Shown piece after piece: positions 1 through 48,595 of a DNA stretch of 48,595 bases (positions are counted from its first letter, which is position 1; the number at the start of each line of letters is the position of its first letter). The DNA is from a virus (taxonomy: Duplodnaviria; Caudoviricetes), in the IMG/VR virus record IMGVR_UViG_3300044931_000080, positions 1 through 48,595 of that record. One strand, written 5' to 3'. The translations under genes and the position numbers were made by a program. The notes under the pieces were generated by a model, which saw only the letters and a list, made by a program, of their open reading frames with translations, was not told where the DNA came from and ran no database searches.

Positions 1-1176
1 TTACGACACGGAAACAAAAGCGTCCAGCAGCCCCACAACTTCCGCGGGACCACGGTTCTCCCGCTCCACATAGTGACGCGACGTGACCCCCACTTCGGAG
101 TGCCCGAGCTGGGAAGATGCTGTGGCCAGATCGCCCGACCGGTACACCTGTGTCGCCACGGTCGCCCGGATCGTGTGAGGTGTCACCCACTCGAGCCCTG
201 CGAGTTTCCGCACTTCACGGAAGTGGGCGCGGTAGTTGTCCGCATCCATCCACGTGCCAGCAGACGACGGGAACAGGGCACCGCATTCCGCCGGCTCAGT
301 CGCGTCCAGGTGGGCGCGCAGGGATGCGACCGTGAACTCGGGCAGGTACAGGGTGCGATCGGACGACTCGGACTTGGGTGCCGGTTGGCGTACCGTCCGC
401 CCCGCAGCATCCCGTGCGACCGTGGCAGCCACATGCACTAGGGGAGTGCCGCCCAGGTGCACGTCCTCAACCCTCCGCAGTCCCAGCATCTCACCGACAC
501 GCACGCCGGTCCCCAGCATGAGGTCGATGCTCGCCGTCATGGGGAACCTGGCCCACGGCCGCGTGGACTGCCGGGGGGCTGCCTCCCACTTCGCGGCGGC
601 AGCCCGCAGCCGCCTGACTTCCACCGCCGTCATTGCCCGGACTTGTGACCGGCTGATCGTCACCGTCTGTGTGTCCGCTGCCGGATTCGACCGGATCGCG
701 TCCAGGCGGACAGCCTCGGAGAAGATCTGCCGGAGGAGGACGCGAACCTGCCTGGCCGTCTCATCACCGGAGTCACGGCGTACTCCCTGCACGACGGCAT
801 CTAGCCTGCCGGTGGTCACCTCGCCCACGCGGACGCTGCCGAGCCGGGATCGGATCTTCTTCAACTGGGACCGGTACGTGCGCACCGTCCCACTCGTCCG
901 GGGCGCAGCCTCCTGCCACGTCGTCATCCAATGATCCGCGAGGGCGGTGACGGTGCTGTCGCGAGTGATCGTGCCGCCGGCCATGGTGTCGCGCAGCCCT
1001 GCGAGGTGGTCGAGGAGGGCGCGTTTCGCTTCACCTTTCGTGGGTCTGCGGCGCGAGTAGGTGCGTGTCCTGCCGTCCTCGCCTCGGTAGCGGGCGGAGG
1101 CCCGCCACGCCCCGGACTGCTCTCGGGTGGCGCTGATGTCGCCCCATGTCCCGATCGGGAGCGGAGGTCTACCCAC
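1..1176 (-). CDS. int: Tyrosine integrase
   Basis: Catalytic motifs TGVRVGE, PK, HTIR, LGH...Y; N-terminal arm-binding-like region. Confidence 0.95.
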   Translation of the reverse strand: MGRPPLPIGTWGDISATREQSGAWRASARYRGEDGRTRTYSRRRPTKGEAKRALLDHLAGLRDTMAGGTITRDSTVTALADHWMTTWQEAAPRTSGTVRTYRSQLKKIRSRLGSVRVGEVTTGRLDAVVQGVRRDSGDETARQVRVLLRQIFSEAVRLDAIRSNPAADTQTVTISRSQVRAMTAVEVRRLRAAAAKWEAAPRQSTRPWARFPMTASIDLMLGTGVRVGEMLGLRRVEDVHLGGTPLVHVAATVARDAAGRTVRQPAPKSESSDRTLYLPEFTVASLRAHLDATEPAECGALFPSSAGTWMDADNYRAHFREVRKLAGLEWVTPHTIRATVATQVYRSGDLATASSQLGHSEVGVTSRHYVERENRGPAEVVGLLDAFVSVS

Positions 1177-1179
1177 AGT

Positions 1180-1590
1180 TCACTCCTTCGCCTTGATGGC
1201 GCATTCGATCATCAGCCGCTCCACGGGGGACAGGCTGGCCATGAAGTCGCGCAGAACTTCGGGGGTCACCCAGAGCTCGTCTGCGGCTTCCTCGATGCTC
1301 TGGGTCCATTGCGCTACCGGCACGAGTTGCGATGCGGTGAGTAAACGACGGGCGGTTGCGCGCCGAACCGCATCCTCCTTCACTAGGTCGCCAGAGCAGC
1401 CGTCCTCCCCACGCTCGAGGTGGATCTGCTCGTGCTGGATGGCGCACCGGCGCTCCACCTGGAGCAGGCGGTGGTCGAGGTAGATGTGCTGGCCTTGAGT
1501 GGCGGCTACTCTGCCGTCATCGAACTCGGTGAAGAACAGCAGGACGTCGTCACCGCGTTCTCTGAGTTCCCGCCATGGATGATGTCGCAT
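1180..1590 (-). CDS. ImmA/IrrE-family metallopeptidase (putative anti-repressor)
   Basis: ERRCAIQHEQIH (HExxH) motif, C-terminal AADELWVT helix, position next to int; probably leaderless. Confidence 0.85.
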   Translation of the reverse strand: MRHHPWRELRERGDDVLLFFTEFDDGRVAATQGQHIYLDHRLLQVERRCAIQHEQIHLERGEDGCSGDLVKEDAVRRATARRLLTASQLVPVAQWTQSIEEAADELWVTPEVLRDFMASLSPVERLMIECAIKAKE

Positions 1591-1622
1591 ACCCCTGGAC
1601 CGTACGACAGGGGTAGGACACA
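1590..1622 (-). promoter_or_regulatory. PafBC/RecA-NDp-like promoter of immA-like gene with 8-bp inverted repeat
   Basis: Minus strand TGTCCT(1620-1615)-N10-TACGGT(1604-1599)-8 nt-ATG; IR TACCCCTG/CAGGGGTA. Confidence 0.55.
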
Positions 1623-1626
1623 GGCG

Positions 1627-2040
1627 TCAGAGGTTGAAGACAGTAATGCGCTGGCCTGCGTCCCTGCCCACGCCCTTCACTCGGATCAGCCTCGGTGTTT
1701 GACTCTCGGTGATGACGGAGACGATGTGCGGAAGCGCCGCAATCAATGACGCGGACTCTGCCGCGATTCCTGGCAACCCCTTGGCGTTTGTTCGTCGCAG
1801 TGTGATCCATGTGAGACCACTTGTCCTGATTGCTTCTCTCTCGTGCTCCACGACTAGCTGCCGGCGGTCATCGGTGATGATTGCGTGGAATCCCAGGGCG
1901 GCGGCGCGGGGGAGCAGTTCAACGTCTGGCGTTTCGCGGAGCCCCACCTCGTTGACATGTTGGAAGTCGTGCCAGGGAGCCACAGCGCTGATGTTGCCAG
2001 GCAAGTTAACCGTCATGTTCTCGTCGAATAGAAACCTCAC
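1627..2040 (-). CDS. PIN-domain toxin, VapC45/DUF5615-like
   Basis: MRFLFDENM start, D-x-E and IITDD acidic PIN motifs; 4-nt overlap with upstream antitoxin. Confidence 0.85.
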   Translation of the reverse strand: MRFLFDENMTVNLPGNISAVAPWHDFQHVNEVGLRETPDVELLPRAAALGFHAIITDDRRQLVVEHEREAIRTSGLTWITLRRTNAKGLPGIAAESASLIAALPHIVSVITESQTPRLIRVKGVGRDAGQRITVFNL

Positions 2041-2654
2041 GCGGCCTCACCACTTCGGATGGAGATGACCTCCGCCTCGAAGTCGAGGGCTTCTTCTGCT
2101 GCGTGCTCGCTCACGCTCGGGTAATAGTGGCTCACCCACGAGACAGGCACCGACCCGTCGCCCACAAGGTTCGTGATGATGTCGTACGCGATTGCAGTTC
2201 CCCTGATGGTGGGGAATCCTCCCATGACGCCCTCGCGGAGTGAGAGTTCAGCTCGGGGAGCGAGGAGGTCGGGGACTTGCCTGCCCTGCATGTTGCGGAA
2301 GGGTCGGAAGATATCCAGGAGTCCCGAGAGCATCGACTGCCCGCGATTTGTTACGAGATCCGTGGCCTCTCCTGAACCCACGAGGAAGACAGACTTGCCA
2401 TCTGTGGTGAGGGAGTACGCAGAAGGATGATCGGTCAGATCCATGTCGTCAAGCGTCCTGAATGCTGTCCTGATCTTCTGCAGAGAGACCTCAGTCCGAA
2501 GCTTGGCGACAGCGCGGAGCGCCATCACGTCGCGGAACGAGTATCTCGCTGGCCGAGCGTCGTACTCAGGGCGAAGGAGGTTGGTCCGCGACCAGCTTCG
2601 AAGTTGATTGGCAGACGCGCCTGAAAGCGTCGCCGCCAGATCGGTGCTAAACAC
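2037..2654 (-). CDS. MerR-HTH + DUF433 antitoxin, VapB45-like
   Basis: N-terminal MerR-like HTH (LRSW...YSFRD), C-terminal MGGFPTIRGT DUF433 motif; GGAGGTG RBS. Confidence 0.85.
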   Translation of the reverse strand: MFSTDLAATLSGASANQLRSWSRTNLLRPEYDARPARYSFRDVMALRAVAKLRTEVSLQKIRTAFRTLDDMDLTDHPSAYSLTTDGKSVFLVGSGEATDLVTNRGQSMLSGLLDIFRPFRNMQGRQVPDLLAPRAELSLREGVMGGFPTIRGTAIAYDIITNLVGDGSVPVSWVSHYYPSVSEHAAEEALDFEAEVISIRSGEAA

Positions 2655-2671
2655 CCTGTTTCACCTCCCTT

Positions 2672-2698
2672 CAATGGGTGCAATCCTGCTACCCATTG
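2672..2698. promoter_or_regulatory. Inverted repeat upstream of TA operon (putative operator)
   Basis: CAATGGGT-N11-ACCCATTG. Confidence 0.45.
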
Positions 2699-2700
2699 TC

Positions 2701-3354
2701 TCACTCTCGGCCATGATGGTCCTGGTTCTCTTCGCCGCGGTCCCGGCTCTCGCGGTCGCCGGTGATGCCCTCGGACGCCTCATCCGGCGTGTAGGCGACG
2801 GACCTCTTCGCCGGCGGTGGGGGCTGCAGCTTCCCTTGGTCTAGGTCGCCGGGCTTGTGGGTTGTCCCGAAGTTCAGCTGGTCGATCTCTTCGGCGCGCT
2901 GCGCTTCGCGGCGGGCGCGGAGTTCGTCCGACTTCATGGGGGTTCGATCCCGAGTGCCAGACACATCCGGATGATGGTCTTCTTGATCCTCTGCCTGCGA
3001 CGCATGCGCTGCTCCCTTGTTGCTCTCCGCCAGGAGGCGGATGATCTCGTTCACAGCGGTCCGCTGTGGGGGAGTGAGCAAGTCCGCCGACGCGTGCGCC
3101 TCGAAGGGCTCGTGACCCGTGTGGGTCGCCGCGGCCTCGAGGTCTTCCGCCGGCACTCCGAACACTTGGGCGAACGCATCGAGGGTGGCATGCTGCGGCT
3201 TCTCGGGATGCTTCCCGCTGAGATACCGAGACACGTTCCCCTTCGATAGGGGGACACCCAGGTCGTTCGACCGCTTCACGATCTGAGGTTGGTTCATCCG
3301 CTGGGCGCGGCTCAGTTCGTTCAGTAGGTCGGAGAGTCTGCTCACGGCGATCAC
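2701..3354 (-). CDS. Immunity repressor (XRE HTH)
   Basis: HTH-like LSKGNVSRYLSGKHP; divergent from cro-like gene; start may be 3345. Confidence 0.8.
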   Translation of the reverse strand: MIAVSRLSDLLNELSRAQRMNQPQIVKRSNDLGVPLSKGNVSRYLSGKHPEKPQHATLDAFAQVFGVPAEDLEAAATHTGHEPFEAHASADLLTPPQRTAVNEIIRLLAESNKGAAHASQAEDQEDHHPDVSGTRDRTPMKSDELRARREAQRAEEIDQLNFGTTHKPGDLDQGKLQPPPPAKRSVAYTPDEASEGITGDRESRDRGEENQDHHGRE

Positions 3355-3465
3355 TTTCCAGCAGGGGCGCGGTCTTCACAAGCCTAGACGTGTAGCGGTC
3401 ATACACGAACAACATGCCGGTAATTCGCGTCGTGGCGCGGAAGTTCAGAAAGTTTCGGGGGAGAG

Positions 3466-3494
3466 TTGCATTCCGGGTGACACGCCCCTATAGT
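3466..3494 (+). promoter_or_regulatory. Early lytic SigA-type promoter
   Basis: TTGCAT-17 bp-TATAGT, followed by GTTC/GAAC palindromic operator-like tract 3491-3523. Confidence 0.75.
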
Positions 3495-3539
3495 TCAAAG
3501 TGTTCATGGAGAACATGGAACTACAGCGAAGGAGGTGAC

Positions 3540-3797
3540 ATGAGCCCCGCATACAAGGCCACGCGACGCGGCTTCACCGCACGCCCTCACAAGGAGCAGA
3601 TCCGACTGGCACTGACCTTCAAGCAGTGGACGAACGCGGACCTCGCCTTCAAGGCCCGGATCAGCCCCTCGACGGTCGGGAACATCCTCGGCAAGCGCGA
3701 GACCTGCAACCCGGAGACCGCAGCCAAGATCGCGAAGGCCCTCGGCGTGGAGACCGAGCGCCTCTTCACTCTCGAGCAGATCGACTACGCCGCATGA
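3540..3797 (+). CDS. Cro-like HTH protein
   Basis: GGAGGTG RBS; LAFKARISPSTVGNI HTH; first rightward gene. Confidence 0.85.
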   Translation: MSPAYKATRRGFTARPHKEQIRLALTFKQWTNADLAFKARISPSTVGNILGKRETCNPETAAKIAKALGVETERLFTLEQIDYAA

Positions 3798-3854
3798 AGA
3801 AGGCCCCCACCTGGTGCAACAGGTGAGGGCCAGACGATCCCGAAAGGAATCAAC

Positions 3855-4706
3855 ATGTCCAGCAACATCGTACCAATCGGCGGCACCTCGCCGTTCGACA
3901 GCATCCGACAGGTCCGCGACAACGGCACCGAGTTCTGGTCCGCCCGCGACCTGATGGGAATCCTCGGCTACTCCCGATGGGAGACGTTCGAGAACCCGCT
4001 CAGCCGCGCCATGGCGACCGCCCGGAATCAGGGTCACGTGGTCGAGGACCTTTTCCACCGATCGGTGGAAAAGTCCGGAGGCCGCCCTCGCACTGACTTC
4101 GACCTGACTCGGTACGCCGCGTACCTCACCGTGATGAATGGTGACCCGAACATGCCCCGCGTCGCTGAGGGCCAGTCCTACTTCGCGATCCGCACCCGTG
4201 AGGCAGAGGTCGCGAAGCCCGTCCAAGAGCTCACCTTCGCGGAGAAGACCCTCGAGGTAATGGCCGGCCTGCAGGAACTCGTCGCCTCTCAGAAGGCGGA
4301 GAACGACAAGCAGGCCAAGCAGCTCGAGGCACAGCGGCCGGTCGTCGCTCGGATGAAGAACTACCAGGCGAACGAGAAATCGAGCAACAAGCAGCGGTTC
4401 GCCCGCGACATCTGCAAGGCCCTCCGCGAACAGCTCGGCATCGATGCCCTGCAGCCCGACGTCATGGTCTTCCTGTCCCGCCGCCTGAACCTCTTCGTCG
4501 CGGGCAAGCGGTCCGACGCCGGCGAGGCGACCGCGTGGGCGGAGAAGAACTTCTATGCCGAGACCCGCCGCAAGGTCGCGGAGAACGGCCACAACATCAG
4601 CCAGGGCCTGCTGACCGCCCGTGGCTACGACTACGCCTGGACGCGCATCTTCGCCTACGCGGAGGAGCACGGCCACATCAAGCTGAAGGAGAAGACCAGT
4701 GCGTGA
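3855..4706 (+). CDS. Antirepressor, BRO/DinD-like N-terminus
   Basis: FDSIRQ..EFWSARDLM..LGY.RWE.F and LTRYAAYL..MNGDP motifs. Confidence 0.85.
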   Translation: MSSNIVPIGGTSPFDSIRQVRDNGTEFWSARDLMGILGYSRWETFENPLSRAMATARNQGHVVEDLFHRSVEKSGGRPRTDFDLTRYAAYLTVMNGDPNMPRVAEGQSYFAIRTREAEVAKPVQELTFAEKTLEVMAGLQELVASQKAENDKQAKQLEAQRPVVARMKNYQANEKSSNKQRFARDICKALREQLGIDALQPDVMVFLSRRLNLFVAGKRSDAGEATAWAEKNFYAETRRKVAENGHNISQGLLTARGYDYAWTRIFAYAEEHGHIKLKEKTSA

Positions 4707-5037
4707 CTACGTGTGGGCCGTCCGGGTTACGGCAATGCCTGAGGGGTCGCTGCTCGAGGACGGGTCGTTCGCGCCCGGATGGGAGCCGGAGAACTGGGGC
4801 GAGGAGATGGCGTCGCTCAAGCGCGCCGGGATCATGCGGGCCGAAGAGACGGAGTTCTTCTGGCCGGTGGTGGACAAGGTCTACATGTCCAGGAGCTCTG
4901 CGACGAAGCGTGCCCAGCTGCTCGAGCGGTACGGCGCGACGGCGAGTGTCGTGCGGTCGCCGCTGAGGTGGGAGACCACCGCGGGCGAGCCGGTGGACCT
5001 CTACGAGTACCTCGGTGACGAGGGGGTCGCGGCGTGA
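4699..5037 (+). CDS. Hypothetical protein
   Basis: Coupled ORF in early operon, high-GC3 codon usage. Confidence 0.7.
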   Translation: MRDYVWAVRVTAMPEGSLLEDGSFAPGWEPENWGEEMASLKRAGIMRAEETEFFWPVVDKVYMSRSSATKRAQLLERYGATASVVRSPLRWETTAGEPVDLYEYLGDEGVAA

Positions 5038-5606
5038 GCGCGCGGGAGACCCTTGGGGCGCGGGTGAAGCGCCTCCGCATCGAGCGGCGTCTCAGCCCGG
5101 CTGCGCTGGGTGCGCTGGCCGGGGTGGACGCGAAGACGATCCGCACGATCGAGAGCGGGGCGAGGACCCCGCAGGACATCACAGTCGCGAAGGTGGAGGA
5201 GGCCCTCCAGTGGGTCTCACTCGCTGGCCCCAGCCCCGCGGCCGCCGCGAAGCGGGAGGAGGTTGAGGCGAAGCTGGCGGAGCTGTCAGCTGTCCTCCAG
5301 TCCTTCACTCGGAAGATTCGTGGCGATGTACTCAGCGAACGTGTAGTTCCGAGCCTCGAGCTGGACGATCGCTTGGGCGACGCAGCTGGTCAGATCGGTG
5401 ATCATCTGCGTGACCAGCTCGAACTTGTCATCGACCGACTCAAGTCCATCGAAGCGGTGCTTGAGGTTCTCGGTGCGCGCCTTCATGTCGTCGGCGAACT
5501 TCTCGGAGATCTCGAACGGCTCCATGATTCTTCCCCCTCAGTAGGTGGTTGTGGTGACCCTCAGCCTACTGAGGGGGAGGCCCGCAAGGGCGGTGAAGCG
5601 GCATGA
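5034..5606 (+). CDS. XRE HTH protein; 3' half overlaps an antisense gene
   Basis: LGARVKRLRIERRLS..LG..AGVD.KTIRTIESG HTH_3 motif. Confidence 0.75.
   Translation: MSARETLGARVKRLRIERRLSPAALGALAGVDAKTIRTIESGARTPQDITVAKVEEALQWVSLAGPSPAAAAKREEVEAKLAELSAVLQSFTRKIRGDVLSERVVPSLELDDRLGDAAGQIGDHLRDQLELVIDRLKSIEAVLEVLGARLHVVGELLGDLERLHDSSPSVGGCGDPQPTEGEARKGGEAA
5286..5525 (-). CDS. Small antisense moron protein (79 aa, helical)
   Basis: GAGGGGG RBS, own TAGGCT -10 inside a 14-bp IR, protein-like composition. Confidence 0.65.
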   Translation of the reverse strand: MEPFEISEKFADDMKARTENLKHRFDGLESVDDKFELVTQMITDLTSCVAQAIVQLEARNYTFAEYIATNLPSEGLEDS

Positions 5607-5779
5607 ATCGGGGCGACATCATCCTGGCTGCGTTCATCGCGGCGGCGGTCTTGGGTGCGACGGCGCTGTTCCTCGCGACGGTCTCTGCCGCGGCGGAGGC
5701 CACCGTGTTCGACGTGACGGACCCGGACCGCGGCATCTACCGCATGCATGCTCCTCTCCTCGCAGAAGGAGCGCACTGA
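5603..5779 (+). CDS. Small membrane protein (58 aa)
   Basis: Read manually: MNRGDIILAAFIAAAVLGATALFL; ATGA/TGATG coupling. Confidence 0.65.
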   Translation: MNRGDIILAAFIAAAVLGATALFLATVSAAAEATVFDVTDPDRGIYRMHAPLLAEGAH

Positions 5780-5997
5780 TGCGACTCATCAAGAAGACCT
5801 CTCAGCACCGCCGCGACTTCACCGGCATCTTGCAGTGCGAGCACTGCGACCACCGGCAGGAGCTGCGCCAGGGATACGACGACACCTACTACCACCAGAA
5901 CGTCATCCCGAGGATCCCGTGCGGAGCCTGCGGTAAGGACTCGCCCACCGATGCCCCGAAGACGGCACCGGACGTCCCGGCAGGAGTCGTGCTGTGA
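5779..5997 (+). CDS. Small Zn-ribbon protein
   Basis: CEHC...CGAC; AGGAG RBS. Confidence 0.7.
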   Translation: MRLIKKTSQHRRDFTGILQCEHCDHRQELRQGYDDTYYHQNVIPRIPCGACGKDSPTDAPKTAPDVPAGVVL

Positions 5998-6146
5998 CGG
6001 GCATCGACATCGTGACCCGCGACCTCGCGGAGACACCGAACGGCACCGCGTTCGCCATTCACGCGTATGTCATGTGGGGCGACGACTACCCGATCTCCGG
6101 TGACGAGCTGGCCCTGATCCGGGCGGGGGTCGAACGCGATGACTGA
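5994..6146 (+). CDS. Hypothetical protein (50 aa)
   Basis: Read manually; GTGA overlap and GGAG RBS. Confidence 0.5.
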   Translation: MTGIDIVTRDLAETPNGTAFAIHAYVMWGDDYPISGDELALIRAGVERDD

Positions 6147-6258
6147 CTGGCTCTCTCAGATGTTCGAGGACCTGCAGGACCAGGCTCTCACCGACCAGGA
6201 AGCCGCGGCGGACACGGACCCGGACCGCGCCTACCACAACCGACTGTTCGAGGAGTGA
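6139..6258 (+). CDS. Hypothetical protein (39 aa)
   Basis: Read manually: MTDWLSQMFEDLQDQ; fills operon gap. Confidence 0.5.
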   Translation: MTDWLSQMFEDLQDQALTDQEAAADTDPDRAYHNRLFEE

Positions 6259-6262
6259 CCCG

Positions 6263-6436
6263 ATGCGACGACTACTCACCGCCTACGACGTGGCGAAGAC
6301 GCTGCGGTGCAGCTACCGGTACGTCCACATCCTCCGCAAGAAGGGACTCCTCCGGGCGGTCGCTCTGGGTGGGGTGTGGCGGTTCGATCCGGCGGATGTG
6401 GAGGCGTACGTCGAGCAGCAGAAGGCGACGGCATGA
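6263..6436 (+). CDS. Excisionase-like HTH_17 protein (57 aa)
   Basis: Read manually: MRRLLTAYDVAKTLRCSYRYVHILRKKGLLRAVALGGVWRFDPADVEAY; GAGGAG RBS. Confidence 0.8.
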   Translation: MRRLLTAYDVAKTLRCSYRYVHILRKKGLLRAVALGGVWRFDPADVEAYVEQQKATA

Positions 6437-6615
6437 CCCGCCATCAGTGGCGCCGTTTCTGGTGCCTGTGGACGCCCACTTACCTGGTGGGGGTCGGCAT
6501 GGTTGCCGGCTCAGCAACTCTCACCGACACGACGAACGGCCTGACGGTCCTCGGCGCACTGACTGCGCTGGCGGGGTTGCTGGCCGCAACGCATGACTCA
6601 AGGAGCACACGATGA
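6433..6615 (+). CDS. Small membrane protein
   Basis: Two hydrophobic segments; ATGA overlaps at both ends. Confidence 0.65.
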   Translation: MTRHQWRRFWCLWTPTYLVGVGMVAGSATLTDTTNGLTVLGALTALAGLLAATHDSRSTR

Positions 6616-7532
6616 CGTACACATTCGGACCCCCCAGCACGGACGAAGCCGCGTGGCATGCGGCCCGCGCCCACACCGACGACGGACAGATCCGCGTCAC
6701 CGCCTCCGAGGTCGCCGCACTGGCGTCCGGCGGGAAGAGCGTGTGGGCGAACCTCCGCGCCGAGAAGGCCGGCACCAAAACCAGGTGGTCGGGCAACGAG
6801 CACACGGCGTGGGGTCACCAGCGTGAGCCGGAGATCGCCGCCGCGATGACGGACACGTACCCGTGGCTGGTCGCGAACGATCACCTGTGCATCCAGGACG
6901 CGGACCCCCGGTGGGCTGCGACCCCGGACATGCTCGGCGATTCAGCGGGCATGGTCTGCCAGATCAAGACCGCTGTCTGGGCTGGCGAGAAGTGGGATCT
7001 GTCCAAGGTGCCGCGTCGCTACTACGACCAGATCCAGTGGGAGATCTTCACGACCGGATCGGGTGAGGCGCTGCTGGCAGTCGAGTACTACGACGAGCTC
7101 GACGGTGGCCTCGTGCCGCACTTCCTGCTCGAACCGCCGCACGTCATCGAGATCCCCCGCGATGACGAGCGGATCGCGGAGCTGGTCGCGATCGCTGAGC
7201 AGTTCATCGCGATGGGACAGCCCGACACCCTCGACATCTACCTGGCGGACTACGCCCGCGCTGACGCCCGCGAGAAGGCGGCGAAGGCGAAGAAGGAAGA
7301 GGTGCGGAAGCTCATCGCCAAGGAGATCGCGGAGCGACCCAGCGGCAAGTACGTGTCCGATCTCGGGTCGATCACCCTCGGCAAGGACACCACGCGGACG
7401 GTGACGGTGCTCAACGAGGAGCGGCTGCGGGAGAAGGCGCCGAAGACGTGGGAGCGGTACGTCGAGGAGCAGGAGAAGACGACGAAGGGGCGACTCACGA
7501 TCACCCCCGCGAAGGAAGAGGAAGCGGCATGA
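6612..7532 (+). CDS. YqaJ-type viral exonuclease (RecE-like)
   Basis: TASEVA, WGHQREP, ATPD, QIKT, YYDQIQW motifs. Confidence 0.9.
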   Translation: MTYTFGPPSTDEAAWHAARAHTDDGQIRVTASEVAALASGGKSVWANLRAEKAGTKTRWSGNEHTAWGHQREPEIAAAMTDTYPWLVANDHLCIQDADPRWAATPDMLGDSAGMVCQIKTAVWAGEKWDLSKVPRRYYDQIQWEIFTTGSGEALLAVEYYDELDGGLVPHFLLEPPHVIEIPRDDERIAELVAIAEQFIAMGQPDTLDIYLADYARADAREKAAKAKKEEVRKLIAKEIAERPSGKYVSDLGSITLGKDTTRTVTVLNEERLREKAPKTWERYVEEQEKTTKGRLTITPAKEEEAA

Positions 7533-8326
7533 GCGCCGAGATCACGGTCCACAGCAGTGCGGCTCAGATGAGCGTGTCCGAACGTCAGCACTACGCGTCG
7601 GTCCTGGCGGACGCGAGGATGATCCCGAAGGCGTTCCAGAAGTCGCCGGCGGACATCTTCGTCGCGATCGAGTACGGCAACGCCCTGGGTATCGCCCCGA
7701 TCGTCGCGTTGAACGAGATCAACGTCATCAACGGCACCCCGTCTCTGTCTGCGTCGATGATGGCGTCGCTGGCCCGGAATGCGGGTCACCGGGTGCGGAC
7801 GCAGAACCTGGAGGACGGGTCTGCGGTGTGCGAGATCATCCGGTCGGATGATCCCGAGTTCACGCACCGGTCTGTGTGGAACCAGGCGAAGGCTCAGGCG
7901 GCTGGCCTGTGGGGCAAGGGGCACTGGGCGAAAGACCCCGCGACCATGCTGCGCTGGCGCGCCATCTCCGAGTGCGTGCGCATGGCGTGCCCCGAAGTCC
8001 TTGGCGGACTCAAGTACACGTCCGAGGAAGTCATCGAGTTCACGGGGTCGCCGGAACCTCAGCGCCAGCAGGCACGCCAGGCAGCGCCCACTCCGCCGGC
8101 GGATGTGGACTTCTACGCGATGCTCGACCAGTGCGAGACGCAGGACGATCTCAAGCGGGCGTGGGTGGAGATCGACCGAGCCCATGGAGGGTTCCGCAAT
8201 GTGCCGCCCGACCTTACCGCGACCGTGAAGGCGCTCAAGGAAACCCTTCCGGAGCAGGCAGGCGAGCACGTCCAGGCGGAGGTTGTTGATCCGGAGACGG
8301 GTGAGATCCAGGACGACGCGGCATGA
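7529..8326 (+). CDS. RecT/Beta-like single-strand annealing protein
   Basis: Follows exonuclease; AIEYG..LG...INVING.P.L and W.K.P..ML..RA motifs. Confidence 0.8.
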   Translation: MSAEITVHSSAAQMSVSERQHYASVLADARMIPKAFQKSPADIFVAIEYGNALGIAPIVALNEINVINGTPSLSASMMASLARNAGHRVRTQNLEDGSAVCEIIRSDDPEFTHRSVWNQAKAQAAGLWGKGHWAKDPATMLRWRAISECVRMACPEVLGGLKYTSEEVIEFTGSPEPQRQQARQAAPTPPADVDFYAMLDQCETQDDLKRAWVEIDRAHGGFRNVPPDLTATVKALKETLPEQAGEHVQAEVVDPETGEIQDDAA

Positions 8327-8679
8327 GCGACATCAAGACGCCGGACGCGATCATTCGTGACCTCGAGGCGGTCCGGAACCACGCCGCGCAGGGTCCGGCA
8401 GAGCTGCGGAAGGCGGAGGGCGAGTACCTCGAGGCGAAGCGCCAGCATGATCGCGAGTACGCGCTGGCCTACAAGCGGGCCGCCGGGCCGGTGGAGGACC
8501 GGAAGCAGCAGGCGACTATCGACGCTGACTCGTTCGCGCAGGCGATGGATGACGCGCAGATCGTCCTGAACTACGTGAAGGCGCAGTCGCGGTCGCTGGA
8601 CTCTCAGCAGTCGAATCTGCAGACGCAGGCCCGGCTGGTGGAGATCACGTACCGGCTGGCGGGGGTGGGGCAGCCATGA
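8323..8679 (+). CDS. Hypothetical coiled-coil protein
   Basis: Coupled ORF, heptad character. Confidence 0.7.
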   Translation: MSDIKTPDAIIRDLEAVRNHAAQGPAELRKAEGEYLEAKRQHDREYALAYKRAAGPVEDRKQQATIDADSFAQAMDDAQIVLNYVKAQSRSLDSQQSNLQTQARLVEITYRLAGVGQP

Positions 8680-9014
8680 GCGTCCCACGACGGACCCGCC
8701 GGCTCGTGTTCGACCGCGACGGTGAGCGGTGCGTGCACTGCGGCACCACGGAGGGCCTGACGATCCAGCATCGGGCGAACCGAGGCATGGGCGGCTCCAA
8801 GGGCCTGGACGGCCCGGAGAACCTCATCGCCATGTGCGCGATGGCGAACTACCGCCTGGAGCAGGATTCCGCGTTCGCGGACCTGGGCCGCATCTACGGG
8901 TGGAAGATCCGCCGCACTGATGATCCCGAATCCATCCCCGTCCTGTACCCGGACGGCAATCACTACTCCCTCACGTCGAGGGGCACACGAATCAAGGAGC
9001 AGAACCATGGCTGA
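8676..9014 (+). CDS. Small HNH-family nuclease
   Basis: RD..RCVHCG..LTIQHR.NRGMGG...NL..MC. Confidence 0.8.
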   Translation: MSVPRRTRRLVFDRDGERCVHCGTTEGLTIQHRANRGMGGSKGLDGPENLIAMCAMANYRLEQDSAFADLGRIYGWKIRRTDDPESIPVLYPDGNHYSLTSRGTRIKEQNHG

Positions 9015-9516
9015 TGCACGAATCATCATCGAGGGTCGTATCGCGACGGACCCCCGCTTCAACACGTCCGGCAACGGCGACCCGGTGGCGAACCTGCGGG
9101 TGCTCGCGGGCCGATCGCGGAAGAACGAACAGGGCGGCTGGGACACCCTCAGCGAGACGGCGTTCAACGTCGCGTTCTGGCGGGAGCACGCCCAGCTGGT
9201 CGATTCCCTCCGCCCGGAGAAGGGCTCCGCAGTGGTCATCACCGGGACCGTCTCCGGCGTCGAGTCGTACCAGGGAGAGCGTGGCGAGTCCCTGTCGGTG
9301 AAGGTGACCGGCGACGGGCTGCGCGTGTTCCCGAAGCGCGACCAGGGGCAGCAGTCCCAGCGGCCGGCGGATCGGTATGCGGGTGATCCGGGGTACGCCC
9401 AGCAGGGCCACCCGCAGGGCCAGCCTTCGTACTCGCCGGGTCAGCAGGCGCAGGGGTACGGGCAGCAGGACCCATGGGCTGGCTCCCAGCCGCAGGACGA
9501 CCGTCCGCCTTTCTGA
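9007..9516 (+). CDS. ssb: Single-stranded DNA-binding protein
   Basis: OB-fold motifs (G.IATDP.F...G..VAN.RV), Q/G-rich tail ending DDRPPF. Confidence 0.9.
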   Translation: MADARIIIEGRIATDPRFNTSGNGDPVANLRVLAGRSRKNEQGGWDTLSETAFNVAFWREHAQLVDSLRPEKGSAVVITGTVSGVESYQGERGESLSVKVTGDGLRVFPKRDQGQQSQRPADRYAGDPGYAQQGHPQGQPSYSPGQQAQGYGQQDPWAGSQPQDDRPPF

Positions 9517-9543
9517 CGGACCCCGACTCGTGAAGGACACACC

Positions 9544-9741
9544 ATGAGCACCAACATCATCGGGGTCGATTTCGACCCGTACGTGAGGAACGACCTCGCG
9601 AAGTTCTCAAACGACACCACCCTCTACGAACCGCTCACTCACCTTTCGGAGCGGGAGCGTGAGCACGTCTGCGACGTCATCGAGAGCTACGGCTACTGGG
9701 CCACTGAGGTGCCCGTCATGCTCGGACTGGTGGAGTCATGA
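9544..9741 (+). CDS. Hypothetical protein
   Basis: AAGGA RBS, ATGA coupling to whiB-like gene. Confidence 0.6.
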   Translation: MSTNIIGVDFDPYVRNDLAKFSNDTTLYEPLTHLSEREREHVCDVIESYGYWATEVPVMLGLVES

Positions 9742-10097
9742 CAGCCGTATGCGCCCGCCTCGACAGGACGATGGCGGATGGGATCTTCTTCGGCCAGGAC
9801 ACCGCATCCATCGCGATCGCAAAGAGCATCTGCGCGACCTGCCCGCTCATGGAGGCGTGTGCTGCGCAGGCGATCGAGGACGAGCGTGGCCTCCCCACAC
9901 GGGAACGGCACGGTGTCTTCGGGGGCCTGACCCCCGCCCAGCGGCGGAAGGCGGATCCGGGGCGGTCCTGCCTGGACTGCGGTGCTGACATCACTGCCCT
10001 CCCGTCGTTGGCACGCCGGTGCGAGGAGCATCAGGCGGCACACCGTCATGAGAGGAAGCTCGCTCATGCGCGCCGGCAGAGGGCGGTGGCGGCATGA
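9738..10097 (+). CDS. WhiB-family transcription factor with extra C-terminal Cys motif
   Basis: C...FF...AKSICATCP...C and GVFGGLT; extra CLDC...RRC. Confidence 0.9.
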   Translation: MTAVCARLDRTMADGIFFGQDTASIAIAKSICATCPLMEACAAQAIEDERGLPTRERHGVFGGLTPAQRRKADPGRSCLDCGADITALPSLARRCEEHQAAHRHERKLAHARRQRAVAA

Positions 10098-10729
10098 TCC
10101 CGAAGCGCCCACAGCACTGCGACCAGCATCCCCGCTACCAGAAGGGGTGCGACGACTGCCGGCTCATCTCTCAGAAGTGGGAGCGCGTGAGGGCTAGGGA
10201 GCGCGCCTACTACGGTCCCCGCCGGGTGCCCGCGGAGCAGGTGACCGCGCACGTGCGACGCCTCGCAGAGAACGGGATGACACCTGCTGAGGTCGCCCGC
10301 GCTGCGGGGGTGTCGCAGACGACGACGCACTACATCGCTCACGGCCGCCGGGAGATGGTGCACCGGGTCGTCCACAACCGGCTCATGAGCGTCACCCTGT
10401 CTCACCAGTACGGGTTCTACGTGCCCGCACTCGGGTTGGGGCGGCGCATCCAGCACCTGTACTGGATGGGCTGGTCCGGGCGGGCCATCGCTGAGATGGG
10501 TGAGACGACCCAGTCTCAGGTCCATGAGATCGCGAGCCTGCGCAGGGACACGATCTCGCGTGACCTCCACGACCGGCTGATGCTGGTCTACCGGGAGCTG
10601 TGGAGCCAGGACGGTGGGAGCGTCCGTGCGAAGAACACGGCGAAGAGGAACGGCTGGCCGTCGATCTTCGCGTGGGTCGACCCGGACTCCGATGCGCGGA
10701 CCTTCGAGGAATTGGGGGCCGCGGCATGA
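10094..10729 (+). CDS. Double-HTH DNA-binding protein
   Basis: GMT.AEVARAAGVS HTH, RRIQHL..MGWS second HTH. Confidence 0.7.
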   Translation: MIPKRPQHCDQHPRYQKGCDDCRLISQKWERVRARERAYYGPRRVPAEQVTAHVRRLAENGMTPAEVARAAGVSQTTTHYIAHGRREMVHRVVHNRLMSVTLSHQYGFYVPALGLGRRIQHLYWMGWSGRAIAEMGETTQSQVHEIASLRRDTISRDLHDRLMLVYRELWSQDGGSVRAKNTAKRNGWPSIFAWVDPDSDARTFEELGAAA

Positions 10730-11259
10730 GTATCGACGGTCAGGCGGACATCCTCTCGGAGCTCGGATCCCAGCACAGAGATCGTGCCGCACGACGATTG
10801 CAGCGCCAACAGGCGGACCTCACCCAGCTGCCGGAGGACATGTGGCGGCAGAACCAGACGCCCCGGAAGGACGGCGACTACTGGTACACGGTCCTGCCAT
10901 GCGTGGGTTGCGGACTCCCTGCTTCCCGGTACGGCCTTCACATCGATCATGGCGTGCAGTGGGACAAGAAGACCGGTGAGCAGGTCCTGCCGGGCGGTCC
11001 CGGCCTGTCCGATCAGGGCGTGTGCATGCTCATGGCGATGGGGCGGGACCACGCGGTGGAGGCGGACCACATCATGGGCGTCTCCCAGGAGGATCCGAAC
11101 CGGCCCGTGTACCCACCGCCGGCGGAGTGGTGGGGCCGCTGCTACGCCCATGAGCACAAGAAGCCGCGGTGCAAGGACGTGTGCTGGGAGGCGCATCACC
11201 GGCACCTCACGCGCATGGCTGACCTCGTGTGGGGCGGCGACGGATGGAGGCAGCCATGA
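10726..11259 (+). CDS. Hypothetical Cys/His-rich protein
   Basis: ATGA-coupled ORF. Confidence 0.65.
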   Translation: MSIDGQADILSELGSQHRDRAARRLQRQQADLTQLPEDMWRQNQTPRKDGDYWYTVLPCVGCGLPASRYGLHIDHGVQWDKKTGEQVLPGGPGLSDQGVCMLMAMGRDHAVEADHIMGVSQEDPNRPVYPPPAEWWGRCYAHEHKKPRCKDVCWEAHHRHLTRMADLVWGGDGWRQP

Positions 11260-11363
11260 GGTGCATGTACTGCCTGCGGGATGTGCGTGAGTGCGCCCGC
11301 CGCCTCGCCAATCGAGTCGGGAAGTGCTGCGACCAGTGCTGTCACACCAAGGAGGACCAATGA
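11256..11363 (+). CDS. Tiny Cys-rich protein (35 aa)
   Basis: Read manually: MRCMYCLRDVRECARRLANRVGKCCDQCCHTKEDQ; GGAGG RBS, ATGA overlaps at both ends. Confidence 0.55.
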   Translation: MRCMYCLRDVRECARRLANRVGKCCDQCCHTKEDQ

Positions 11364-12745
11364 CCTACGCAGACTTCCTCAAGGCCCGCGAGCAGAAAGC
11401 CGACGGCAACGGATTCCGTCCGCACGTCATCCCTGGACACCTGTTCGACTTCCAGCAGATGCTCGTGGACTGGGCTGTCCGCCAAGGACGCGCCGCACTG
11501 TTCGCAGACTGTGGCATGGGCAAGACGCCCATGGAACTCGCATGGGCAGAGAACGTCCACCGCAAGACAGGAAAGCCTGTCCTGCTGCTGACTCCGCTTG
11601 CGGTCGGGTTCCAGATCGTGGCGGAGGCGGAGAAGTTCGGACACGATGCCGCGATCAGTCGGAACGGAAGGCCCGCTGATGCTCGGATCACCGTCACGAA
11701 CTACGAGCAGCTGCCGAAGTTCGACCCGGATGACTTCGGGGGTGTCGTCTGCGACGAGTCATCAGCGATCAAGTCGTTCGATGGGGTGACGAAGAAGGTC
11801 GTCACCGAGTTCATGCGCCGCATGCCGTATCGGCTTCTGGGCACGGCGACGGCCGCACCGAACGACTACCTCGAGCTAGGCACCTCATCGGAGGCACTGG
11901 GCGAGCTCGGCTACACAGACATGCTCTCGCGGTTCTTCACCAACAAGAACCGCACGGTGACCTCGCGATCGAACTTCGCGGCCGCCGGCAGAGATGTGGG
12001 GTGGCGGTTCAAGGGGCACTCCGAGGGGCCGTTCTGGCAGTGGGTGTCGTCATGGGCGCGAGCGATCCGCAAGCCGTCCGACTACGGGTTCGACGACAGT
12101 AACTTCCACTTGCCGCCGCTCGAATACCGGACGACTCTCGTGGAGGCCCACCGTCCAGCCGAGGGGGCACTGTTCGACGTGCCCGCCATTGGGCTGGCGG
12201 AAGAGCGTGAAGAGGCCCGCAGGACACTGAACGAGCGGTGCGAAGCGGCTGCCGATCGCGTATCTGATGCCGACTCGGCAGTCCTGTGGTGCCACCTGAA
12301 CGACGAATCCACCCGTCTCGCGCAACTGCTGCCCGATGCGCTGGAAGTTACCGGGTCCGACTCGCCGGAGGCGAAGGAAGAGAAGCTGACTGCCTTCACC
12401 AAGGGCGAAGTCCGCTACCTCGTGACGAAGCCGAAGATCGGCGCGTGGGGCCTGAACTGGCAGCACTGCCACCGGATGACCTACTTCCCATCCCACAGCT
12501 TCGAACAGCACTACCAGGCCGTCAGGCGCTCATGGAGATTCGGCCAGGAGAACCCCGTGACGGTCGATGTCATCACCACCAAGGGCGGTGAGGCGATCCT
12601 GCAGAACCTCCAGCACAAGGCGCAACAGGCCGACGAGATGTTCGATGCCCTCATCCACCACATGAACGACGCGCTGGGTGTCCAGCGATCCCGACACTTC
12701 ACTACACCAATGGAGGTCCCATCATGGCTGTCCAAAGCCAGCTGA
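11360..12745 (+). CDS. SNF2-like SF2 helicase
   Basis: DCGMGKT Walker A, CDES Walker B, TAT, GLNWQ, QAVRRSWRFGQ. Confidence 0.9.
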   Translation: MTYADFLKAREQKADGNGFRPHVIPGHLFDFQQMLVDWAVRQGRAALFADCGMGKTPMELAWAENVHRKTGKPVLLLTPLAVGFQIVAEAEKFGHDAAISRNGRPADARITVTNYEQLPKFDPDDFGGVVCDESSAIKSFDGVTKKVVTEFMRRMPYRLLGTATAAPNDYLELGTSSEALGELGYTDMLSRFFTNKNRTVTSRSNFAAAGRDVGWRFKGHSEGPFWQWVSSWARAIRKPSDYGFDDSNFHLPPLEYRTTLVEAHRPAEGALFDVPAIGLAEEREEARRTLNERCEAAADRVSDADSAVLWCHLNDESTRLAQLLPDALEVTGSDSPEAKEEKLTAFTKGEVRYLVTKPKIGAWGLNWQHCHRMTYFPSHSFEQHYQAVRRSWRFGQENPVTVDVITTKGGEAILQNLQHKAQQADEMFDALIHHMNDALGVQRSRHFTTPMEVPSWLSKAS

Positions 12746-13686
12746 TCACCGACGAGTTTGCGATCTACAACGGAGACTGCATCGAGGTCATGCAGAACCT
12801 GCCCGATGAGTCGTTCCACGCTTCGATCTATTCCCCACCGTTCGGAGGGCTGTACCACTACTCGTCCGACAACCGCGACCTCTCCAATGCGCGGACTTAC
12901 ACGGAGTTCCGGGAGCACTACCGGTACGTCATCCGGGAGAAGTTCCGTCTCACGCTCCCGGGCCGTACCAGCGGTGTGCACGCGGCGCTGGTCCCGACGG
13001 GAAACACCGGATCGGATGGCTACCTCGACTTTCCCGGAGACGTAATCCGCGACCACCAGGACATTGGGTGGGAGTTCATCGCCCGGCATGTCATCTGGAA
13101 GGAGCCCCTGGCTGTCCGCAATCGGACGATGCAGAAGAACCTCGCGCACAAGACGATTGTCGACGACGGGGCGCATGGGGGTGTTGCCGCACCGGACGAG
13201 CTGCTGGTGTTCCGCAAGCCAGGGTCAGGGAACCCGGTGGCTCATCCGACTGGACTGATGAGCGACTACATGGGGTCCGAGAAGCACCCGGCGGATGTTG
13301 CCCGCTACCGCGGGTGGGACGGGGATCAGAAGGCCAATCGGTGGTCGCACTGGATCTGGCGCCGCTATGCGTCGTCCGTGTGGGATGACGTGCGTGTGGA
13401 AAACGTGCTGCCGTTTCAAGACTCCAAGGACCCGGACGACGAGAAGCACGTTCACCCGCTGCAACTGGATGTGATCGCTCGCTACCTTGATCTGCGCACC
13501 CTGCCCGGAGAGCGCGTCCTGACGCCGTTCATGGGCGTGGGGTCGGAGGTGTTCCAGGCGGTGAAGATGGGGCGTGTTGCGGTCGGGATGGAGCTCAAGG
13601 AGTCCTACTACCGGCAGGCGTTGATGAACCTCGACACGCTCGATGGGCACGCGGTGGAAGAGCCAACCCTGCTGGATGCGCTGTGA
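12724..13686 (+). CDS. N4/N6 DNA methyltransferase (beta class)
   Basis: SPPF catalytic motif before VLTPFMGVGSE SAM-binding motif. Confidence 0.92.
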   Translation: MAVQSQLITDEFAIYNGDCIEVMQNLPDESFHASIYSPPFGGLYHYSSDNRDLSNARTYTEFREHYRYVIREKFRLTLPGRTSGVHAALVPTGNTGSDGYLDFPGDVIRDHQDIGWEFIARHVIWKEPLAVRNRTMQKNLAHKTIVDDGAHGGVAAPDELLVFRKPGSGNPVAHPTGLMSDYMGSEKHPADVARYRGWDGDQKANRWSHWIWRRYASSVWDDVRVENVLPFQDSKDPDDEKHVHPLQLDVIARYLDLRTLPGERVLTPFMGVGSEVFQAVKMGRVAVGMELKESYYRQALMNLDTLDGHAVEEPTLLDAL

Positions 13687-14057
13687 CCCTCACGATCGAT
13701 GTTCCGGCTGCGGAGTGGCTGTCTGCGAATCAGCGCCTGCACTGGGCGCAGAAGGCGCGGCGGGTGCGGGCTCTACGGCATCGGGCGGCATGGCTGGCAC
13801 GGCAGGCCCGCCTCGCGGTCCCGACTCCGACGATCGCGGTGGTGGAGGTGTCCTACCCCCGCAATGGGACGGCGGACACCGACAATGCGCAGCCGTCGTG
13901 GAAAGCCGTTTGCGACGGGCTGGTGGATGCCGGGGTGATCCCTGGGGACGACTCGGAGCATCTGGTGGCGGTGTCGTTCCGGCGCGGCCCGAAGACCGGA
14001 GTCAAGGGCCTCTACCGGCTCACCGTCCGGTTCATCCAACAACGCGTTCCGTTCTGA
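13683..14057 (+). CDS. RusA-like Holliday junction resolvase
   Basis: DTDN...KAVCDGLVDAGVIPGDD. Confidence 0.85.
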   Translation: MTLTIDVPAAEWLSANQRLHWAQKARRVRALRHRAAWLARQARLAVPTPTIAVVEVSYPRNGTADTDNAQPSWKAVCDGLVDAGVIPGDDSEHLVAVSFRRGPKTGVKGLYRLTVRFIQQRVPF

Positions 14058-14068
14058 AAGGACCCATC

Positions 14069-14311
14069 ATGATCACGATTTACGAGACCCCCGGCTGTGT
14101 GCAGTGCCGCCTGACGAAGCACTGGCTGGACCGGGCCGGGGCTGCTTACCGGACGGTGGACCTCACCGAGTCACCCCAGGACATGGCCGCGGTGCGAGCG
14201 CTCGGCTACCAGTCCGCCCCCGTCGTGTGCGCGGGCGATGAGCACTGGTCGGGATTCCAGCCGGCACGTCTCCTGGCCGCGGTGAACCGACCAGCGGGGG
14301 AGGTGGCGTGA
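14069..14311 (+). CDS. nrdH: NrdH-like glutaredoxin
   Basis: CVQC, APVV, WSGF motifs. Confidence 0.92.
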   Translation: MITIYETPGCVQCRLTKHWLDRAGAAYRTVDLTESPQDMAAVRALGYQSAPVVCAGDEHWSGFQPARLLAAVNRPAGEVA

Positions 14312-15211
14312 GTGCCGCGCATGCGGATGGTGAAGCCGGAGTTCTGGACGGACGGGAAGGTCGTCAGGGTCTCCCGTGAGGCTCGACTGCTGTTCATCGG
14401 CACGTGGAACTTCGCGGACTGCGACGCGGGGCACCTCGAGGAAGATGCGCTGTCGTTGAAGATGAAGATCTTCCCCGCGGACAACCTCGATGTGGAGCCG
14501 CTGCTGGATGAGCTGGTGCGGATCGGTCTGCTTGAGCGGTTCGAGTTCGAGGGCCTGTCGTATCTGAACATTCCGGGGTTGCGGGCGCATCAGCGGACGG
14601 ACAGCAGGTGGGTGCCGAGGTGTCGTGTGTGTCAGGCGAATCGCGACACGAAGACCTCCCCGGAGCCCGCCGAATCACGCGAGGACTCACCAGACCTCAC
14701 GGAAACTCACGCGAGTTCTCCGGAACTCACAGAACCTCACGCCAGTAGGGGAGGGAAGGGTGAGGAGAGGTGGGGTGAGGAAAGGAGAGGTGAGGTGAGG
14801 TGGGGTGAGTTATCTAGTCCGGAATCGCCAAGCGATCCCGAACGTGAAGACGTCACCGCCCTCCTCGATCTCCTCGACCGTGAGGTGCAGGCCAACGGCA
14901 ACCGACCATCAAAGCGGAACAAGGCCAACACCGACGCGATGCGGCTCCTCCTCGACAGGGACGGCAATAGCCAAGAGCAGATCGCGTACGTCATCCGGTG
15001 GGTGCAGGCAGACAGCTTCTGGAAGGCCAACGTCCGGTCCGCGTCGAAGCTGCGGGAGAAGTTCGACGACCTCGTGGCTCGCATCCGGTCTGAGCATGAG
15101 CGCCGCAACCGACCATCCGAGAAAGAACAGCGCAATAACCAAATTCTCCTCGACTTCATGAACGGCCCAGAGTCAGCCGAGGAGATCTACGCCGAAGGAA
15201 TCTCAGCATGA
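14312..15211 (+). CDS. Replication initiator protein
   Basis: MPRMRMVKPEFW N-terminus, repeat linker, FW..NV.S..KLR.KFD C-terminal domain. Confidence 0.85.
   Translation: MPRMRMVKPEFWTDGKVVRVSREARLLFIGTWNFADCDAGHLEEDALSLKMKIFPADNLDVEPLLDELVRIGLLERFEFEGLSYLNIPGLRAHQRTDSRWVPRCRVCQANRDTKTSPEPAESREDSPDLTETHASSPELTEPHASRGGKGEERWGEERRGEVRWGELSSPESPSDPEREDVTALLDLLDREVQANGNRPSKRNKANTDAMRLLLDRDGNSQEQIAYVIRWVQADSFWKANVRSASKLREKFDDLVARIRSEHERRNRPSEKEQRNNQILLDFMNGPESAEEIYAEGISA
14672..14810 (+). repeat. Iteron-like repeats (putative origin of replication)
   Basis: CTCAC at 14686, 14696, 14706, 14726, 14736 followed by GTGAG at 14760, 14775, 14790, 14795, 14805. Confidence 0.6.
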
Positions 15212-15642
15212 GCATGTCCCAGAGGGAGGTCGGAATCCTCCTCAACCGCATCGTGTCCGTGGACGGTCGCCGGCTCGTCCAGGGCGACCCCCGGACGGGG
15301 CTCAAGGGCACCCCCGAGACCTGGCTGGAAATCCTCGACGGGCTGACGTTTCGGGACTGCGAGCAGGCCGTCATCGAGCACTACCGGCACAGCACCGAAT
15401 GGCTGACCCCGGCCCACATCCGGCAACGTGTCGACGCGATCCGGGCGGGTCGCATCCGCGCCGTAGGGAAGAACGTCAACGTAGGACGCCGGGATGCGGA
15501 AGACCCCCGCGAGGAGATCCGTGTCCGGCGCGAACTCACCCGCGCCCTGGGTGACGGGACTCTGACGGCGGCGCAGTACGACGCGTATCACCTGTCTGGT
15601 CTCCGGTGGGATGAGTGGACTGGGCGGGAGCTCGCAGCATGA
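15208..15642 (+). CDS. Putative helicase loader/inhibitor-like protein
   Basis: Directly after initiator; W..IL..L...DC..AV..HY......L.PAHI motif. Confidence 0.65.
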   Translation: MSMSQREVGILLNRIVSVDGRRLVQGDPRTGLKGTPETWLEILDGLTFRDCEQAVIEHYRHSTEWLTPAHIRQRVDAIRAGRIRAVGKNVNVGRRDAEDPREEIRVRRELTRALGDGTLTAAQYDAYHLSGLRWDEWTGRELAA

Positions 15643-15791
15643 TCGCCCGCTACTTGGCCCGCCGTGTGATGGGGGCGCTGATACGGCTGGGGCGCACGCT
15701 ACGGGGCCAGGAACGGCGCAACACCCCAAAGGCGCACAACCAGCCCGTCTGGTTCGGTTCTAGGCCCGCACAAAGGCACACAGGAGGCTGA
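15639..15791 (+). CDS. Hypothetical protein (50 aa)
   Basis: Read manually; ATGA overlap. Confidence 0.4.
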   Translation: MIARYLARRVMGALIRLGRTLRGQERRNTPKAHNQPVWFGSRPAQRHTGG

Positions 15792-15794
15792 GGG

Positions 15795-16022
15795 GTGAAC
15801 GAGCAGATCGTCACCATCGGTGACCACCAGATCGGCCTGGATCTGGAGGACGGCGACGTGATCGCGGACGTGATGGTCCTCGCCAGGGTCGTCCGTCTCG
15901 ACGGGCCAGGGAAGGCGGTCCTGGTAGTCGGGGCGTCGGACCACACGGACTACATCGTGCAGCTGGGGCTGCTGGCCGCGGCGAATGACGCGGCAGGGGA
16001 AGCGGACGAGGAGGGGTCATGA
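15795..16022 (+). CDS. Hypothetical protein
   Basis: GGAGG RBS, typical codon usage. Confidence 0.65.
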   Translation: MNEQIVTIGDHQIGLDLEDGDVIADVMVLARVVRLDGPGKAVLVVGASDHTDYIVQLGLLAAANDAAGEADEEGS

Positions 16023-16171
16023 GGTTTACGGAGTGGGATCGGGAGGACTGTGCGACGGAGGGCCACGTGTGGTGGTTCCGGCGCAGGAACGCCTGGACGG
16101 GCATCAGGAAGTGCCGGAACTGCGGCGCACGACAGGTTGAGGACATTGAGTTTGAGGAGGGTGTGGCATGA
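16019..16171 (+). CDS. Small Zn-binding protein (50 aa)
   Basis: Read manually: C...GH.W...CRNCG; ATGA overlaps at both ends. Confidence 0.6.
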   Translation: MRFTEWDREDCATEGHVWWFRRRNAWTGIRKCRNCGARQVEDIEFEEGVA

Positions 16172-16932
16172 GCACGGTGGAGTACACGCCGAGGGATTTC
16201 GCGGCGGCGTCGTTCGCGAGGCACGAGGACGGGCGGAAGGCGGTCCGGTTCGAAGGCACGCTCATGCCCGAGTGGCAGATTGGCCGGTACGGTGTCGCCA
16301 CCGACGAGGACATGGCTCGCGATGGTTGGGTGCCGGTTGTGGAGGCGGACAGCCGGACCGTCTCCACGCTGCGCGACCTGCGGGATCAGCTGGGCGAGGC
16401 GCGCCGGGATCGCGACGTGGCGCGCCGTGAGCGTGATGTGGCGGTGGAGGCTCGCCGGGACGCGACCGAGGACATGGTGCGAGAGCGGGAGCGTGCCGTG
16501 GAGGCGGAGAAGCGTGTGAATGTGGCTGAGGCGCGTGCTGTGGAGGCTGAGCGGCGGGATGCGCAGGGTACGAGGGTTGCGCAGGGCGTCATCGCGGACC
16601 TCCAGCAGGAGGTGGACCGTTTGGAGCGGATCATCCAGGCCCCGCTGTCCATGCGGGACTTGCAGGTCGCGTGGGAGAACGCCGAGCAGGGTGAGGCCCG
16701 TCCTGGTGACCTGGTGATCGGTGAGTTGTACGACGGTGGGTTCCAGGTGTACGTGGCGGAGATGGTCGTACCGGGCATGTCGCGTCGCATCCTGTCTCGC
16801 GCACCCCGCCCGGAGTGGCAGGATCTCGCGGACATTCTGCTGAACATCGAGGTCGAGGAGGGCGCGGCGGATAAGACCGCGAAGTGGCTCCATGAGCGGG
16901 GCGTTCGGGTCGTGGGCGGTGAAGAAGCATGA
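16168..16932 (+). CDS. Hypothetical coiled-coil protein
   Basis: Central ERD/EAE heptads; coupled ORF. Confidence 0.7.
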   Translation: MSTVEYTPRDFAAASFARHEDGRKAVRFEGTLMPEWQIGRYGVATDEDMARDGWVPVVEADSRTVSTLRDLRDQLGEARRDRDVARRERDVAVEARRDATEDMVRERERAVEAEKRVNVAEARAVEAERRDAQGTRVAQGVIADLQQEVDRLERIIQAPLSMRDLQVAWENAEQGEARPGDLVIGELYDGGFQVYVAEMVVPGMSRRILSRAPRPEWQDLADILLNIEVEEGAADKTAKWLHERGVRVVGGEEA

Positions 16933-17300
16933 GCGCGCACGAGATCGTGACGTTGGGCGAGCCCAAGAAGCCCAGCGCCCTCACCGGCAAGTTGCTGGGG
17001 ACCGCCGACGAGCTGTGGGTGAGCGTGACGGTCGAGTGCTCGGAGTGCGGATACGCGATCTACTCCGGCGCGACGCAGAGCCGAGCCGCCGCGATGGGGC
17101 CGTGGATCCCGGATCACATCGCCCAGCACGCCCCAGGCCGCGCACTCGACATCGAAGTGGTCTGGGAACCGTCCGCGTGCTGCTCGGTCTGCGAGGACGG
17201 AATCGGAGACGTCCGGGAGGAGAGTTCCGAGGTGCTGGAGTGCCGCGACTGCGGGACGACCTGGAACTACGACGGAACGATGGGAGAGCTCAGTGGGTGA
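16929..17300 (+). CDS. Hypothetical Zn-finger protein
   Basis: Three CxxC pairs. Confidence 0.7.
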   Translation: MSAHEIVTLGEPKKPSALTGKLLGTADELWVSVTVECSECGYAIYSGATQSRAAAMGPWIPDHIAQHAPGRALDIEVVWEPSACCSVCEDGIGDVREESSEVLECRDCGTTWNYDGTMGELSG

Positions 17301-17670
17301 TGTTGACGCGATCCTCCAACGCGGCATGTACGTCGATCGGCGGGGCAGACGGTGGGAGTTCGTGGAAACGCTCAACGACTGGTCCACTCCGGCGATCGAC
17401 CACGACGGCGTGCAGTGGGGCTACCTGTACCGGACGCCAGGCGAGATGAAGCGACTGATCGAGCGCGAGGTCCACCGTGCGGAATGCCCAGGGCTGTGGA
17501 CGTGCGGGGGCCATCCGGTTCCGTACGTCGTCACGCTCCGAGTGCCGCGTGGGTTCCTGGCGAGCGGCGCCGGGTGCTGGCGAGGCGAGTGGCACCCGAC
17601 TTTCGCGGCTGCTATCGCTGCCGCACACAACATGACAGGAGCGAACGATGGCCGACTACACGCCGTCTGA
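17293..17670 (+). CDS. Hypothetical protein
   Basis: Overlapping operon ORF with GGAG RBS. Confidence 0.55.
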   Translation: MGDVDAILQRGMYVDRRGRRWEFVETLNDWSTPAIDHDGVQWGYLYRTPGEMKRLIEREVHRAECPGLWTCGGHPVPYVVTLRVPRGFLASGAGCWRGEWHPTFAAAIAAAHNMTGANDGRLHAV

Positions 17671-17896
17671 GGAAGAGATCGCGGAGAACCGCAGGAACAC
17701 GGGCAACTGTGACTGGGTGGAGCTGACAGAGGCTGAGGTGCGTCGTGGCATCGCCCGCATCAAGGCGGAAGCACTGCGAGAAGCGTTGGAAGACGAGACC
17801 GAGATCAAGGACGACCACGGCCACTGGGAGAGCGTTGTGCCGGTCTGGGCCATCCATGACGAGATCGAACGCATCGAGCAGGAGGCGGGACTGTGA
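17648..17896 (+). CDS. Hypothetical protein (AEALR motif)
   Basis: AGGAG RBS; ends IEQEAGL. Confidence 0.65.
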   Translation: MADYTPSEEEIAENRRNTGNCDWVELTEAEVRRGIARIKAEALREALEDETEIKDDHGHWESVVPVWAIHDEIERIEQEAGL

Positions 17897-18141
17897 GTGA
17901 GCACTACGAGATGCCACACCAGCGTGCTGACGACTGCATCCATGCCGGGGTGGGCAAAGCCTGCGCACCATGCCGAGCATTGTTCACTCGTGAGGCGGAA
18001 GTGCAAGCGGAGGCTCTGCGTTCGGCTGCGGACACGCTTGAGCACATGACGAGGGGGACGCTCGGCGGGGCCAGTGAGGACTGGGTGAGGGTCAGCGACC
18101 TCCACAAGCGGGCCGACCTGATCGAGGAGGCGGGACTGTGA
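17893..18141 (+). CDS. Hypothetical protein (AEALR motif)
   Basis: GTGA overlap; ends IEEAGL. Confidence 0.65.
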   Translation: MSEHYEMPHQRADDCIHAGVGKACAPCRALFTREAEVQAEALRSAADTLEHMTRGTLGGASEDWVRVSDLHKRADLIEEAGL

Positions 18142-18428
18142 GCACATGGCAGGACAAGGCGAAGACCGCCGTGCGCGACGTCCTCAGCATCAGCAACATC
18201 GCCCGGTGGGGGTGGCTGTTCGTCTCGGGCGCTCGCTGGCAGCGGGAGGCCCTGCTGTCCGACGAGAGCGTGGAGCGGGCGGAGCGGGCACTCAACGAGG
18301 CCGGATGGACGTGCGGCGGTGGTCTCCATGAGCCCGGCGAGTACGACCATTGCGAGGACTGCCGAGAAGTGGCCTGGGAGCTGGCCCGTGTGGCCCTCAC
18401 AGCAGCGATAGGAGACGGCGATGAGTGA
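18138..18428 (+). CDS. Hypothetical protein
   Basis: GTGA overlap, Cys cluster. Confidence 0.6.
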   Translation: MSTWQDKAKTAVRDVLSISNIARWGWLFVSGARWQREALLSDESVERAERALNEAGWTCGGGLHEPGEYDHCEDCREVAWELARVALTAAIGDGDE

Positions 18429-18645
18429 CGAACTGAGAGACCGGATCGCGTACGAGCTGGCTGGGCACCAGATCGGGCTCGGATACCAGGGTGCATTCGT
18501 CGACATGGAAGAGGCGCGAGAGATGGCCCAGGCGGTCATCGATGACCTGGGGCTGGTCGTGGAGAGGACCGTGCGCGTCGTGGATCATGGTGCGGGAGAG
18601 GTCCGCATCCCCGAGACCCGAGTAGTCGGAAAGTGGGAACGATGA
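18421..18645 (+). CDS. Hypothetical protein
   Basis: GGAG RBS, coupled. Confidence 0.6.
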   Translation: MSDELRDRIAYELAGHQIGLGYQGAFVDMEEAREMAQAVIDDLGLVVERTVRVVDHGAGEVRIPETRVVGKWER

Positions 18646-18941
18646 GTGAACGACAGCAGCAAGCGTGGGACGAGGCGAGCGACCCGTTCGCGCCTACGAA
18701 CACGCCAGGGTCGCGCCGGATGAGCCAGATCGACTCGGTAGCAGGCCGGCGTTACGGCAACCTGGATGACTCCGCGGTGGTGGGATTCATCGAGGGGGCG
18801 CATTGGGCGGACGCGAACCCCCGGCGCACCATCACCCTCGCCCAGTCCGAGGCGATCCTCGACGCGGGCAGGGTGGTCCGGTACGAGGACCACGAGGCAG
18901 CACTCAGGGCGGCAGGAATCGAGGTCGTAGACGATGAGTAA
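18642..18941 (+). CDS. Hypothetical protein
   Basis: ATGA overlap. Confidence 0.6.
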   Translation: MSERQQQAWDEASDPFAPTNTPGSRRMSQIDSVAGRRYGNLDDSAVVGFIEGAHWADANPRRTITLAQSEAILDAGRVVRYEDHEAALRAAGIEVVDDE

Positions 18942-19182
18942 GCGGTTCTTCACATCAGACCTGCACCGCAGGTACGGCATCTACGAGCTTGAGGACTCGT
19001 GCACCAACCCGAGCGAAGAGCACCGCGAAGAGCGGCACCGCGAATGCTCCGACGACATTGGCGAGTTCTACTGCGAGGACCTGCCGGTCGGGGCTGTGTG
19101 CGACTCGTGCAGGGACGAGGACGGGGAGCGAGTCGAATGGCCCTGCCCCACCGTGACAGCAGTCCAGCGGCACCTCACGTGA
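18934..19182 (+). CDS. Small Cys-rich protein ending in WPCPT motif, possible chimera
   Basis: Starts MSKRFFTSDLH (phosphoesterase-like), ends CDSC...WPCPT. Confidence 0.6.
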   Translation: MSKRFFTSDLHRRYGIYELEDSCTNPSEEHREERHRECSDDIGEFYCEDLPVGAVCDSCRDEDGERVEWPCPTVTAVQRHLT

Positions 19183-19187
19183 CCCTT

Positions 19188-19226
19188 GCCAGGGCGGGCC
19201 CCACACACCGTGGGGCTCGTCCTGGC
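19188..19226 (+). terminator. GC-rich hairpin closing the early operon
   Basis: GCCAGGGCGGGCCCCAC-N5-GTGGGGCTCGTCCTGGC (two G-U pairs), no U tract. Confidence 0.55.
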
Positions 19227-19345
19227 CAATGTCCGCGTTGACATCGCACAATTGATCCTATGGGAGTCGATAACGCGGATCGTTACCTCACGGCAGTGGG
19301 CATCGCCGTCGTGCACGTTACAGCACGCAAAGCAGGAGAACACCA

Positions 19346-19984
19346 GTGAGTGCGTTCAAACACCAGTGCACGGCAACAGCACGCACCACAGGGAAGCAAT
19401 GTACACGACCCGCCATCAAAGGTGGGTCAGTGTGCTACCACCATGGCGGAAACGCACCACAAGTACGCAAAGCGGCACAACGACGCGGTGTCGAAGCGGC
19501 GATGCAGGCCCGCGCTGAACGGCTCCTCCGCCGTCGGCTCGGCATGCGCCTCGACGACACCAGCCCTGACCCTGCTCAGATCCTCCTCAACCTTGTCGCC
19601 ACCAAAGCGACCGAGGTGGAATGGCTCGACGCAAAGATCCAAGCCCTCGAATCCGACGATGACTTGTTCTGGGGAGTGACGAAGCGGAAGACCGGTGTGG
19701 GTGCGAACGGGCCCATCGATGAGGAGACGGTGGCGGCGGCGCAGCACATCATCTACCAACTCCTCCACAAGGCGCAGGACCAGCTCGCCAAGTACACGAG
19801 TGACGCACTGCGGGCGGGGATTGAGGAGCGGCAGGTCAAGCTCGCAGAACGCACCAGCGCGCAGTTCTCGTGGATCCTCACCCAGCTGATCGCCCGCCTC
19901 GACCTCACCACTCGACAGCGGGAGCAGGCGGACCAGCTCATCCCCACCCTGATGCGCGACGCGCCCACGCAGGGGGCTGCATGA
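19346..19984 (+). CDS. Putative terminase small subunit
   Basis: CTA....G.QC...AI.GG.VC..HGG N-terminal motif and helical C-terminus typical of actinophage TerS-like proteins; AGGAG RBS. Confidence 0.65.
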   Translation: MSAFKHQCTATARTTGKQCTRPAIKGGSVCYHHGGNAPQVRKAAQRRGVEAAMQARAERLLRRRLGMRLDDTSPDPAQILLNLVATKATEVEWLDAKIQALESDDDLFWGVTKRKTGVGANGPIDEETVAAAQHIIYQLLHKAQDQLAKYTSDALRAGIEERQVKLAERTSAQFSWILTQLIARLDLTTRQREQADQLIPTLMRDAPTQGAA

Positions 19985-20217
19985 CTCGCATGCAGGACAT
20001 ACACGCGGCGACCGTCGAGCTGCAGGAAGCAACCCAACGTCTCGGCCAGACGATGACCATGCGGGGCCTGCCCGGTGACCCCGCCCAGATCGAACTCGAG
20101 TGCACGCGCATGGCCCAGGACCTCACCGACACGACCGGCACACCCCTCGCGTGGGCACTCCGCGCCACCGCACGGCAGGTCGAGGCGAACCGCATCAAGA
20201 TCGAGGAGGGGCGCTGA
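19981..20217 (+). CDS. Hypothetical protein
   Basis: ATGA / TGATG coupling. Confidence 0.6.
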   Translation: MTRMQDIHAATVELQEATQRLGQTMTMRGLPGDPAQIELECTRMAQDLTDTTGTPLAWALRATARQVEANRIKIEEGR

Positions 20218-20825
20218 TGTTCACCACCGCACTCCACGAACTCCCAGGCCTCATCGCAGAACTCCGCACCCGCCTCGAACCAGGCACAGGGGAGGAGACA
20301 GGCCGCAGGCCACCGGGGTTCGCGAAGCACGCACCCACCAACCTCGGACCTCTCGACGCAGCCGATGACCTGTTCGGATCCCTGGTGGAGCACGCCGGAG
20401 CAATCGCAGACATGCTCGGCACGAAACCACCCCGCACACGCGCCTGGGGTGGGCACAGGGGCATCCCAGCTCACATGGACGCATCGACCGCCCAGCATCA
20501 GGCGGCGGCGCTGGCGCGGTTCATCGAGCACCAGCACCCCCTCATCCAGGATCGTGACTTTGCGGGGGAGATCGAGGCGGACATCATCAAGCGGTGGCAG
20601 AAAGCCTCAGGCCGGTTCCCGCTCACCCCGTCCCCGGAACGCATCGACGCACGGTGTCGGAACTGTGGCCGGCTGAACCTCCACCAACACCCACCCGAGA
20701 CGGCGGGCGGGGATCAGACGTGGAAGTGCCACACCTGCGGGCTGCACCTGCTCGAGCGGGATGTGATCGAACGCCTGGCCGCCCGCGAACGCGAGAAGAA
20801 GCACAAGAGGAAGAAGGCAGCATGA
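20217..20825 (+). CDS. Zn-ribbon protein, possible late regulator
   Basis: CRNCG...CHTCG; located just before late genes. Confidence 0.65.
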   Translation: MFTTALHELPGLIAELRTRLEPGTGEETGRRPPGFAKHAPTNLGPLDAADDLFGSLVEHAGAIADMLGTKPPRTRAWGGHRGIPAHMDASTAQHQAAALARFIEHQHPLIQDRDFAGEIEADIIKRWQKASGRFPLTPSPERIDARCRNCGRLNLHQHPPETAGGDQTWKCHTCGLHLLERDVIERLAAREREKKHKRKKAA

Positions 20826-21052
20826 GCTGGATCCACGACACCCACAAGGAAGCGCTCGAGATCATCCGGGGCATCGGCCTCGACCCGAACAACATCCCTG
20901 CCGGCAGCGTCGATGTCGACGGCGACATCCTCACCGTCCGAGAGTTCACCCTCGACGAGGACGGGCACAAGATCCTCGATGGCGATGAGTACCGAAAGCA
21001 CACCCGCACGTACCGCCTCCACCCCGTAGAACCCCTCGAGGAGCCAGCATGA
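20822..21052 (+). CDS. Hypothetical protein
   Basis: ATGA coupling. Confidence 0.65.
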   Translation: MSWIHDTHKEALEIIRGIGLDPNNIPAGSVDVDGDILTVREFTLDEDGHKILDGDEYRKHTRTYRLHPVEPLEEPA

Positions 21053-21168
21053 GGCGCCCAGCAGGGTACGTGATCGCCAGGCCACACCCCGCCCCGTGGC
21101 CGCGCAGCCCCGAACTAGACCGGGCGATCCGATACGTCATCGCATGGGCCGAAAGAGAGGAAGCATGA
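21049..21168 (+). CDS. Hypothetical protein (39 aa)
   Basis: Read manually; ATGA overlaps at both ends. Confidence 0.45.
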   Translation: MRRPAGYVIARPHPAPWPRSPELDRAIRYVIAWAEREEA

Positions 21169-21374
21169 ACGAAGGCCACGAAGACTGCTGGCGGTCCAGC
21201 CTGACGCCCAACGGGTTCGCCAAGGGCGGCATCATGCCGCACAGCCCACGATGCGACCGGGCGCACCTCGACCCCATCTACGCATACGACGCGACCGGCA
21301 CGGCAAGCGACTACCTAGTCGCGGACCACTGCCGGTGCTGCGGCGAGATCATCAGGAGGGCGGACTTCCAGTGA
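21165..21374 (+). CDS. Hypothetical protein
   Basis: GAGG RBS; CRCC motif. Confidence 0.5.
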   Translation: MNEGHEDCWRSSLTPNGFAKGGIMPHSPRCDRAHLDPIYAYDATGTASDYLVADHCRCCGEIIRRADFQ

Positions 21375-21583
21375 CCAGCCTCGATCGAGACGAGTGGGTG
21401 ACCCGGCAGCAGGCTCTCGACCAGTTCGGCATCACCCGGCAGACGTTCTGGAACTGGCGCAACCGGTACCCGATCCGCGAAACCCAACCCCACCCGCGTC
21501 TCCGCCTCTACAACCTCCACGACCTCACCGAAGCGGACGAGGCCGCGACCCGCCGCAACCCAACCATGAGAAACGTGATTTGA
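21371..21583 (+). CDS. Small MerR/Xis-like HTH protein
   Basis: WVTRQQA..QFGITRQTFWNW...LYNL. Confidence 0.7.
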   Translation: MTSLDRDEWVTRQQALDQFGITRQTFWNWRNRYPIRETQPHPRLRLYNLHDLTEADEAATRRNPTMRNVI

Positions 21584-21639
21584 CACATGCTGTGGTACGC
21601 TCGCGCTAGCGCGACAAATGACACCGATGGGATTCACCC

Positions 21640-23136
21640 ATGACAGTCGACTGGCGCGATCACTTCCTCGCACAACGCGAAACCACAGGCCCCAAATGGG
21701 CCACACCCGGCGCGATGGCACAAGCCCTCGACCCCCGCACCATCCAAACCCCCGCACTCGAGCTGATCGACCAGAAGCTCGTCGAAGCGTTCAACACCCC
21801 CGACAGCCGGCTCATCATCTCCATGCCACCCCAGGAAGGCAAGAGCCAAAGGGCGTCCCGCCGCTTCCCCCTCTGGGCCCTCACCCAGAACCGTGAACTA
21901 CGCATCGCCATGGCGTCCTACGAAGCCAGGATCGCGGAACGCTGGGGCCGCACCGTCCGCGACGACATCCGCCAACACCCCAACCTCGGGCTGACGATCC
22001 GCGACGACGTGAGTGCGCAGCGCGAATGGCAGCTCGACGGCCACGACGGCGGCATGTTCTCCACCGGCGTCGGTGGCGCCATGACCGGACGACCCGTCGA
22101 CATCCTCCTCATCGACGACCCCGTGAAGGGCCGCGAGCAAGCCGACAGCCCCACCATCCGCGAGAAGACATGGGAATGGTGGACAGACACCGCCCTGTCC
22201 CGACTCGCGCCCGGCGCACCCGTCATCATCATCCTCACCCGCTGGCACTCCGACGACCTCGCCGGCAGACTCATCGCGGAAGCGGACTCGGACTGGGAGT
22301 TCCTCAACATCCCCGCCCAAGCCGACCACCGCCCAGAGAAGGGTGAGACGGACGTCCTCGATCGCGAGCCGGGCGAGTTCATGCTCTCCGCCCGCGGACG
22401 CACCACGAACCAGTGGGAGGCACGGAAGAAAGCCTCCGGCCCGAAGACGTGGGCATCCCTGTACCAGGGCCGGCCATCCCCGGACGAGGGTGGCGTGTTC
22501 CCGAAGGACGACGAGTGGGCACGATACGACCAGCCGCTCTGGATCGAACACCCCGACGGCCACCGCACCGTGCCGGGCATCCACCGAGACGACCAGGAGC
22601 TCGTCCAGTCGTGGGACCTCACGTTCAAGGACACGAAGTCGTCCGACTACGTCGTCGGGCAGGTGTGGCTGCGCGTCGGAACACAGGCGTACCTGTTGGA
22701 TCAGGTGCGGGAGCGGCTGAACTTCACCCAGACCGTGGCTGCGATCACAGCGATGACCGCGAAGTGGCCCGAGGCCGTCGCGAAGTTCATCGAGGACAAG
22801 GCCAACGGGCCCGCCGTCATCAACGCCCTCAACCGGCAGGTGAACGGACTCATCCCGATCGAGCCGGAAGGGTCGAAGTACGCCCGCGCTTCCGCGATCA
22901 GCCCTCTGGTGTGGTCGAAGGACGTCATCCTGCCTGAACCGCACCTGCTGCCGAACGTGACGGACCTCCTCGAAGAGGCGAAGCACTTCCCGAACAGCCC
23001 GACAGATGACACGGTTGACGCTCTGTCTCAAGCCATAAACAGGATTCTCTTGCTGCCAATCCTCAACGGAGGATTCCACCAGCCTGACGAATACGACCTC
23101 ATGGATGAACGGGGCTGGACGATTTCCCCTTGGTAG
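21640..23136 (+). CDS. terL: Terminase large subunit
   Basis: MPPQEGKS Walker A, LLIDDP Walker B, SWD / IEDKANG / DDTVDA nuclease motifs. Confidence 0.95.
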   Translation: MTVDWRDHFLAQRETTGPKWATPGAMAQALDPRTIQTPALELIDQKLVEAFNTPDSRLIISMPPQEGKSQRASRRFPLWALTQNRELRIAMASYEARIAERWGRTVRDDIRQHPNLGLTIRDDVSAQREWQLDGHDGGMFSTGVGGAMTGRPVDILLIDDPVKGREQADSPTIREKTWEWWTDTALSRLAPGAPVIIILTRWHSDDLAGRLIAEADSDWEFLNIPAQADHRPEKGETDVLDREPGEFMLSARGRTTNQWEARKKASGPKTWASLYQGRPSPDEGGVFPKDDEWARYDQPLWIEHPDGHRTVPGIHRDDQELVQSWDLTFKDTKSSDYVVGQVWLRVGTQAYLLDQVRERLNFTQTVAAITAMTAKWPEAVAKFIEDKANGPAVINALNRQVNGLIPIEPEGSKYARASAISPLVWSKDVILPEPHLLPNVTDLLEEAKHFPNSPTDDTVDALSQAINRILLLPILNGGFHQPDEYDLMDERGWTISPW

Positions 23137-23144
23137 AGGGTGAC

Positions 23145-23561
23145 CTACGCGATCGCGTTGACCATCCGGTTCACGGTGGCACGCGACATACCGGTTTCCT
23201 GCTGCAAGACCGTCATCGGGTACTGCCCGGTGGCAATCGCCAGGTCGCGCACAGCGCGCACGCGCTCGAGCAGAGGACCCACGTCTCCTCGAGGCCACTC
23301 GGTTAGAAGCTCGGCAGGGATTGACGTGTCAATTTGCCCACCGGCCTCCCGAATGAACAGCCCAGACGCGATCTGCTGGATCGGGAGATCGCGCAACAGG
23401 GCGCCGGTAATCGGGGCTTGCGTTGACCCGGTGCAGGTGAGGTTGACGAGCCTGTAGCCGTCCGCGGTAGCGGTGAACGTCAGCGTTGCCGGCATCGGAC
23501 TGTCGACTGACACGGATGCTGTGGCGGGGACGCTGACGCCGCCGATGAGAGTTTTCTTCAT
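23145..23561 (-). CDS. Reverse-oriented moron protein with C-terminal HTH (DUF6214-like)
   Basis: TATAAT 6 nt before ATG (leaderless); GMSRATVNRMV HTH-like end; lower GC. Confidence 0.75.
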   Translation of the reverse strand: MKKTLIGGVSVPATASVSVDSPMPATLTFTATADGYRLVNLTCTGSTQAPITGALLRDLPIQQIASGLFIREAGGQIDTSIPAELLTEWPRGDVGPLLERVRAVRDLAIATGQYPMTVLQQETGMSRATVNRMVNAIA

Positions 23562-23624
23562 GGCCCAATTATAGGCGACCACAAACACCAAAGCACAGGT
23601 GTTTCAATGCGTAGGAGGTGGCCT

Positions 23625-25160
23625 GTGTCGCTTTTCTCATGGATCCGTGAGGGCATGGCCACCCCCACCGAGTTCCCGGATGACGGGCGCCTGTCGACGC
23701 TGTCTCATCAGCTCGAGGAAGCTCACAACCAGCTCCACTCCATGGCGGCCCTGTATCGGGAGGATGCGGGCTGGCAGGCGCTCACGCAGGCAACTGAGCG
23801 GGACATGACCCGCGAAGGCTTGCGCACGATCTCCCGCACGTGCCGGGTCATGCACGTCGCCAACCCCCTCATCAAGCGGGGCCTCAACTTGCGGGCCGCG
23901 TACGTGTTCGGCAGTGGTGTCGGCATCAGCGCACGCAGTGTGGGTGACGGGGCGGAGCAGGACGTGAATGCGATCGTCCAGGCGTTCCTCGATGACGACC
24001 ACACCCGTTCCGTGTTCTCCGGTGCGCAGGCCCGTGAGCAGATGGAGAACGCGCTCGGCACCGACGGCAACGTGTTCATCGCCCTCTTCACGAGCCCCCG
24101 AACGGGACGTGTGGAGCCGCGCACCCTGGATGTTGACGAGATTAGCGACATCATCACGAACCCGGAGGACAAGTCGGAGCCGTGGTTCTACCGTCGCGAC
24201 TTCATCCGCGAGCAGATCGGTGAACGCACCGGCCGCATCACGTCCCGGCAGGAAACCGTCTGGTACCCAGCACTCGGCCACACGCCCCGCCGGCGGAACC
24301 CGCTCATCGACGGGCATCCCGTCCAGTGGGACGCGCCTGTCTACCACGTGAAGGTCAACGTCGCCCTGGGCGCGAAGTGGGGCATCCCCGACGCCTACGC
24401 AGCCCTCCCATGGGCGCGTGCCTACAAGGAGTTCCTCGAGGACTGGGCAGTCCTCATGAAGAGCCTGTCCCGCATCGCGTGGCGCACGTCTTCGAAGCGG
24501 TCCGCCGCACAGCAGGCCCGCGCCGCACTCTCAGCCCAACAGTCTGCCGGCGGCGTCGCCCACATGGGTCCGGAAGATCAGCTCGAGGCTGTCCCGAAGA
24601 CGGGTGCGACGATCGACGCTGAGTCCGGACGGCCCCTCGCGACGATGATCGCGTCTGCGCTCGGATTCCCCGTCACTACCCTCCTAGCTGATCCCGGCCA
24701 GACCGGGGCACGTGCTGTCGCGGAGACCCTCGACCAGCCGACCGAGCTGGAGATGGGTGGCCGCCGTGAGGTGTGGACCGAAACGTACCGGCGTGTCATC
24801 GGGTACGTCATCGATCAGGCGGTCCTCGCACCCCAGGGGCCCCTCCACGGCAGTGTGACCGTCGACCAGTATTCGGGTCGGGAGACCGTCACGATCGGTG
24901 GGGTCGACGACCGCACGCTCGACATCGTGTGGCCCGACCTCGGCAAGACCCCGATTGAGACGCTCGTCAACGCAATCGTCGCCGCTGATGCGACGGGCAA
25001 GATGCCGCCCGTCGAAACCCTGCGCCTCCTGCTGCGCGCCCTGAACGTGCGGGATGTGGACGAGATCATCGAAACGATGACCGACGCGGACGGCCAGTGG
25101 ATCGACCCCGACGTGACCGCCGCGGATGACGCTGTGCGCCGCTTCGAGCGGGGCGAATAG
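23625..25160 (+). CDS. Portal protein
   Basis: Position after terL, size about 510 aa, GGAGG RBS, DGNVF motif. Confidence 0.88.
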   Translation: MSLFSWIREGMATPTEFPDDGRLSTLSHQLEEAHNQLHSMAALYREDAGWQALTQATERDMTREGLRTISRTCRVMHVANPLIKRGLNLRAAYVFGSGVGISARSVGDGAEQDVNAIVQAFLDDDHTRSVFSGAQAREQMENALGTDGNVFIALFTSPRTGRVEPRTLDVDEISDIITNPEDKSEPWFYRRDFIREQIGERTGRITSRQETVWYPALGHTPRRRNPLIDGHPVQWDAPVYHVKVNVALGAKWGIPDAYAALPWARAYKEFLEDWAVLMKSLSRIAWRTSSKRSAAQQARAALSAQQSAGGVAHMGPEDQLEAVPKTGATIDAESGRPLATMIASALGFPVTTLLADPGQTGARAVAETLDQPTELEMGGRREVWTETYRRVIGYVIDQAVLAPQGPLHGSVTVDQYSGRETVTIGGVDDRTLDIVWPDLGKTPIETLVNAIVAADATGKMPPVETLRLLLRALNVRDVDEIIETMTDADGQWIDPDVTAADDAVRRFERGE

Positions 25161-26206
25161 TGGCCATCACCGCCATCACGATCCGGCTGCAGTCTGAACT
25201 GCGGCGCCTCACAGACGGGTACGTGGACGCTGTGACTCGTGCCCTGGTCGCCCGCTGGTCGCAGGCGTGGCACGAGATCAGCGCGGAGTGGGAGCTGGTA
25301 GTGGGTGAGATCGTCGCCGCCCGCTCGACAGGGGAGGTGCTGCATCCCGCGCAGATCGCCCAACTGGCCCGCACACAGCGCGCTCTCACCGTGACGGCGG
25401 ACAAGCTCACCGAACTGGTGGGGGAGTTCGAGAACGTCCTAGGTGAGCCGCTGCAGGAGATCGTGCGCCGCACAGCGGACATGACCTCTCAGGTCGTCGC
25501 CTCCCAACTCCCGGATCTGCCGGTCTTCCAGTCGTTCACGCGGGTGGATGCGGCGGCGATGCAGGCCATCATCGACCGCACCATGAGCCGGATCGTCGCG
25601 GACAGCATGCCGCTCGCCCCTGATGCTCTGGATGCGGTGAAGGCATCCCTGATTCGTGCTGTGCCTGCCGGCTGGCATCCGGACAAGGCCGCCAGGGAGA
25701 TGCTCAAGCGCACCCGATCCTCGTTCAACGGGGGACTGGCCCGCGCCACGAGGATCGCACGCACAGAGCTCCTCGACGCGCACAGGGCTGCGAATCACGA
25801 CCAGATGCGAGCCAACGACACCGTCACCTCCTGGATCTGGTGGACGCAGTTGGATGCGACGACGTGCCCGTCCTGCATCGCCCAACACGGCACCATCCAC
25901 CCCAAGGGCGAGCCGGGGCCCCTCGACCACCCGAATGGGCGATGCACCGCGCTGCCGAAGACACAGACATGGGCAGACCTCGGCTTCCCCGATCTCGACG
26001 AACCCGCCGACCTCATCACCACGGCTGAGGACTGGATCCGCGACAACCCGCAGGACGCACTCCAGGCGTTGGGGGCGGACCGGTATCAGCTGCTCATGGA
26101 CGGTCGCATCACCATCTCTGACCTGTCCACCCTGACCAGTAACGACGGGTGGCGGGACTCCTACCAAGCCACCCCACTCGCAACGCTCCGGAAGGAGACC
26201 ACATGA
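25160..26206 (+). CDS. MuF-like minor head protein
   Basis: RIARTE, TCPSC..HG, DHPNGRC motifs. Confidence 0.9.
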   Translation: MAITAITIRLQSELRRLTDGYVDAVTRALVARWSQAWHEISAEWELVVGEIVAARSTGEVLHPAQIAQLARTQRALTVTADKLTELVGEFENVLGEPLQEIVRRTADMTSQVVASQLPDLPVFQSFTRVDAAAMQAIIDRTMSRIVADSMPLAPDALDAVKASLIRAVPAGWHPDKAAREMLKRTRSSFNGGLARATRIARTELLDAHRAANHDQMRANDTVTSWIWWTQLDATTCPSCIAQHGTIHPKGEPGPLDHPNGRCTALPKTQTWADLGFPDLDEPADLITTAEDWIRDNPQDALQALGADRYQLLMDGRITISDLSTLTSNDGWRDSYQATPLATLRKETT

Positions 26207-27372
26207 CCCTCCTCCGCGAAACCGCAACCCTCACACAGGCAGGCGGACGCTTCCGCATCGGCGTCATCACCCCCGGCGTCGGCTCCTCCGGCACCTACCC
26301 GCGGGAGACGATCGAAGCCGCCGAACGCGACCGCATCTTCCCCGCCGGCACCCACATGTACCTCGACCACGCCACCGAAGCACAGACGTGGGAGAAGCCG
26401 GAAGGGTCCCTCCGCGACCTCGTCGGTGTCCTCACGGAGGACGCACGGTGGGACGACGAATCGGGCGGCCTCGTCGCAGAAGCGAAGATCTACTCCCACT
26501 GGAAGCCGATCCTCGCTGAGATGAAGGACGACATCGGGGTCAGCATCCGAGCCTCCGGGGAAGTGAAGGAGACCAGCGAAGGCCGCATCGTCACCCGCCT
26601 CACCGAAGCCCGCAGCGTGGACTTCGTGACGAAGGCCGGACGCGGTGGGCGGATCCTCGAGGTCCTCGAGTCGCTGCGTGAGGGTGTCAACGATGAGACC
26701 CGCGACCTGCTGCGCAAGGCCGTCCGCGCTGCCCACCCGAATGGGTACGTGTGGGTGCGCGACCACGACGGTGAGCACGTGTGGTTCGACATCGACAGTG
26801 ACGACGGCGAGACCACCTACCAGCAGGCCTACACCCGCAACGGCATCACCATCACCCTCGACGGTGAACCCTCCCCAGTGGTGCCGACGACCGTGTACGT
26901 CCCCGCCCGTGGCACTGAGACCTCCCAGCCCCCGGCTGGACAGGAAGCACCAGTCAACGAATCCCAGGAAGGAACCCTCATGGGACACATCCAGATCGAG
27001 GAGTCCGCGCACGCGGCACTCACCGAGAAGGCCAGCCGGGCAGACACGCTCGAAACGCAGCTGGCCGAAGCCAACACCAAGATCGAGACGCTCGAGGCGG
27101 AGAAGACGAAGGCGGCACGCGCCACCCACGTCTCCAAGCTCATCGAGGCGGAGTTCGACGGCATCGACGACCCGGCAGGAGTCGCCGCTCTCCTCACCGA
27201 GAAGCACACGGCGGCGGACACGGACGACGACACCATCATCGCTGAGGCGAAGGACCGCGCCGCCAAGCTCACCCCCACCGGCGGCGTCACCAACCTCGGT
27301 GAGACCCGCCCCGTCGAAGAGGCCAAGAAGGTCACCGACGACGACATCATCGCTGCTCTGGAAGGAGCCTGA
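26203..27372 (+). CDS. Prohead protease/scaffold protein
   Basis: YLDH, GVSI, SVDFVT..GRGG motifs; coiled-coil scaffold C-terminus. Confidence 0.85.
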   Translation: MTLLRETATLTQAGGRFRIGVITPGVGSSGTYPRETIEAAERDRIFPAGTHMYLDHATEAQTWEKPEGSLRDLVGVLTEDARWDDESGGLVAEAKIYSHWKPILAEMKDDIGVSIRASGEVKETSEGRIVTRLTEARSVDFVTKAGRGGRILEVLESLREGVNDETRDLLRKAVRAAHPNGYVWVRDHDGEHVWFDIDSDDGETTYQQAYTRNGITITLDGEPSPVVPTTVYVPARGTETSQPPAGQEAPVNESQEGTLMGHIQIEESAHAALTEKASRADTLETQLAEANTKIETLEAEKTKAARATHVSKLIEAEFDGIDDPAGVAALLTEKHTAADTDDDTIIAEAKDRAAKLTPTGGVTNLGETRPVEEAKKVTDDDIIAALEGA

Positions 27373-27374
27373 CC

Positions 27375-27722
27375 ATGGCGAAGAACCAGCTCTACCCCGA
27401 GGCGAAGCACATCGCCCTCACCGCCGACCAGGACTACACCAGCGGCAGCCCTGTCGCGATCGGCGCAGTCCGAGGTGTCGCCCTCATCGACGCCCACGAG
27501 GGCGACCGCGTGACCGTGTGGACGGACGGATCCTGGGAGATCCCCGTCGCCGGCGCACTCACGGAGGGGCAGGTCGTCTACCTCAACGCCTCCGGCGCGC
27601 TGACCGCGACCGCGGGTGACACCGCGTGGGGCGTCTCCCTCGCCGTCAAGGGCACCGGCACCGCCCCTGCAGAGGTCGCACCGTTCGGCTTCGTCACCCC
27701 GACCCCGGCGTCTGCCGGCTGA
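27375..27722 (+). CDS. Capsid cement/decoration protein (DUF2190-like)
   Basis: MAKN...SG.PV..G...GVAL.D motif. Confidence 0.85.
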   Translation: MAKNQLYPEAKHIALTADQDYTSGSPVAIGAVRGVALIDAHEGDRVTVWTDGSWEIPVAGALTEGQVVYLNASGALTATAGDTAWGVSLAVKGTGTAPAEVAPFGFVTPTPASAG

Positions 27723-27739
27723 CCGAAAGGCACAAGAAC

Positions 27740-28807
27740 ATGGACACCATTGATCTGATGCAGGAGGGATTCCGGCGCGCTACGACGCGTGCGGAGAAGG
27801 TCCACGAGGCCGCCTCCCTGTTCGCCCGCGGCCGCAACGGCAGCAAGCCCCTCGCCCAGGCCGTCCTCCTCGAGGCGTTCTCCACGAGCGACTTCCCGGT
27901 CCTCCTGGGTGACGCGTTCGAGAAGCAGGCCCTCAAGGCCTACCAGGACACGCCGCTCGAGTTCGAGAGCATCCTCACCGACACGACGGTGGATGACTTC
28001 GAGCGCCGCAAGCTCGTCGACCTGTGGGGAGCCACCGAGTTCGCGCCTGTCGGTGAGGGCGAGGAGTACAAGTCCGGTCGCATGCAGGAGACCGAGATCG
28101 AGCACGGCACCGGCAAGTACGGTCGCACGTACGGTCTCACCTGGGAGCTGCGTCTGCGTCGCCGCTTCGCTGAGCTGGCGAACTTCCCCCGCGCTCTCGG
28201 CAACGGTGCCCGCAAGACCCAGAACACGGTCGTCGCGGACCTCCTCACCGACGGCAACAGCTGGAACGCGAACTTCTTCGGCACCCCCGGCACCGAGAAG
28301 TTCACCCCCGAGGCGCTGGACGCGGCGATCAAGACGCTCGCCCAGCGCACCAACCACCGGGACGAGCTCGTCGACACGTCGAACCTCGTCCTCGTGCACG
28401 GCCCCGCACTGCGTGGCGAGGTGGGGCGTGTCCTCACTGCAGCCCGCATCGTCACGAAGGTGACCACGGGTTCGAAGGTGACGGAGACGGAGGTCGACAA
28501 CCCGTACCGCGGCATCGTCACCCCGCTGGAGTCCCGCACGATCGGTGCGCGTGTCAACGCGGACGGGTGGGCGCTCGTGCAGGGCAAGACGTCGGATCTG
28601 CCGTCGATCATCCGCACGAAGCTCAACGGTCACCCCGACGTCGACATCCGGGTCAAGCGCGACCAGGGTTCCGCTGTCGGTGGTGGGGACATTCCGGTGG
28701 AGGAGGGGTCGTTCAACGACGACACCATCCACTACCGGGGTCGTTCTGTGGTCGGTATCGATGCGGGGTTCAAGACGGGCGTGTACGCCTCCAACGGCAC
28801 CGCCTGA
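27740..28807 (+). CDS. Major capsid protein (Mu gpT-like)
   Basis: STSDFP.LL, V.DF, V.E.EEY, KYGR...TWE motifs; strong codon bias. Confidence 0.9.
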   Translation: MDTIDLMQEGFRRATTRAEKVHEAASLFARGRNGSKPLAQAVLLEAFSTSDFPVLLGDAFEKQALKAYQDTPLEFESILTDTTVDDFERRKLVDLWGATEFAPVGEGEEYKSGRMQETEIEHGTGKYGRTYGLTWELRLRRRFAELANFPRALGNGARKTQNTVVADLLTDGNSWNANFFGTPGTEKFTPEALDAAIKTLAQRTNHRDELVDTSNLVLVHGPALRGEVGRVLTAARIVTKVTTGSKVTETEVDNPYRGIVTPLESRTIGARVNADGWALVQGKTSDLPSIIRTKLNGHPDVDIRVKRDQGSAVGGGDIPVEEGSFNDDTIHYRGRSVVGIDAGFKTGVYASNGTA

Positions 28808-28829
28808 GACCTGAGGGGAGGGGGCGCAG

Positions 28830-28898
28830 ATGATCGACTACAGCACTGAGGTTGGCCAGATGCGCCTCCTCCTGTGTCCGTGCTCGACGGTAGAATAG
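28830..28898 (+). pseudogene. Orphaned original 5' end of head-tail adaptor gene
   Basis: GGAGGGGG RBS + MIDYSTEVGQMRLL aligns ungapped to INYTDDSGRVRLL of the gene at 29589. Confidence 0.75.
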
Positions 28899-28981
28899 GA
28901 CACGCAACCGAATAGAACGGCCCGCCAGGAGACGGCAATCTCCGGACGGGCCTCACCAAGCCCAACTGTTCAGGAGTTGAG
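28873..28981 (+). promoter_or_regulatory. PafBC-like promoter and structured leader of HNH-1
   Basis: TGTCCG-N10-TAGAAT; hairpin with CGGCAA loop; CAACT/AGTTG hairpin over RBS. Confidence 0.65.
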
Positions 28982-29596
28982 ATGGCTACCAAGAATCGTA
29001 CCTGCACAATCGACGGCTGCGACAAAGAAGCGGAGCGCCGAGAGTGGTGCAACACCCACTGCTTGCGGTGGAGGCGCAACGGAGATCCGGTTGCAGGACG
29101 GCGACCCCAGGCAAGCGCGTCACTGGACCCGATCGACCGACTCCGCCACCACGGATGGGATGTCACCGAAACAGGGTGCTGGGAGTGGCGAGGATCAACC
29201 AGCTCCAGCGGGTACGGGCAAGTTCGGATCGGTTACAAGCTCTACGCTGCGCACCGCGTCATGTATGAACACGCAGTCGGGCCTATTGAAGACGGTATGC
29301 ACATCCTCCACTCGTGTGACAACCCGCCATGTCTCAACCCGGCGCACCTGCGTAGTGGAACGCACACAGACAACATGCGTGACATGTCCTCCAAAGGGCG
29401 CCGCCGACCGGACAGCGTTCTTCCTCGCGGGTCTCAGCACGCGAACGCGATCCTCACCGAAGAACTCGTGATTGATCTGCGCACTGAACGTCGGGGAGGG
29501 ATGACGTACAAGCAGCTTGCTGCGAAGTACGGGGTTGCATTCTCTACGGTCGCGGACATCGTCAAACGGAAGAAGTGGAGGCACGTCGGTGGCTAA
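28982..29596 (+). CDS. HNH homing endonuclease 1 (C-terminal HTH)
   Basis: CWEW, AHRV.Y, HSCDNPPCLNPAHL..GT..DN. Confidence 0.93.
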   Translation: MATKNRTCTIDGCDKEAERREWCNTHCLRWRRNGDPVAGRRPQASASLDPIDRLRHHGWDVTETGCWEWRGSTSSSGYGQVRIGYKLYAAHRVMYEHAVGPIEDGMHILHSCDNPPCLNPAHLRSGTHTDNMRDMSSKGRRRPDSVLPRGSQHANAILTEELVIDLRTERRGGMTYKQLAAKYGVAFSTVADIVKRKKWRHVGG

Positions 29597-29960
29597 AGCG
29601 ATCAACTACACCGATGACTCTGGCCGGGTCAGACTTCTCATTGCCGACACGGATGTCGACAACCTAGTCCTGGACGATGAGCAGATCCTCGGGTTCCTCG
29701 AGATCCATGGGGGCAACGTCAAGCGTGCTGCTGCGGCGGCACTCGACACGATCGCCTCGTCTGAGGCGCTGCTGTCGAAGAAGATCCGCACGCAGGACCG
29801 TCAGACCGATGGGCCTGCGGTGGCGGATGCTCTGCGTGCTCATGCTCGTGCTTTGCGGGATGAGGCGGACGGTGAGGATCAGGTGGAGGAGGAGTCGTTC
29901 TTCCTCCTGACCGAGCCGCTCCTGCCGACGCGAGTCGAGGGGGAGGAATGGCGCCGCTGA
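29589..29960 (+). CDS. Head-tail adaptor/connector
   Basis: VRLLIADTD...DEQI..FL...AAA.ALD.IA; first structural gene after capsid. Confidence 0.8.
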   Translation: MAKAINYTDDSGRVRLLIADTDVDNLVLDDEQILGFLEIHGGNVKRAAAAALDTIASSEALLSKKIRTQDRQTDGPAVADALRAHARALRDEADGEDQVEEESFFLLTEPLLPTRVEGEEWRR

Positions 29961-30370
29961 GCACCACCCGCATCATGCCGGACAACTGGTCGGAGCATCA
30001 CAGGCCAGCGGCGGAGGGGTTCCTCACAGGCACTTGCGATGCGCGGCGGGCGGATCGGGCTGGTGGCCCTGAGGGGATCATCTACGGCACCCCAGTGTGG
30101 GACGAGAAGCCGTGCAGTGCGCAGTTCCTGTCCCAGTCCGCGAGGCCTGTCGTGGTCGTGGACAGCACTGAGGTGCAGGTGACCCACCGCGTCTCGGTAC
30201 CGATCCATCTCACGGATCTGGGGTACCGCGACGTCATCACCATCACCGCGAACCCGGACGACCCCCGCCTGAACGGAGCTGTCCTGACAGTGGTGACGGT
30301 GGAGTCGGGGACGACGAACTGGACCAGAGACCTCGCCTGCGTCGAACAGAACCGGAGGCGACATGAGTGA
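29948..30370 (+). CDS. Head closure/stopper (DUF6093-like)
   Basis: Synteny and beta-rich 140 aa. Confidence 0.7.
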   Translation: MAPLSTTRIMPDNWSEHHRPAAEGFLTGTCDARRADRAGGPEGIIYGTPVWDEKPCSAQFLSQSARPVVVVDSTEVQVTHRVSVPIHLTDLGYRDVITITANPDDPRLNGAVLTVVTVESGTTNWTRDLACVEQNRRRHE

Positions 30371-30710
30371 TGACCTGAGGGCGTTCGCAACAGACCTCCG
30401 CAAGACCAGCGCGAAGGCCCAGAACATGGCCCGCCAGGCCGTGGCGAAGACCGCTGCCGACATCACCAGCGATGCGAAGGTGTACGCACCCGTCCGCACC
30501 GGCAACCTACGGGCGAGCATCGGCCACGACCTCACCGAGACGAATGGCGTGGTGGAGGCTGAGATCGGACCCACGGTGAGTTACGCGCACTTCCTCGAGC
30601 ACGGGACGAGTCGGATGGCGCCCCGCCCGTTCCTCGGGCCCGCGTTCGACCGGCGCGCACCCAACCTCGAGAAAGCCATGAGCATGCTCCTTGACGGGAC
30701 CGTCGGATGA
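30363..30710 (+). CDS. HK97 gp10-like neck protein
   Basis: APVRTGNLRASI, YA.FLE.GTSRM..RPFL.PA. Confidence 0.92.
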   Translation: MSDDLRAFATDLRKTSAKAQNMARQAVAKTAADITSDAKVYAPVRTGNLRASIGHDLTETNGVVEAEIGPTVSYAHFLEHGTSRMAPRPFLGPAFDRRAPNLEKAMSMLLDGTVG

Positions 30711-31111
30711 CGACCGAAGAACTGGTCGCCCACCTCATCAACCGGCTCGGTCTCACGGGGGCGCTCGTCTACGACGGGCACGTCCCCGACCAGATACCCA
30801 CGTTCCCCGGCACCGCGATCATCCGCCCGTACATGGTCATCTGGGCGATGCCCACCAGGGAAGGCGAGGAGCAGGACCTGGCGTACTCGCACCAGAACTC
30901 CCGCTCCGACCTCACCATCACCGTCGCCGCCGGCTCCGTCGAGACCGTCCGTCATCACTCTCAGCAGGCGATTGGGCTCCTGCACCGGCAGACCCTCCCC
31001 GGTGGTGGGGAGCTGCGGCACACAGACCCCCACGTGGCTGTTCAGTGGGACGAGACCGTCACCCCAGGACGCTTCTACCAGCCACTCGCCTTCATGCTCC
31101 TGCAGCCGTAA
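30707..31111 (+). CDS. Tail terminator protein
   Basis: VYDG.VP...PY.V motif and synteny. Confidence 0.75.
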   Translation: MTTEELVAHLINRLGLTGALVYDGHVPDQIPTFPGTAIIRPYMVIWAMPTREGEEQDLAYSHQNSRSDLTITVAAGSVETVRHHSQQAIGLLHRQTLPGGGELRHTDPHVAVQWDETVTPGRFYQPLAFMLLQP

Positions 31112-31129
31112 ACCCTCCTGCCCCGCTCT

Positions 31130-31163
31130 GGCCCTCACGAACGTCGTGGGGGCCTTCGTCATT
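31130..31163 (+). terminator. Hairpin/attenuator-like element
   Basis: GGCCCTCACGA-ACG-TCGTGGGGGCC then TTCGTCATT. Confidence 0.5.
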
Positions 31164-31178
31164 CACGAAGGGAAACCC

Positions 31179-31370
31179 ATGCCCGACAAGTTCATCGAGG
31201 CCATCGACACACGGACGGGACAGAAGATGCGCGTCCCCTCCCAGTGGCCCAGCCTCTTCCCCCACATCAAGGCACGCAAGCACCACCGACCGGACCAGCC
31301 CAAGACCGTCCAGGTCACCGAGCCGCGTCCCCAGATCCCCACCCTCAAGAACGAACCGAAGGAGTCCTGA
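31179..31370 (+). CDS. Small hypothetical protein
   Basis: GAAGGG RBS; precedes major tail gene. Confidence 0.6.
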   Translation: MPDKFIEAIDTRTGQKMRVPSQWPSLFPHIKARKHHRPDQPKTVQVTEPRPQIPTLKNEPKES

Positions 31371-31371
31371 A

Positions 31372-31914
31372 ATGCCTCTCTCACTCGCTGATGGAAAGGT
31401 CAAGGTCGCAGTCCTGTCGACTCGACCCGCCAACCCCTCCGCTCCCACCGTCGCGGAGCTGGACGCTGGAATCCAGGCCTCGTGCCGAATCGCCAGCCAG
31501 GACTGGAACGTGGGCCCTGCGGCCTCCGAGACAGTCGATGAGAAGCCGCTGTGCCGCGAAGGAAACGTGCAGGCGCTCGGCCCAAGCAACTTCACGGCGG
31601 AGTTCACCGTGTTCCGGTACTTCACCGAGGAGGGGCAGCCCGAAACCGGTGAGGACGACACCGAGGAAGGCATTGGAGATGCCCTCTACCAGGCGGTGAA
31701 GACCAAGGGTGCGCGTCTGTACATCTACGAGCGCGAGACCTCCCGGAAGTCCCTGGCGGATTGGGCTGCTGATGACGAGGTGAGCGGGTACGAGATCCTG
31801 CTCGACAACCCTCAGAAGCCGGGAGACCAGGGCGGCTACATCAAGCGTCGCGTGGTCGGGCTCGTGCAGGATGCGTGGCTCGACGCCAAGGTCGCAGCCG
31901 GCACCGGCGGCTGA
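31372..31914 (+). CDS. Major tail (tube) protein
   Basis: APTVAEL.AG motif, LC, synteny. Confidence 0.88.
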   Translation: MPLSLADGKVKVAVLSTRPANPSAPTVAELDAGIQASCRIASQDWNVGPAASETVDEKPLCREGNVQALGPSNFTAEFTVFRYFTEEGQPETGEDDTEEGIGDALYQAVKTKGARLYIYERETSRKSLADWAADDEVSGYEILLDNPQKPGDQGGYIKRRVVGLVQDAWLDAKVAAGTGG

Positions 31915-31925
31915 CCCTGACAACT

Positions 31926-31971
31926 CCTGTGCGGCATGCTCTTCCATGCCACGGGCGGCATGCCGCACAGG
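31926..31971 (+). terminator. 14-bp stem hairpin after major tail gene
   Basis: CCTGTGCGGCATGC-N18-GCATGCCGCACAGG. Confidence 0.55.
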
Positions 31972-31980
31972 TCCACATCT

Positions 31981-32075
31981 TGTGTCCGTGGCGTTCGATA
32001 TGATGGTCGGACAATCGAAGAGCCCCCGCGCTGCGCTAACAGCCGGGGGTGTGGCCGAGTATGGAGGTACTCGAC
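31981..32075 (+). promoter_or_regulatory. PafBC-like promoter and structured leader of HNH-2
   Basis: TGTCCG-N10-TATGAT; hairpin with CGCTAA loop; CGAGTA-TGGAGG-TACTCG RBS hairpin. Confidence 0.65.
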
Positions 32076-32633
32076 ATGTCCAAGCGTACCTGTTCAATCG
32101 ACGAGTGCGAGTCGGCTGTGCGCTCCCGCGGCGCATGCGTCCGGCATTACGCGCTGATGCTCTCCCCGGATGAGGCGGCAGAACTGCAAGCAAGCGTTCG
32201 CGACCGGTTCTGGGCGAAGGTCGATCAGTCCGGCGAATGCTGGACCTGGACCGCTGCGCGCTATCGGAACGGGTACGGCGCATTCCGGGGATTCGACGGT
32301 CGCGTCACAACCGCTCACCGGTTTTCCTATAGCACCGAAGTGGAGGACATCCCGGATGAGCAGCACATCGACCACCTCTGCGGCTCGCGCGATTGCGTTC
32401 GGCCCGCCCACCTGAGAGCAGTAACGCCGAAGCAGAACATCGAGCACCGCGTAACCCTAAACGCGAACAACCGGAGCGGATACCGGGGCGTGTACTTCTC
32501 CAACGGGCGGTGGTGGGTGAAGGTGCGTGACCACTACCAGGCCCACTACCGGGGCGGCTTCATGACCTTGGAAGAGGCCAACGAAGCGGCCATTTCGCTC
32601 CGCCAGGAACTGTTCACACACTCGCGAGACTGA
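32076..32633 (+). CDS. HNH homing endonuclease 2 (C-terminal AP2 domain)
   Basis: RFWAKV, CW.W, AHRFSY, DHLC...CVRP.HL; NRSGYRGV...W...F.T.EEA AP2. Confidence 0.93.
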   Translation: MSKRTCSIDECESAVRSRGACVRHYALMLSPDEAAELQASVRDRFWAKVDQSGECWTWTAARYRNGYGAFRGFDGRVTTAHRFSYSTEVEDIPDEQHIDHLCGSRDCVRPAHLRAVTPKQNIEHRVTLNANNRSGYRGVYFSNGRWWVKVRDHYQAHYRGGFMTLEEANEAAISLRQELFTHSRD

Positions 32634-32700
32634 TCAATCAATAGCAATGGGAAGCCCTCACAGCCGTGGGGGCTTCCGCCATTCAAGAAGGAGAAAGCCC

Positions 32701-33351
32701 GTGGCCGAAGACGATATGTTCAGCAGCTCTCCTGTCGACCCAGCCGATGGGGACTGGTTTTCGCAGTGGCTCGAGACCGGCACCGTCGCCCAGCGCAGCG
32801 TCCCCATCTACGGGCGCCCGGATCTGTTCGCGAAGTACGAAGACCTCGAGCGCCGACGGCAGATCGCCGCGGAAGTCGACCAGGAAGAGCGCAGCCTGGG
32901 GGACTCGTCCCTGGCGGACATCGACGAGGAGATCAACGCCCTCTACAAGCAATGGCAGGCGTCCAAGACCGTCTGGTACATCCGCGCCCTGCAGCCCGAC
33001 GAGATCGATCAGGCCCGGGATGAGGTGAACTTCCCGGACGAGCCGAAGCCGGCGGAGGGGGAGAAGGAACTCTCTGCTGAGGTGCGTCGAGAGTACGAGC
33101 GGGAGGCTGAGGCCGCGAACACGCGTGCGAACCAGATCTTCGTCGCCCGCTCCCTCGTGAAGATCGAGAACAGCCTGGGTGAGGTCGTCCGTGAGTCGAT
33201 CACCCCGGAGCAGGTGAAGGTGATGCGGGAGAAGCTGGGTGATCAGCAGATCCTCCGTCTGGTCGCGGCGGCGATGGTCGCGGCGACCCAGGAGGTTTCG
33301 ATCCCGGTCCCTTTCTCTCAGAGCAGCTCGAAGAGCGACCGCGCCTCGTAA
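32701..33351 (+). CDS. Tail assembly chaperone (gpG)
   Basis: Between tail tube and TMP; AAGGAG RBS; slippery site at 3' end. Confidence 0.85.
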   Translation: MAEDDMFSSSPVDPADGDWFSQWLETGTVAQRSVPIYGRPDLFAKYEDLERRRQIAAEVDQEERSLGDSSLADIDEEINALYKQWQASKTVWYIRALQPDEIDQARDEVNFPDEPKPAEGEKELSAEVRREYEREAEAANTRANQIFVARSLVKIENSLGEVVRESITPEQVKVMREKLGDQQILRLVAAAMVAATQEVSIPVPFSQSSSKSDRAS

Positions 33352-33668
33352 GGACGCTCAGGGCCGCACGCTCGTGGGGTGTGCGGCCCGGAGTGTTCGT
33401 GGAGGAGTGGCCTGAGAAGGACCGCCTGTTGGCTGAGGCGCTGACGCATTTCGAGGACACCGCGCACTGCAGTGGGTGTGGGCAGTTGAAGTCGAAGGCG
33501 TGGGATCCGGACAGCGCGTGGGAAGTCGGCACGGTGGAGTGCTACGCGTGCAAGTCACACCAGGACGACAAGACCGAGTCGAAGCCGGGTGAGTTGCGGT
33601 TCCTGTCGCTGGATGAGAAGTCGATGCGGATCGCGAAGGCCCGGAAGAAGGCCCGCGAAGGTCAGTAG
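33309..33668 (+). CDS. Tail assembly chaperone gpGT extension via -1 frameshift
   Basis: C CCT TTC heptamer at 33309-33315; -1 frame open into W..KDR.LA.A...CSGCG...CYAC. Confidence 0.85.
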   Translation, partial: PFLSEQLEERPRLVRTLRAARSWGVRPGVFVEEWPEKDRLLAEALTHFEDTAHCSGCGQLKSKAWDPDSAWEVGTVECYACKSHQDDKTESKPGELRFLSLDEKSMRIAKARKKAREGQ

Positions 33669-34084
33669 GTCCAGGCAGTGACGTTGACGTCCCCGTTCTC
33701 GTCCATGGTCACCCCGCAGTTGAAGCTGTCGCTCGTCGTCGATCGTCCCGATGCGTTCGGGTAGCGCGCCTCGCCAGACACCGCCCACATGGTCCCGGTG
33801 TCTCCGAGGTCTCTGAACTCGACATCGAACAGCTCGACCGGCTCATCGAGCCCCAGCTCGGCAGCGAGTTCGGCAGCGCACTCAAGCTCCACCGCCTCTT
33901 GAACCGTCATCGGAGTCTCTGTCGGCTCCGGTTCCGGTGCGGCAACGGGCTGGTTGGTGGCATTGGCCAGCCAGATCAGACCCCCTGCCAGCGCCAGCAC
34001 GGCGACGAACACGGCCACGACAGGCCACCACGACGTCTTCTTTTCAGGCGCGAGAGCGCTCTTGAACACCACGGGCTTTCCCAT
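33662..34084 (-). CDS. Reverse-oriented membrane-anchored moron protein
   Basis: Single N-terminal TM, PE linker, acidic ectodomain with two Cys; leaderless promoter. Confidence 0.8.
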   Translation of the reverse strand: MGKPVVFKSALAPEKKTSWWPVVAVFVAVLALAGGLIWLANATNQPVAAPEPEPTETPMTVQEAVELECAAELAAELGLDEPVELFDVEFRDLGDTGTMWAVSGEARYPNASGRSTTSDSFNCGVTMDENGDVNVTAWTY

Positions 34085-34090
34085 AGGCGA

Positions 34091-34114
34091 AGTATCCCAC
34101 GGGGTCCGGACACA
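34091..34114 (-). promoter_or_regulatory. PafBC-like leaderless promoter
   Basis: Minus strand TGTCCG(34112-34107)-N10-GATACT(34096-34091)-6 nt-ATG. Confidence 0.5.
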
Positions 34115-34143
34115 ACACGTTCTCAACACCTCAGGAGGTGGTC

Positions 34144-37100
34144 ATGGCTGATCGTTCTCTCGTGGTCCGCCTCCGTGCCGAGGTGAACCAGGCTGTCGCT
34201 GGCCTGGACAAGACGGCGACTGCCGCTGAGCGTGCCTCAGTCGCCGTCACCAAGACCGGGGATGCGTTCGAGAAGGCGTCCCGCCGCCAGCAGGACGCCG
34301 CGGGTCGTCTCCGTGTGGCTGAGGCCCAGTTGCTCGAGGTCCAGGGGAACAGCAACGCGAAGGCGTCACAGCTGGTCGCCGCTGAGGAGAAGGTCGCATC
34401 CGCCCGCCGTGAGGTTGCGGAGACGTCGCAGTCTGCGGCGAACGCTGAGCAGGTGCTGCAGCAGGCGATGGAGGACTCCACGCAGGCCGCGAAGGAGTCC
34501 GCCGCCGCGGCGAAGGAAGCAGCTGACGCGGCATCGAAGAACGAGACGGCGATTGCCAAGATGGCCCGCAACGCGGACGCCAACGCACAGGCATGGTCGA
34601 CCGCCGGCACGGTCCTTACCGCTGCTGGTGGGTCCATCGTCGCGCTCGGAGTGGCCGCTACGAAATCGGGCATCGAGTTCAACAGCCTCAACCAGACCGC
34701 GAAGGGCGCGCTCACCGCCGTCATGGGATCCGCAGCTGGTGCGGCTCGCCAGATGGAAAAGATGAACGAGTTCGGGCGCGGCACATGGGTCATGCGCGAC
34801 TCGCTCATCCGCGCCCAGCAGACCATGACTGGTTTCGGGATTGAGACCGAGAAGGTCATCCCCTACATGGATGCCCTCGCGGAGACTGTCGCTGCGACTA
34901 CTGGGTCGAACCAGGACTTCGAGGAGCTTGCCCGCGTCATGGGCAAGGTGGAGTCCTCGGGGAAGCTCACTGCGGAGACGTTCAATGAGTTCGGCACGCG
35001 TGGCGTGGACGCCGCGCAGCTCATCGGTGACGCCATGGGTATGACGGCCCAGGAAGTCCGTGACGCTGTAACCGAGGGCACCCTCGACGCTAGCGAGGCC
35101 CTCGACGCGCTCGCTGAGGGCATGAAGACACGGTTCGATGGTGCGACCGAGAACATGCGACAGACGTTCTCTGGCGCGTTCGCGAACGTGTACGCCGGAT
35201 TCCGCGACCTCTCTGCATCACTCGCTGAGCCGCTGGTCAGCAAGGAAGGCGGCGGGCTCCTGGTCGACGGGTTCAACACCCTCGCAGACAGCCTGAACGA
35301 GTTGCGGGACATCTCTGACAGCATCCCGGAGCCGGTGAAGATCGCGGCAGGCGCCGTAGGAGGACTCACCGCGGCAGCGTCCTTGGCCGCGGGCAGCTTC
35401 CTCCTCCTGGCGCCTCGCCTGTTGGAGACCCGGACCGCGTTCCAGACTCTCGCGGGCCAGGACGATCTCGTGGGCAAGTTCGCCACTGGGCTGGGCAAGG
35501 TCGGCCCCGCCGTCGCGAAGGCAGCAGCCGCTGTCGGTGCGGCTGTCGTCGCATGGCAGGCGCTCGACACGATCATCAACACGGCCACCAACCGGTCGGC
35601 TCCGAAGATCGAGAAGCTCTCTGCTGAGATGGAGGGCCTCGCTGCCCACGGGCGTGCCGCATCCGGTGCGCTCGAGCAGGCGTTCGGCGGGGGGTCCAAC
35701 AGCTGGCTGACCAACACTCTTCTTGGCACGACCGGTGCCGTCACCAACCTGGATGAGGCGTTCGGGGAACTCTCTCGCAACTCGGGGAAGATTGGTGAGG
35801 TCACGCTCGCCCTGCAGAAGGTCCGGCCTGGCAAGCAGGCTCTGGAACTCGCCACTGAGGGTGTAGCGGCGTACGACGACGCCCTGGTCCAGATGGCCGA
35901 AGGCGGGGCCTCCGACAAGGCGGCTGCCGCGTTCGACAAGATCGCGGACCGGCTGACCAGCCAGGGCCATGACATGGACTTCGTGGTCGAGAACTTCTCC
36001 GACTACGAGGATCTCCTCAAGTCGACCGCGGACACCCTCGACGTGACGGGTCTGTCTGCGGAGGACTACGCGAACTGGATGCGGGGCGAAGTCCCCGACG
36101 CTGTGCGCGAGGCGGCTGAGGCGAACGCGGAACTCGCGGACGGGCTCGCCGGTATCCCCCCGGTCGCGGAGGGCGCCGCAACCGGTGTGGCCACGCTGTC
36201 GGCTGAGGCGGTCGAGGCGCAGGACCAGCTCAACGAGATGTTCGAGCAGCTGTACGTCAGCTCGCAGGGCTTCGTCGATTTCGCGGAGAAGGCCGTCGAC
36301 GCTGACGTGTCTATGCGCGACTGGATCAAGTCGATGGAGGATCAGGTTGTCGCGCAGGAGACGTGGCACGAGAACCTGCAGAAGCTCATCGACCGTGGCG
36401 CACCGCAGCAGCTCATCGATCACTTCATCGAGCTGGGGTCTGAAGGCGCGTTCCGGGTGAAGCAGCTCGCGGACGGGTCCGAGGAGGACCTGAAGCGTGC
36501 CGGTGACGCGTTCGTGGACGTGAGCGAGCAGGCCGCGGGGTTCGCTGGCACGATCACGCAGATTCCGGACATCAACCTCGAGGCTGATGACACGACTCTG
36601 CGGTCTCAGTTGTGGTTCGCGGAGGAGGCACTGGCGGAGCTTCACCGGATGAAGCCGACCCCGGAGACGGATCTGAAGATCACGGCTCTGGAGGATCAGA
36701 TCCGGGTAGCGAAGGACCAGCTGGGCGACCTCGACAATGACGAGGCCCACCCGCTCGTGGGCGTGTCCGGTGCAGACGAGTCGCGGGGGAAGGTCGAGGG
36801 CGTCCACGACGCACTGGTCAATCTGCCGTCAGATGCGAAGTCGAAGGTCGACGTTGACGACGAGCCGGCCCGGTCGACCATGGAGCGGCTGTGGACGTGG
36901 ATCCGCGGCAAGACGATCTTCTTCAAGACCGATGAGCAGAAGGCCGCTGCGCAGGGCCGCAACTCGACCGGCACCGCAGGCTCGTCGTCGAAGTTCTCCA
37001 GTGGAGGGTCGGTGCGGGGCCCTGGCTCGGGCACGTCGGACGACATCCTCGCTCGCCTGTCCAACGGGGAGCACGTCTTCACTGCGGAGGAAGTGCGCCG

Positions 37101-40100
37101 TATGGGTGGGCACTCCGAGGTGTACCGCCTGCGTGACCAGATCATGCGTGGCCAGGTGCCTGCGTTCGCGACCGGTGGTGCAGTGTCGTCTGCTCGCGGG
37201 AACCTGGCCCGGGCTGAGCGTGACCTTGAGCGGATCCAGAACCGTGGCCGGAAGGTCACGGCGGCGGATCGGGACCGTGAGGCTGCGCAGAAGCGTGTCG
37301 AGTCAGCCCGTGCTGCTCTGCAGCGGGCGGAGGAGTCGGAGCGGAAGCGTGCTGAGGCGGCCCGGAAGGAAGCTGAGCGTCGCACGCGTGTGCGTGAGCT
37401 GCAGTCGGATCTGCGGACGGATGTGCGCCGGGGGTCGATCCGTGACCAGGTGACCGGGTCGCTCAGCGGAGGATACTCCGCGGTCGATCGCCTGTTCGGG
37501 CTGGGCCAGAACGAAGACCTGTCCCGCGCATCGCGCAACACGGCGACGAACCGTGCCCGCAAGTTCGAGTCCGACCTCCGCCGCCTCTACGGGCAGGCAG
37601 AGCGGGTCGACGAGAAGCTGAAGGCGGCACAGGACAAGGCTTCGGAGCTTGAGGGTATCCAGAAGTCTGTCTCGTCCGGCCTGCTGTCCGGTCGCGAACT
37701 GGACATGGGCGACTACATGAACTTCTCCGGAGGCCAGTGGACAACCCACACGGGTGTCGCTGGTGCCACACGTCGGATGACGGCTGACGTCGGCAGGATG
37801 AAGGAGTTCGCGAACAAGCTGCAGAAGCTGATGAAGGCTGGGATTCCTGGCGCGATTCTGCAGGAGATCGCTGGTGCTGGCGTGGATGAGGGTATCGCTC
37901 TCGCTGACGCGTTCCTCAACGCTTCGTCGTCGGAGCAGGCGTCGTACATCGGCACGTGGAACGAGTACGAGAAGCAGGCACAGCGGATCGGCAACATCGT
38001 CACTGGTGGTTTCTACGACGGTGGTGTGGACGCGGCGCAGGGTGTCGTGAAGGGCCTCGAGTCTCAGCAGAAGAGCGTCGAGGCGCAGATCGCACGGCTC
38101 GCGAAGACCATGGAGGACACCCTCAAGTCCGTCCTTGGTATCCGCTCACCTTCCAGGGTGATGGCTGAGCTGGGCGCGTACACGGTGGAAGGCCTGGTGC
38201 AGGGCATGCTGTCCGGCCAGTCCGACGTCACCAACGCTGCGTCTCTGCTGGCGGGCGCGGCGATCCCGAACCTCCGCTACGACATCGACATGACTGCCGC
38301 CCCTGTGGTGGATACGGATGCGATGGCTGCGGGGACGGCGATGCAGGACATGTCCGCGATCACGCTGGGTGCGATGCAGTCGATGCGTCTGGCTGTCAGC
38401 GATGGGTGGACGCAGATGCTGACGGACACCCAGGCGGCCCAGTCCGGCATGCTGACGGACACGACCAGCAAGCAGTTCTCCATGCGGGACATTACAGCCC
38501 AGCAGCAGGAGCAGATGCGGGCGATTGTCCTCGGCAAGCAGACGGAGTCCCGCACTGCCGTGTCAACGGAGCAGGAAACCATGCGTCGAGTCATGGCGGA
38601 AAAGCAGACGCAGATGCGGGACAAGAACCGTACCGAGTTTGAGTCGATGCGTGTGACAACGGGCGAGAAGCTGACGTCGATGCGGTCGTCGGCTGACACG
38701 ACGATGGTTGGGTTCCGGGGCGACTACGACTCGCACATGGGTTCGCTGAAGCGGATCAACCGTGACGGTCACACCAGCATGGAAGACGCGTCGGAGGTGG
38801 CGTTCAAGGGCATCCGGTCGGGCATGAACACGCAGATGCGTGAAGCACGCCCGGAGCTGGGCGGGCGCATGAACAACCTCATCGACGTCCTTTCGAAGTT
38901 CACATCGAGCGTCAACAAGGCGTTCAAGGATGTGGGCGTTGAGCTGGACTCCCCGCAGAAGCTCGCGTTCGCGACGGGTGGCGTCATGCCCGGATACACA
39001 CCGGGCAGGGACGTTCATTCCTTCTACAGCCCGACAGCCGGCAGCCTCTACCTCTCCGGTGGTGAGGCGATCATGCGGCCCGAGTTCACCCGCGCAGTCG
39101 GCGGTGAACGGGGCGTGAAGGAACTCAACGATGCTGCGCGCCGCGGGGATCACGAGCACTTGGATCTCGCGATGCACTTTGCTGACGGCGGAGTCATCCC
39201 GTCCGCGCCCATGCGGGGTGTGAATGCTTTCGCAGACAGTGGTGTGTGGCGCGGCCTCTGGTCCATTGTGAAGGGAGCTTTCCCGCAGTCCAGGCTGACC
39301 TCGGCTTACCGTGGCGGGTCCCGCACCGCATCCGGCAATCAGTCCTATCACTCGCGTGGCATGGCGGTGGACCTCGCCGGCCGCTACAGCATGGACACGT
39401 CCACGATGGGGCAGATCGCGAGCTGGCTTGTCGGGAACTACGGCAACAGCAACGAGATCATCTACAGCCCGCTGAATGGTCGGCAGGTCAAGAATGGCCG
39501 CAACTACATGTACACCGGCGCTGTCCGTGGCATGCACTACAACCATGTCCACTGGGCGAATCGGTCGGTGCCGGGTGGCGCGACTGGCGGGCCATCGGGC
39601 GCGTGGGACGGAGATGTGTGGATTCCGCACCCGTTCCTCGACAAGGCGGGCGTGTCGGCTGATGGTGATCTGAAGGCGGCGTATGAGCGTGCCGCGAAGA
39701 AGCAGATCAAGGACATCATCGGCAAGCACACCGGGCAGCTCACTGGTGGTGATTTCTCTCGCCAGCTGGGTACGGGCATCATGCGGGCGACCCGTGACGG
39801 GCTCATCAAGAAGGCGACCGATTATGGGGAGCTGATGGGCGACGGGGGTATCCCCGGTGCCGCGAATGGGCCTGTGAAGCAGATGGCTCGCGAAGTCCTC
39901 GAGAAGATGGGTTGGGGCGACCAGTGGTCGGATCTCGACTGGCTGGTCACGAAGGAGTCGGGGTGGAACCCGAATGCGCAGAACCCGACCTCGACGGCCT
40001 ACGGCTTGTTCCAGTTCCTCAACGGGACATGGGGCTCGGTTGGTGCGTCGAAGACTAGTGATCCGCTGAAGCAGATCCAGGCGGGCCTGAAGTACATCCA

Positions 40101-40470
40101 GCAGCGCTACGGCGACGTCAGGGGTGCCCGCAGGTTCTGGGAGCGCAACAACTGGTACAAGGACGGCACCCGCAACGCCAAGAGTGGCTGGGCTGTCGTT
40201 GGTGAGGAAGGCCCCGAGCTGGTCAACCTCGGCGGGGGAGAGCGGATCGAATCGAACCGCAACACCCGCGCCGCCCTCGCAGCCAACAGGACGTTCATCT
40301 CCCCACAGGCAGCGGGCATCGACTACGACCGCCTCGCGAAGGCGCTCGGAGACGAAATGGCAAAGCGCCCTCAGGTCGTGCAGCACAACGATCTGTCGGA
40401 CATGTCAGAAACCCGTCTGATGAACAAGATCGCTACGCGGTCCACCGACGCGCTCCACATGTACTCGTAA
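34144..40470 (+). CDS. Tape measure protein with peptidase-like and lytic transglycosylase domains
   Basis: About 2100 aa Ala-rich; TSAYR..SYH..G.AVD...HYNHVH; ESGWNPNAQNPTSTAYGLFQFL. Confidence 0.95.
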   Translation: MADRSLVVRLRAEVNQAVAGLDKTATAAERASVAVTKTGDAFEKASRRQQDAAGRLRVAEAQLLEVQGNSNAKASQLVAAEEKVASARREVAETSQSAANAEQVLQQAMEDSTQAAKESAAAAKEAADAASKNETAIAKMARNADANAQAWSTAGTVLTAAGGSIVALGVAATKSGIEFNSLNQTAKGALTAVMGSAAGAARQMEKMNEFGRGTWVMRDSLIRAQQTMTGFGIETEKVIPYMDALAETVAATTGSNQDFEELARVMGKVESSGKLTAETFNEFGTRGVDAAQLIGDAMGMTAQEVRDAVTEGTLDASEALDALAEGMKTRFDGATENMRQTFSGAFANVYAGFRDLSASLAEPLVSKEGGGLLVDGFNTLADSLNELRDISDSIPEPVKIAAGAVGGLTAAASLAAGSFLLLAPRLLETRTAFQTLAGQDDLVGKFATGLGKVGPAVAKAAAAVGAAVVAWQALDTIINTATNRSAPKIEKLSAEMEGLAAHGRAASGALEQAFGGGSNSWLTNTLLGTTGAVTNLDEAFGELSRNSGKIGEVTLALQKVRPGKQALELATEGVAAYDDALVQMAEGGASDKAAAAFDKIADRLTSQGHDMDFVVENFSDYEDLLKSTADTLDVTGLSAEDYANWMRGEVPDAVREAAEANAELADGLAGIPPVAEGAATGVATLSAEAVEAQDQLNEMFEQLYVSSQGFVDFAEKAVDADVSMRDWIKSMEDQVVAQETWHENLQKLIDRGAPQQLIDHFIELGSEGAFRVKQLADGSEEDLKRAGDAFVDVSEQAAGFAGTITQIPDINLEADDTTLRSQLWFAEEALAELHRMKPTPETDLKITALEDQIRVAKDQLGDLDNDEAHPLVGVSGADESRGKVEGVHDALVNLPSDAKSKVDVDDEPARSTMERLWTWIRGKTIFFKTDEQKAAAQGRNSTGTAGSSSKFSSGGSVRGPGSGTSDDILARLSNGEHVFTAEEVRRMGGHSEVYRLRDQIMRGQVPAFATGGAVSSARGNLARAERDLERIQNRGRKVTAADRDREAAQKRVESARAALQRAEESERKRAEAARKEAERRTRVRELQSDLRTDVRRGSIRDQVTGSLSGGYSAVDRLFGLGQNEDLSRASRNTATNRARKFESDLRRLYGQAERVDEKLKAAQDKASELEGIQKSVSSGLLSGRELDMGDYMNFSGGQWTTHTGVAGATRRMTADVGRMKEFANKLQKLMKAGIPGAILQEIAGAGVDEGIALADAFLNASSSEQASYIGTWNEYEKQAQRIGNIVTGGFYDGGVDAAQGVVKGLESQQKSVEAQIARLAKTMEDTLKSVLGIRSPSRVMAELGAYTVEGLVQGMLSGQSDVTNAASLLAGAAIPNLRYDIDMTAAPVVDTDAMAAGTAMQDMSAITLGAMQSMRLAVSDGWTQMLTDTQAAQSGMLTDTTSKQFSMRDITAQQQEQMRAIVLGKQTESRTAVSTEQETMRRVMAEKQTQMRDKNRTEFESMRVTTGEKLTSMRSSADTTMVGFRGDYDSHMGSLKRINRDGHTSMEDASEVAFKGIRSGMNTQMREARPELGGRMNNLIDVLSKFTSSVNKAFKDVGVELDSPQKLAFATGGVMPGYTPGRDVHSFYSPTAGSLYLSGGEAIMRPEFTRAVGGERGVKELNDAARRGDHEHLDLAMHFADGGVIPSAPMRGVNAFADSGVWRGLWSIVKGAFPQSRLTSAYRGGSRTASGNQSYHSRGMAVDLAGRYSMDTSTMGQIASWLVGNYGNSNEIIYSPLNGRQVKNGRNYMYTGAVRGMHYNHVHWANRSVPGGATGGPSGAWDGDVWIPHPFLDKAGVSADGDLKAAYERAAKKQIKDIIGKHTGQLTGGDFSRQLGTGIMRATRDGLIKKATDYGELMGDGGIPGAANGPVKQMAREVLEKMGWGDQWSDLDWLVTKESGWNPNAQNPTSTAYGLFQFLNGTWGSVGASKTSDPLKQIQAGLKYIQQRYGDVRGARRFWERNNWYKDGTRNAKSGWAVVGEEGPELVNLGGGERIESNRNTRAALAANRTFISPQAAGIDYDRLAKALGDEMAKRPQVVQHNDLSDMSETRLMNKIATRSTDALHMYS

Positions 40471-40478
40471 GGAGAGCA

Positions 40479-41411
40479 ATGACAGCGACTCTGGAAGTTC
40501 CCGCGACTCCGCGCGGCATGTGGGTGTCCGTGGTCCTCCAATCTTCCGCAGGGCAGATCCCCCTGTGGGTGGGGGAGGACCACGGCGGGTTCCTCTTGAA
40601 AGACGGAGTGAGGGGTTTGGGGGTCGCCCCTATTGATCTGGAAACGACCCCCGCAGGCCGGCACGGAACAACCCTCCTCGCGAACCGTATGGATGAGGTG
40701 GAGATCGGGCTGCCGATCTCCATCAAGGGCCGGTCGCCGGAAGAGATCCACGACCTGCGGCAGCGACTCAACAACGTGCTGTTGCCTGGCCTGGATGAGC
40801 CGGTGGAGATTGTGGTGCAGACCCCCCACACGGGGGATTCGCGCACCCGGTACGGGCATCTGGTGTCGGGGCTTGAGGGCGCGTGGGGTGGATCGGATTC
40901 GCATTTCACGTGGTATCACACGGTTCTGGTGTTCCGGTGCCCGGATGTGTGGGCGTATGGGGCTGAGCGGTCTCGTGAGTGGGGCCTATCAACGGTCATC
41001 AAACCGTACTGGACTTCCTCCCCGCGCCTGCCTCACTACCCTGCGTGGCTGTCGTCCAGCACCGTCCTGGGGGAGTTCGAGTTCACGGTGTCCGGCGATT
41101 CCCCAACCTCACCCGTCTGGACGGTGACCCCGCCGGGTGAGGATCTGCTGATCCGCTGCGGCAACGGATGCGGAGACGAGATCTTCTTCGAAGGTGAGAT
41201 CACCGCCCCGCTGACGATCGACACCCGGACGGGTGAGATCACGATGCCGGGGATGACCCGGAGGCAGATCTGGGAGCGCATCCCCGAGGGTCGCGACCGG
41301 ATGTTCGATCTCCCTGCTGGGGAGAACAAAGTGCTGGTCAGCATGGTTGGTGCGCAGGGCACGTCCACGGTCCGACTGTCGTATCGGGAGAGATGGAAGG
41401 CGCAGCACTGA
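40479..41411 (+). CDS. Distal tail protein (Dit)
   Basis: First gene after TMP; GD.P..PVW...PG and L..GEN motifs. Confidence 0.8.
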   Translation: MTATLEVPATPRGMWVSVVLQSSAGQIPLWVGEDHGGFLLKDGVRGLGVAPIDLETTPAGRHGTTLLANRMDEVEIGLPISIKGRSPEEIHDLRQRLNNVLLPGLDEPVEIVVQTPHTGDSRTRYGHLVSGLEGAWGGSDSHFTWYHTVLVFRCPDVWAYGAERSREWGLSTVIKPYWTSSPRLPHYPAWLSSSTVLGEFEFTVSGDSPTSPVWTVTPPGEDLLIRCGNGCGDEIFFEGEITAPLTIDTRTGEITMPGMTRRQIWERIPEGRDRMFDLPAGENKVLVSMVGAQGTSTVRLSYRERWKAQH

Positions 41412-42535
41412 TGCGAGTACTGATGCGCGACACCGATCTTCTCCCTCTGGGGGAGTTGCGGGTGACGGATGTGCACGCCGTGGTCCGCAGGAACGACGTG
41501 AGCACATGGTCTGTGACGGTGAACGCTCGTCCGGGGGAGTCGTGGGAGGACTACACGGATGGGATGGGCGTCCTCATCGAGGACGAGCACACAACCATCA
41601 GTGGGCCGCACGTTGAGTGGGAGTTCGACCGTGACGGCGCCAAGCGGTTCCTGAAGCTGCGGGGTGTGGACGACAACACGATTCTGGCGGATCACATCAT
41701 CATCCCGGACCCATCCCGGCCTACTGACGATCAGCAGGTGGATGTGTGGCGGATGACGGGGCCTGCGGAGACGGTGATGCGGACTCTGGTCGATCAGCAG
41801 ATCGGCCCCAGCGCGCCCACTGATTACCGAGTCGATGGTTTGGTGTTGGAGCCGGATCAAGGGCGCGGCGGACAGGTGACGGTGAGCGCCCGCTACGACA
41901 ACCTGCTGGAAACCATGCAGGAGCTGGCAGAGACCGGGGGCGTCAACTTCCGGGTGGTTCAGGACGGCAGGCGTCTAGTGCTGCGGTTCCGTGAAGGCGA
42001 AGACCTGTCTAGGGCGGTCCGTTTGCAGGAAGAGCAAGGTGGGGTCACCAAGCTCAACTTGAAGCGGAAAGCCCCCACAGCGACTGAGGTCATCGTCGGC
42101 GGTAGCGGATCTGGGGCCACACGAAAGATGTGGCGAGACACCCAACCGACAACATGGCACCGCCGCGTCACCCAGTTCGTGGATCGCCCTTCAACATCTG
42201 ACCCGAACGAACTGCAGCAGGCGGCAGAGAAGGCCCTCGCGGATGGGCAGGAGTCGGTGTCCGTCACGTTCGAAACCGCAGACACCAGAACGATCAAGTT
42301 CGGGCGAGAGTACGACATCGGGGACACGATCACCCTCCAAGCTGACCTCGCGACGGTCACGGATGTGGTGCAGGTCGCGGACATTTCCCTACAGAACGGG
42401 TCGCGTCGCGCATCGGTTCAGGTGGGTCCGGTAGCGGATGAGTCGAAGCTCGCAGAAACCTCCCCCATCCCTGCCTTGCTGCGGAAGCGGCTGGCGGAGT
42501 TGTCACAGATGGTCCGCCGCAGGCAGACAGAGTAA
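41411..42535 (+). CDS. Baseplate hub / Gp37-like minor tail protein
   Basis: RRNDVSTW, VGG.G.G..R, FG.EY.IGD motifs. Confidence 0.85.
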   Translation: MRVLMRDTDLLPLGELRVTDVHAVVRRNDVSTWSVTVNARPGESWEDYTDGMGVLIEDEHTTISGPHVEWEFDRDGAKRFLKLRGVDDNTILADHIIIPDPSRPTDDQQVDVWRMTGPAETVMRTLVDQQIGPSAPTDYRVDGLVLEPDQGRGGQVTVSARYDNLLETMQELAETGGVNFRVVQDGRRLVLRFREGEDLSRAVRLQEEQGGVTKLNLKRKAPTATEVIVGGSGSGATRKMWRDTQPTTWHRRVTQFVDRPSTSDPNELQQAAEKALADGQESVSVTFETADTRTIKFGREYDIGDTITLQADLATVTDVVQVADISLQNGSRRASVQVGPVADESKLAETSPIPALLRKRLAELSQMVRRRQTE

Positions 42536-42546
42536 GGAGACCCACT

Positions 42547-43584
42547 ATGGCTACTCAGGCTGAGATCAACGCGTTCGTTGAGCAGATTATGCCGTACTTC
42601 AACCCGGCCCCGGTGGAGGAGGATGCGGTGCAGCAGTCGTGGCCGCGCCTCGATCGGGGTTTGTCGGATGTGCAGGACATGCAGCGGTTCCAGAACATGC
42701 ATGGGATCTTCGACGATGGCGGGTTCCCGTACAACCTCGTCCCTCACGCGACTGATGCGGAGACGAACCAGGCGAACACACTGTTCCTCACCGTTTCCAC
42801 TAAGACGGGGGCGGCGGGGGCGACTCTACGGGGGGCGTTCCACCGTCTGCGGGAGGACCTTGAGCTGGGGTTCCCTGCGGTGTCGTCTGCGACCACCTAC
42901 TACGTGGTGATCGAATACGACCCGGTACGCGCGGAGGATGGTGGCGACCCGCTTGAGGCGAAGGTCGTCACCGCCCTGAACTATTCGCAAGGCCGGGATT
43001 ACATCGTCCTATGGGAGCTGGACCGAAAGCCGTCCCAACTGCTGTCCGATGCGACTATCCGCCGTATCCGCCCTCGCGCTGTGGGCGTGATCTATGTGTG
43101 GGACGAGTCGCACAAGCCCGCTGCGGAAAGGCAGCCGTGGGGCACGCTGTGCGTGGTTGGTGCGACGGGCGCTATCTACCGGTCTACGACGGGCAACGAG
43201 GCTGGCGGGGATTCTGGTGAGCGGGCGTGGGTGCCGCTGACTGATGTCAGCCTGCGCGGCGACAACCAAGCGTACGAGTACGTCGGGCACGGCGCACGGA
43301 TCGGGTCCACCCGCATTGGCCAGATGGTTGTGATGGAGGGACGTGTGCGTCGCGTAGGGGGCGCATTGTTTTCGGGAGGTTCGACCGCTGGCTACCTGAT
43401 CCATATTCTTCCGGTGGGGCACCGGCCACCGACTGAGCGCAGGTTTATCGCGTCCGGCCCAGGGCTTACGAATAATCGGCGGGTCGCCGTCAGCGTCACC
43501 CCAGATGGTGAGGTGCGGGCATTTCCTGAGACGACTGTCGATTGGGTGAGCATCGACGGCTGTGTGTTCACGGTGGGGAGATAG
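42547..43584 (+). CDS. Minor tail / receptor-binding protein
   Basis: Synteny; C-terminal LP.G.RP...V...G.V tail-fibre-type domain. Confidence 0.75.
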   Translation: MATQAEINAFVEQIMPYFNPAPVEEDAVQQSWPRLDRGLSDVQDMQRFQNMHGIFDDGGFPYNLVPHATDAETNQANTLFLTVSTKTGAAGATLRGAFHRLREDLELGFPAVSSATTYYVVIEYDPVRAEDGGDPLEAKVVTALNYSQGRDYIVLWELDRKPSQLLSDATIRRIRPRAVGVIYVWDESHKPAAERQPWGTLCVVGATGAIYRSTTGNEAGGDSGERAWVPLTDVSLRGDNQAYEYVGHGARIGSTRIGQMVVMEGRVRRVGGALFSGGSTAGYLIHILPVGHRPPTERRFIASGPGLTNNRRVAVSVTPDGEVRAFPETTVDWVSIDGCVFTVGR

Positions 43585-43586
43585 TC

Positions 43587-44015
43587 ATGCCAACGCTCAT
43601 CGCGTGGCTGCGTGCCACGGACGCCGCGAAGTGGGCTGGCACCAGCATCATCGCGTGGGCTGGCCTCGCCTACATCATCCTGCCCCCGGTCTCCACTGTC
43701 GGTCTCTATAGTACGGCGTGGCCTGCCCGCGTGTGGGGGGCGATGATGCTCACCGGGGGTATCGTCACCCTGTACGGGCTGTGGTCGAGACTGATCGACT
43801 GGGAAAAGTTCGGGATGACTGTCGTGCTCGTCGGGGTTGCTTCCCTGACCGCGAATCAGGCCCTCCTCATGCTGGACTACCCGCCGACGTGGACGCGGCT
43901 GGGTGGGACGCTCGTCTACCTGGCGGGCACCGCGTGGGTGCTAGACCGCACTCTCCGACTGTCGTCCGACAAGCGCCTATCTGATGAGGCTGAGGCCCGA
44001 TACGAGGGGCGGTGA
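43587..44015 (+). CDS. Multi-pass membrane protein (lysis-associated)
   Basis: About four TM segments upstream of endolysin. Confidence 0.75.
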   Translation: MPTLIAWLRATDAAKWAGTSIIAWAGLAYIILPPVSTVGLYSTAWPARVWGAMMLTGGIVTLYGLWSRLIDWEKFGMTVVLVGVASLTANQALLMLDYPPTWTRLGGTLVYLAGTAWVLDRTLRLSSDKRLSDEAEARYEGR

Positions 44016-44018
44016 CGG

Positions 44019-44333
44019 GTGCACATTGATCCGCAGCCGGTCATATCGTTTCTGCTCGGTGGTGGTGGGGTGCTCATCGCCCGCGCACTGTGGGAGGTGC
44101 TGCTGGCCCGCAAAAAGGGACGTATCGCGCATGAGGACACGACCATCAGCCGGTACAAGTTTTTTGCGGACCAGGAGGCGGAGCGCCGCAGGGAGTCGGA
44201 GGCGGAGACCGCCCGTGCGGAGCGGGAGCTGCGCTGGTATCGGGCCCGATACGCCGCCCTGTGGCAGGCGCACTCCGCGGCGGGCCATGACGTGACCGCG
44301 CATCCGTTCGCCCCACCCCCAGACATCCACTGA
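44019..44333 (+). CDS. Single-TM coiled-coil protein (lysis-associated)
   Basis: LLGGGGV TM then coiled coil. Confidence 0.7.
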   Translation: MHIDPQPVISFLLGGGGVLIARALWEVLLARKKGRIAHEDTTISRYKFFADQEAERRRESEAETARAERELRWYRARYAALWQAHSAAGHDVTAHPFAPPPDIH

Positions 44334-44394
44334 CACCCACGACTATCCACGGCCTCGCCTATCAGGGCGGGGCCTACGCAATTCAGGAGGACGG

Positions 44395-45267
44395 ATGGCC
44401 CGCTACTGGCGTATGGCCCGATCGCTGGACAAGCTGCTGGCGCAGATCAACGCGTACGCCCCACGACGATCCAAGGTTTCAGACGGGGGGATCGGCGACG
44501 CCGCGCATTCTGCGCGCACGTCGGATCACAACCCGGACAGCCGTGGCATCGTCCATGCCCGCGACTTCACCCACGACCCGAAGGGCGGGTTCGACGCTCA
44601 CGCGTTCGTCCGCCGCCTCGCTAAGGCAGGCGACCGCCGCGTCAAGTACCTGATCAGCAATCGGCAGATCAGCAATCCATCGATCAGTGCCGGCCGGTGG
44701 CGGCCATATGCGGGCGTCAATCCGCACACGCAGCACGCGCACGTGTCCTGCGTGTACTCGAGCCTCGAGGACGACACGTCTCCGTGGCCAGGCCTCGGCA
44801 CCCCCACCCCCACGCCCGCCCCTACTCAGGAGGACGACATGAAGCGCATCCGCAACGGCTCGCATGACAAGCCGCAGGTGATCAAGCCCGGCAAGACGCT
44901 CAAGATCCGCACTAACCGCAACGGTGATTACTTCCTCGGCAACACGCGGAAGGGGCAGGTGATCAACACCGCGTACGCGATCGGTGTCACCGGCCTGCTG
45001 CAGGGTGAGAAGGCCCGCGTGCGTCGGGTGATCGACGACTACAACCCGAAGAAGAAGACGACGACCCGCCGCCACAACGGCCCGTTCCATGAGGTCCACG
45101 GTGTGGGGCAGGGCACCTACGTGCGCGGGCACGGCGTGTTCTTCGACGGCAGCTGTGGGTACGGCAAGCGTGGCGACGAGCAGCCCCGCCTCTACCTGGA
45201 GGTGGAGAACCTCGGTAAGTCCGACATCACTGTCACCTACGTCTGGTTCGACACGGAGGGGAACTGA
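44395..45267 (+). CDS. Endolysin (Zn peptidase M15-like N-domain)
   Basis: DG.IGDAAH..R.SDHNPD, HA.D, H..H.HVS; PT linker; GGAGG RBS. Confidence 0.85.
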   Translation: MARYWRMARSLDKLLAQINAYAPRRSKVSDGGIGDAAHSARTSDHNPDSRGIVHARDFTHDPKGGFDAHAFVRRLAKAGDRRVKYLISNRQISNPSISAGRWRPYAGVNPHTQHAHVSCVYSSLEDDTSPWPGLGTPTPTPAPTQEDDMKRIRNGSHDKPQVIKPGKTLKIRTNRNGDYFLGNTRKGQVINTAYAIGVTGLLQGEKARVRRVIDDYNPKKKTTTRRHNGPFHEVHGVGQGTYVRGHGVFFDGSCGYGKRGDEQPRLYLEVENLGKSDITVTYVWFDTEGN

Positions 45268-45268
45268 C

Positions 45269-45721
45269 ATGAGCAACCTGCTGACACGAGAGTTCATCGC
45301 CGCTACTGCTGAGCGTGCGGTGAAGACTGCGGCGCAGACCGCGATCGCTCTGATCGGTACCGAGCAGATCGGCATCCTGTCCCTGGATTGGGCGCAGATC
45401 GGGTCCGTGGTCGCCACCGCAACCGTCCTGTCGGTGCTGACCTCGATCGCCGGGGACACGACCAGCAAGAACGGGCCGTCGTTCGTCCGTGCTGAGGGCA
45501 TCGGGGTGGAGTCCGCGGAGGCTGAGGCGGCACTGCTGCGGGAGCGGACCCGCGACGCCGAAGGCCCCAGCTCGGAGGGCCCGGAGTACGAGGACTTCAC
45601 CGTGGTCGCGGGGGAGCCGACGAGCGACGAGACCGCCGACGAGGCTGTCGAGGATGACGAGTCTGAGGACGACCTCGATGAGTTCACGCGCTTGCGGGAT
45701 CGCCTCGACCCGGACGACTGA
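45269..45721 (+). CDS. Holin (r1t-like) with acidic tail
   Basis: ERAVKTAAQTAIA...DW...SVLTSIA motif. Confidence 0.9.
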   Translation: MSNLLTREFIAATAERAVKTAAQTAIALIGTEQIGILSLDWAQIGSVVATATVLSVLTSIAGDTTSKNGPSFVRAEGIGVESAEAEAALLRERTRDAEGPSSEGPEYEDFTVVAGEPTSDETADEAVEDDESEDDLDEFTRLRDRLDPDD

Positions 45722-45722
45722 C

Positions 45723-45806
45723 ATGCACACCTGCCCGCACTGCGGCCGCGAGTTTCTGTCGAGGCTCGCGGCCGCTGGCTGTTGCACGTATGACGAGGAG
45801 GACTGA
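45723..45806 (+). CDS. Tiny Zn-finger peptide (27 aa)
   Basis: MHTCPHCGREF...CC; TGATG coupling to next gene. Confidence 0.5.
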   Translation: MHTCPHCGREFLSRLAAAGCCTYDEED

Positions 45807-46255
45807 TGTTGGAGCCTGGTGTGATCGACCTCAATCTGGACGACCTCAGCGATGAGGAGCTGGCGGAGCTGGTGGAGGAGGCGCGGCGGAGGCTCGCGTC
45901 GCGGCAGGCGCGGGGTGCGATTGCGCGTGACCTGACGCTGGCTGTGGATCGCGTGATGAAGGCCAACCTCAACGTGATGATGGGGGCGGAGTGGGAGTCG
46001 GGGCGTGTGGTGTGGGATGGGGACACCATCACGATCACGACTCTCACCCCGGACGAGTACCTGGAGCTGGAGTTCCCGGATCCGGACCCGGAGCCTGACC
46101 CGGAACCGTCGGCTCGTGACTGGGTGGAGGGCATGAGTGTCGCGGTGGGTGATCTGGTCCGGTACGAGGGTGGCCTGTATCGGGTCGTGCAGGCGCATGT
46201 GACGCAGGCCGGGTGGCGGCCTGACGCGCTTCCGGCGTTGTACAAGCGGGAGTAA
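45806..46255 (+). CDS. Protein with C-terminal CBM5/12-like carbohydrate-binding domain
   Basis: W......VGD.V.Y.G..Y...QAH.TQ.GW.P...PALY. Confidence 0.8.
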   Translation: MLEPGVIDLNLDDLSDEELAELVEEARRRLASRQARGAIARDLTLAVDRVMKANLNVMMGAEWESGRVVWDGDTITITTLTPDEYLELEFPDPDPEPDPEPSARDWVEGMSVAVGDLVRYEGGLYRVVQAHVTQAGWRPDALPALYKRE

Positions 46256-46268
46256 GAGACACCAAATT

Positions 46269-46373
46269 CGGGGCCGTGTTCGGATACAATAGAAGCACAA
46301 TCGAATACGGCCCCGCCACGGTGCGTCAACACCACGGCGGGGCCTGACCAAGCCCAACTGTTGAGGAGTTGAG
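46269..46373 (+). promoter_or_regulatory. Promoter and structured leader of HNH-3
   Basis: TACAAT at 46285; hairpin with CGTCAA loop; RBS hairpin nearly identical to HNH-1. Confidence 0.65.
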
Positions 46374-47039
46374 ATGGCTACCAAGAAGCCTACCTGTAGC
46401 GAACCCGAATGCACCAAGAGCGTTGGCGCTCGCGGCCTTTGCTGGACGCACTACAAGCGTCTCCGGCGAGAAGGGCGGCTGACCCCCATGCGCGTCAAGG
46501 GCCGCACCTGCACTGTAGATGGGTGCAATGAGCCGCATGAAGCGCTCGGGTACTGCAACAGGCACTACTTGACGTATAAGCGCACCGGCGACCCGCTCCC
46601 AAAGCACGAGTGGGACCTGGCTGACAGGTTCCTCGACGTCGGGTGGGACGTGACCGACTCGGGCTGCTGGGAGTGGCGCGGCACCCGCGCCGTGGCTGGC
46701 TACGGCAGAATTAGCGCTTCCATGTGGGGCCTGCGCGACCGCTCCACTCACCGACTCAGTTACGAACTCTTCCACGGACCCATCCCAGACGGGCTGCTAA
46801 TCCGCCACAAGTGCGACAACCCTCCCTGCGTGAACCCTGACCACCTGGAGCCGGGGACGCATCAGGACAACATGAACGACATGGTGGCTCGAGGGCGGCA
46901 CTGGCGGCACGGCGGAACTCACTGCAAGCACGGACATGACATGACCGCCCCAGGGGCGCTACTCGACAGCGGAGGACGCCGGAGATGCAGGCTGTGCGTT
47001 CAGAGGCAGAACCGATCCAGGTCTACAAGCAAGGAGTGA
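46374..47039 (+). CDS. HNH homing endonuclease 3 (C-terminal Zn finger)
   Basis: Two N-terminal C..C...C..HY repeats, HKCDNPPCVNPDHL, THCKHGH...CRLC. Confidence 0.93.
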   Translation: MATKKPTCSEPECTKSVGARGLCWTHYKRLRREGRLTPMRVKGRTCTVDGCNEPHEALGYCNRHYLTYKRTGDPLPKHEWDLADRFLDVGWDVTDSGCWEWRGTRAVAGYGRISASMWGLRDRSTHRLSYELFHGPIPDGLLIRHKCDNPPCVNPDHLEPGTHQDNMNDMVARGRHWRHGGTHCKHGHDMTAPGALLDSGGRRRCRLCVQRQNRSRSTSKE

Positions 47040-47042
47040 CAC

Positions 47043-48113
47043 ATGCCTGACGTGCTAAAGATGAGGGAGATCACCGGCCTGTGGTCGGCCCGCGTCCCCG
47101 ATGGGCCGGACTCCGACCAGCTCCCGGACACGATCCTGCTCGAGGGCTACGTCGCATTCGAGCCGGACTACCGTGTGCCCCTCGTCTACCCCGGTGAGCA
47201 CATCGTCGTGGAGCCGATGCGTGCGGTCATCCAGGCAGGTGAGCTGCTGGCGGAGACCCTGGTCGGTGATGAGGTGGTGACTGGTCCCCTGTATCTGCCG
47301 GTGACGGTGGATGATGCGGCGAACCAATCTTGGTCGTGGATCGCCCGATTCCAGGGGATGCGGTTGGGGGAGTACGGGGAAGAGGTTTCCCTCCCGAGCT
47401 TGCGTTTCCAGGTGCCTGCTGGGGATGATGCCCTCGATCTGTCTTCGGTCTTCCCGGTGTCTCAGTCGGGTGGCACGATCACTCTCCGTGGGCCTGCTGG
47501 CCGTGATGTGGTGTCGATCGTGGACCCGGATGGGGATGGGGTGGCTACTGTCACCTACTCGGATGGGGAGACCGCACCCCTGCCGCTGCCACCTGGCCCG
47601 GCTGGACCTGATGGCCGGGATGAGGAGGGCCGTCTCCACTCGACGCCGTTGGGTGAGGCTATTTGGGGTGGGGATCCGGGTGATGCGGTCGCGACCGGCA
47701 CCGACCTGCACACCATCATCCAGGGCATGCAGGAGCTGAGTGTCCTCCTGATGGATGCGACCGCCTCGACTGGCCTGCGCAACCTCACCGGCATGGTGTC
47801 GGACGCGACGGGCGGGCAGGTGCTCATCTCCCGTCGTGGCCCTGTCGTGGAGCTGGCCCTGGTGAATCTGCTCATGTCCGGCGCGGCCGCGTGGGGAACT
47901 CTTCTCACCCTCCCTGCCGGGTTCCGGCCCGCCCTGCCGGCAGCAGAGGCGGCGCTGATCCCGCAGGGGTCATCGTCGGGAGTCATCTCTGTGCGGCGAT
48001 CTGATGGTCGCGTGGACATCAACCGGCTCGGCCCGACCGTCCGCCACAAGCTGACGTTCGTGTACATGACGGGCGACCCCTGGCCGACCGTCCTACCTGG
48101 CACCCCCGCGTGA
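47043..48113 (+). CDS. Tail fibre / minor structural protein
   Basis: D.D..PD N-terminal anchor, short GPx repeats, C-terminal LPAGFRP domain. Confidence 0.65.
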   Translation: MPDVLKMREITGLWSARVPDGPDSDQLPDTILLEGYVAFEPDYRVPLVYPGEHIVVEPMRAVIQAGELLAETLVGDEVVTGPLYLPVTVDDAANQSWSWIARFQGMRLGEYGEEVSLPSLRFQVPAGDDALDLSSVFPVSQSGGTITLRGPAGRDVVSIVDPDGDGVATVTYSDGETAPLPLPPGPAGPDGRDEEGRLHSTPLGEAIWGGDPGDAVATGTDLHTIIQGMQELSVLLMDATASTGLRNLTGMVSDATGGQVLISRRGPVVELALVNLLMSGAAAWGTLLTLPAGFRPALPAAEAALIPQGSSSGVISVRRSDGRVDINRLGPTVRHKLTFVYMTGDPWPTVLPGTPA

Positions 48114-48123
48114 GGAGATGAGC

Positions 48124-48285
48124 ATGGACTTGACCGGCTACACAGATGAGGACTTGGATGCCCTGCGCCGGGCGGTGTTGGTAGAGCAGGAGCGGCGCAC
48201 CAAGATTGCGGGTATCCCAGACCAGATCACTGCACTAAGGGACGAGTACCTGGCGGCGGGTGGGGATCCTGCCGACCTGATCTGA
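48124..48285 (+). CDS. Small protein (53 aa), possible fibre chaperone
   Basis: Read manually: MDLTGYTDEDLDALRRAVLVEQERR; GAGGAG RBS. Confidence 0.65.
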   Translation: MDLTGYTDEDLDALRRAVLVEQERRTKIAGIPDQITALRDEYLAAGGDPADLI

Positions 48286-48289
48286 CATG

Positions 48290-48320
48290 AGCGCCCCACC
48301 CAATCCGGGTGGGGCGCTTT
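48290..48320. terminator. Intrinsic terminator between convergent genes
   Basis: AGCGCCCCACCC-AATCC-GGGTGGGGCGCT-TT. Confidence 0.8.
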
Positions 48321-48325
48321 CGTCG

Positions 48326-48595
48326 TCAGATGCCGATCTTGGACCACCGGCGGTTGCGGCGCTCGAAGGTGAACTGCTCCTGCCGCATACGCCGCACCGC
48401 ACGCACCACCTCGGGCGCGTACGCGTACGCCGCTTCCGTGTCAGCGAGACCATCCAGCACTGCCGGGTAGCGGTCGAAGGGGAGGCTGATGCGCTCGCAG
48501 AGAGCGCGGCGTTTCGCTTCGGTTGGCTGGTCGCTTTCCACGTCGAGGATCATCTGATCGTGGTCGGAGAGGGCGTGCGTGCTACCCCTGTTCAC
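48326..48595 (-). CDS. DUF3263-like protein
   Basis: LS..D..IL..E......K...I......RY...L..L.D...A..Y.P..V..RR pattern; start at window edge. Confidence 0.7.
   Translation of the reverse strand: MNRGSTHALSDHDQMILDVESDQPTEAKRRALCERISLPFDRYPAVLDGLADTEAAYAYAPEVVRAVRRMRQEQFTFERRNRRWSKIGI

Follow-up and report, generated by a model that had tools for sequence, protein, structure and literature searches.

PafBC-type promoter sequences before an ImmA-like protease gene and two HNH nuclease genes of a likely Brevibacterium phage

Promoter-like sites and the genes they precede

The window, that is, the whole 48,595-nt stretch of viral DNA analysed here, derives from a temperate phage with Brevibacterium as the likely host genus. 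The features that bear on the analysis are listed below.

1..1176, minus strand: tyrosine integrase, beginning 3 nt past the immA stop codon
1180..1590, minus strand: ImmA/IrrE-type zinc protease, 136 aa (HEQIH at residues 53-57, plus E72)
1599..1622, minus strand: immA PafBC-type promoter (TGTC at 1620-1617, 12 nt, -10 TACGGT at 1604-1599), without a -35
1627-2040, minus strand: PIN_10 gene
2037-2654, minus strand: MerR-HTH/DUF433 gene, forming with the former a pair (1627..2654) between repressor and immA
2701..3354, minus strand: XRE-type repressor, 217 aa, HTH only (HTH_31), no Peptidase_S24 match
28830..28898, plus strand: 5' remnant of the head-to-tail connector gene, broken in codon 15 where the box starts
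28873..28896, plus strand: HNH-1 PafBC-type promoter (TGTCCGTG-N8-TAGAAT), at the left insertion edge, 85 nt from the ATG
28903..28981, plus strand: HNH-1 leader, with a hexaloop hairpin and then a hairpin predicted over the ribosome-binding site
28982..29596, plus strand: HNH-1 endonuclease (HNH_3), 204 aa
29589..29960, plus strand: intact copy of the head-to-tail connector gene, its 5' end replaced and overlapping the HNH-1 stop
31981..32004, plus strand: HNH-2 PafBC-type promoter (TGTCCGTG-N8-TATGAT), 71 nt from the ATG
32011..32075, plus strand: HNH-2 leader, with the two-hairpin layout of HNH-1
32076..32633, plus strand: HNH-2 endonuclease (HNH_3), 185 aa, between the major tail and tail chaperone genes
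33662..34084, minus strand: antisense membrane moron, 140 aa, with one hydrophobic stretch and no family match, in the tail-chaperone/tape-measure slot
34091..34114, minus strand: candidate moron promoter (TGTCCG; -10 GATACT with extended TG), 6 nt from the ATG
46285..47039, plus strand: HNH-3 cassette, with a free-standing HNH gene (46374-47039) and a -10 TACAAT (46285-46290)

The first-pass annotation had reported TGTGTCC followed by exactly 11 nt and a -10 hexamer before immA, HNH-1, HNH-2 and the moron, and all four strings were found where, and on the strand on which, it had placed them, each with the 11-nt gap. TGTGTCC by itself was not enriched in the window (7 observed, 10.1 expected), and its three remaining copies (670, plus strand; 9541 and 26989, minus strand) had no -10. 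The composite TGTGTCC-N11-[TG]AnnnT occurred four times against 0.15 expected (0/300 shuffles), this pattern being derived from the same four sites on which the enrichment was counted. The pattern TGTC-N12-TAnnnT, whose spacing comes from the literature, was seen three times (0.99 expected; 22/300 shuffles), while TGTCnGTG-N8-TAnnnT gave two exact matches (0.01 expected; 0/300 shuffles). Two matrices trained on DNA other than the window were then used to rank its 97,144 positions. With the host recA matrix HNH-1, HNH-2 and immA ranked 1, 2 and 9, and with the immA matrix 3, 1 and 2; the moron site ranked 34 and 64, respectively. The GTC triplet of the -26 element, in a TGTC lying 12 nt from the -10, was present at all four sites; the -10 was TAnnnT at immA, HNH-1 and HNH-2, and GATACT at the moron. 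No TTG-type -35 hexamer was found at 16-18 nt spacing at any of the four. In 20 whole viral records, bare TGTC-N12-TAnnnT occurred 33 times and its reversed form, as a control, 31 times, so phages show no enrichment of the pattern as such and the signal is carried by its position. The genes had also been described as unrelated, which does not apply to HNH-1 and HNH-2: both are HNH_3 nucleases, about 32% identical, with similar folded leaders.

PafBC is described as binding ssDNA and redirecting SigA polymerase to -26/-10 promoters; ChIP and cryo-EM link tGTCgg(N10)tA(N3)T to it, and GTC is conserved in actinobacterial recA promoters (PMC8635444). A search of 61 Brevibacterium genomes returned 30 recA loci (22 distinct promoters), all with TGTC[A/C]G-N10-TAnnnT (A in 18, C in 12). 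The C of the HNH boxes, earlier counted as one mismatch from the consensus, is thus a normal form in this genus. Across 69 Brevibacterium genomes TGTCMGTG-N8-TAnnnT had 1055 matches against 55 for reversed-pattern controls, and the C form made up at least 75% of the matches in 14 of them. The HNH-1 and HNH-2 boxes match this host-genus box exactly. The PafC HTH was found in 69/69 genomes (best E 7e-22 or better). Brevibacterium genome G001 has a pafA..pafB-pafC locus and box sites upstream of recA, tag, sbcD, mfd, an AlkZ-like gene and a DUF222 gene; in the same genome the loose TGTCnG-N10-TAnnnT was not enriched (46 versus 43). The match to the host recA/repair-gene box holds at genus level, the genus itself being assigned by inference; a search for host DNA past the right end of the window gave no match. 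The A/C letter of prophage boxes agreed with host usage in 9/12 cases, and the A/C split among Brevibacterium species could aid the assignment of phages to hosts. By sequence, the immA, HNH-1 and HNH-2 sites are PafBC/RecA-NDp-type promoters and the moron site is a weak candidate; the class assignment proposed at first is upheld at immA by conservation and at the two HNH genes by the exact match to the host-genus box, and is doubtful at the moron.

The immA promoter and the lysogeny module

The box was present at 88/143 distinct actinobacterial immA loci, and in 1/141, 3/143 and 0/142 control windows; the loci were recovered by alignment search in genomes, a locus search with a single protein having found none. 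Its spacer was 12 nt in 85 cases, with at most one at 9-11 and 13-15 nt, and the start codon lay 6, 7 or 8 nt downstream in 85/87. In the window the immA ATG lies 8 nt past TACGGT, and the transcript is predicted to be leaderless. A LexA-box-like site (consensus from PMC3381160) was found instead at 8/56 box-less loci, against 1/143 and 2/142 controls, and two IrrE genes had box and LexA-like site together. The strict box was missing at 55/143 loci, and both a near match and a LexA-like site at 25/143. The window site scored 14.3 against a median of 20.5 for conserved immA sites and has no G after TGTCC. Four of five cultured phages with immA had the box (Sbash, phiGD23-1, Eviarto and Adora); REQ2 did not. 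The single spacing kept and the LexA-like replacements argue that damage-linked immA transcription is under selection. The weight of the evidence thus lies on immA-int rather than on the nucleases and the moron, which had been emphasized at first. A literature search found no published report linking immA to PafBC. DNA folding at immA promoters was also considered as a signal, and was no stronger than in controls. RNA contigs from four metatranscriptome runs covered positions 1-6000 evenly; transcript start, strand and level cannot be read from this flat cover, which possibly includes DNA.

The window ImmA matched the PHROG 87 metallo-protease family (E 2.6e-9), and H53, E54, H57 and E72 were invariant among 44 aligned ImmA sequences. 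Peptidase_M78 (PF06114) was matched at E 0.01 by 27 of these 44, the window protein not being among them. A sequence search against solved structures gave no convincing match. Its structural model (pLDDT 93) matched the folds of CapP (Z 10.3) and PprI (Z 8.2, an ssDNA-bound entry). ImmA is likely an anti-repressor protease, and the integrase is likely co-transcribed with it from the immA promoter. Among 92 upstream ORFs, none matched Peptidase_S24 and 14 matched an XRE-type HTH; in the window, the repressor at 2701-3354 is probably the protein that ImmA cuts. The DUF433 and PIN_10 pair is presumably VapBC45-like, judging by its domain layout.

The promoter signature before ImmA and the two HNH genes suggests that DNA damage would switch them on directly via host PafBC. 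At immA, PafBC would raise the protease together with the downstream integrase; ImmA would then likely cleave the repressor, which does not cleave itself, and induction would begin. Since the repressor lacks an autocleavage domain and the ImmA fold resembles CapP and PprI, it is likely that PafBC raises immA-int transcription at damage. The case is built from sequence match, spacing, conservation, the presence of pafBC in the genus, the protease fold and the missing S24 domain. We consider this reading as a whole, with immA and HNH boxes as PafBC damage promoters and the conserved immA copy starting induction, to be well favoured, and PafBC-driven immA expression a likely route to prophage induction. 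That PafBC acts at the immA site is very probable; that the transcriptional boost is required for induction is an evenly balanced matter.

The last point is where the strongest competing explanation enters. The immA box could be a true PafBC promoter acting as a mere booster, with ImmA already supplied by transcripts running on from the repressor operon and, like CapP, PprI and Bacillus ImmA, activated post-translationally by ssDNA or RecA. The chief role of the box may then be to supply integrase for excision. Sbash genes 40-43, among them the IrrE-like gene 42, are reported to be transcribed in a lysogen without damage (PMC6426596), so the immA box is not an on/off switch. Pneumococcal ImmAR prophages are likewise described as responding with or without RecA (PMC12637031), the top fold matches are CapP and ssDNA-bound PprI, and int follows immA closely. 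However, a single box spacing is kept across many genera with LexA-like sites in its place at some loci, and the 136-aa window ImmA aligns to just the first 204 of 278 CapP residues. A role as a mere booster is a substantial possibility, clearly less probable than induction through the conserved immA box.

HNH cassettes and the moron site

Both HNH boxes begin at the left edge of their insertion, and that of HNH-2 starts where similarity to HNH-free relatives stops, past the major-tail hairpin. The insertions were absent at both sites in 7/7 non-identical relatives. With an HNH nuclease, optional insertion and a duplicated connector 5' end, they have the traits of free-standing homing endonuclease cassettes. 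The box was found before 4/92 related HNH genes versus 1/77 controls, in 1/28 HNH genes with the same leader (that one from the window itself), and in none of those of cultured phages (0/8) or sister prophages (0/6). The HNH-3 leader is nearly identical to that of HNH-1, and TGTC is missing at its -26 position. A sister cassette with the HNH-1 leader, located at a different site in G071, has TGTCAG-N10-TAGACT. The figure of 4/92 removes conservation support for a function of the HNH box and, together with the box-less HNH-3, indicates local captures rather than a conserved regulon; by sequence, the HNH-1 and HNH-2 cassettes probably gained the box locally. The suggestion that the nucleases had tapped the host signal independently is upheld insofar as members of the cassette family do not share the box by descent, without gaining support for function from conservation. 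A damage regulon of immA, HNH genes and moron conserved across related phages is not borne out by the HNH counts or by the morons (exact box in 4/12, a confounded count). An Rfam scan gave one weak match below the gathering threshold (R1162 antisense, 46308-46381, E 0.31), and promoters and leaders had no family. The late region was contained in 24 ant-metagenome metatranscriptome runs, four of them with at least half of its words, as contigs only.

The moron had just two homologs, near-identical proteins, so its promoter could not be compared. Of 12 further prophages whose corresponding slot contains an antisense membrane ORF, four had the exact box, four TGAC or TGGC, one GTC only, and three none; the eight sites with the exact box or TGAC/TGGC overlap the tape-measure ribosome site. 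A G at the first -10 position, as in GATACT, was seen in 2/84 immA promoters. The promoter-to-ATG distance is compatible with a leaderless start. Judged by these sequence features, dependence of the moron promoter on PafBC is doubtful, and action of PafBC there is less probable than its absence.

These data bear on the view that only immA is wired to damage, the HNH pair having ordinary SigA promoters or insertion-junction sequence with TGTC at -26 by chance. The box is unconserved in the HNH family and HNH-3 lacks it, but two exact TGTCnGTG-N8-TAnnnT sites, ranked first and second by the host recA matrix, are far above expectation, both lack a -35, and the sister cassette elsewhere bears the A form. 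This explanation is unlikely for the HNH pair, where PafBC probably acts at each site. For the moron alone it is slightly favoured: GATACT with its extended TG could function without an activator, and the slot-moron boxes, in which the T of GTC is lost in 4/8, overlap a ribosome site, although the spacing is correct for a leaderless start. With PafBC at the HNH boxes, a nuclease transcript would appear upon damage, ahead of late read-through or independently of it, and the folded leaders would hold translation low.

It is very improbable that a host regulator other than PafBC, namely ClgR or another WYL protein, reads the box. An older paper names the regulator of the clp genes as responsible for RecA-NDp (PMC3381160), Brevibacterium genomes have 2-10 WYL matches each, and no PafBC data for Brevibacterium were found in the literature; however, ChIP and cryo-EM assign the motif to PafBC (PMC8635444), and pafC was present in 69/69 genomes. 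That the motif serves as a late promoter or operator of the phage, recognized by a phage-encoded protein and with the inverted repeats around the -10 as its active part, has scarcely any probability: two copies lie within the late region and the -10 sits between inverted repeats of 6-9 bp at immA and at each of the three HNH genes, but no copy precedes the terminase or any structural operon, one serves the lysogeny-side immA, repeats of at least 6 bp occur at 13% of random window positions and at 11/87 immA promoters, and host chromosomes contain this box in large numbers. Site by site, inverted repeats around the -10, tried as a working element, were not above background.

Wider meaning and relation to known systems

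Many actinobacterial temperate phages have repressors without a self-cleavage domain, and a PafBC-driven protease would offer an answer to how damage induces them, readily checkable in cultured phages Sbash, Eviarto and Adora. More tentatively, PafBC might be a major trigger by which actinobacterial prophages in general are induced, through leaderless immA-int without need of RecA or LexA, with LexA sites swapped in by a minority of phages and other cargo repeatedly capturing the box in the host's variant. If so, homing nucleases and antisense membrane morons would fire at the same moment as immA-int. The nuclease copies illustrate how selfish genes may join a host stress regulon via a 22-base element, here seemingly as a local event.

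The lysogeny module resembles the ImmR/ImmA switches of Bacillus ICEBs1 and phi105, and the ImmAR prophages of pneumococci (PMC12637031), in having an HTH-only repressor, an HExxH protease and an integrase on one strand. In ImmR/ImmA and ImmAR systems the known control acts on protease activity, whereas the window immA is preceded by a damage-type promoter of its own and predicted to start without a leader, and the DUF433/PIN pair stands between it and the repressor. The protease fold is shared with CapP/CapH, in which CapP is activated by ssDNA, and with Deinococcus PprI(IrrE)/DdrO; the window protein is shorter. LexA-controlled anti-repressors of phages are mentioned in PMC3381160. As in such systems, transcription of a phage anti-repressor would be under the host damage regulator, but here the regulator is an activator rather than a repressor, and the anti-repressor a protease rather than a binding protein. 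Examples of the LexA-controlled kind are those of coliphages 186 (Tum) and N15.

The immA, HNH-1 and HNH-2 sites share with described mycobacterial and actinobacterial PafBC (RecA-NDp) promoters the TGTC at -28 to -25, the 12 nt, the SigA -10, the absence of a -35 and the retained GTC triplet (PMC8635444, PMC8151990, PMC8682763, PMC8223512). They differ in their fifth base, C (A in most Brevibacterium) instead of G, and in being prophage-borne. Selfish elements under RecA-NDp or LexA are also described in the 13E12/DUF222 repeats of Mycobacterium tuberculosis (PMC3381160), and a DUF222 gene of G001 bears the box too. The 13E12/DUF222 repeats are chromosomal, whereas the window HNH genes are free-standing HNH_3 cassettes of a phage. 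Homing endonuclease genes of T-even phages have their own promoter and a ribosome-site hairpin, the T4 promoters being of middle or late phage type. Like them, the window cassettes bring a promoter, a hairpin covering the ribosome site and a new 5' end for the gene they interrupt; unlike in T4, the promoter type is that of host damage genes, and the predicted start precedes both arms of the hairpin.

Four motif sites and the host box

The window is an entire virus record (48,595 bases) and belongs to a temperate siphovirus; besides early, head, tail and lysis genes it encodes an integrase, an ImmA-like protease and a repressor. Sequence comparison points to Brevibacterium as the likely host. 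Its capsid protein was 68% identical to that of phage LuckyBarnes and 76% identical to that of a Brevibacterium sp. RIT 803 prophage, the named homologs of its ImmA were mostly from Brevibacterium, and the late region was matched in 26 of 72 family genomes, in many of them weakly. The first-pass annotation had reported TGTGTCC-N11-(-10) strings before four accessory genes and had read them as a phage-borne damage regulon that taps host PafBC. All four strings were found where it had placed them:

1599-1622 (-), site before immA, an ImmA/IrrE-type protease gene
28873-28896 (+), box before the nuclease gene HNH-1
31981-32004 (+), box before the nuclease gene HNH-2
34091-34114 (-), site before the moron, an antisense membrane gene

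None of the four sites has a -35 element. In the comparison with background that the annotation had called for, TGTGTCC alone did not stand out (7 seen, 10.1 expected); the composite motif did (4 against 0.15 expected, for a pattern defined post hoc), as did TGTCnGTG-N8-TAnnnT (2 against 0.01). The literature-spaced TGTC-N12-TAnnnT occurred three times against 0.99 expected, a count reached in 22 of 300 shuffles. The feature in the window is real.

In the accessible text of PMC8635444, the PafBC consensus is tGTCgg(N10)tA(N3)T, and PafB reads the GTC triplet, which is conserved in actinobacterial recA promoters; that of PMC8151990 indicates that in M. tuberculosis the letters after TGTC may vary. 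All 30 Brevibacterium recA loci returned from 61 genomes fitted TGTC[A/C]G-N10-TAnnnT, with A in 18 and C in 12, each of the 12 C-form boxes being preceded by G. Across 69 genomes, TGTCMGTG-N8-TAnnnT gave 1055 matches against 55 in controls; C accounted for at least 75% of the matches in 14 genomes and for at most 35% in 50. The Brevibacterium box thus comes in an A form or a C form depending on the species, which could reflect a change in PafB and could help in assigning phages to hosts. Since 12 of the recA boxes and part of the genome-wide matches in Brevibacterium use C, the C form at all four window sites is a native host variant, not the 'one mismatch' from the RecA-NDp consensus that had been proposed. 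PafC was detected in 69/69 genomes by a profile that also matched 5 of 14 control genomes, and genome G001 contains a pafA..pafB-pafC locus. A loose form of the pattern was not enriched in G001 (46 against 43); the 30 of these 46 matches that were fetched included sites upstream of recA, tag, sbcD, mfd, an AlkZ-like gene and DUF222, and also of purK and transporters.

The immA promoter

Of 184 immA loci, seven partial matches were dropped, and the remaining 177 gave 143 with distinct upstream sequences. TGTC-N12-[TG]AnnnT lay near the immA start in 88 of these 143, some of which are close kin and not independent events, against 1/141, 3/143 and 0/142 control windows. A spacer of 12 was found at 85 loci, whereas none of the other lengths between 9 and 15 occurred more than once, and the hexamer lay 6, 7 or 8 nt before the start codon in 85/87 (8 in the window). 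Brevibacterium, Arthrobacter, Sinomonas, Mycobacterium, Gordonia, Williamsia and Cellulomonas are all represented among the loci, with identities of 31–57%, and four of the five cultured phages checked had the box before immA. Among the 56 loci without a strict box, 23 had a near match (controls 7/143 and 1/142), eight a LexA-box-like site with up to two mismatches (controls 1/143 and 2/142), and 25 neither. On this sequence evidence, immA is the conserved core of the box-bearing genes.

The aligned ImmA sequences had an invariant HExxH and E72. The ImmA model (pLDDT 93) matched CapP (Z 10.3, rmsd 4.0, 126 aligned) and PprI (Z 8.2, rmsd 3.8, 120 aligned). The repressor gave only an HTH match in a domain scan, and no Peptidase_S24 was found in the 92 ORFs scanned upstream of immA (hand-picked from 129). 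As described in the accessible text of PMC8635444, DNA damage yields ssDNA and activates PafBC, which steers SigA polymerase towards promoters of the -26/-10 type. Activated PafBC would then drive transcription of the leaderless immA and the adjoining int, and the higher level of ImmA, perhaps also activated by ssDNA, would cleave the repressor, as its fold and context suggest. According to the main rival reading, the box merely boosts a protease whose control is post-translational. Genes 40-43 are transcribed in the Sbash lysogen (accessible text of PMC6426596) and the score of the window site is under its family's median, which argues against the box as a strict switch.

Several other genes were also recorded. 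A MerR-HTH/DUF433 and PIN_10 pair (1627-2654 (-)) lies between repressor and immA; relatives carry DUF3800, DUF3037, SocA-like, PIN or VapBC genes in this slot, likely a hotspot for defence cargo. A DUF3263 gene lies away from immA at the far record end (48326-48595 (-)), which truncates its upstream region; in G079 (L416) such a gene, with a PafBC-type box of its own, lies downstream of immA. In two prophages, IrrE-family genes (L418:1501-1540 (+); L419:1501 (-)) combine a PafBC box with a palindrome that resembles a LexA box and extends over the start codon, a layout suggesting possible dual control. Prophage G086 (L420:1501 and 1824 (-)) has two divergent small genes, each leaderless and preceded by a PafBC-type box; neither had a Pfam match.

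HNH cassettes and the tail slot

HNH-1 interrupts the head-to-tail connector gene at codon 15 and provides a new 5' end for it, and HNH-2 follows a hairpin 3' of the major tail gene. For both, similarity to HNH-free relatives ends at the start of TGTGTCC; both inserts were absent from 7/7 non-identical relatives, and their boxes ranked first and second under the host recA matrix. A G071 cassette with the HNH-1 leader at another insertion site carries the A form. The box is no family trait, because it was found in 1/28 HNHs with the HNH-2 leader (the window's own), in 4/92 related HNHs (controls 1/77), in 0/8 HNHs of cultured phages and in 0/6 of sister prophages, and because HNH-3 (46285-47039 (+)) has a plain TACAAT promoter. 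On these sequences the HNH boxes are read as local captures that are probably functional, and not as parts of a conserved regulon.

Two-hairpin leaders, a hexaloop hairpin followed by a ribosome-site hairpin, precede all three free-standing HNHs:

28903-28981, leader of HNH-1
32011-32075, leader of HNH-2
46300-46373, leader of HNH-3

The ribosome site is predicted to be covered in all three cassettes, with about 50 nt to the start, and eight of nine predicted pairs showed two-sided changes. An exact 16-mer of the leader occurred at 91 viral loci (83 distinct; L307-L397), in most cases with this arrangement upstream of HNH or other genes; Rfam has no family for it. The HNH promoters would be switched on alongside that of immA, their output throttled by these leaders. 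An inverted repeat matching at 12 of 13 positions (46270-46325 (+)) flanks the -10 of HNH-3; pairing of its left arm with the first leader stem would be possible in read-through transcripts only. The early operon contains a fourth HNH gene (8676-9014 (+)), which is shorter than the others, overlaps the upstream stop and lacks both box and leader.

The moron site, a doubtful candidate, ranked 34th and 64th of 97,144 positions; its -10 begins with G and carries an extended TG, and no useful homologs of the gene were found. The gap between tail chaperone and tape measure held an antisense small membrane gene in 13 of 16 prophages including the window, that is, in 12 of the 15 others (L007, L013, L016, L018, L521, L523, L526, L529, L531, L535, L536 and L540); the cargo is unrelated, and the promoter before it often overlaps the ribosome site of the tape-measure gene. 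Of these 12, four had an exact box, four a homologous promoter with TGAC or TGGC, one GTC only and three no such motif. In the eight with the exact box or with TGAC or TGGC, the overlap with the tape-measure ribosome site may fix the letters.

Known systems

The damage-regulon reading holds for the most part, with its weight moved to immA. In the literature searched, no report connecting a phage gene with PafBC or RecA-NDp was found; subscription papers fell outside the search, and supplementary regulon tables could list prophage genes. The A/C split in Brevibacterium, the count of the LexA-box alternative at immA and the negative conservation test for the HNH and moron boxes are new. Selfish elements under RecA-NDp control have a precedent in the 13E12 family (accessible text of PMC3381160).

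Follow-up and report, generated by a model that had tools for sequence, protein, structure and literature searches.

Genes and features at the locus

The window, as we call the whole stretch of 48,595 nucleotides that was analysed, is a 48.6-kb provirus record that is 96% complete and has a G+C content of 65%. Its genes follow the head-neck-tail order of siphophages, and the phage is present in sequencing runs labelled ant metagenome. All features described here lie on the plus strand. The upstream flank of the locus is formed by the major capsid protein gene (27740..28807; Pfam PF25209, E 3e-27), which has its stop at 28807, and the downstream flank by a DUF6093 gene (29948..30370), the protein of which is 88% identical to that of a relative without the HNH gene. 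Between the two flanks lie the orphan start of an adaptor gene, an HNH endonuclease gene with its leader, and a complete gene for a predicted head-tail adaptor.

Behind the capsid gene there is the G-rich Shine-Dalgarno sequence of the original adaptor start (28812..28824), which is kept in the HNH-free relative. Translation from the ATG at 28830 gives MIDYSTEVGQMRLLL at the start of an open reading frame of 22 codons. Its first 14 codons and two further nucleotides (28830..28873) make up the orphan 5′ stub, assigned to the resident, or class A, allele of the adaptor gene; the frame then runs on for seven codons into the cassette and ends at the TAG at 28896-28898.

The leader between the break and the HNH start is 108 nt long. 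At the left end of the cassette (28874..28903), the inverted arms GTGTCC and GGACAC enclose a −10-like TAGAAT (28891-28896), an arrangement predicted to be a promoter or an operator. A promoter at TGTGTCC had been proposed in the initial annotation. It is in keeping with this proposal that TAGAAT stands behind a CCGTG motif at two places in the window, before the nuclease gene of this locus (HNH-1) and before a second HNH gene (HNH-2), but a scan for canonical sigma-70 promoters and terminators found nothing, and we infer a cassette promoter from the motif itself. Further along (28919..28987), the leader is predicted to fold into a GC-rich hairpin and then into a hairpin over the HNH Shine-Dalgarno sequence (fold z −2.9); the second hairpin would hold part of the AGGAG at 28972-28976. 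Control by hairpins that cover the ribosome-binding site is known from T4 homing endonucleases, according to the accessible part of PMC2988022.

The HNH-1 leader recurs before two other, intergenic HNH genes in this genome: the leader of HNH-3 (46274-46396) shows 78% identity to it, and HNH-2 shares its upstream motif. HNH-2 (31915-32633) lies between the major tail gene and the tail chaperone gene, behind a hairpin, and its leader shows the same TGTGTCC..−10..GGACA arrangement; no stub was seen there by eye, and the relative has about 100 nt between those two genes. HNH-3 (46256-47039) begins with the same four codons as HNH-1 and belongs to a 31-member cluster in public data. All three genes share the architecture of −10-like box, hairpin and ribosome site. 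When a 15-nt pattern from the leader was searched, 104 loci were found, and every match with the leader's Shine-Dalgarno sequence following was the window phage.

HNH-1 (28982..29596) is an intact reading frame for a protein of 204 aa with a complete HNH nuclease domain, matching PF13392 (HNH_3) with 50.9 bits (cut-off 24.8) over model positions 1-46 of 46 and assigned to HNH endonuclease in PHROG. The protein has an N-terminal Cys/His motif, the full HNH_3 domain and a C-terminal HTH-like region, the HTH match being below cut-off. H110, N119 and N131 are present, His and Asn residues that we take to be catalytic. No match to HNH-1 was obtained by sequence among solved structures; 34 loci came out of a scan of viral contigs, and apart from copies none was more than 65% identical; a search of representative sequences returned generic HNH proteins only.

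The last codons of HNH-1 contain GGAGG (29577..29581), the predicted Shine-Dalgarno sequence of the next gene, located 7 nt before a GTG at 29589; the initiation signal of that gene therefore lies inside the nuclease gene. The GTG overlaps the last 8 nt of the HNH reading frame and opens a frame of 123 codons (29589..29960), a complete gene for the predicted head-tail adaptor (123 aa) in what we term the class B allele. A hairpin over this new start was not significant (z 0.34).

The structural model of the adaptor protein has a mean pLDDT of 80.6, with values of 84-97 for residues 1-60. In a Foldseek search with this model, the top five rows were phage neck chains (E 0.08-1). The VIA comparison gave a best Z of 11.1 (rmsd 6.3, 93 residues aligned to 9gb5_I), and 12 of its 13 top rows were phage neck, tail or portal-adaptor chains. 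For a helical protein each of these fold scores is, by itself, moderate, but they fit the order of the genes, and the annotation of a homologue found at the same place reads putative adaptor Ad1. The gene is complete, and it seems likely that it encodes a head-tail adaptor, as was first proposed, of the siphophage Ad1 type. For the role of such adaptors we refer to SPP1 gp15 and HK97 gp6, which we take to be essential virion components. Homologues of the adaptor were found in Brevibacterium, Arthrobacter and Glutamicibacter phages, and nine of the homologues (P0077, P0092, P0093, P0098, P0102, P0104, P0106, P0108 and P0118), 201-216 aa in length, have an extra N-terminal domain of approximately 80-90 residues.

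The codons at the start of the downstream gene had been called atypical, and measurement bore this out. Over codons 2-18 the CAI is 0.36, which is below all 4185 overlapping 17-codon segments of 10 structural genes and also below the N-termini of those genes (0.47-0.95); over codons 5-17 it is 0.46, where the intact allele has 0.66. By about codon 28 this dip has faded. Among the six residues common to the stub and the downstream copy, there are two synonymous changes (AGA and CTT), which adjoin the break. The low CAI could reflect a foreign origin or translational coupling, not escape from cleavage.

The break point and two classes of adaptor allele

It was asked in the initial annotation whether relatives carry an uninterrupted allele, and such alleles were found, both as DNA in the HNH-free relative and as full-length homologous proteins that carry the start of the stub. 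The HNH-free relative is one phage, seen in six copies that are identical over the region (L157-L162), in which 21 nt separate the capsid stop from an uninterrupted adaptor gene. No match to HNH_3 was found in its 88%-complete record and two fragments. When the stub was compared with the intact gene of one of these copies (L161), 43 of 46 nt were identical over 28828-28873 (E 2e-13; 41 of 44 nt in the stub itself), and only 2 of the next 22. This sudden divergence places the break at 28873/28874. The earlier position, about 28871, was slightly off, although the coincidence with the beginning of TGTGTCC (28873) stood. At the protein level, the stub equals the first 15 residues (15/15) of P0014, which is among the best 120 of 252 adaptor homologues, and of the cluster members P0253 and P0256. 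To judge from these matches, the stub is the native adaptor start, and the HNH gene evidently sits 15 codons into a likely head-tail adaptor gene.

It is the match to intact homologues that makes the stub real. The ungapped identity of stub and downstream copy, 6 of 13 residues, was confirmed on recomputation for codons 2-14 (28 of 44 nt), but taken alone this likeness is not above chance, and an unguided screen of upstream and downstream sequences missed the pair. A generic stub screen at 31 HNH sites missed its own positive control and is thus uninformative on other loci. A 20-nt pattern from the stub found seven loci in viral contigs, five of them copies of the window phage and two of them unrelated genes, and in this search no intact allele with the exact DNA of the stub was found.

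The cognate nuclease-free locus exists in a related genome that co-occurs with the window phage in the same DNA runs: both the window phage and the intact allele were present in all four of the runs examined (18 listed, at 80% likeness). In the intact allele of these runs, position 28873 is joined to 29714 with 72 other letters between. The terminase, portal, Mu-F, decoration and DUF6093 proteins of the window phage and the relative are 88-98% identical, and the adaptor proteins 68%. Across the adaptor gene, the identity to L161 varies from 57 to 90% per 30-nt bin, and at this degree of divergence the relative neither allows the right end of the cassette to be mapped nor qualifies as the direct precursor.

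We also noticed two other features of the relative. When 26206-28807 of the window was compared with 309-2979 of L161, the portal, Mu-F and decoration proteins were 90-98% identical, the protease 54% and the capsid protein approximately 42%; the divergence of protease and capsid has the appearance of a head-module swap adjoining the HNH site, between two co-occurring phages. In addition, at 3001-3012 of L161 the class A allele has three extra N-terminal residues, and a TGA is found there at the offset that the HNH stop has in the class B start. This TGA may be left over from an overlap that existed earlier, or it is there by chance.

For the comparison of alleles, 27 close proteins were sorted by eye on their N-terminus into class A (11 proteins, stub-like) and class B (16 proteins, including that of the window), and eight more distant adaptor proteins were left ungrouped. 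Over residues 5-18, the stub is identical to class A proteins at 11-14 of 14 positions and to the remaining 15 of class B at 6-9, whereas the downstream copy matches class A at 6-7 and class B at 9-11. The two classes are fully separated by nine columns, all of them from position 3 to position 42 and none later. A split between the classes in a tree of the N-terminal half is circular, because the classes were assigned from the N-terminus. In a tree of residues 56-123, the labels mix, with four changes, at least two of which are forced by strong branches; 13 of the 16 class B rows stand together there, with weak support. The C-terminal half of the window's adaptor is 97% identical to a class B protein, P0243.

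Since the class-diagnostic residues extend to position 42, the incoming piece has at least 42 codons, and it may be the whole adaptor gene. This modifies the proposal that the gene was repaired with a diverged N-terminus: a complete, different start has indeed been supplied, but it is not a tip of 13 codons, as the protein is of class B to at least codon 42 and its C-terminal half is 97% identical to P0243.

The occurrence of class B starts in HNH-free homologues had been named as one observation that would count against a homing element, and the one close HNH-free phage with DNA begins like the stub. Neither a metagenome scan (80 of 98 kept) nor a genome scan (33 loci) found a class B locus. 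The 15 other class B alleles are known as proteins only, and class B may exist without a nuclease too. The cassette was seen in five more copies without any difference over 28801-29960, so that one independent cassette event is represented by DNA. Among 163 loci with capsid and adaptor hits (a redundant and mostly distant set, six of them the window phage), no other HNH gene was found between the two. A hint of a second case comes from P0192, the only protein found with an N-terminus like that of HNH-1 (24 of the first 26 aa), the C-terminal part of which differs. For both P0192 and the class B adaptor P0248, the one Logan contig on record has a length of 38,152 nt, and it is probably the same contig; this second case is suggested by the two proteins only. 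In two other phages, HNH genes are located one or two genes downstream of the adaptor gene (L205, 3688-4374; L214, 3728-4210).

Origin and expression of the interrupted gene

The arrangement of stub, nuclease gene and second start could be expressed in more than one way. One of them is a self-splicing intron by which the stub would be linked to the main part of the downstream gene; Cluster J mycobacteriophages have such introns in their capsid and tail genes. Introns in structural genes of actinophages are documented (PMC3706429, accessible part), and here the reading frame formally permits joins in which the exon ends in U and the intron in G, eight of which give proteins of 118-122 aa. On the other hand, an Rfam search over 28500-33000 found no intron family at E ≤ 1, and the free non-coding sequence amounts to only about 155 nt, made up of the 108-nt leader and some 47 nt behind the HNH stop. 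The leader itself is common to intergenic HNH genes, and the downstream gene has a complete N-terminus of its own, like the 15 full-length class B proteins. No joint was seen in any of the four RNA assemblies examined (six listed), which is weak evidence as these are shallow and may hold DNA; with the same reservation, RNA contigs extend across the left junction (X20 and X21) and across the overlap of HNH and adaptor genes (X20, X21 and X22). We consider splicing very unlikely, in agreement with the initial view that it is not needed. The sole Rfam match in the searched region, Plasmid_R1162, reached 36 bits where the gathering score is 55, and we discarded it as a mere resemblance of hairpins.

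Another way would be to use the peptide of the stub, either by a ribosomal hop over the insertion or by complementation of the downstream polypeptide. The stub does keep a strong Shine-Dalgarno sequence and an open frame of 22 codons, and genes split after HNH insertion are known, such as T4 gene 60 and Aeh1 nrdA (PMC2988022, accessible part). However, the gap is longer than 700 nt and holds a full reading frame, the downstream protein already has residues equivalent to those of the stub, and the model of that protein shows good folding from its first residues on (pLDDT 84-97 for residues 1-60). Bypass or a split protein is in our opinion the most improbable of the accounts discussed here.

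The reading that we hold to be probable is that the locus is a free-standing HNH homing cassette carrying a likely resistant adaptor allele, which replaces the resident allele without splicing. The nuclease would cut or nick the class A allele of a co-infecting phage near the break, and the cut allele would be repaired from the cassette-bearing genome. It should be mentioned that for HNH homing enzymes the cut may lie at some distance from the place of insertion (PMC12724721, accessible part). The class B allele would be resistant because its sequence round the break differs. The new allele would be translated from the GGAGG and GTG in the HNH tail, probably coupled to termination of HNH translation, and splicing would therefore not be needed.

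In such an exchange, the stub together with the Shine-Dalgarno sequence would form the left homology arm, about 90 nt of conserved sequence (28783-28873) that consists of pieces 84% and 93% identical to the relative. Upstream of it the capsid genes have diverged too far, which would make an arm at this place useful. On the right, the crossover would be expected within the 3′ half of the adaptor gene or past it, or in the next genes. Of the original idea of an intron-less element that inserts into its host gene and repairs it, the native stub, the complete downstream gene and the dispensability of splicing were upheld, whereas the repair by a short tip was not.

A different origin has to be weighed against homing by allele replacement. 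The locus may be a one-off mosaic, in which a donor with an intergenic HNH gene before a class B adaptor gene recombined with a class A phage through an illegitimate left crossover at codon 15; the stub would be debris, and the nuclease would target another gene or nothing. Several observations are consistent with such an event: the downstream gene has class B character from end to end, both further HNH genes of the genome look intergenic, the head module is patchy, with a capsid of 42% and a protease of 54% identity beside neighbours of 90-98%, and a single independent locus has been seen. It accounts less well for a crossover at exactly the first base of the promoter-like motif of the cassette, for a codon atypicality that is highest at the stub-equivalent codons, and for a stub that is intact at 41 of 44 nt. 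The mixing of class labels in the tree of the C-terminal half (four changes, at least two forced) also speaks against it, being what repeated 5′ replacement would be expected to produce. We regard the mosaic as a rather unlikely origin, one to be taken more seriously than splicing.

If homing by allele replacement did take place, it may have a wider meaning, which we put forward tentatively and with more doubt than belief: that actinophages host WHO-like homing elements on gene starts, in which exchangeable HNH nucleases ride with class B resistant alleles, embed a new ribosome-binding site in their own tail and keep a stub as a recombination arm. Were this true, the nuclease could not be deleted cleanly, the ribosome-binding site being in its tail, and an allele arms race would be driven in a virion neck protein. 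A replaced 5′ end would also explain intragenic mosaicism in a virion gene. Stubs of this kind are missed by gene callers, and the design may therefore be common. With cassette-bearing and cassette-free alleles in the same runs and a break known to the base, the locus is a compact test pair.

Comparison with known homing elements

The comparisons below hold for the accessible portions of the sources cited. Among free-standing endonucleases, the seg and mob genes of T4 are the phage examples of intronless homing (PMC2988022; PMC12724721). The cassette resembles them as a free-standing gene in an essential operon, with a resistance predicted from allele differences, co-conversion of the flanks and a leader hairpin over the ribosome-binding site. 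The T4-type genes differ in that they are intergenic or split their target into two working pieces (mobA/gene 60, Aeh1 mobE/nrdA), and in these portions an orphan 5′ stub beside a complete replacement allele is not described for them (PMC2988022; PMC12724721). In mycobacteriophage Omega, HNH gene 51 lies beside lysin A, where a loss of 35 bp creates a new 3′ end (PMC3706429). As in our case, an actinophage has acquired an HNH gene that altered the end of a neighbouring gene, but no duplicated and displaced gene end is described there in the accessible text (PMC3706429). The same portions of PMC10448857 and PMC8351571 describe no such phage design with a 5′ stub, and the open full-text literature that was searched yielded no published account of a nuclease in a phage that combines an orphan 5′ stub with a replacement start.

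The closest parallels come from eukaryotes. In fungal mitochondria, mORFs form gene hybrids, in Allomyces with atp6 and in Glomus with atp6, atp9, cox2 and nad3 (PMC3630166). Common to these and to the phage cassette is that an endonuclease element brings a foreign copy of a gene end, which displaces the native end. The mORF replacements, however, are C-terminal, involve LAGLIDADG or GIY-YIG enzymes, occur in organelles and need no new translation start.

WHO elements, which home into FBA1 of Torulaspora and Lachancea yeasts, carry a resistant allele that takes the place of the gene's 3′ end, and the leftover FBA1 fragment has been proposed to serve as a homology arm (PMC7282813; bioRxiv 10.64898/2026.08.13.744650). 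Next to introns and inteins, they have been ranked as a third and rare category of homing elements (bioRxiv 10.64898/2026.08.13.744650). As in WHO elements, the nuclease gene lies here between a full-length, allelic-variant host gene and a fragment of the old allele, and neither an intron nor an intein is involved. WHO elements differ in replacing the 3′ half, in their LAGLIDADG or intein-like zinc-finger nuclease, in residing in the yeast nucleus and in building clusters, whereas the phage cassette concerns the 5′ end, has an HNH nuclease, sits in a virion gene and places the new start inside the nuclease stop, cleavage being a prediction here. A phage HNH version at the 5′ end would extend the WHO category to viruses and to another nuclease family. 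The cassette belongs neither to the WHO family proper nor to the mORFs; its design is known in kind from both, and is here mirrored at the 5′ end of a gene, in a phage.

Follow-up and report, generated by a model that had tools for sequence, protein, structure and literature searches.

A probable SymR-type cis-antisense RNA cassette at the start of HNH endonuclease genes in an actinobacterial-type prophage

The paired hairpins that precede three HNH endonuclease genes of an actinobacterial-type phage are probably best read as cis-antisense RNA genes of the SymR/IncQ-ctRNA type, each predicted to yield an RNA of ~65–85 nt from the strand opposite the nuclease mRNA. The window, that is, the whole 48,595-nt stretch of DNA analysed (IMGVR_UViG_3300044931_000080), comes from a record that consists of provirus only. 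An earlier note on this DNA had proposed a structured leader RNA acting in the mRNA of each HNH cassette; both hairpins are present before every HNH gene where that note located them, all three downstream ORFs encode HNH_3 proteins, and the stems covary as claimed (58 two-sided changes vs 17.3 in shuffled alignments, with 94% of cells paired). The cassettes and their surroundings are as follows.

28830..28874, + strand: 15-codon 5′ fragment, SD included, left over from the gene that comes after the capsid gene in relatives (putative head-tail adaptor), resembling the N-termini of intact homologues
28875..28896, + strand: putative PafBC-type sense promoter of HNH1 (GTC element, 10 nt, -10 TAGAAT), matching the published consensus
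28906..28988, - strand: predicted antisense RNA 1 (~83 nt), its start placed from the -10 position
28995..29000, - strand: HNH1 antisense -10 box TACGAT, in codons 5–7
28982..29596, + strand: HNH1 endonuclease ORF, 204 aa (Cys-rich N-terminus, HNH_3, C-terminal HTH-like)
29589..29960, + strand: putative adaptor gene whose original 5′ end has been replaced; the new one overlaps the HNH1 stop codon
31983..32004, + strand: putative HNH2 sense promoter of PafBC type, -10 TATGAT
32013..32076, - strand: predicted antisense RNA 2 (~64 nt)
32083..32088, - strand: HNH2 antisense -10 box TACGCT, in codons 3–5
32076..32633, + strand: HNH2 endonuclease ORF of 185 aa, flanked by the tail tube and tail assembly chaperone genes
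46285..46290, + strand: HNH3 sense -10 TACAAT, without a PafBC-type element
46299..46380, - strand: predicted antisense RNA 3 (~82 nt)
46387..46392, - strand: HNH3 antisense -10 box TAGGCT, in codons 5–7; hexamer and register as in repA of the IncQ plasmid pDN1
46374..47039, + strand: HNH3 endonuclease ORF, 221 aa, in the tail gene region
3793..3872, - strand: fourth copy, before a Bro/antirepressor gene (ATG 3855); weak match to covariance model R1 (8.7 bits)

Each predicted antisense RNA comprises an anti-SD hairpin (at 32054–32075 in RNA 2), a terminator-like hairpin (28919–28952, 32023–32049, and 46309–46344, respectively), and a U-rich tail, which in RNA 1 is the reverse complement of AACCGAA. 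RNA 2 scores just 8.8 bits with R1 and resembles a stem subtype. The cassette before the phage's Bro gene (Bro-N), which the earlier note did not mention, likewise has two hairpins, a U-rich tail, and a -10 box (TACGAT, 3867–3872) at the gene start.

The strand on which the fold is maintained was read from its mismatches. Scored on the mRNA strand, A·C exceeds G·T by 76:25 in hairpin 1 (shuffled A·C fraction 0.61, p = 0.002) and by 86:13 in hairpin 2 (shuffled fraction 0.57, p = 9e-11), although the homologues are related, so that p-values here overstate independence. At the free stem positions of 110 phage homologues the mRNA-strand mismatches are A·C in 52 cases, which read as G-U pairs on the antisense strand, and G·T in none, and alignment A4 holds 22 G-U against 3 A·C when read as antisense. 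A tract of at least 4 T in the 8 nt after the stem follows on the antisense side in 95/110 homologues and on the sense side in 2/110. This pairing of antisense G-U mismatches with an antisense-sided U-tract argues that the cassette is likely an antisense RNA gene.

A second line of evidence lies in the coding sequence, where a minus-strand -10 box sits within the first codons of each HNH gene; at HNH1 and HNH3 it occupies +14 to +19, as in E. coli symE/SymR and IncQ repA. A comparison of homologues indicates that the box is kept at synonymous positions and in a fixed register. Among linker-selected hairpin leaders, TA stands at CDS +18/19 in 36/56 (missing in 20) vs 27/305 control ORF starts, and the full A+14..TA pattern in 26/56 vs 12/305; the hairpin filters for these register and strand sets, and for the PafBC survey below, were lenient, and chance matches dilute the signals. 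A box at +4..+26 was found in 84 of the 94 stem-selected homologues that have an SD and start (absent from 10) and in 26/31 of a promoter-plus-stem-selected metagenome set, the metagenome pattern search having also returned 48/114 matches without a hairpin and 35/66 hairpins without SD and start. In a test selected on protein instead, the wobble base before the zinc-ribbon Thr/Ile-Cys is T in 22/27 N-terminal ribbons with a hairpin, in 0/5 N-terminal ribbons without one, and in 0/6 internal ribbons (p = 4e-6; 12/50 rows, whose codon does not begin with A, were left out). Antisense promoters were called throughout on the -10 box alone.

On the sense strand, -10 boxes at 28891, 31999, and 46285 (HNH1, HNH2, and HNH3) are followed by AAYCGAA at 28906, 32013, and 46299, and then by apical stems GGAGA 28928–32/TCTCC 28939–43 (loop CGGCAA), GCTG 32030–33/CAGC 32040–43 (CGCTAA), and GGTG 46320–23/CACC 46330–33 (CGTCAA), with SD hairpins at 28961–81, 32054–75, and 46353–73. 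Fold z-scores are -2.55, -1.86, and -3.18 on the plus strand and -2.83, -2.86, and -4.54 on the minus strand. The structure shared by the three leaders is real, but the HNH1 and HNH3 leaders agree at 93% of positions over 57 nt and therefore do not count as independent copies. Several further details of the earlier description were dropped. The CGNYAA hexaloop is not fixed: closing at least 4 pairs, it occurs seven times in the window, three of these at HNH genes, it is found in 9/61 linker-selected homologues, and the loop of the Bro copy reads GTGCAA. Nor does the pseudoknot proposed for HNH2 and HNH3 covary between loop and linker (base counts 21/30/12/12, Fisher p = 0.62), all four of its pairs being formable in only 28/87 sequences.

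The supposed confinement to HNH cassettes was abandoned as well, since the cassette heads the Bro gene here and several other protein families elsewhere. Among the downstream proteins scanned, 24/59 belong to HNH families; other genes headed by the cassette encode Bro/ANT antirepressors, Endonuclease VII, T5orf172/MUG113, Rep, and DDE transposase, and no exclusive linkage to one nuclease family, of the kind that marks a nuclease-associated RNA, was found. The exact stem pattern occurs in 1/401 sampled actinobacterial genomes, and R1, which was built from phage cassettes only, matches in 8/151 genomes of one order, several of them weakly. Alignment A4 consists of 35 rows hand-picked from 63, and the linker pattern was derived from the window, so that the R1 matches on HNH1 and HNH3 arise partly by construction. 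Two further R1 matches in the window (12656–12730 and 10772–10851, E 0.3–0.7) were set aside as weak. BLASTN with the HNH3 leader gave short weak matches only, and those opened were not shown to be the cassette.

The sense promoters of HNH1 and HNH2 suggest how the unit may be switched. In the cited passages, the PafBC promoter consensus is tGTCgg(N10)tA(N3)T (PMC8635444). A GTC triplet spaced 10 nt from TA-N3-T is found at HNH1 and HNH2, the only strict matches in the window, with none at spacings of 6–9 or 11–14; both elements read TGTCCG, one base off consensus. GTC stands at exactly -15 in 19/73 stem-selected homologues with a sense -10 (background 1.6%), while HNH3 and about three quarters of such homologues have no PafBC element. 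By this sequence match, the HNH1 and HNH2 promoters are predicted to respond to PafBC in the phage's host. They share the GTC element and 10-nt spacing with known PafBC promoters but differ from them in sitting on selfish genes and facing an antisense promoter. In the cultured Arthrobacter phage Jinkies, the HNH gene is preceded by a PafBC-type promoter that is a perfect match, together with the antisense fold.

The mechanism that we propose would run as follows. Transcription from the minus-strand -10 box within the nuclease codons would run backwards over the start codon and then the ribosome site, yielding an RNA that ends at the long hairpin and U-tract and keeps the nuclease mRNA from being translated. 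Pairing with the mRNA presumably begins at the 5′ hairpin of this RNA, where the anti-SD lies within or next to the loop, and repression would be mainly translational, as measured for SymR. The sense strand presumably lacks a terminator, so that late transcripts could read through. Since the HNH1 and HNH2 sense promoters match the PafBC consensus, DNA damage would lift their mRNA level past that of the antisense pool, so that a burst of nuclease would accompany prophage induction, an arrangement that would be the actinobacterial counterpart of LexA and SymR acting on symE.

The earlier note favoured restraint by the mRNA itself, with a 5′ stem-loop and an SD-sequestering hairpin that lower or delay translation. 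Post-transcriptional restraint of the nuclease is still the most likely outcome, but the conserved fold favours the antisense strand over an mRNA switch, and we consider a purely mRNA-based function improbable. The SD does lie within a stable sense fold, and hairpins that sequester the ribosome-binding site do regulate T-even homing endonucleases, among them I-TevI-III, segB, and mobE (PMC2988022). Against this, the mismatches consistently come out as G-U when read as antisense and as A·C when read as mRNA, the conserved embedded -10 box and the one-sided U-tract are left unexplained, and the pseudoknot does not covary. Sense-strand structure may nonetheless contribute, given predicted folding at z -1.9 to -3.2 and a second hairpin over the SD. 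The T-even genes offer a likeness in that phage homing endonucleases are restrained post-transcriptionally at the ribosome site; their hairpins, however, act in the mRNA and are freed by an embedded late sense promoter, and the passages cited describe no antisense RNA regulator for them (PMC2988022).

An embedded promoter could also act by convergent transcription, through interference or collision, with the hairpin merely shielding upstream structural genes and the RNA product doing little. The same DNA signals (embedded -10, terminator, and U-tract) would serve this purpose, and the opposed promoters lie only ~100 bp apart; yet the 5′ anti-SD hairpin, which is superfluous for interference, is kept as an antisense-strand structure (86:13 and 161:63), and in the cited passages SymR affects protein (>7x) more strongly than mRNA (~3x) (PMC1891008), which makes this explanation quite improbable. 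A third possibility, in which the HNH protein binds the RNA as its cofactor or guide in the manner of HEARO/omega-RNA, is very improbable. The abundance of HNH proteins downstream and a partly conserved apical loop would suit such a role, which the earlier note had left open, but the cassette also precedes unrelated proteins, including symE and repA besides the families named above, no variable guide segment is present, and HNH1–HNH3 are zinc-ribbon/HNH_3 proteins of ~200 aa.

Among described RNAs, the cassettes as predicted most closely parallel SymR/symE of E. coli (RF01809), in which the antisense -10 also lies inside the ORF at +14..+19 and, according to the passages cited, an RNA of ~77 nt covers the SD and start codon and the sense promoter is linked to DNA damage (PMC1891008), as predicted here for HNH1 and HNH2. 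The annotated symR start is at symE +6, and the order of an anti-SD hairpin followed by a long hairpin is shared, with a CGCCAA-capped stem on the mRNA side of the symE leader. Judged from sequence, the phage cassettes show two SymR-type features: a -10 box that lies inside the target ORF but on the other strand, and an antisense fold of two hairpins that spans the SD and start codon and finishes in a terminator-like structure. The targets differ, being HNH_3 endonucleases or Bro-N antirepressors of an actinobacterial phage rather than SymE, and the damage input would be an activator, PafBC, instead of the repressor LexA.

The R1162/IncQ copy-number antisense RNA (RF00043) controls plasmid replication, whereas phage nuclease genes would be controlled here rather than IncQ repA; it matches weakly over its full length and shares the linker, SD hairpin, and start context. 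RF00043 gives 36 bits on HNH1 and up to 42.7 on homologues, below its cut-off of 55, whereas the repA antisense RNA of pDN1 is a full member (82.4 bits), shows the -10 register of the phage cassettes, and has its hexamer in common with HNH3. R1 recognises the pDN1 RNA (24.9 bits, E 4e-5) and, weakly, symR, at the correct position and strand (14.4 bits, E 0.026). RF01809 gives no match at its 61-bit cut-off in the window and none at E<=10 in the E-value scan, which covered HNH1 and HNH2; its best homologue score is 34.4 bits. The PtaRNA1 model (RF01811) is laid out similarly, with two hairpins, and gives a weak alignment with the pDN1 RNA (E 0.66, non-significant), as does P22 sar (RF00262) with the antisense strand of one homologue (E 0.9, non-significant). 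The Rfam scan suggested by the earlier note thus returns no family at gathering thresholds in the window, and all scores stay below cut-offs, but the sub-threshold likeness to RF00043 and the resemblance to the symE leader temper the claim of a new cis-regulatory RNA. A conventional scan for sigma-70 promoters and terminators (-35 box and at least 5 T in 8 required) missed all of these hairpins and called no promoter, its rules being too strict here. RNA runs containing the phage are low-depth, unstranded contigs that give no strand or level information. The literature searched, with subscription papers and supplementary candidate-RNA lists of large comparative screens outside its scope, contains no antisense cassette at phage HNH genes and no PafBC promoters before them.

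The HNH1 cassette also appears to have moved. HNH1 interrupts the 5′ end of the following gene, with the remnant at 28830..28874 as the left edge of the insertion and the cassette beginning at the GTC element, and no HNH-motif ORF occurs at this region in any of 10 distant relatives examined, which fits the optional insertion expected of a free-standing homing endonuclease. Most likely, the HNH proteins are free-standing homing endonucleases whose genes travel together with their control unit. A Type I toxin-antitoxin reading would presume HNH toxicity from the family assignment alone.

It is conceivable, though we put it forward tentatively, that SymR, the IncQ RNA, and the phage leaders form one large portable antisense family and that actinobacterial phages have wired homing endonucleases to the host's PafBC ssDNA/damage sensor. 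If so, the nuclease would be silent in lysogens and fire only at damage-triggered induction and recombination repair, so that homing would be timed, and sequence-diverged cassettes would allow several nucleases per genome to be controlled separately. The antisense reading as such would give a concrete answer to how prophages tolerate promoter-bearing nuclease genes, would attribute the conserved 'KRT'-type motif at the N-terminus of many phage HNH proteins to the demands of a DNA promoter, and would link PafBC to the control of selfish phage genes; SymR, R1162, and perhaps PtaRNA1 may be the tips of one widespread class missed by Rfam thresholds. Jinkies makes the combination of promoter and antisense RNA testable in a cultured phage. 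Within the present phage, duplex energies predict cross-talk between the HNH1 and HNH3 cassettes.

The three HNH endonuclease genes sit in a 48.6-kb provirus record whose terminase and adaptor-like genes have their closest relatives in Arthrobacter and Brevibacterium phages; the phage is also present in ant metagenome runs. The leader motifs named in the earlier note were all found at their positions, and the leaders fold better than shuffles, with the 3' halves of the HNH1 and HNH3 leaders nearly identical. In all three copies the minus strand has the more stable fold, mostly owing to positions that are A·C mismatches in the mRNA and G-U pairs on that strand. Read as an antisense RNA gene, the cassette (long hairpin, linker and Shine-Dalgarno (SD) hairpin) precedes the following genes:

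28982, plus strand: start of HNH1, HNH_3 family, among structural genes
32076, plus strand: start of HNH2, HNH_3 family, among structural genes
46374, plus strand: start of HNH3, HNH_3 family, among structural genes
3793-3872: fourth cassette, antisense-type, before a Bro/antirepressor gene (ATG 3855)

Homologues were gathered by four selections: set 1 by a linker, SD and ATGGCT pattern in viral contigs (72 matches, 63 unique), set 2 by a stem-only pattern (113 matches, 110 unique), and sets 3 and 4 as a protein-selected set, picked by HNH protein similarity alone (12 of 50 rows dropped; window HNH2 and HNH3 included), and a metagenome set, picked on sense promoter plus stem (119 matches, 114 unique, 66 hairpins, 31 with SD and start). 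Strand-neutral counting of pairs in the 61 set 1 members that passed a lenient filter yielded ratios of A·C to G·T on the mRNA side of 76:25 in the long hairpin (shuffled A·C fraction 0.61, p = 0.002) and 86:13 in the SD hairpin (shuffled 0.57, p = 9e-11). At the three free pairs of set 2, every one of the four Watson-Crick types occurred (278 cells in total), A·C was seen in 52 cells and G·T in 0. On the antisense side, 95/110 members had a tail of at least four T in 8 nt beyond the stem, versus 2/110 on the sense side; the AAYCGAA motif noted earlier is the reverse complement of this antisense-side tail. The proposed covariation of the leader stems was confirmed, on the antisense strand: in an antisense-orientation alignment of 35 hand-picked set 1 members, 94% of cells were paired and two-sided changes numbered 58 versus 17.3 in shuffles; only the six variable pairs are informative here, since the search pattern fixed one side of the basal pairs. 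The suggested loop-linker pseudoknot fell away, the bases at loop and linker showing no covariation (p = 0.62), and the CGNYAA loop, present in the window HNH copies, caps only 9 of the 61 set 1 members.

Exactly one minus-strand TANNNT lies in the first 26 bases of each window HNH ORF. Counted from the CDS start, TA occupies +18/19 in 36 of the 56 set 1 leaders with a hairpin (the full box being present in 26/56), versus 27/305 control ORF starts (full box in 12/305) and 1/7 hairpin-less set 1 matches. The box recurs in 84 of the 94 set 2 members having SD and start, and in 26 of the 31 such metagenome members. Within the protein-selected set, the synonymous base that supplies its T is T in 22/27 N-terminal zinc ribbons behind a hairpin, 0/5 zinc ribbons without one and 0/6 internal repeats (p = 4e-6; embedded-box p-values are optimistic, the members being related). 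Four selections agree on this putative embedded -10 box.

Similar arrangements are known. The E. coli symE leader likewise has a stem with a CGCCAA cap, a similar linker and an SD hairpin, with the symR -10 at symE +14 to +19 and the annotated symR start at symE +6; as reported by Kawano et al., symE is under LexA control, and silent mutation of the symR -10 abolished SymR and raised SymE protein more than sevenfold (PMC1891008). At the repA start of IncQ plasmid pDN1, whose RNA is a true member of RF00043 (R1162 plasmid antisense RNA), -10 hexamer and register are identical to those of HNH3. The Rfam scan proposed earlier found nothing at gathering level in the window, but a weak full-length RF00043 match at HNH1 (36 bits, E 0.001); homologues reached 42.7 bits for RF00043 and 34.4 bits for RF01809 (SymR), every score below cut-off. 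Model R1, a covariance model with phage cassettes as sole input, scored HNH3 at 55.9 bits, HNH1 at 51.5, HNH2 at just 8.8, the pDN1 RNA at 24.9 and the HNH leader of Arthrobacter phage Jinkies at 24.3, and matched symR weakly on its own strand (14.4 bits, E 0.026). Judged from the shared layout and sub-cut-off scores, the phage element is one that would work like SymR and R1162 RNA while lying outside both families as Rfam defines them. We found no literature description of the cassette on phage endonucleases; subscription papers and supplementary candidate lists may contain one. The RF00043 model matches the mRNA strand of repA (locus L244:3371-3442), so the family's seed seems to represent the strand complementary to the antisense RNA. 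A weak R1 match in Arthrobacter phage MargaretKali (L079:1853-1925, 14.8 bits), directly after the terminal HNH gene, suggests an unannotated gene with the cassette.

On the sense strand, the HNH1 and HNH2 promoters read TGTCCG-N10-TANNNT, fit the consensus tGTCgg(N10)tA(N3)T given for the actinobacterial DNA-damage activator PafBC (PMC8635444), and are its sole strict matches in the window, other spacings yielding 0; we infer that both would depend on PafBC. Set 2 members were picked blind to upstream sequence: 105 had enough flank and 73 a sense -10, and GTC fell exactly at -15 in 19 of the 73 (perfect TGTCGG in 13 of these), against 1.6% at other offsets. The element is absent at HNH3 and in most homologues. 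In Jinkies, a perfect TGTCGG-N10-TAGACT and the antisense fold precede the HNH gene (gene 23; L308:323-404), which is oriented opposite to the tail genes; this cultured phage is a ready test system.

The embedded promoter would yield a short RNA that likely carries an anti-SD in its 5' hairpin and likely terminates at its 3' hairpin and U-tract, short of the structural genes upstream. By pairing with the nuclease mRNA it would block ribosome loading, and upon damage PafBC would drive HNH1 and HNH2 mRNA beyond the antisense pool. Predicted duplexes (HNH1-HNH3 cross pairs, -116 to -123 versus self -188 kcal/mol; HNH2 much less) suggest cross-talk between HNH1 and HNH3 and far less with HNH2; RNA runs that contain the phage consist of unstranded contigs. 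The sense-strand SD hairpin may add repression, much as a hairpin at the SD is described to repress T-even endonucleases (PMC2988022).

The cassette is not specific to HNH genes. Among 59 of 84 set 2 proteins of at least 40 aa, those with fully flanked loci, the nucleases were 24 HNH, 3 Endonuclease VII, 2 T5orf172/MUG113, 1 NUMOD4 and 1 weak LAGLIDADG, alongside 3 Bro/ANT antirepressors, 1 Rep, 1 DDE transposase, 1 AAA, 1 DUF6941 and 21 without family. The window's own Bro-gene cassette recalls phage P22 sar, where an antirepressor is under antisense control. Cassette and PafBC-type promoter also occur together on DDE-type transposase-like genes (homologous loci L324, L326, L352, L361, L383, L394, L398, L403, L409, L429 and L495, the Pfam assignment being shown for L495 alone), possibly a damage-inducible insertion sequence under antisense control, and before ORFs that by eye resemble TnpB/IS605-type proteins at the N-terminus (L379, L410). 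At L100, L116, L120, L125 and L130 the cassette precedes small phage proteins with, by the look of the sequence, twin-arginine-like N-termini.

At HNH1, directly 3' of the capsid gene, lies a remnant of 15 codons from the start of the following gene (28830-28874). The GTC element marks the beginning of the cassette, and a re-coded replacement start of the putative adaptor gene, supplied by the HNH1 unit, overlaps the HNH1 stop (29589-29650). An HNH-motif ORF was seen at the corresponding site in 0/10 relatives examined, out of 28 non-identical loci. Judging from these features, the nuclease appears to have come in as a single unit with its promoter and antisense gene. The insertion point is the 5' end of the adaptor gene, and the re-coded start might protect the site against re-cutting. 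Strong hairpins on either side of the HNH2 cassette (31927-31970, after the tail-tube gene, and 32655-32678, before the tail chaperone) are possible terminators or processing sites.
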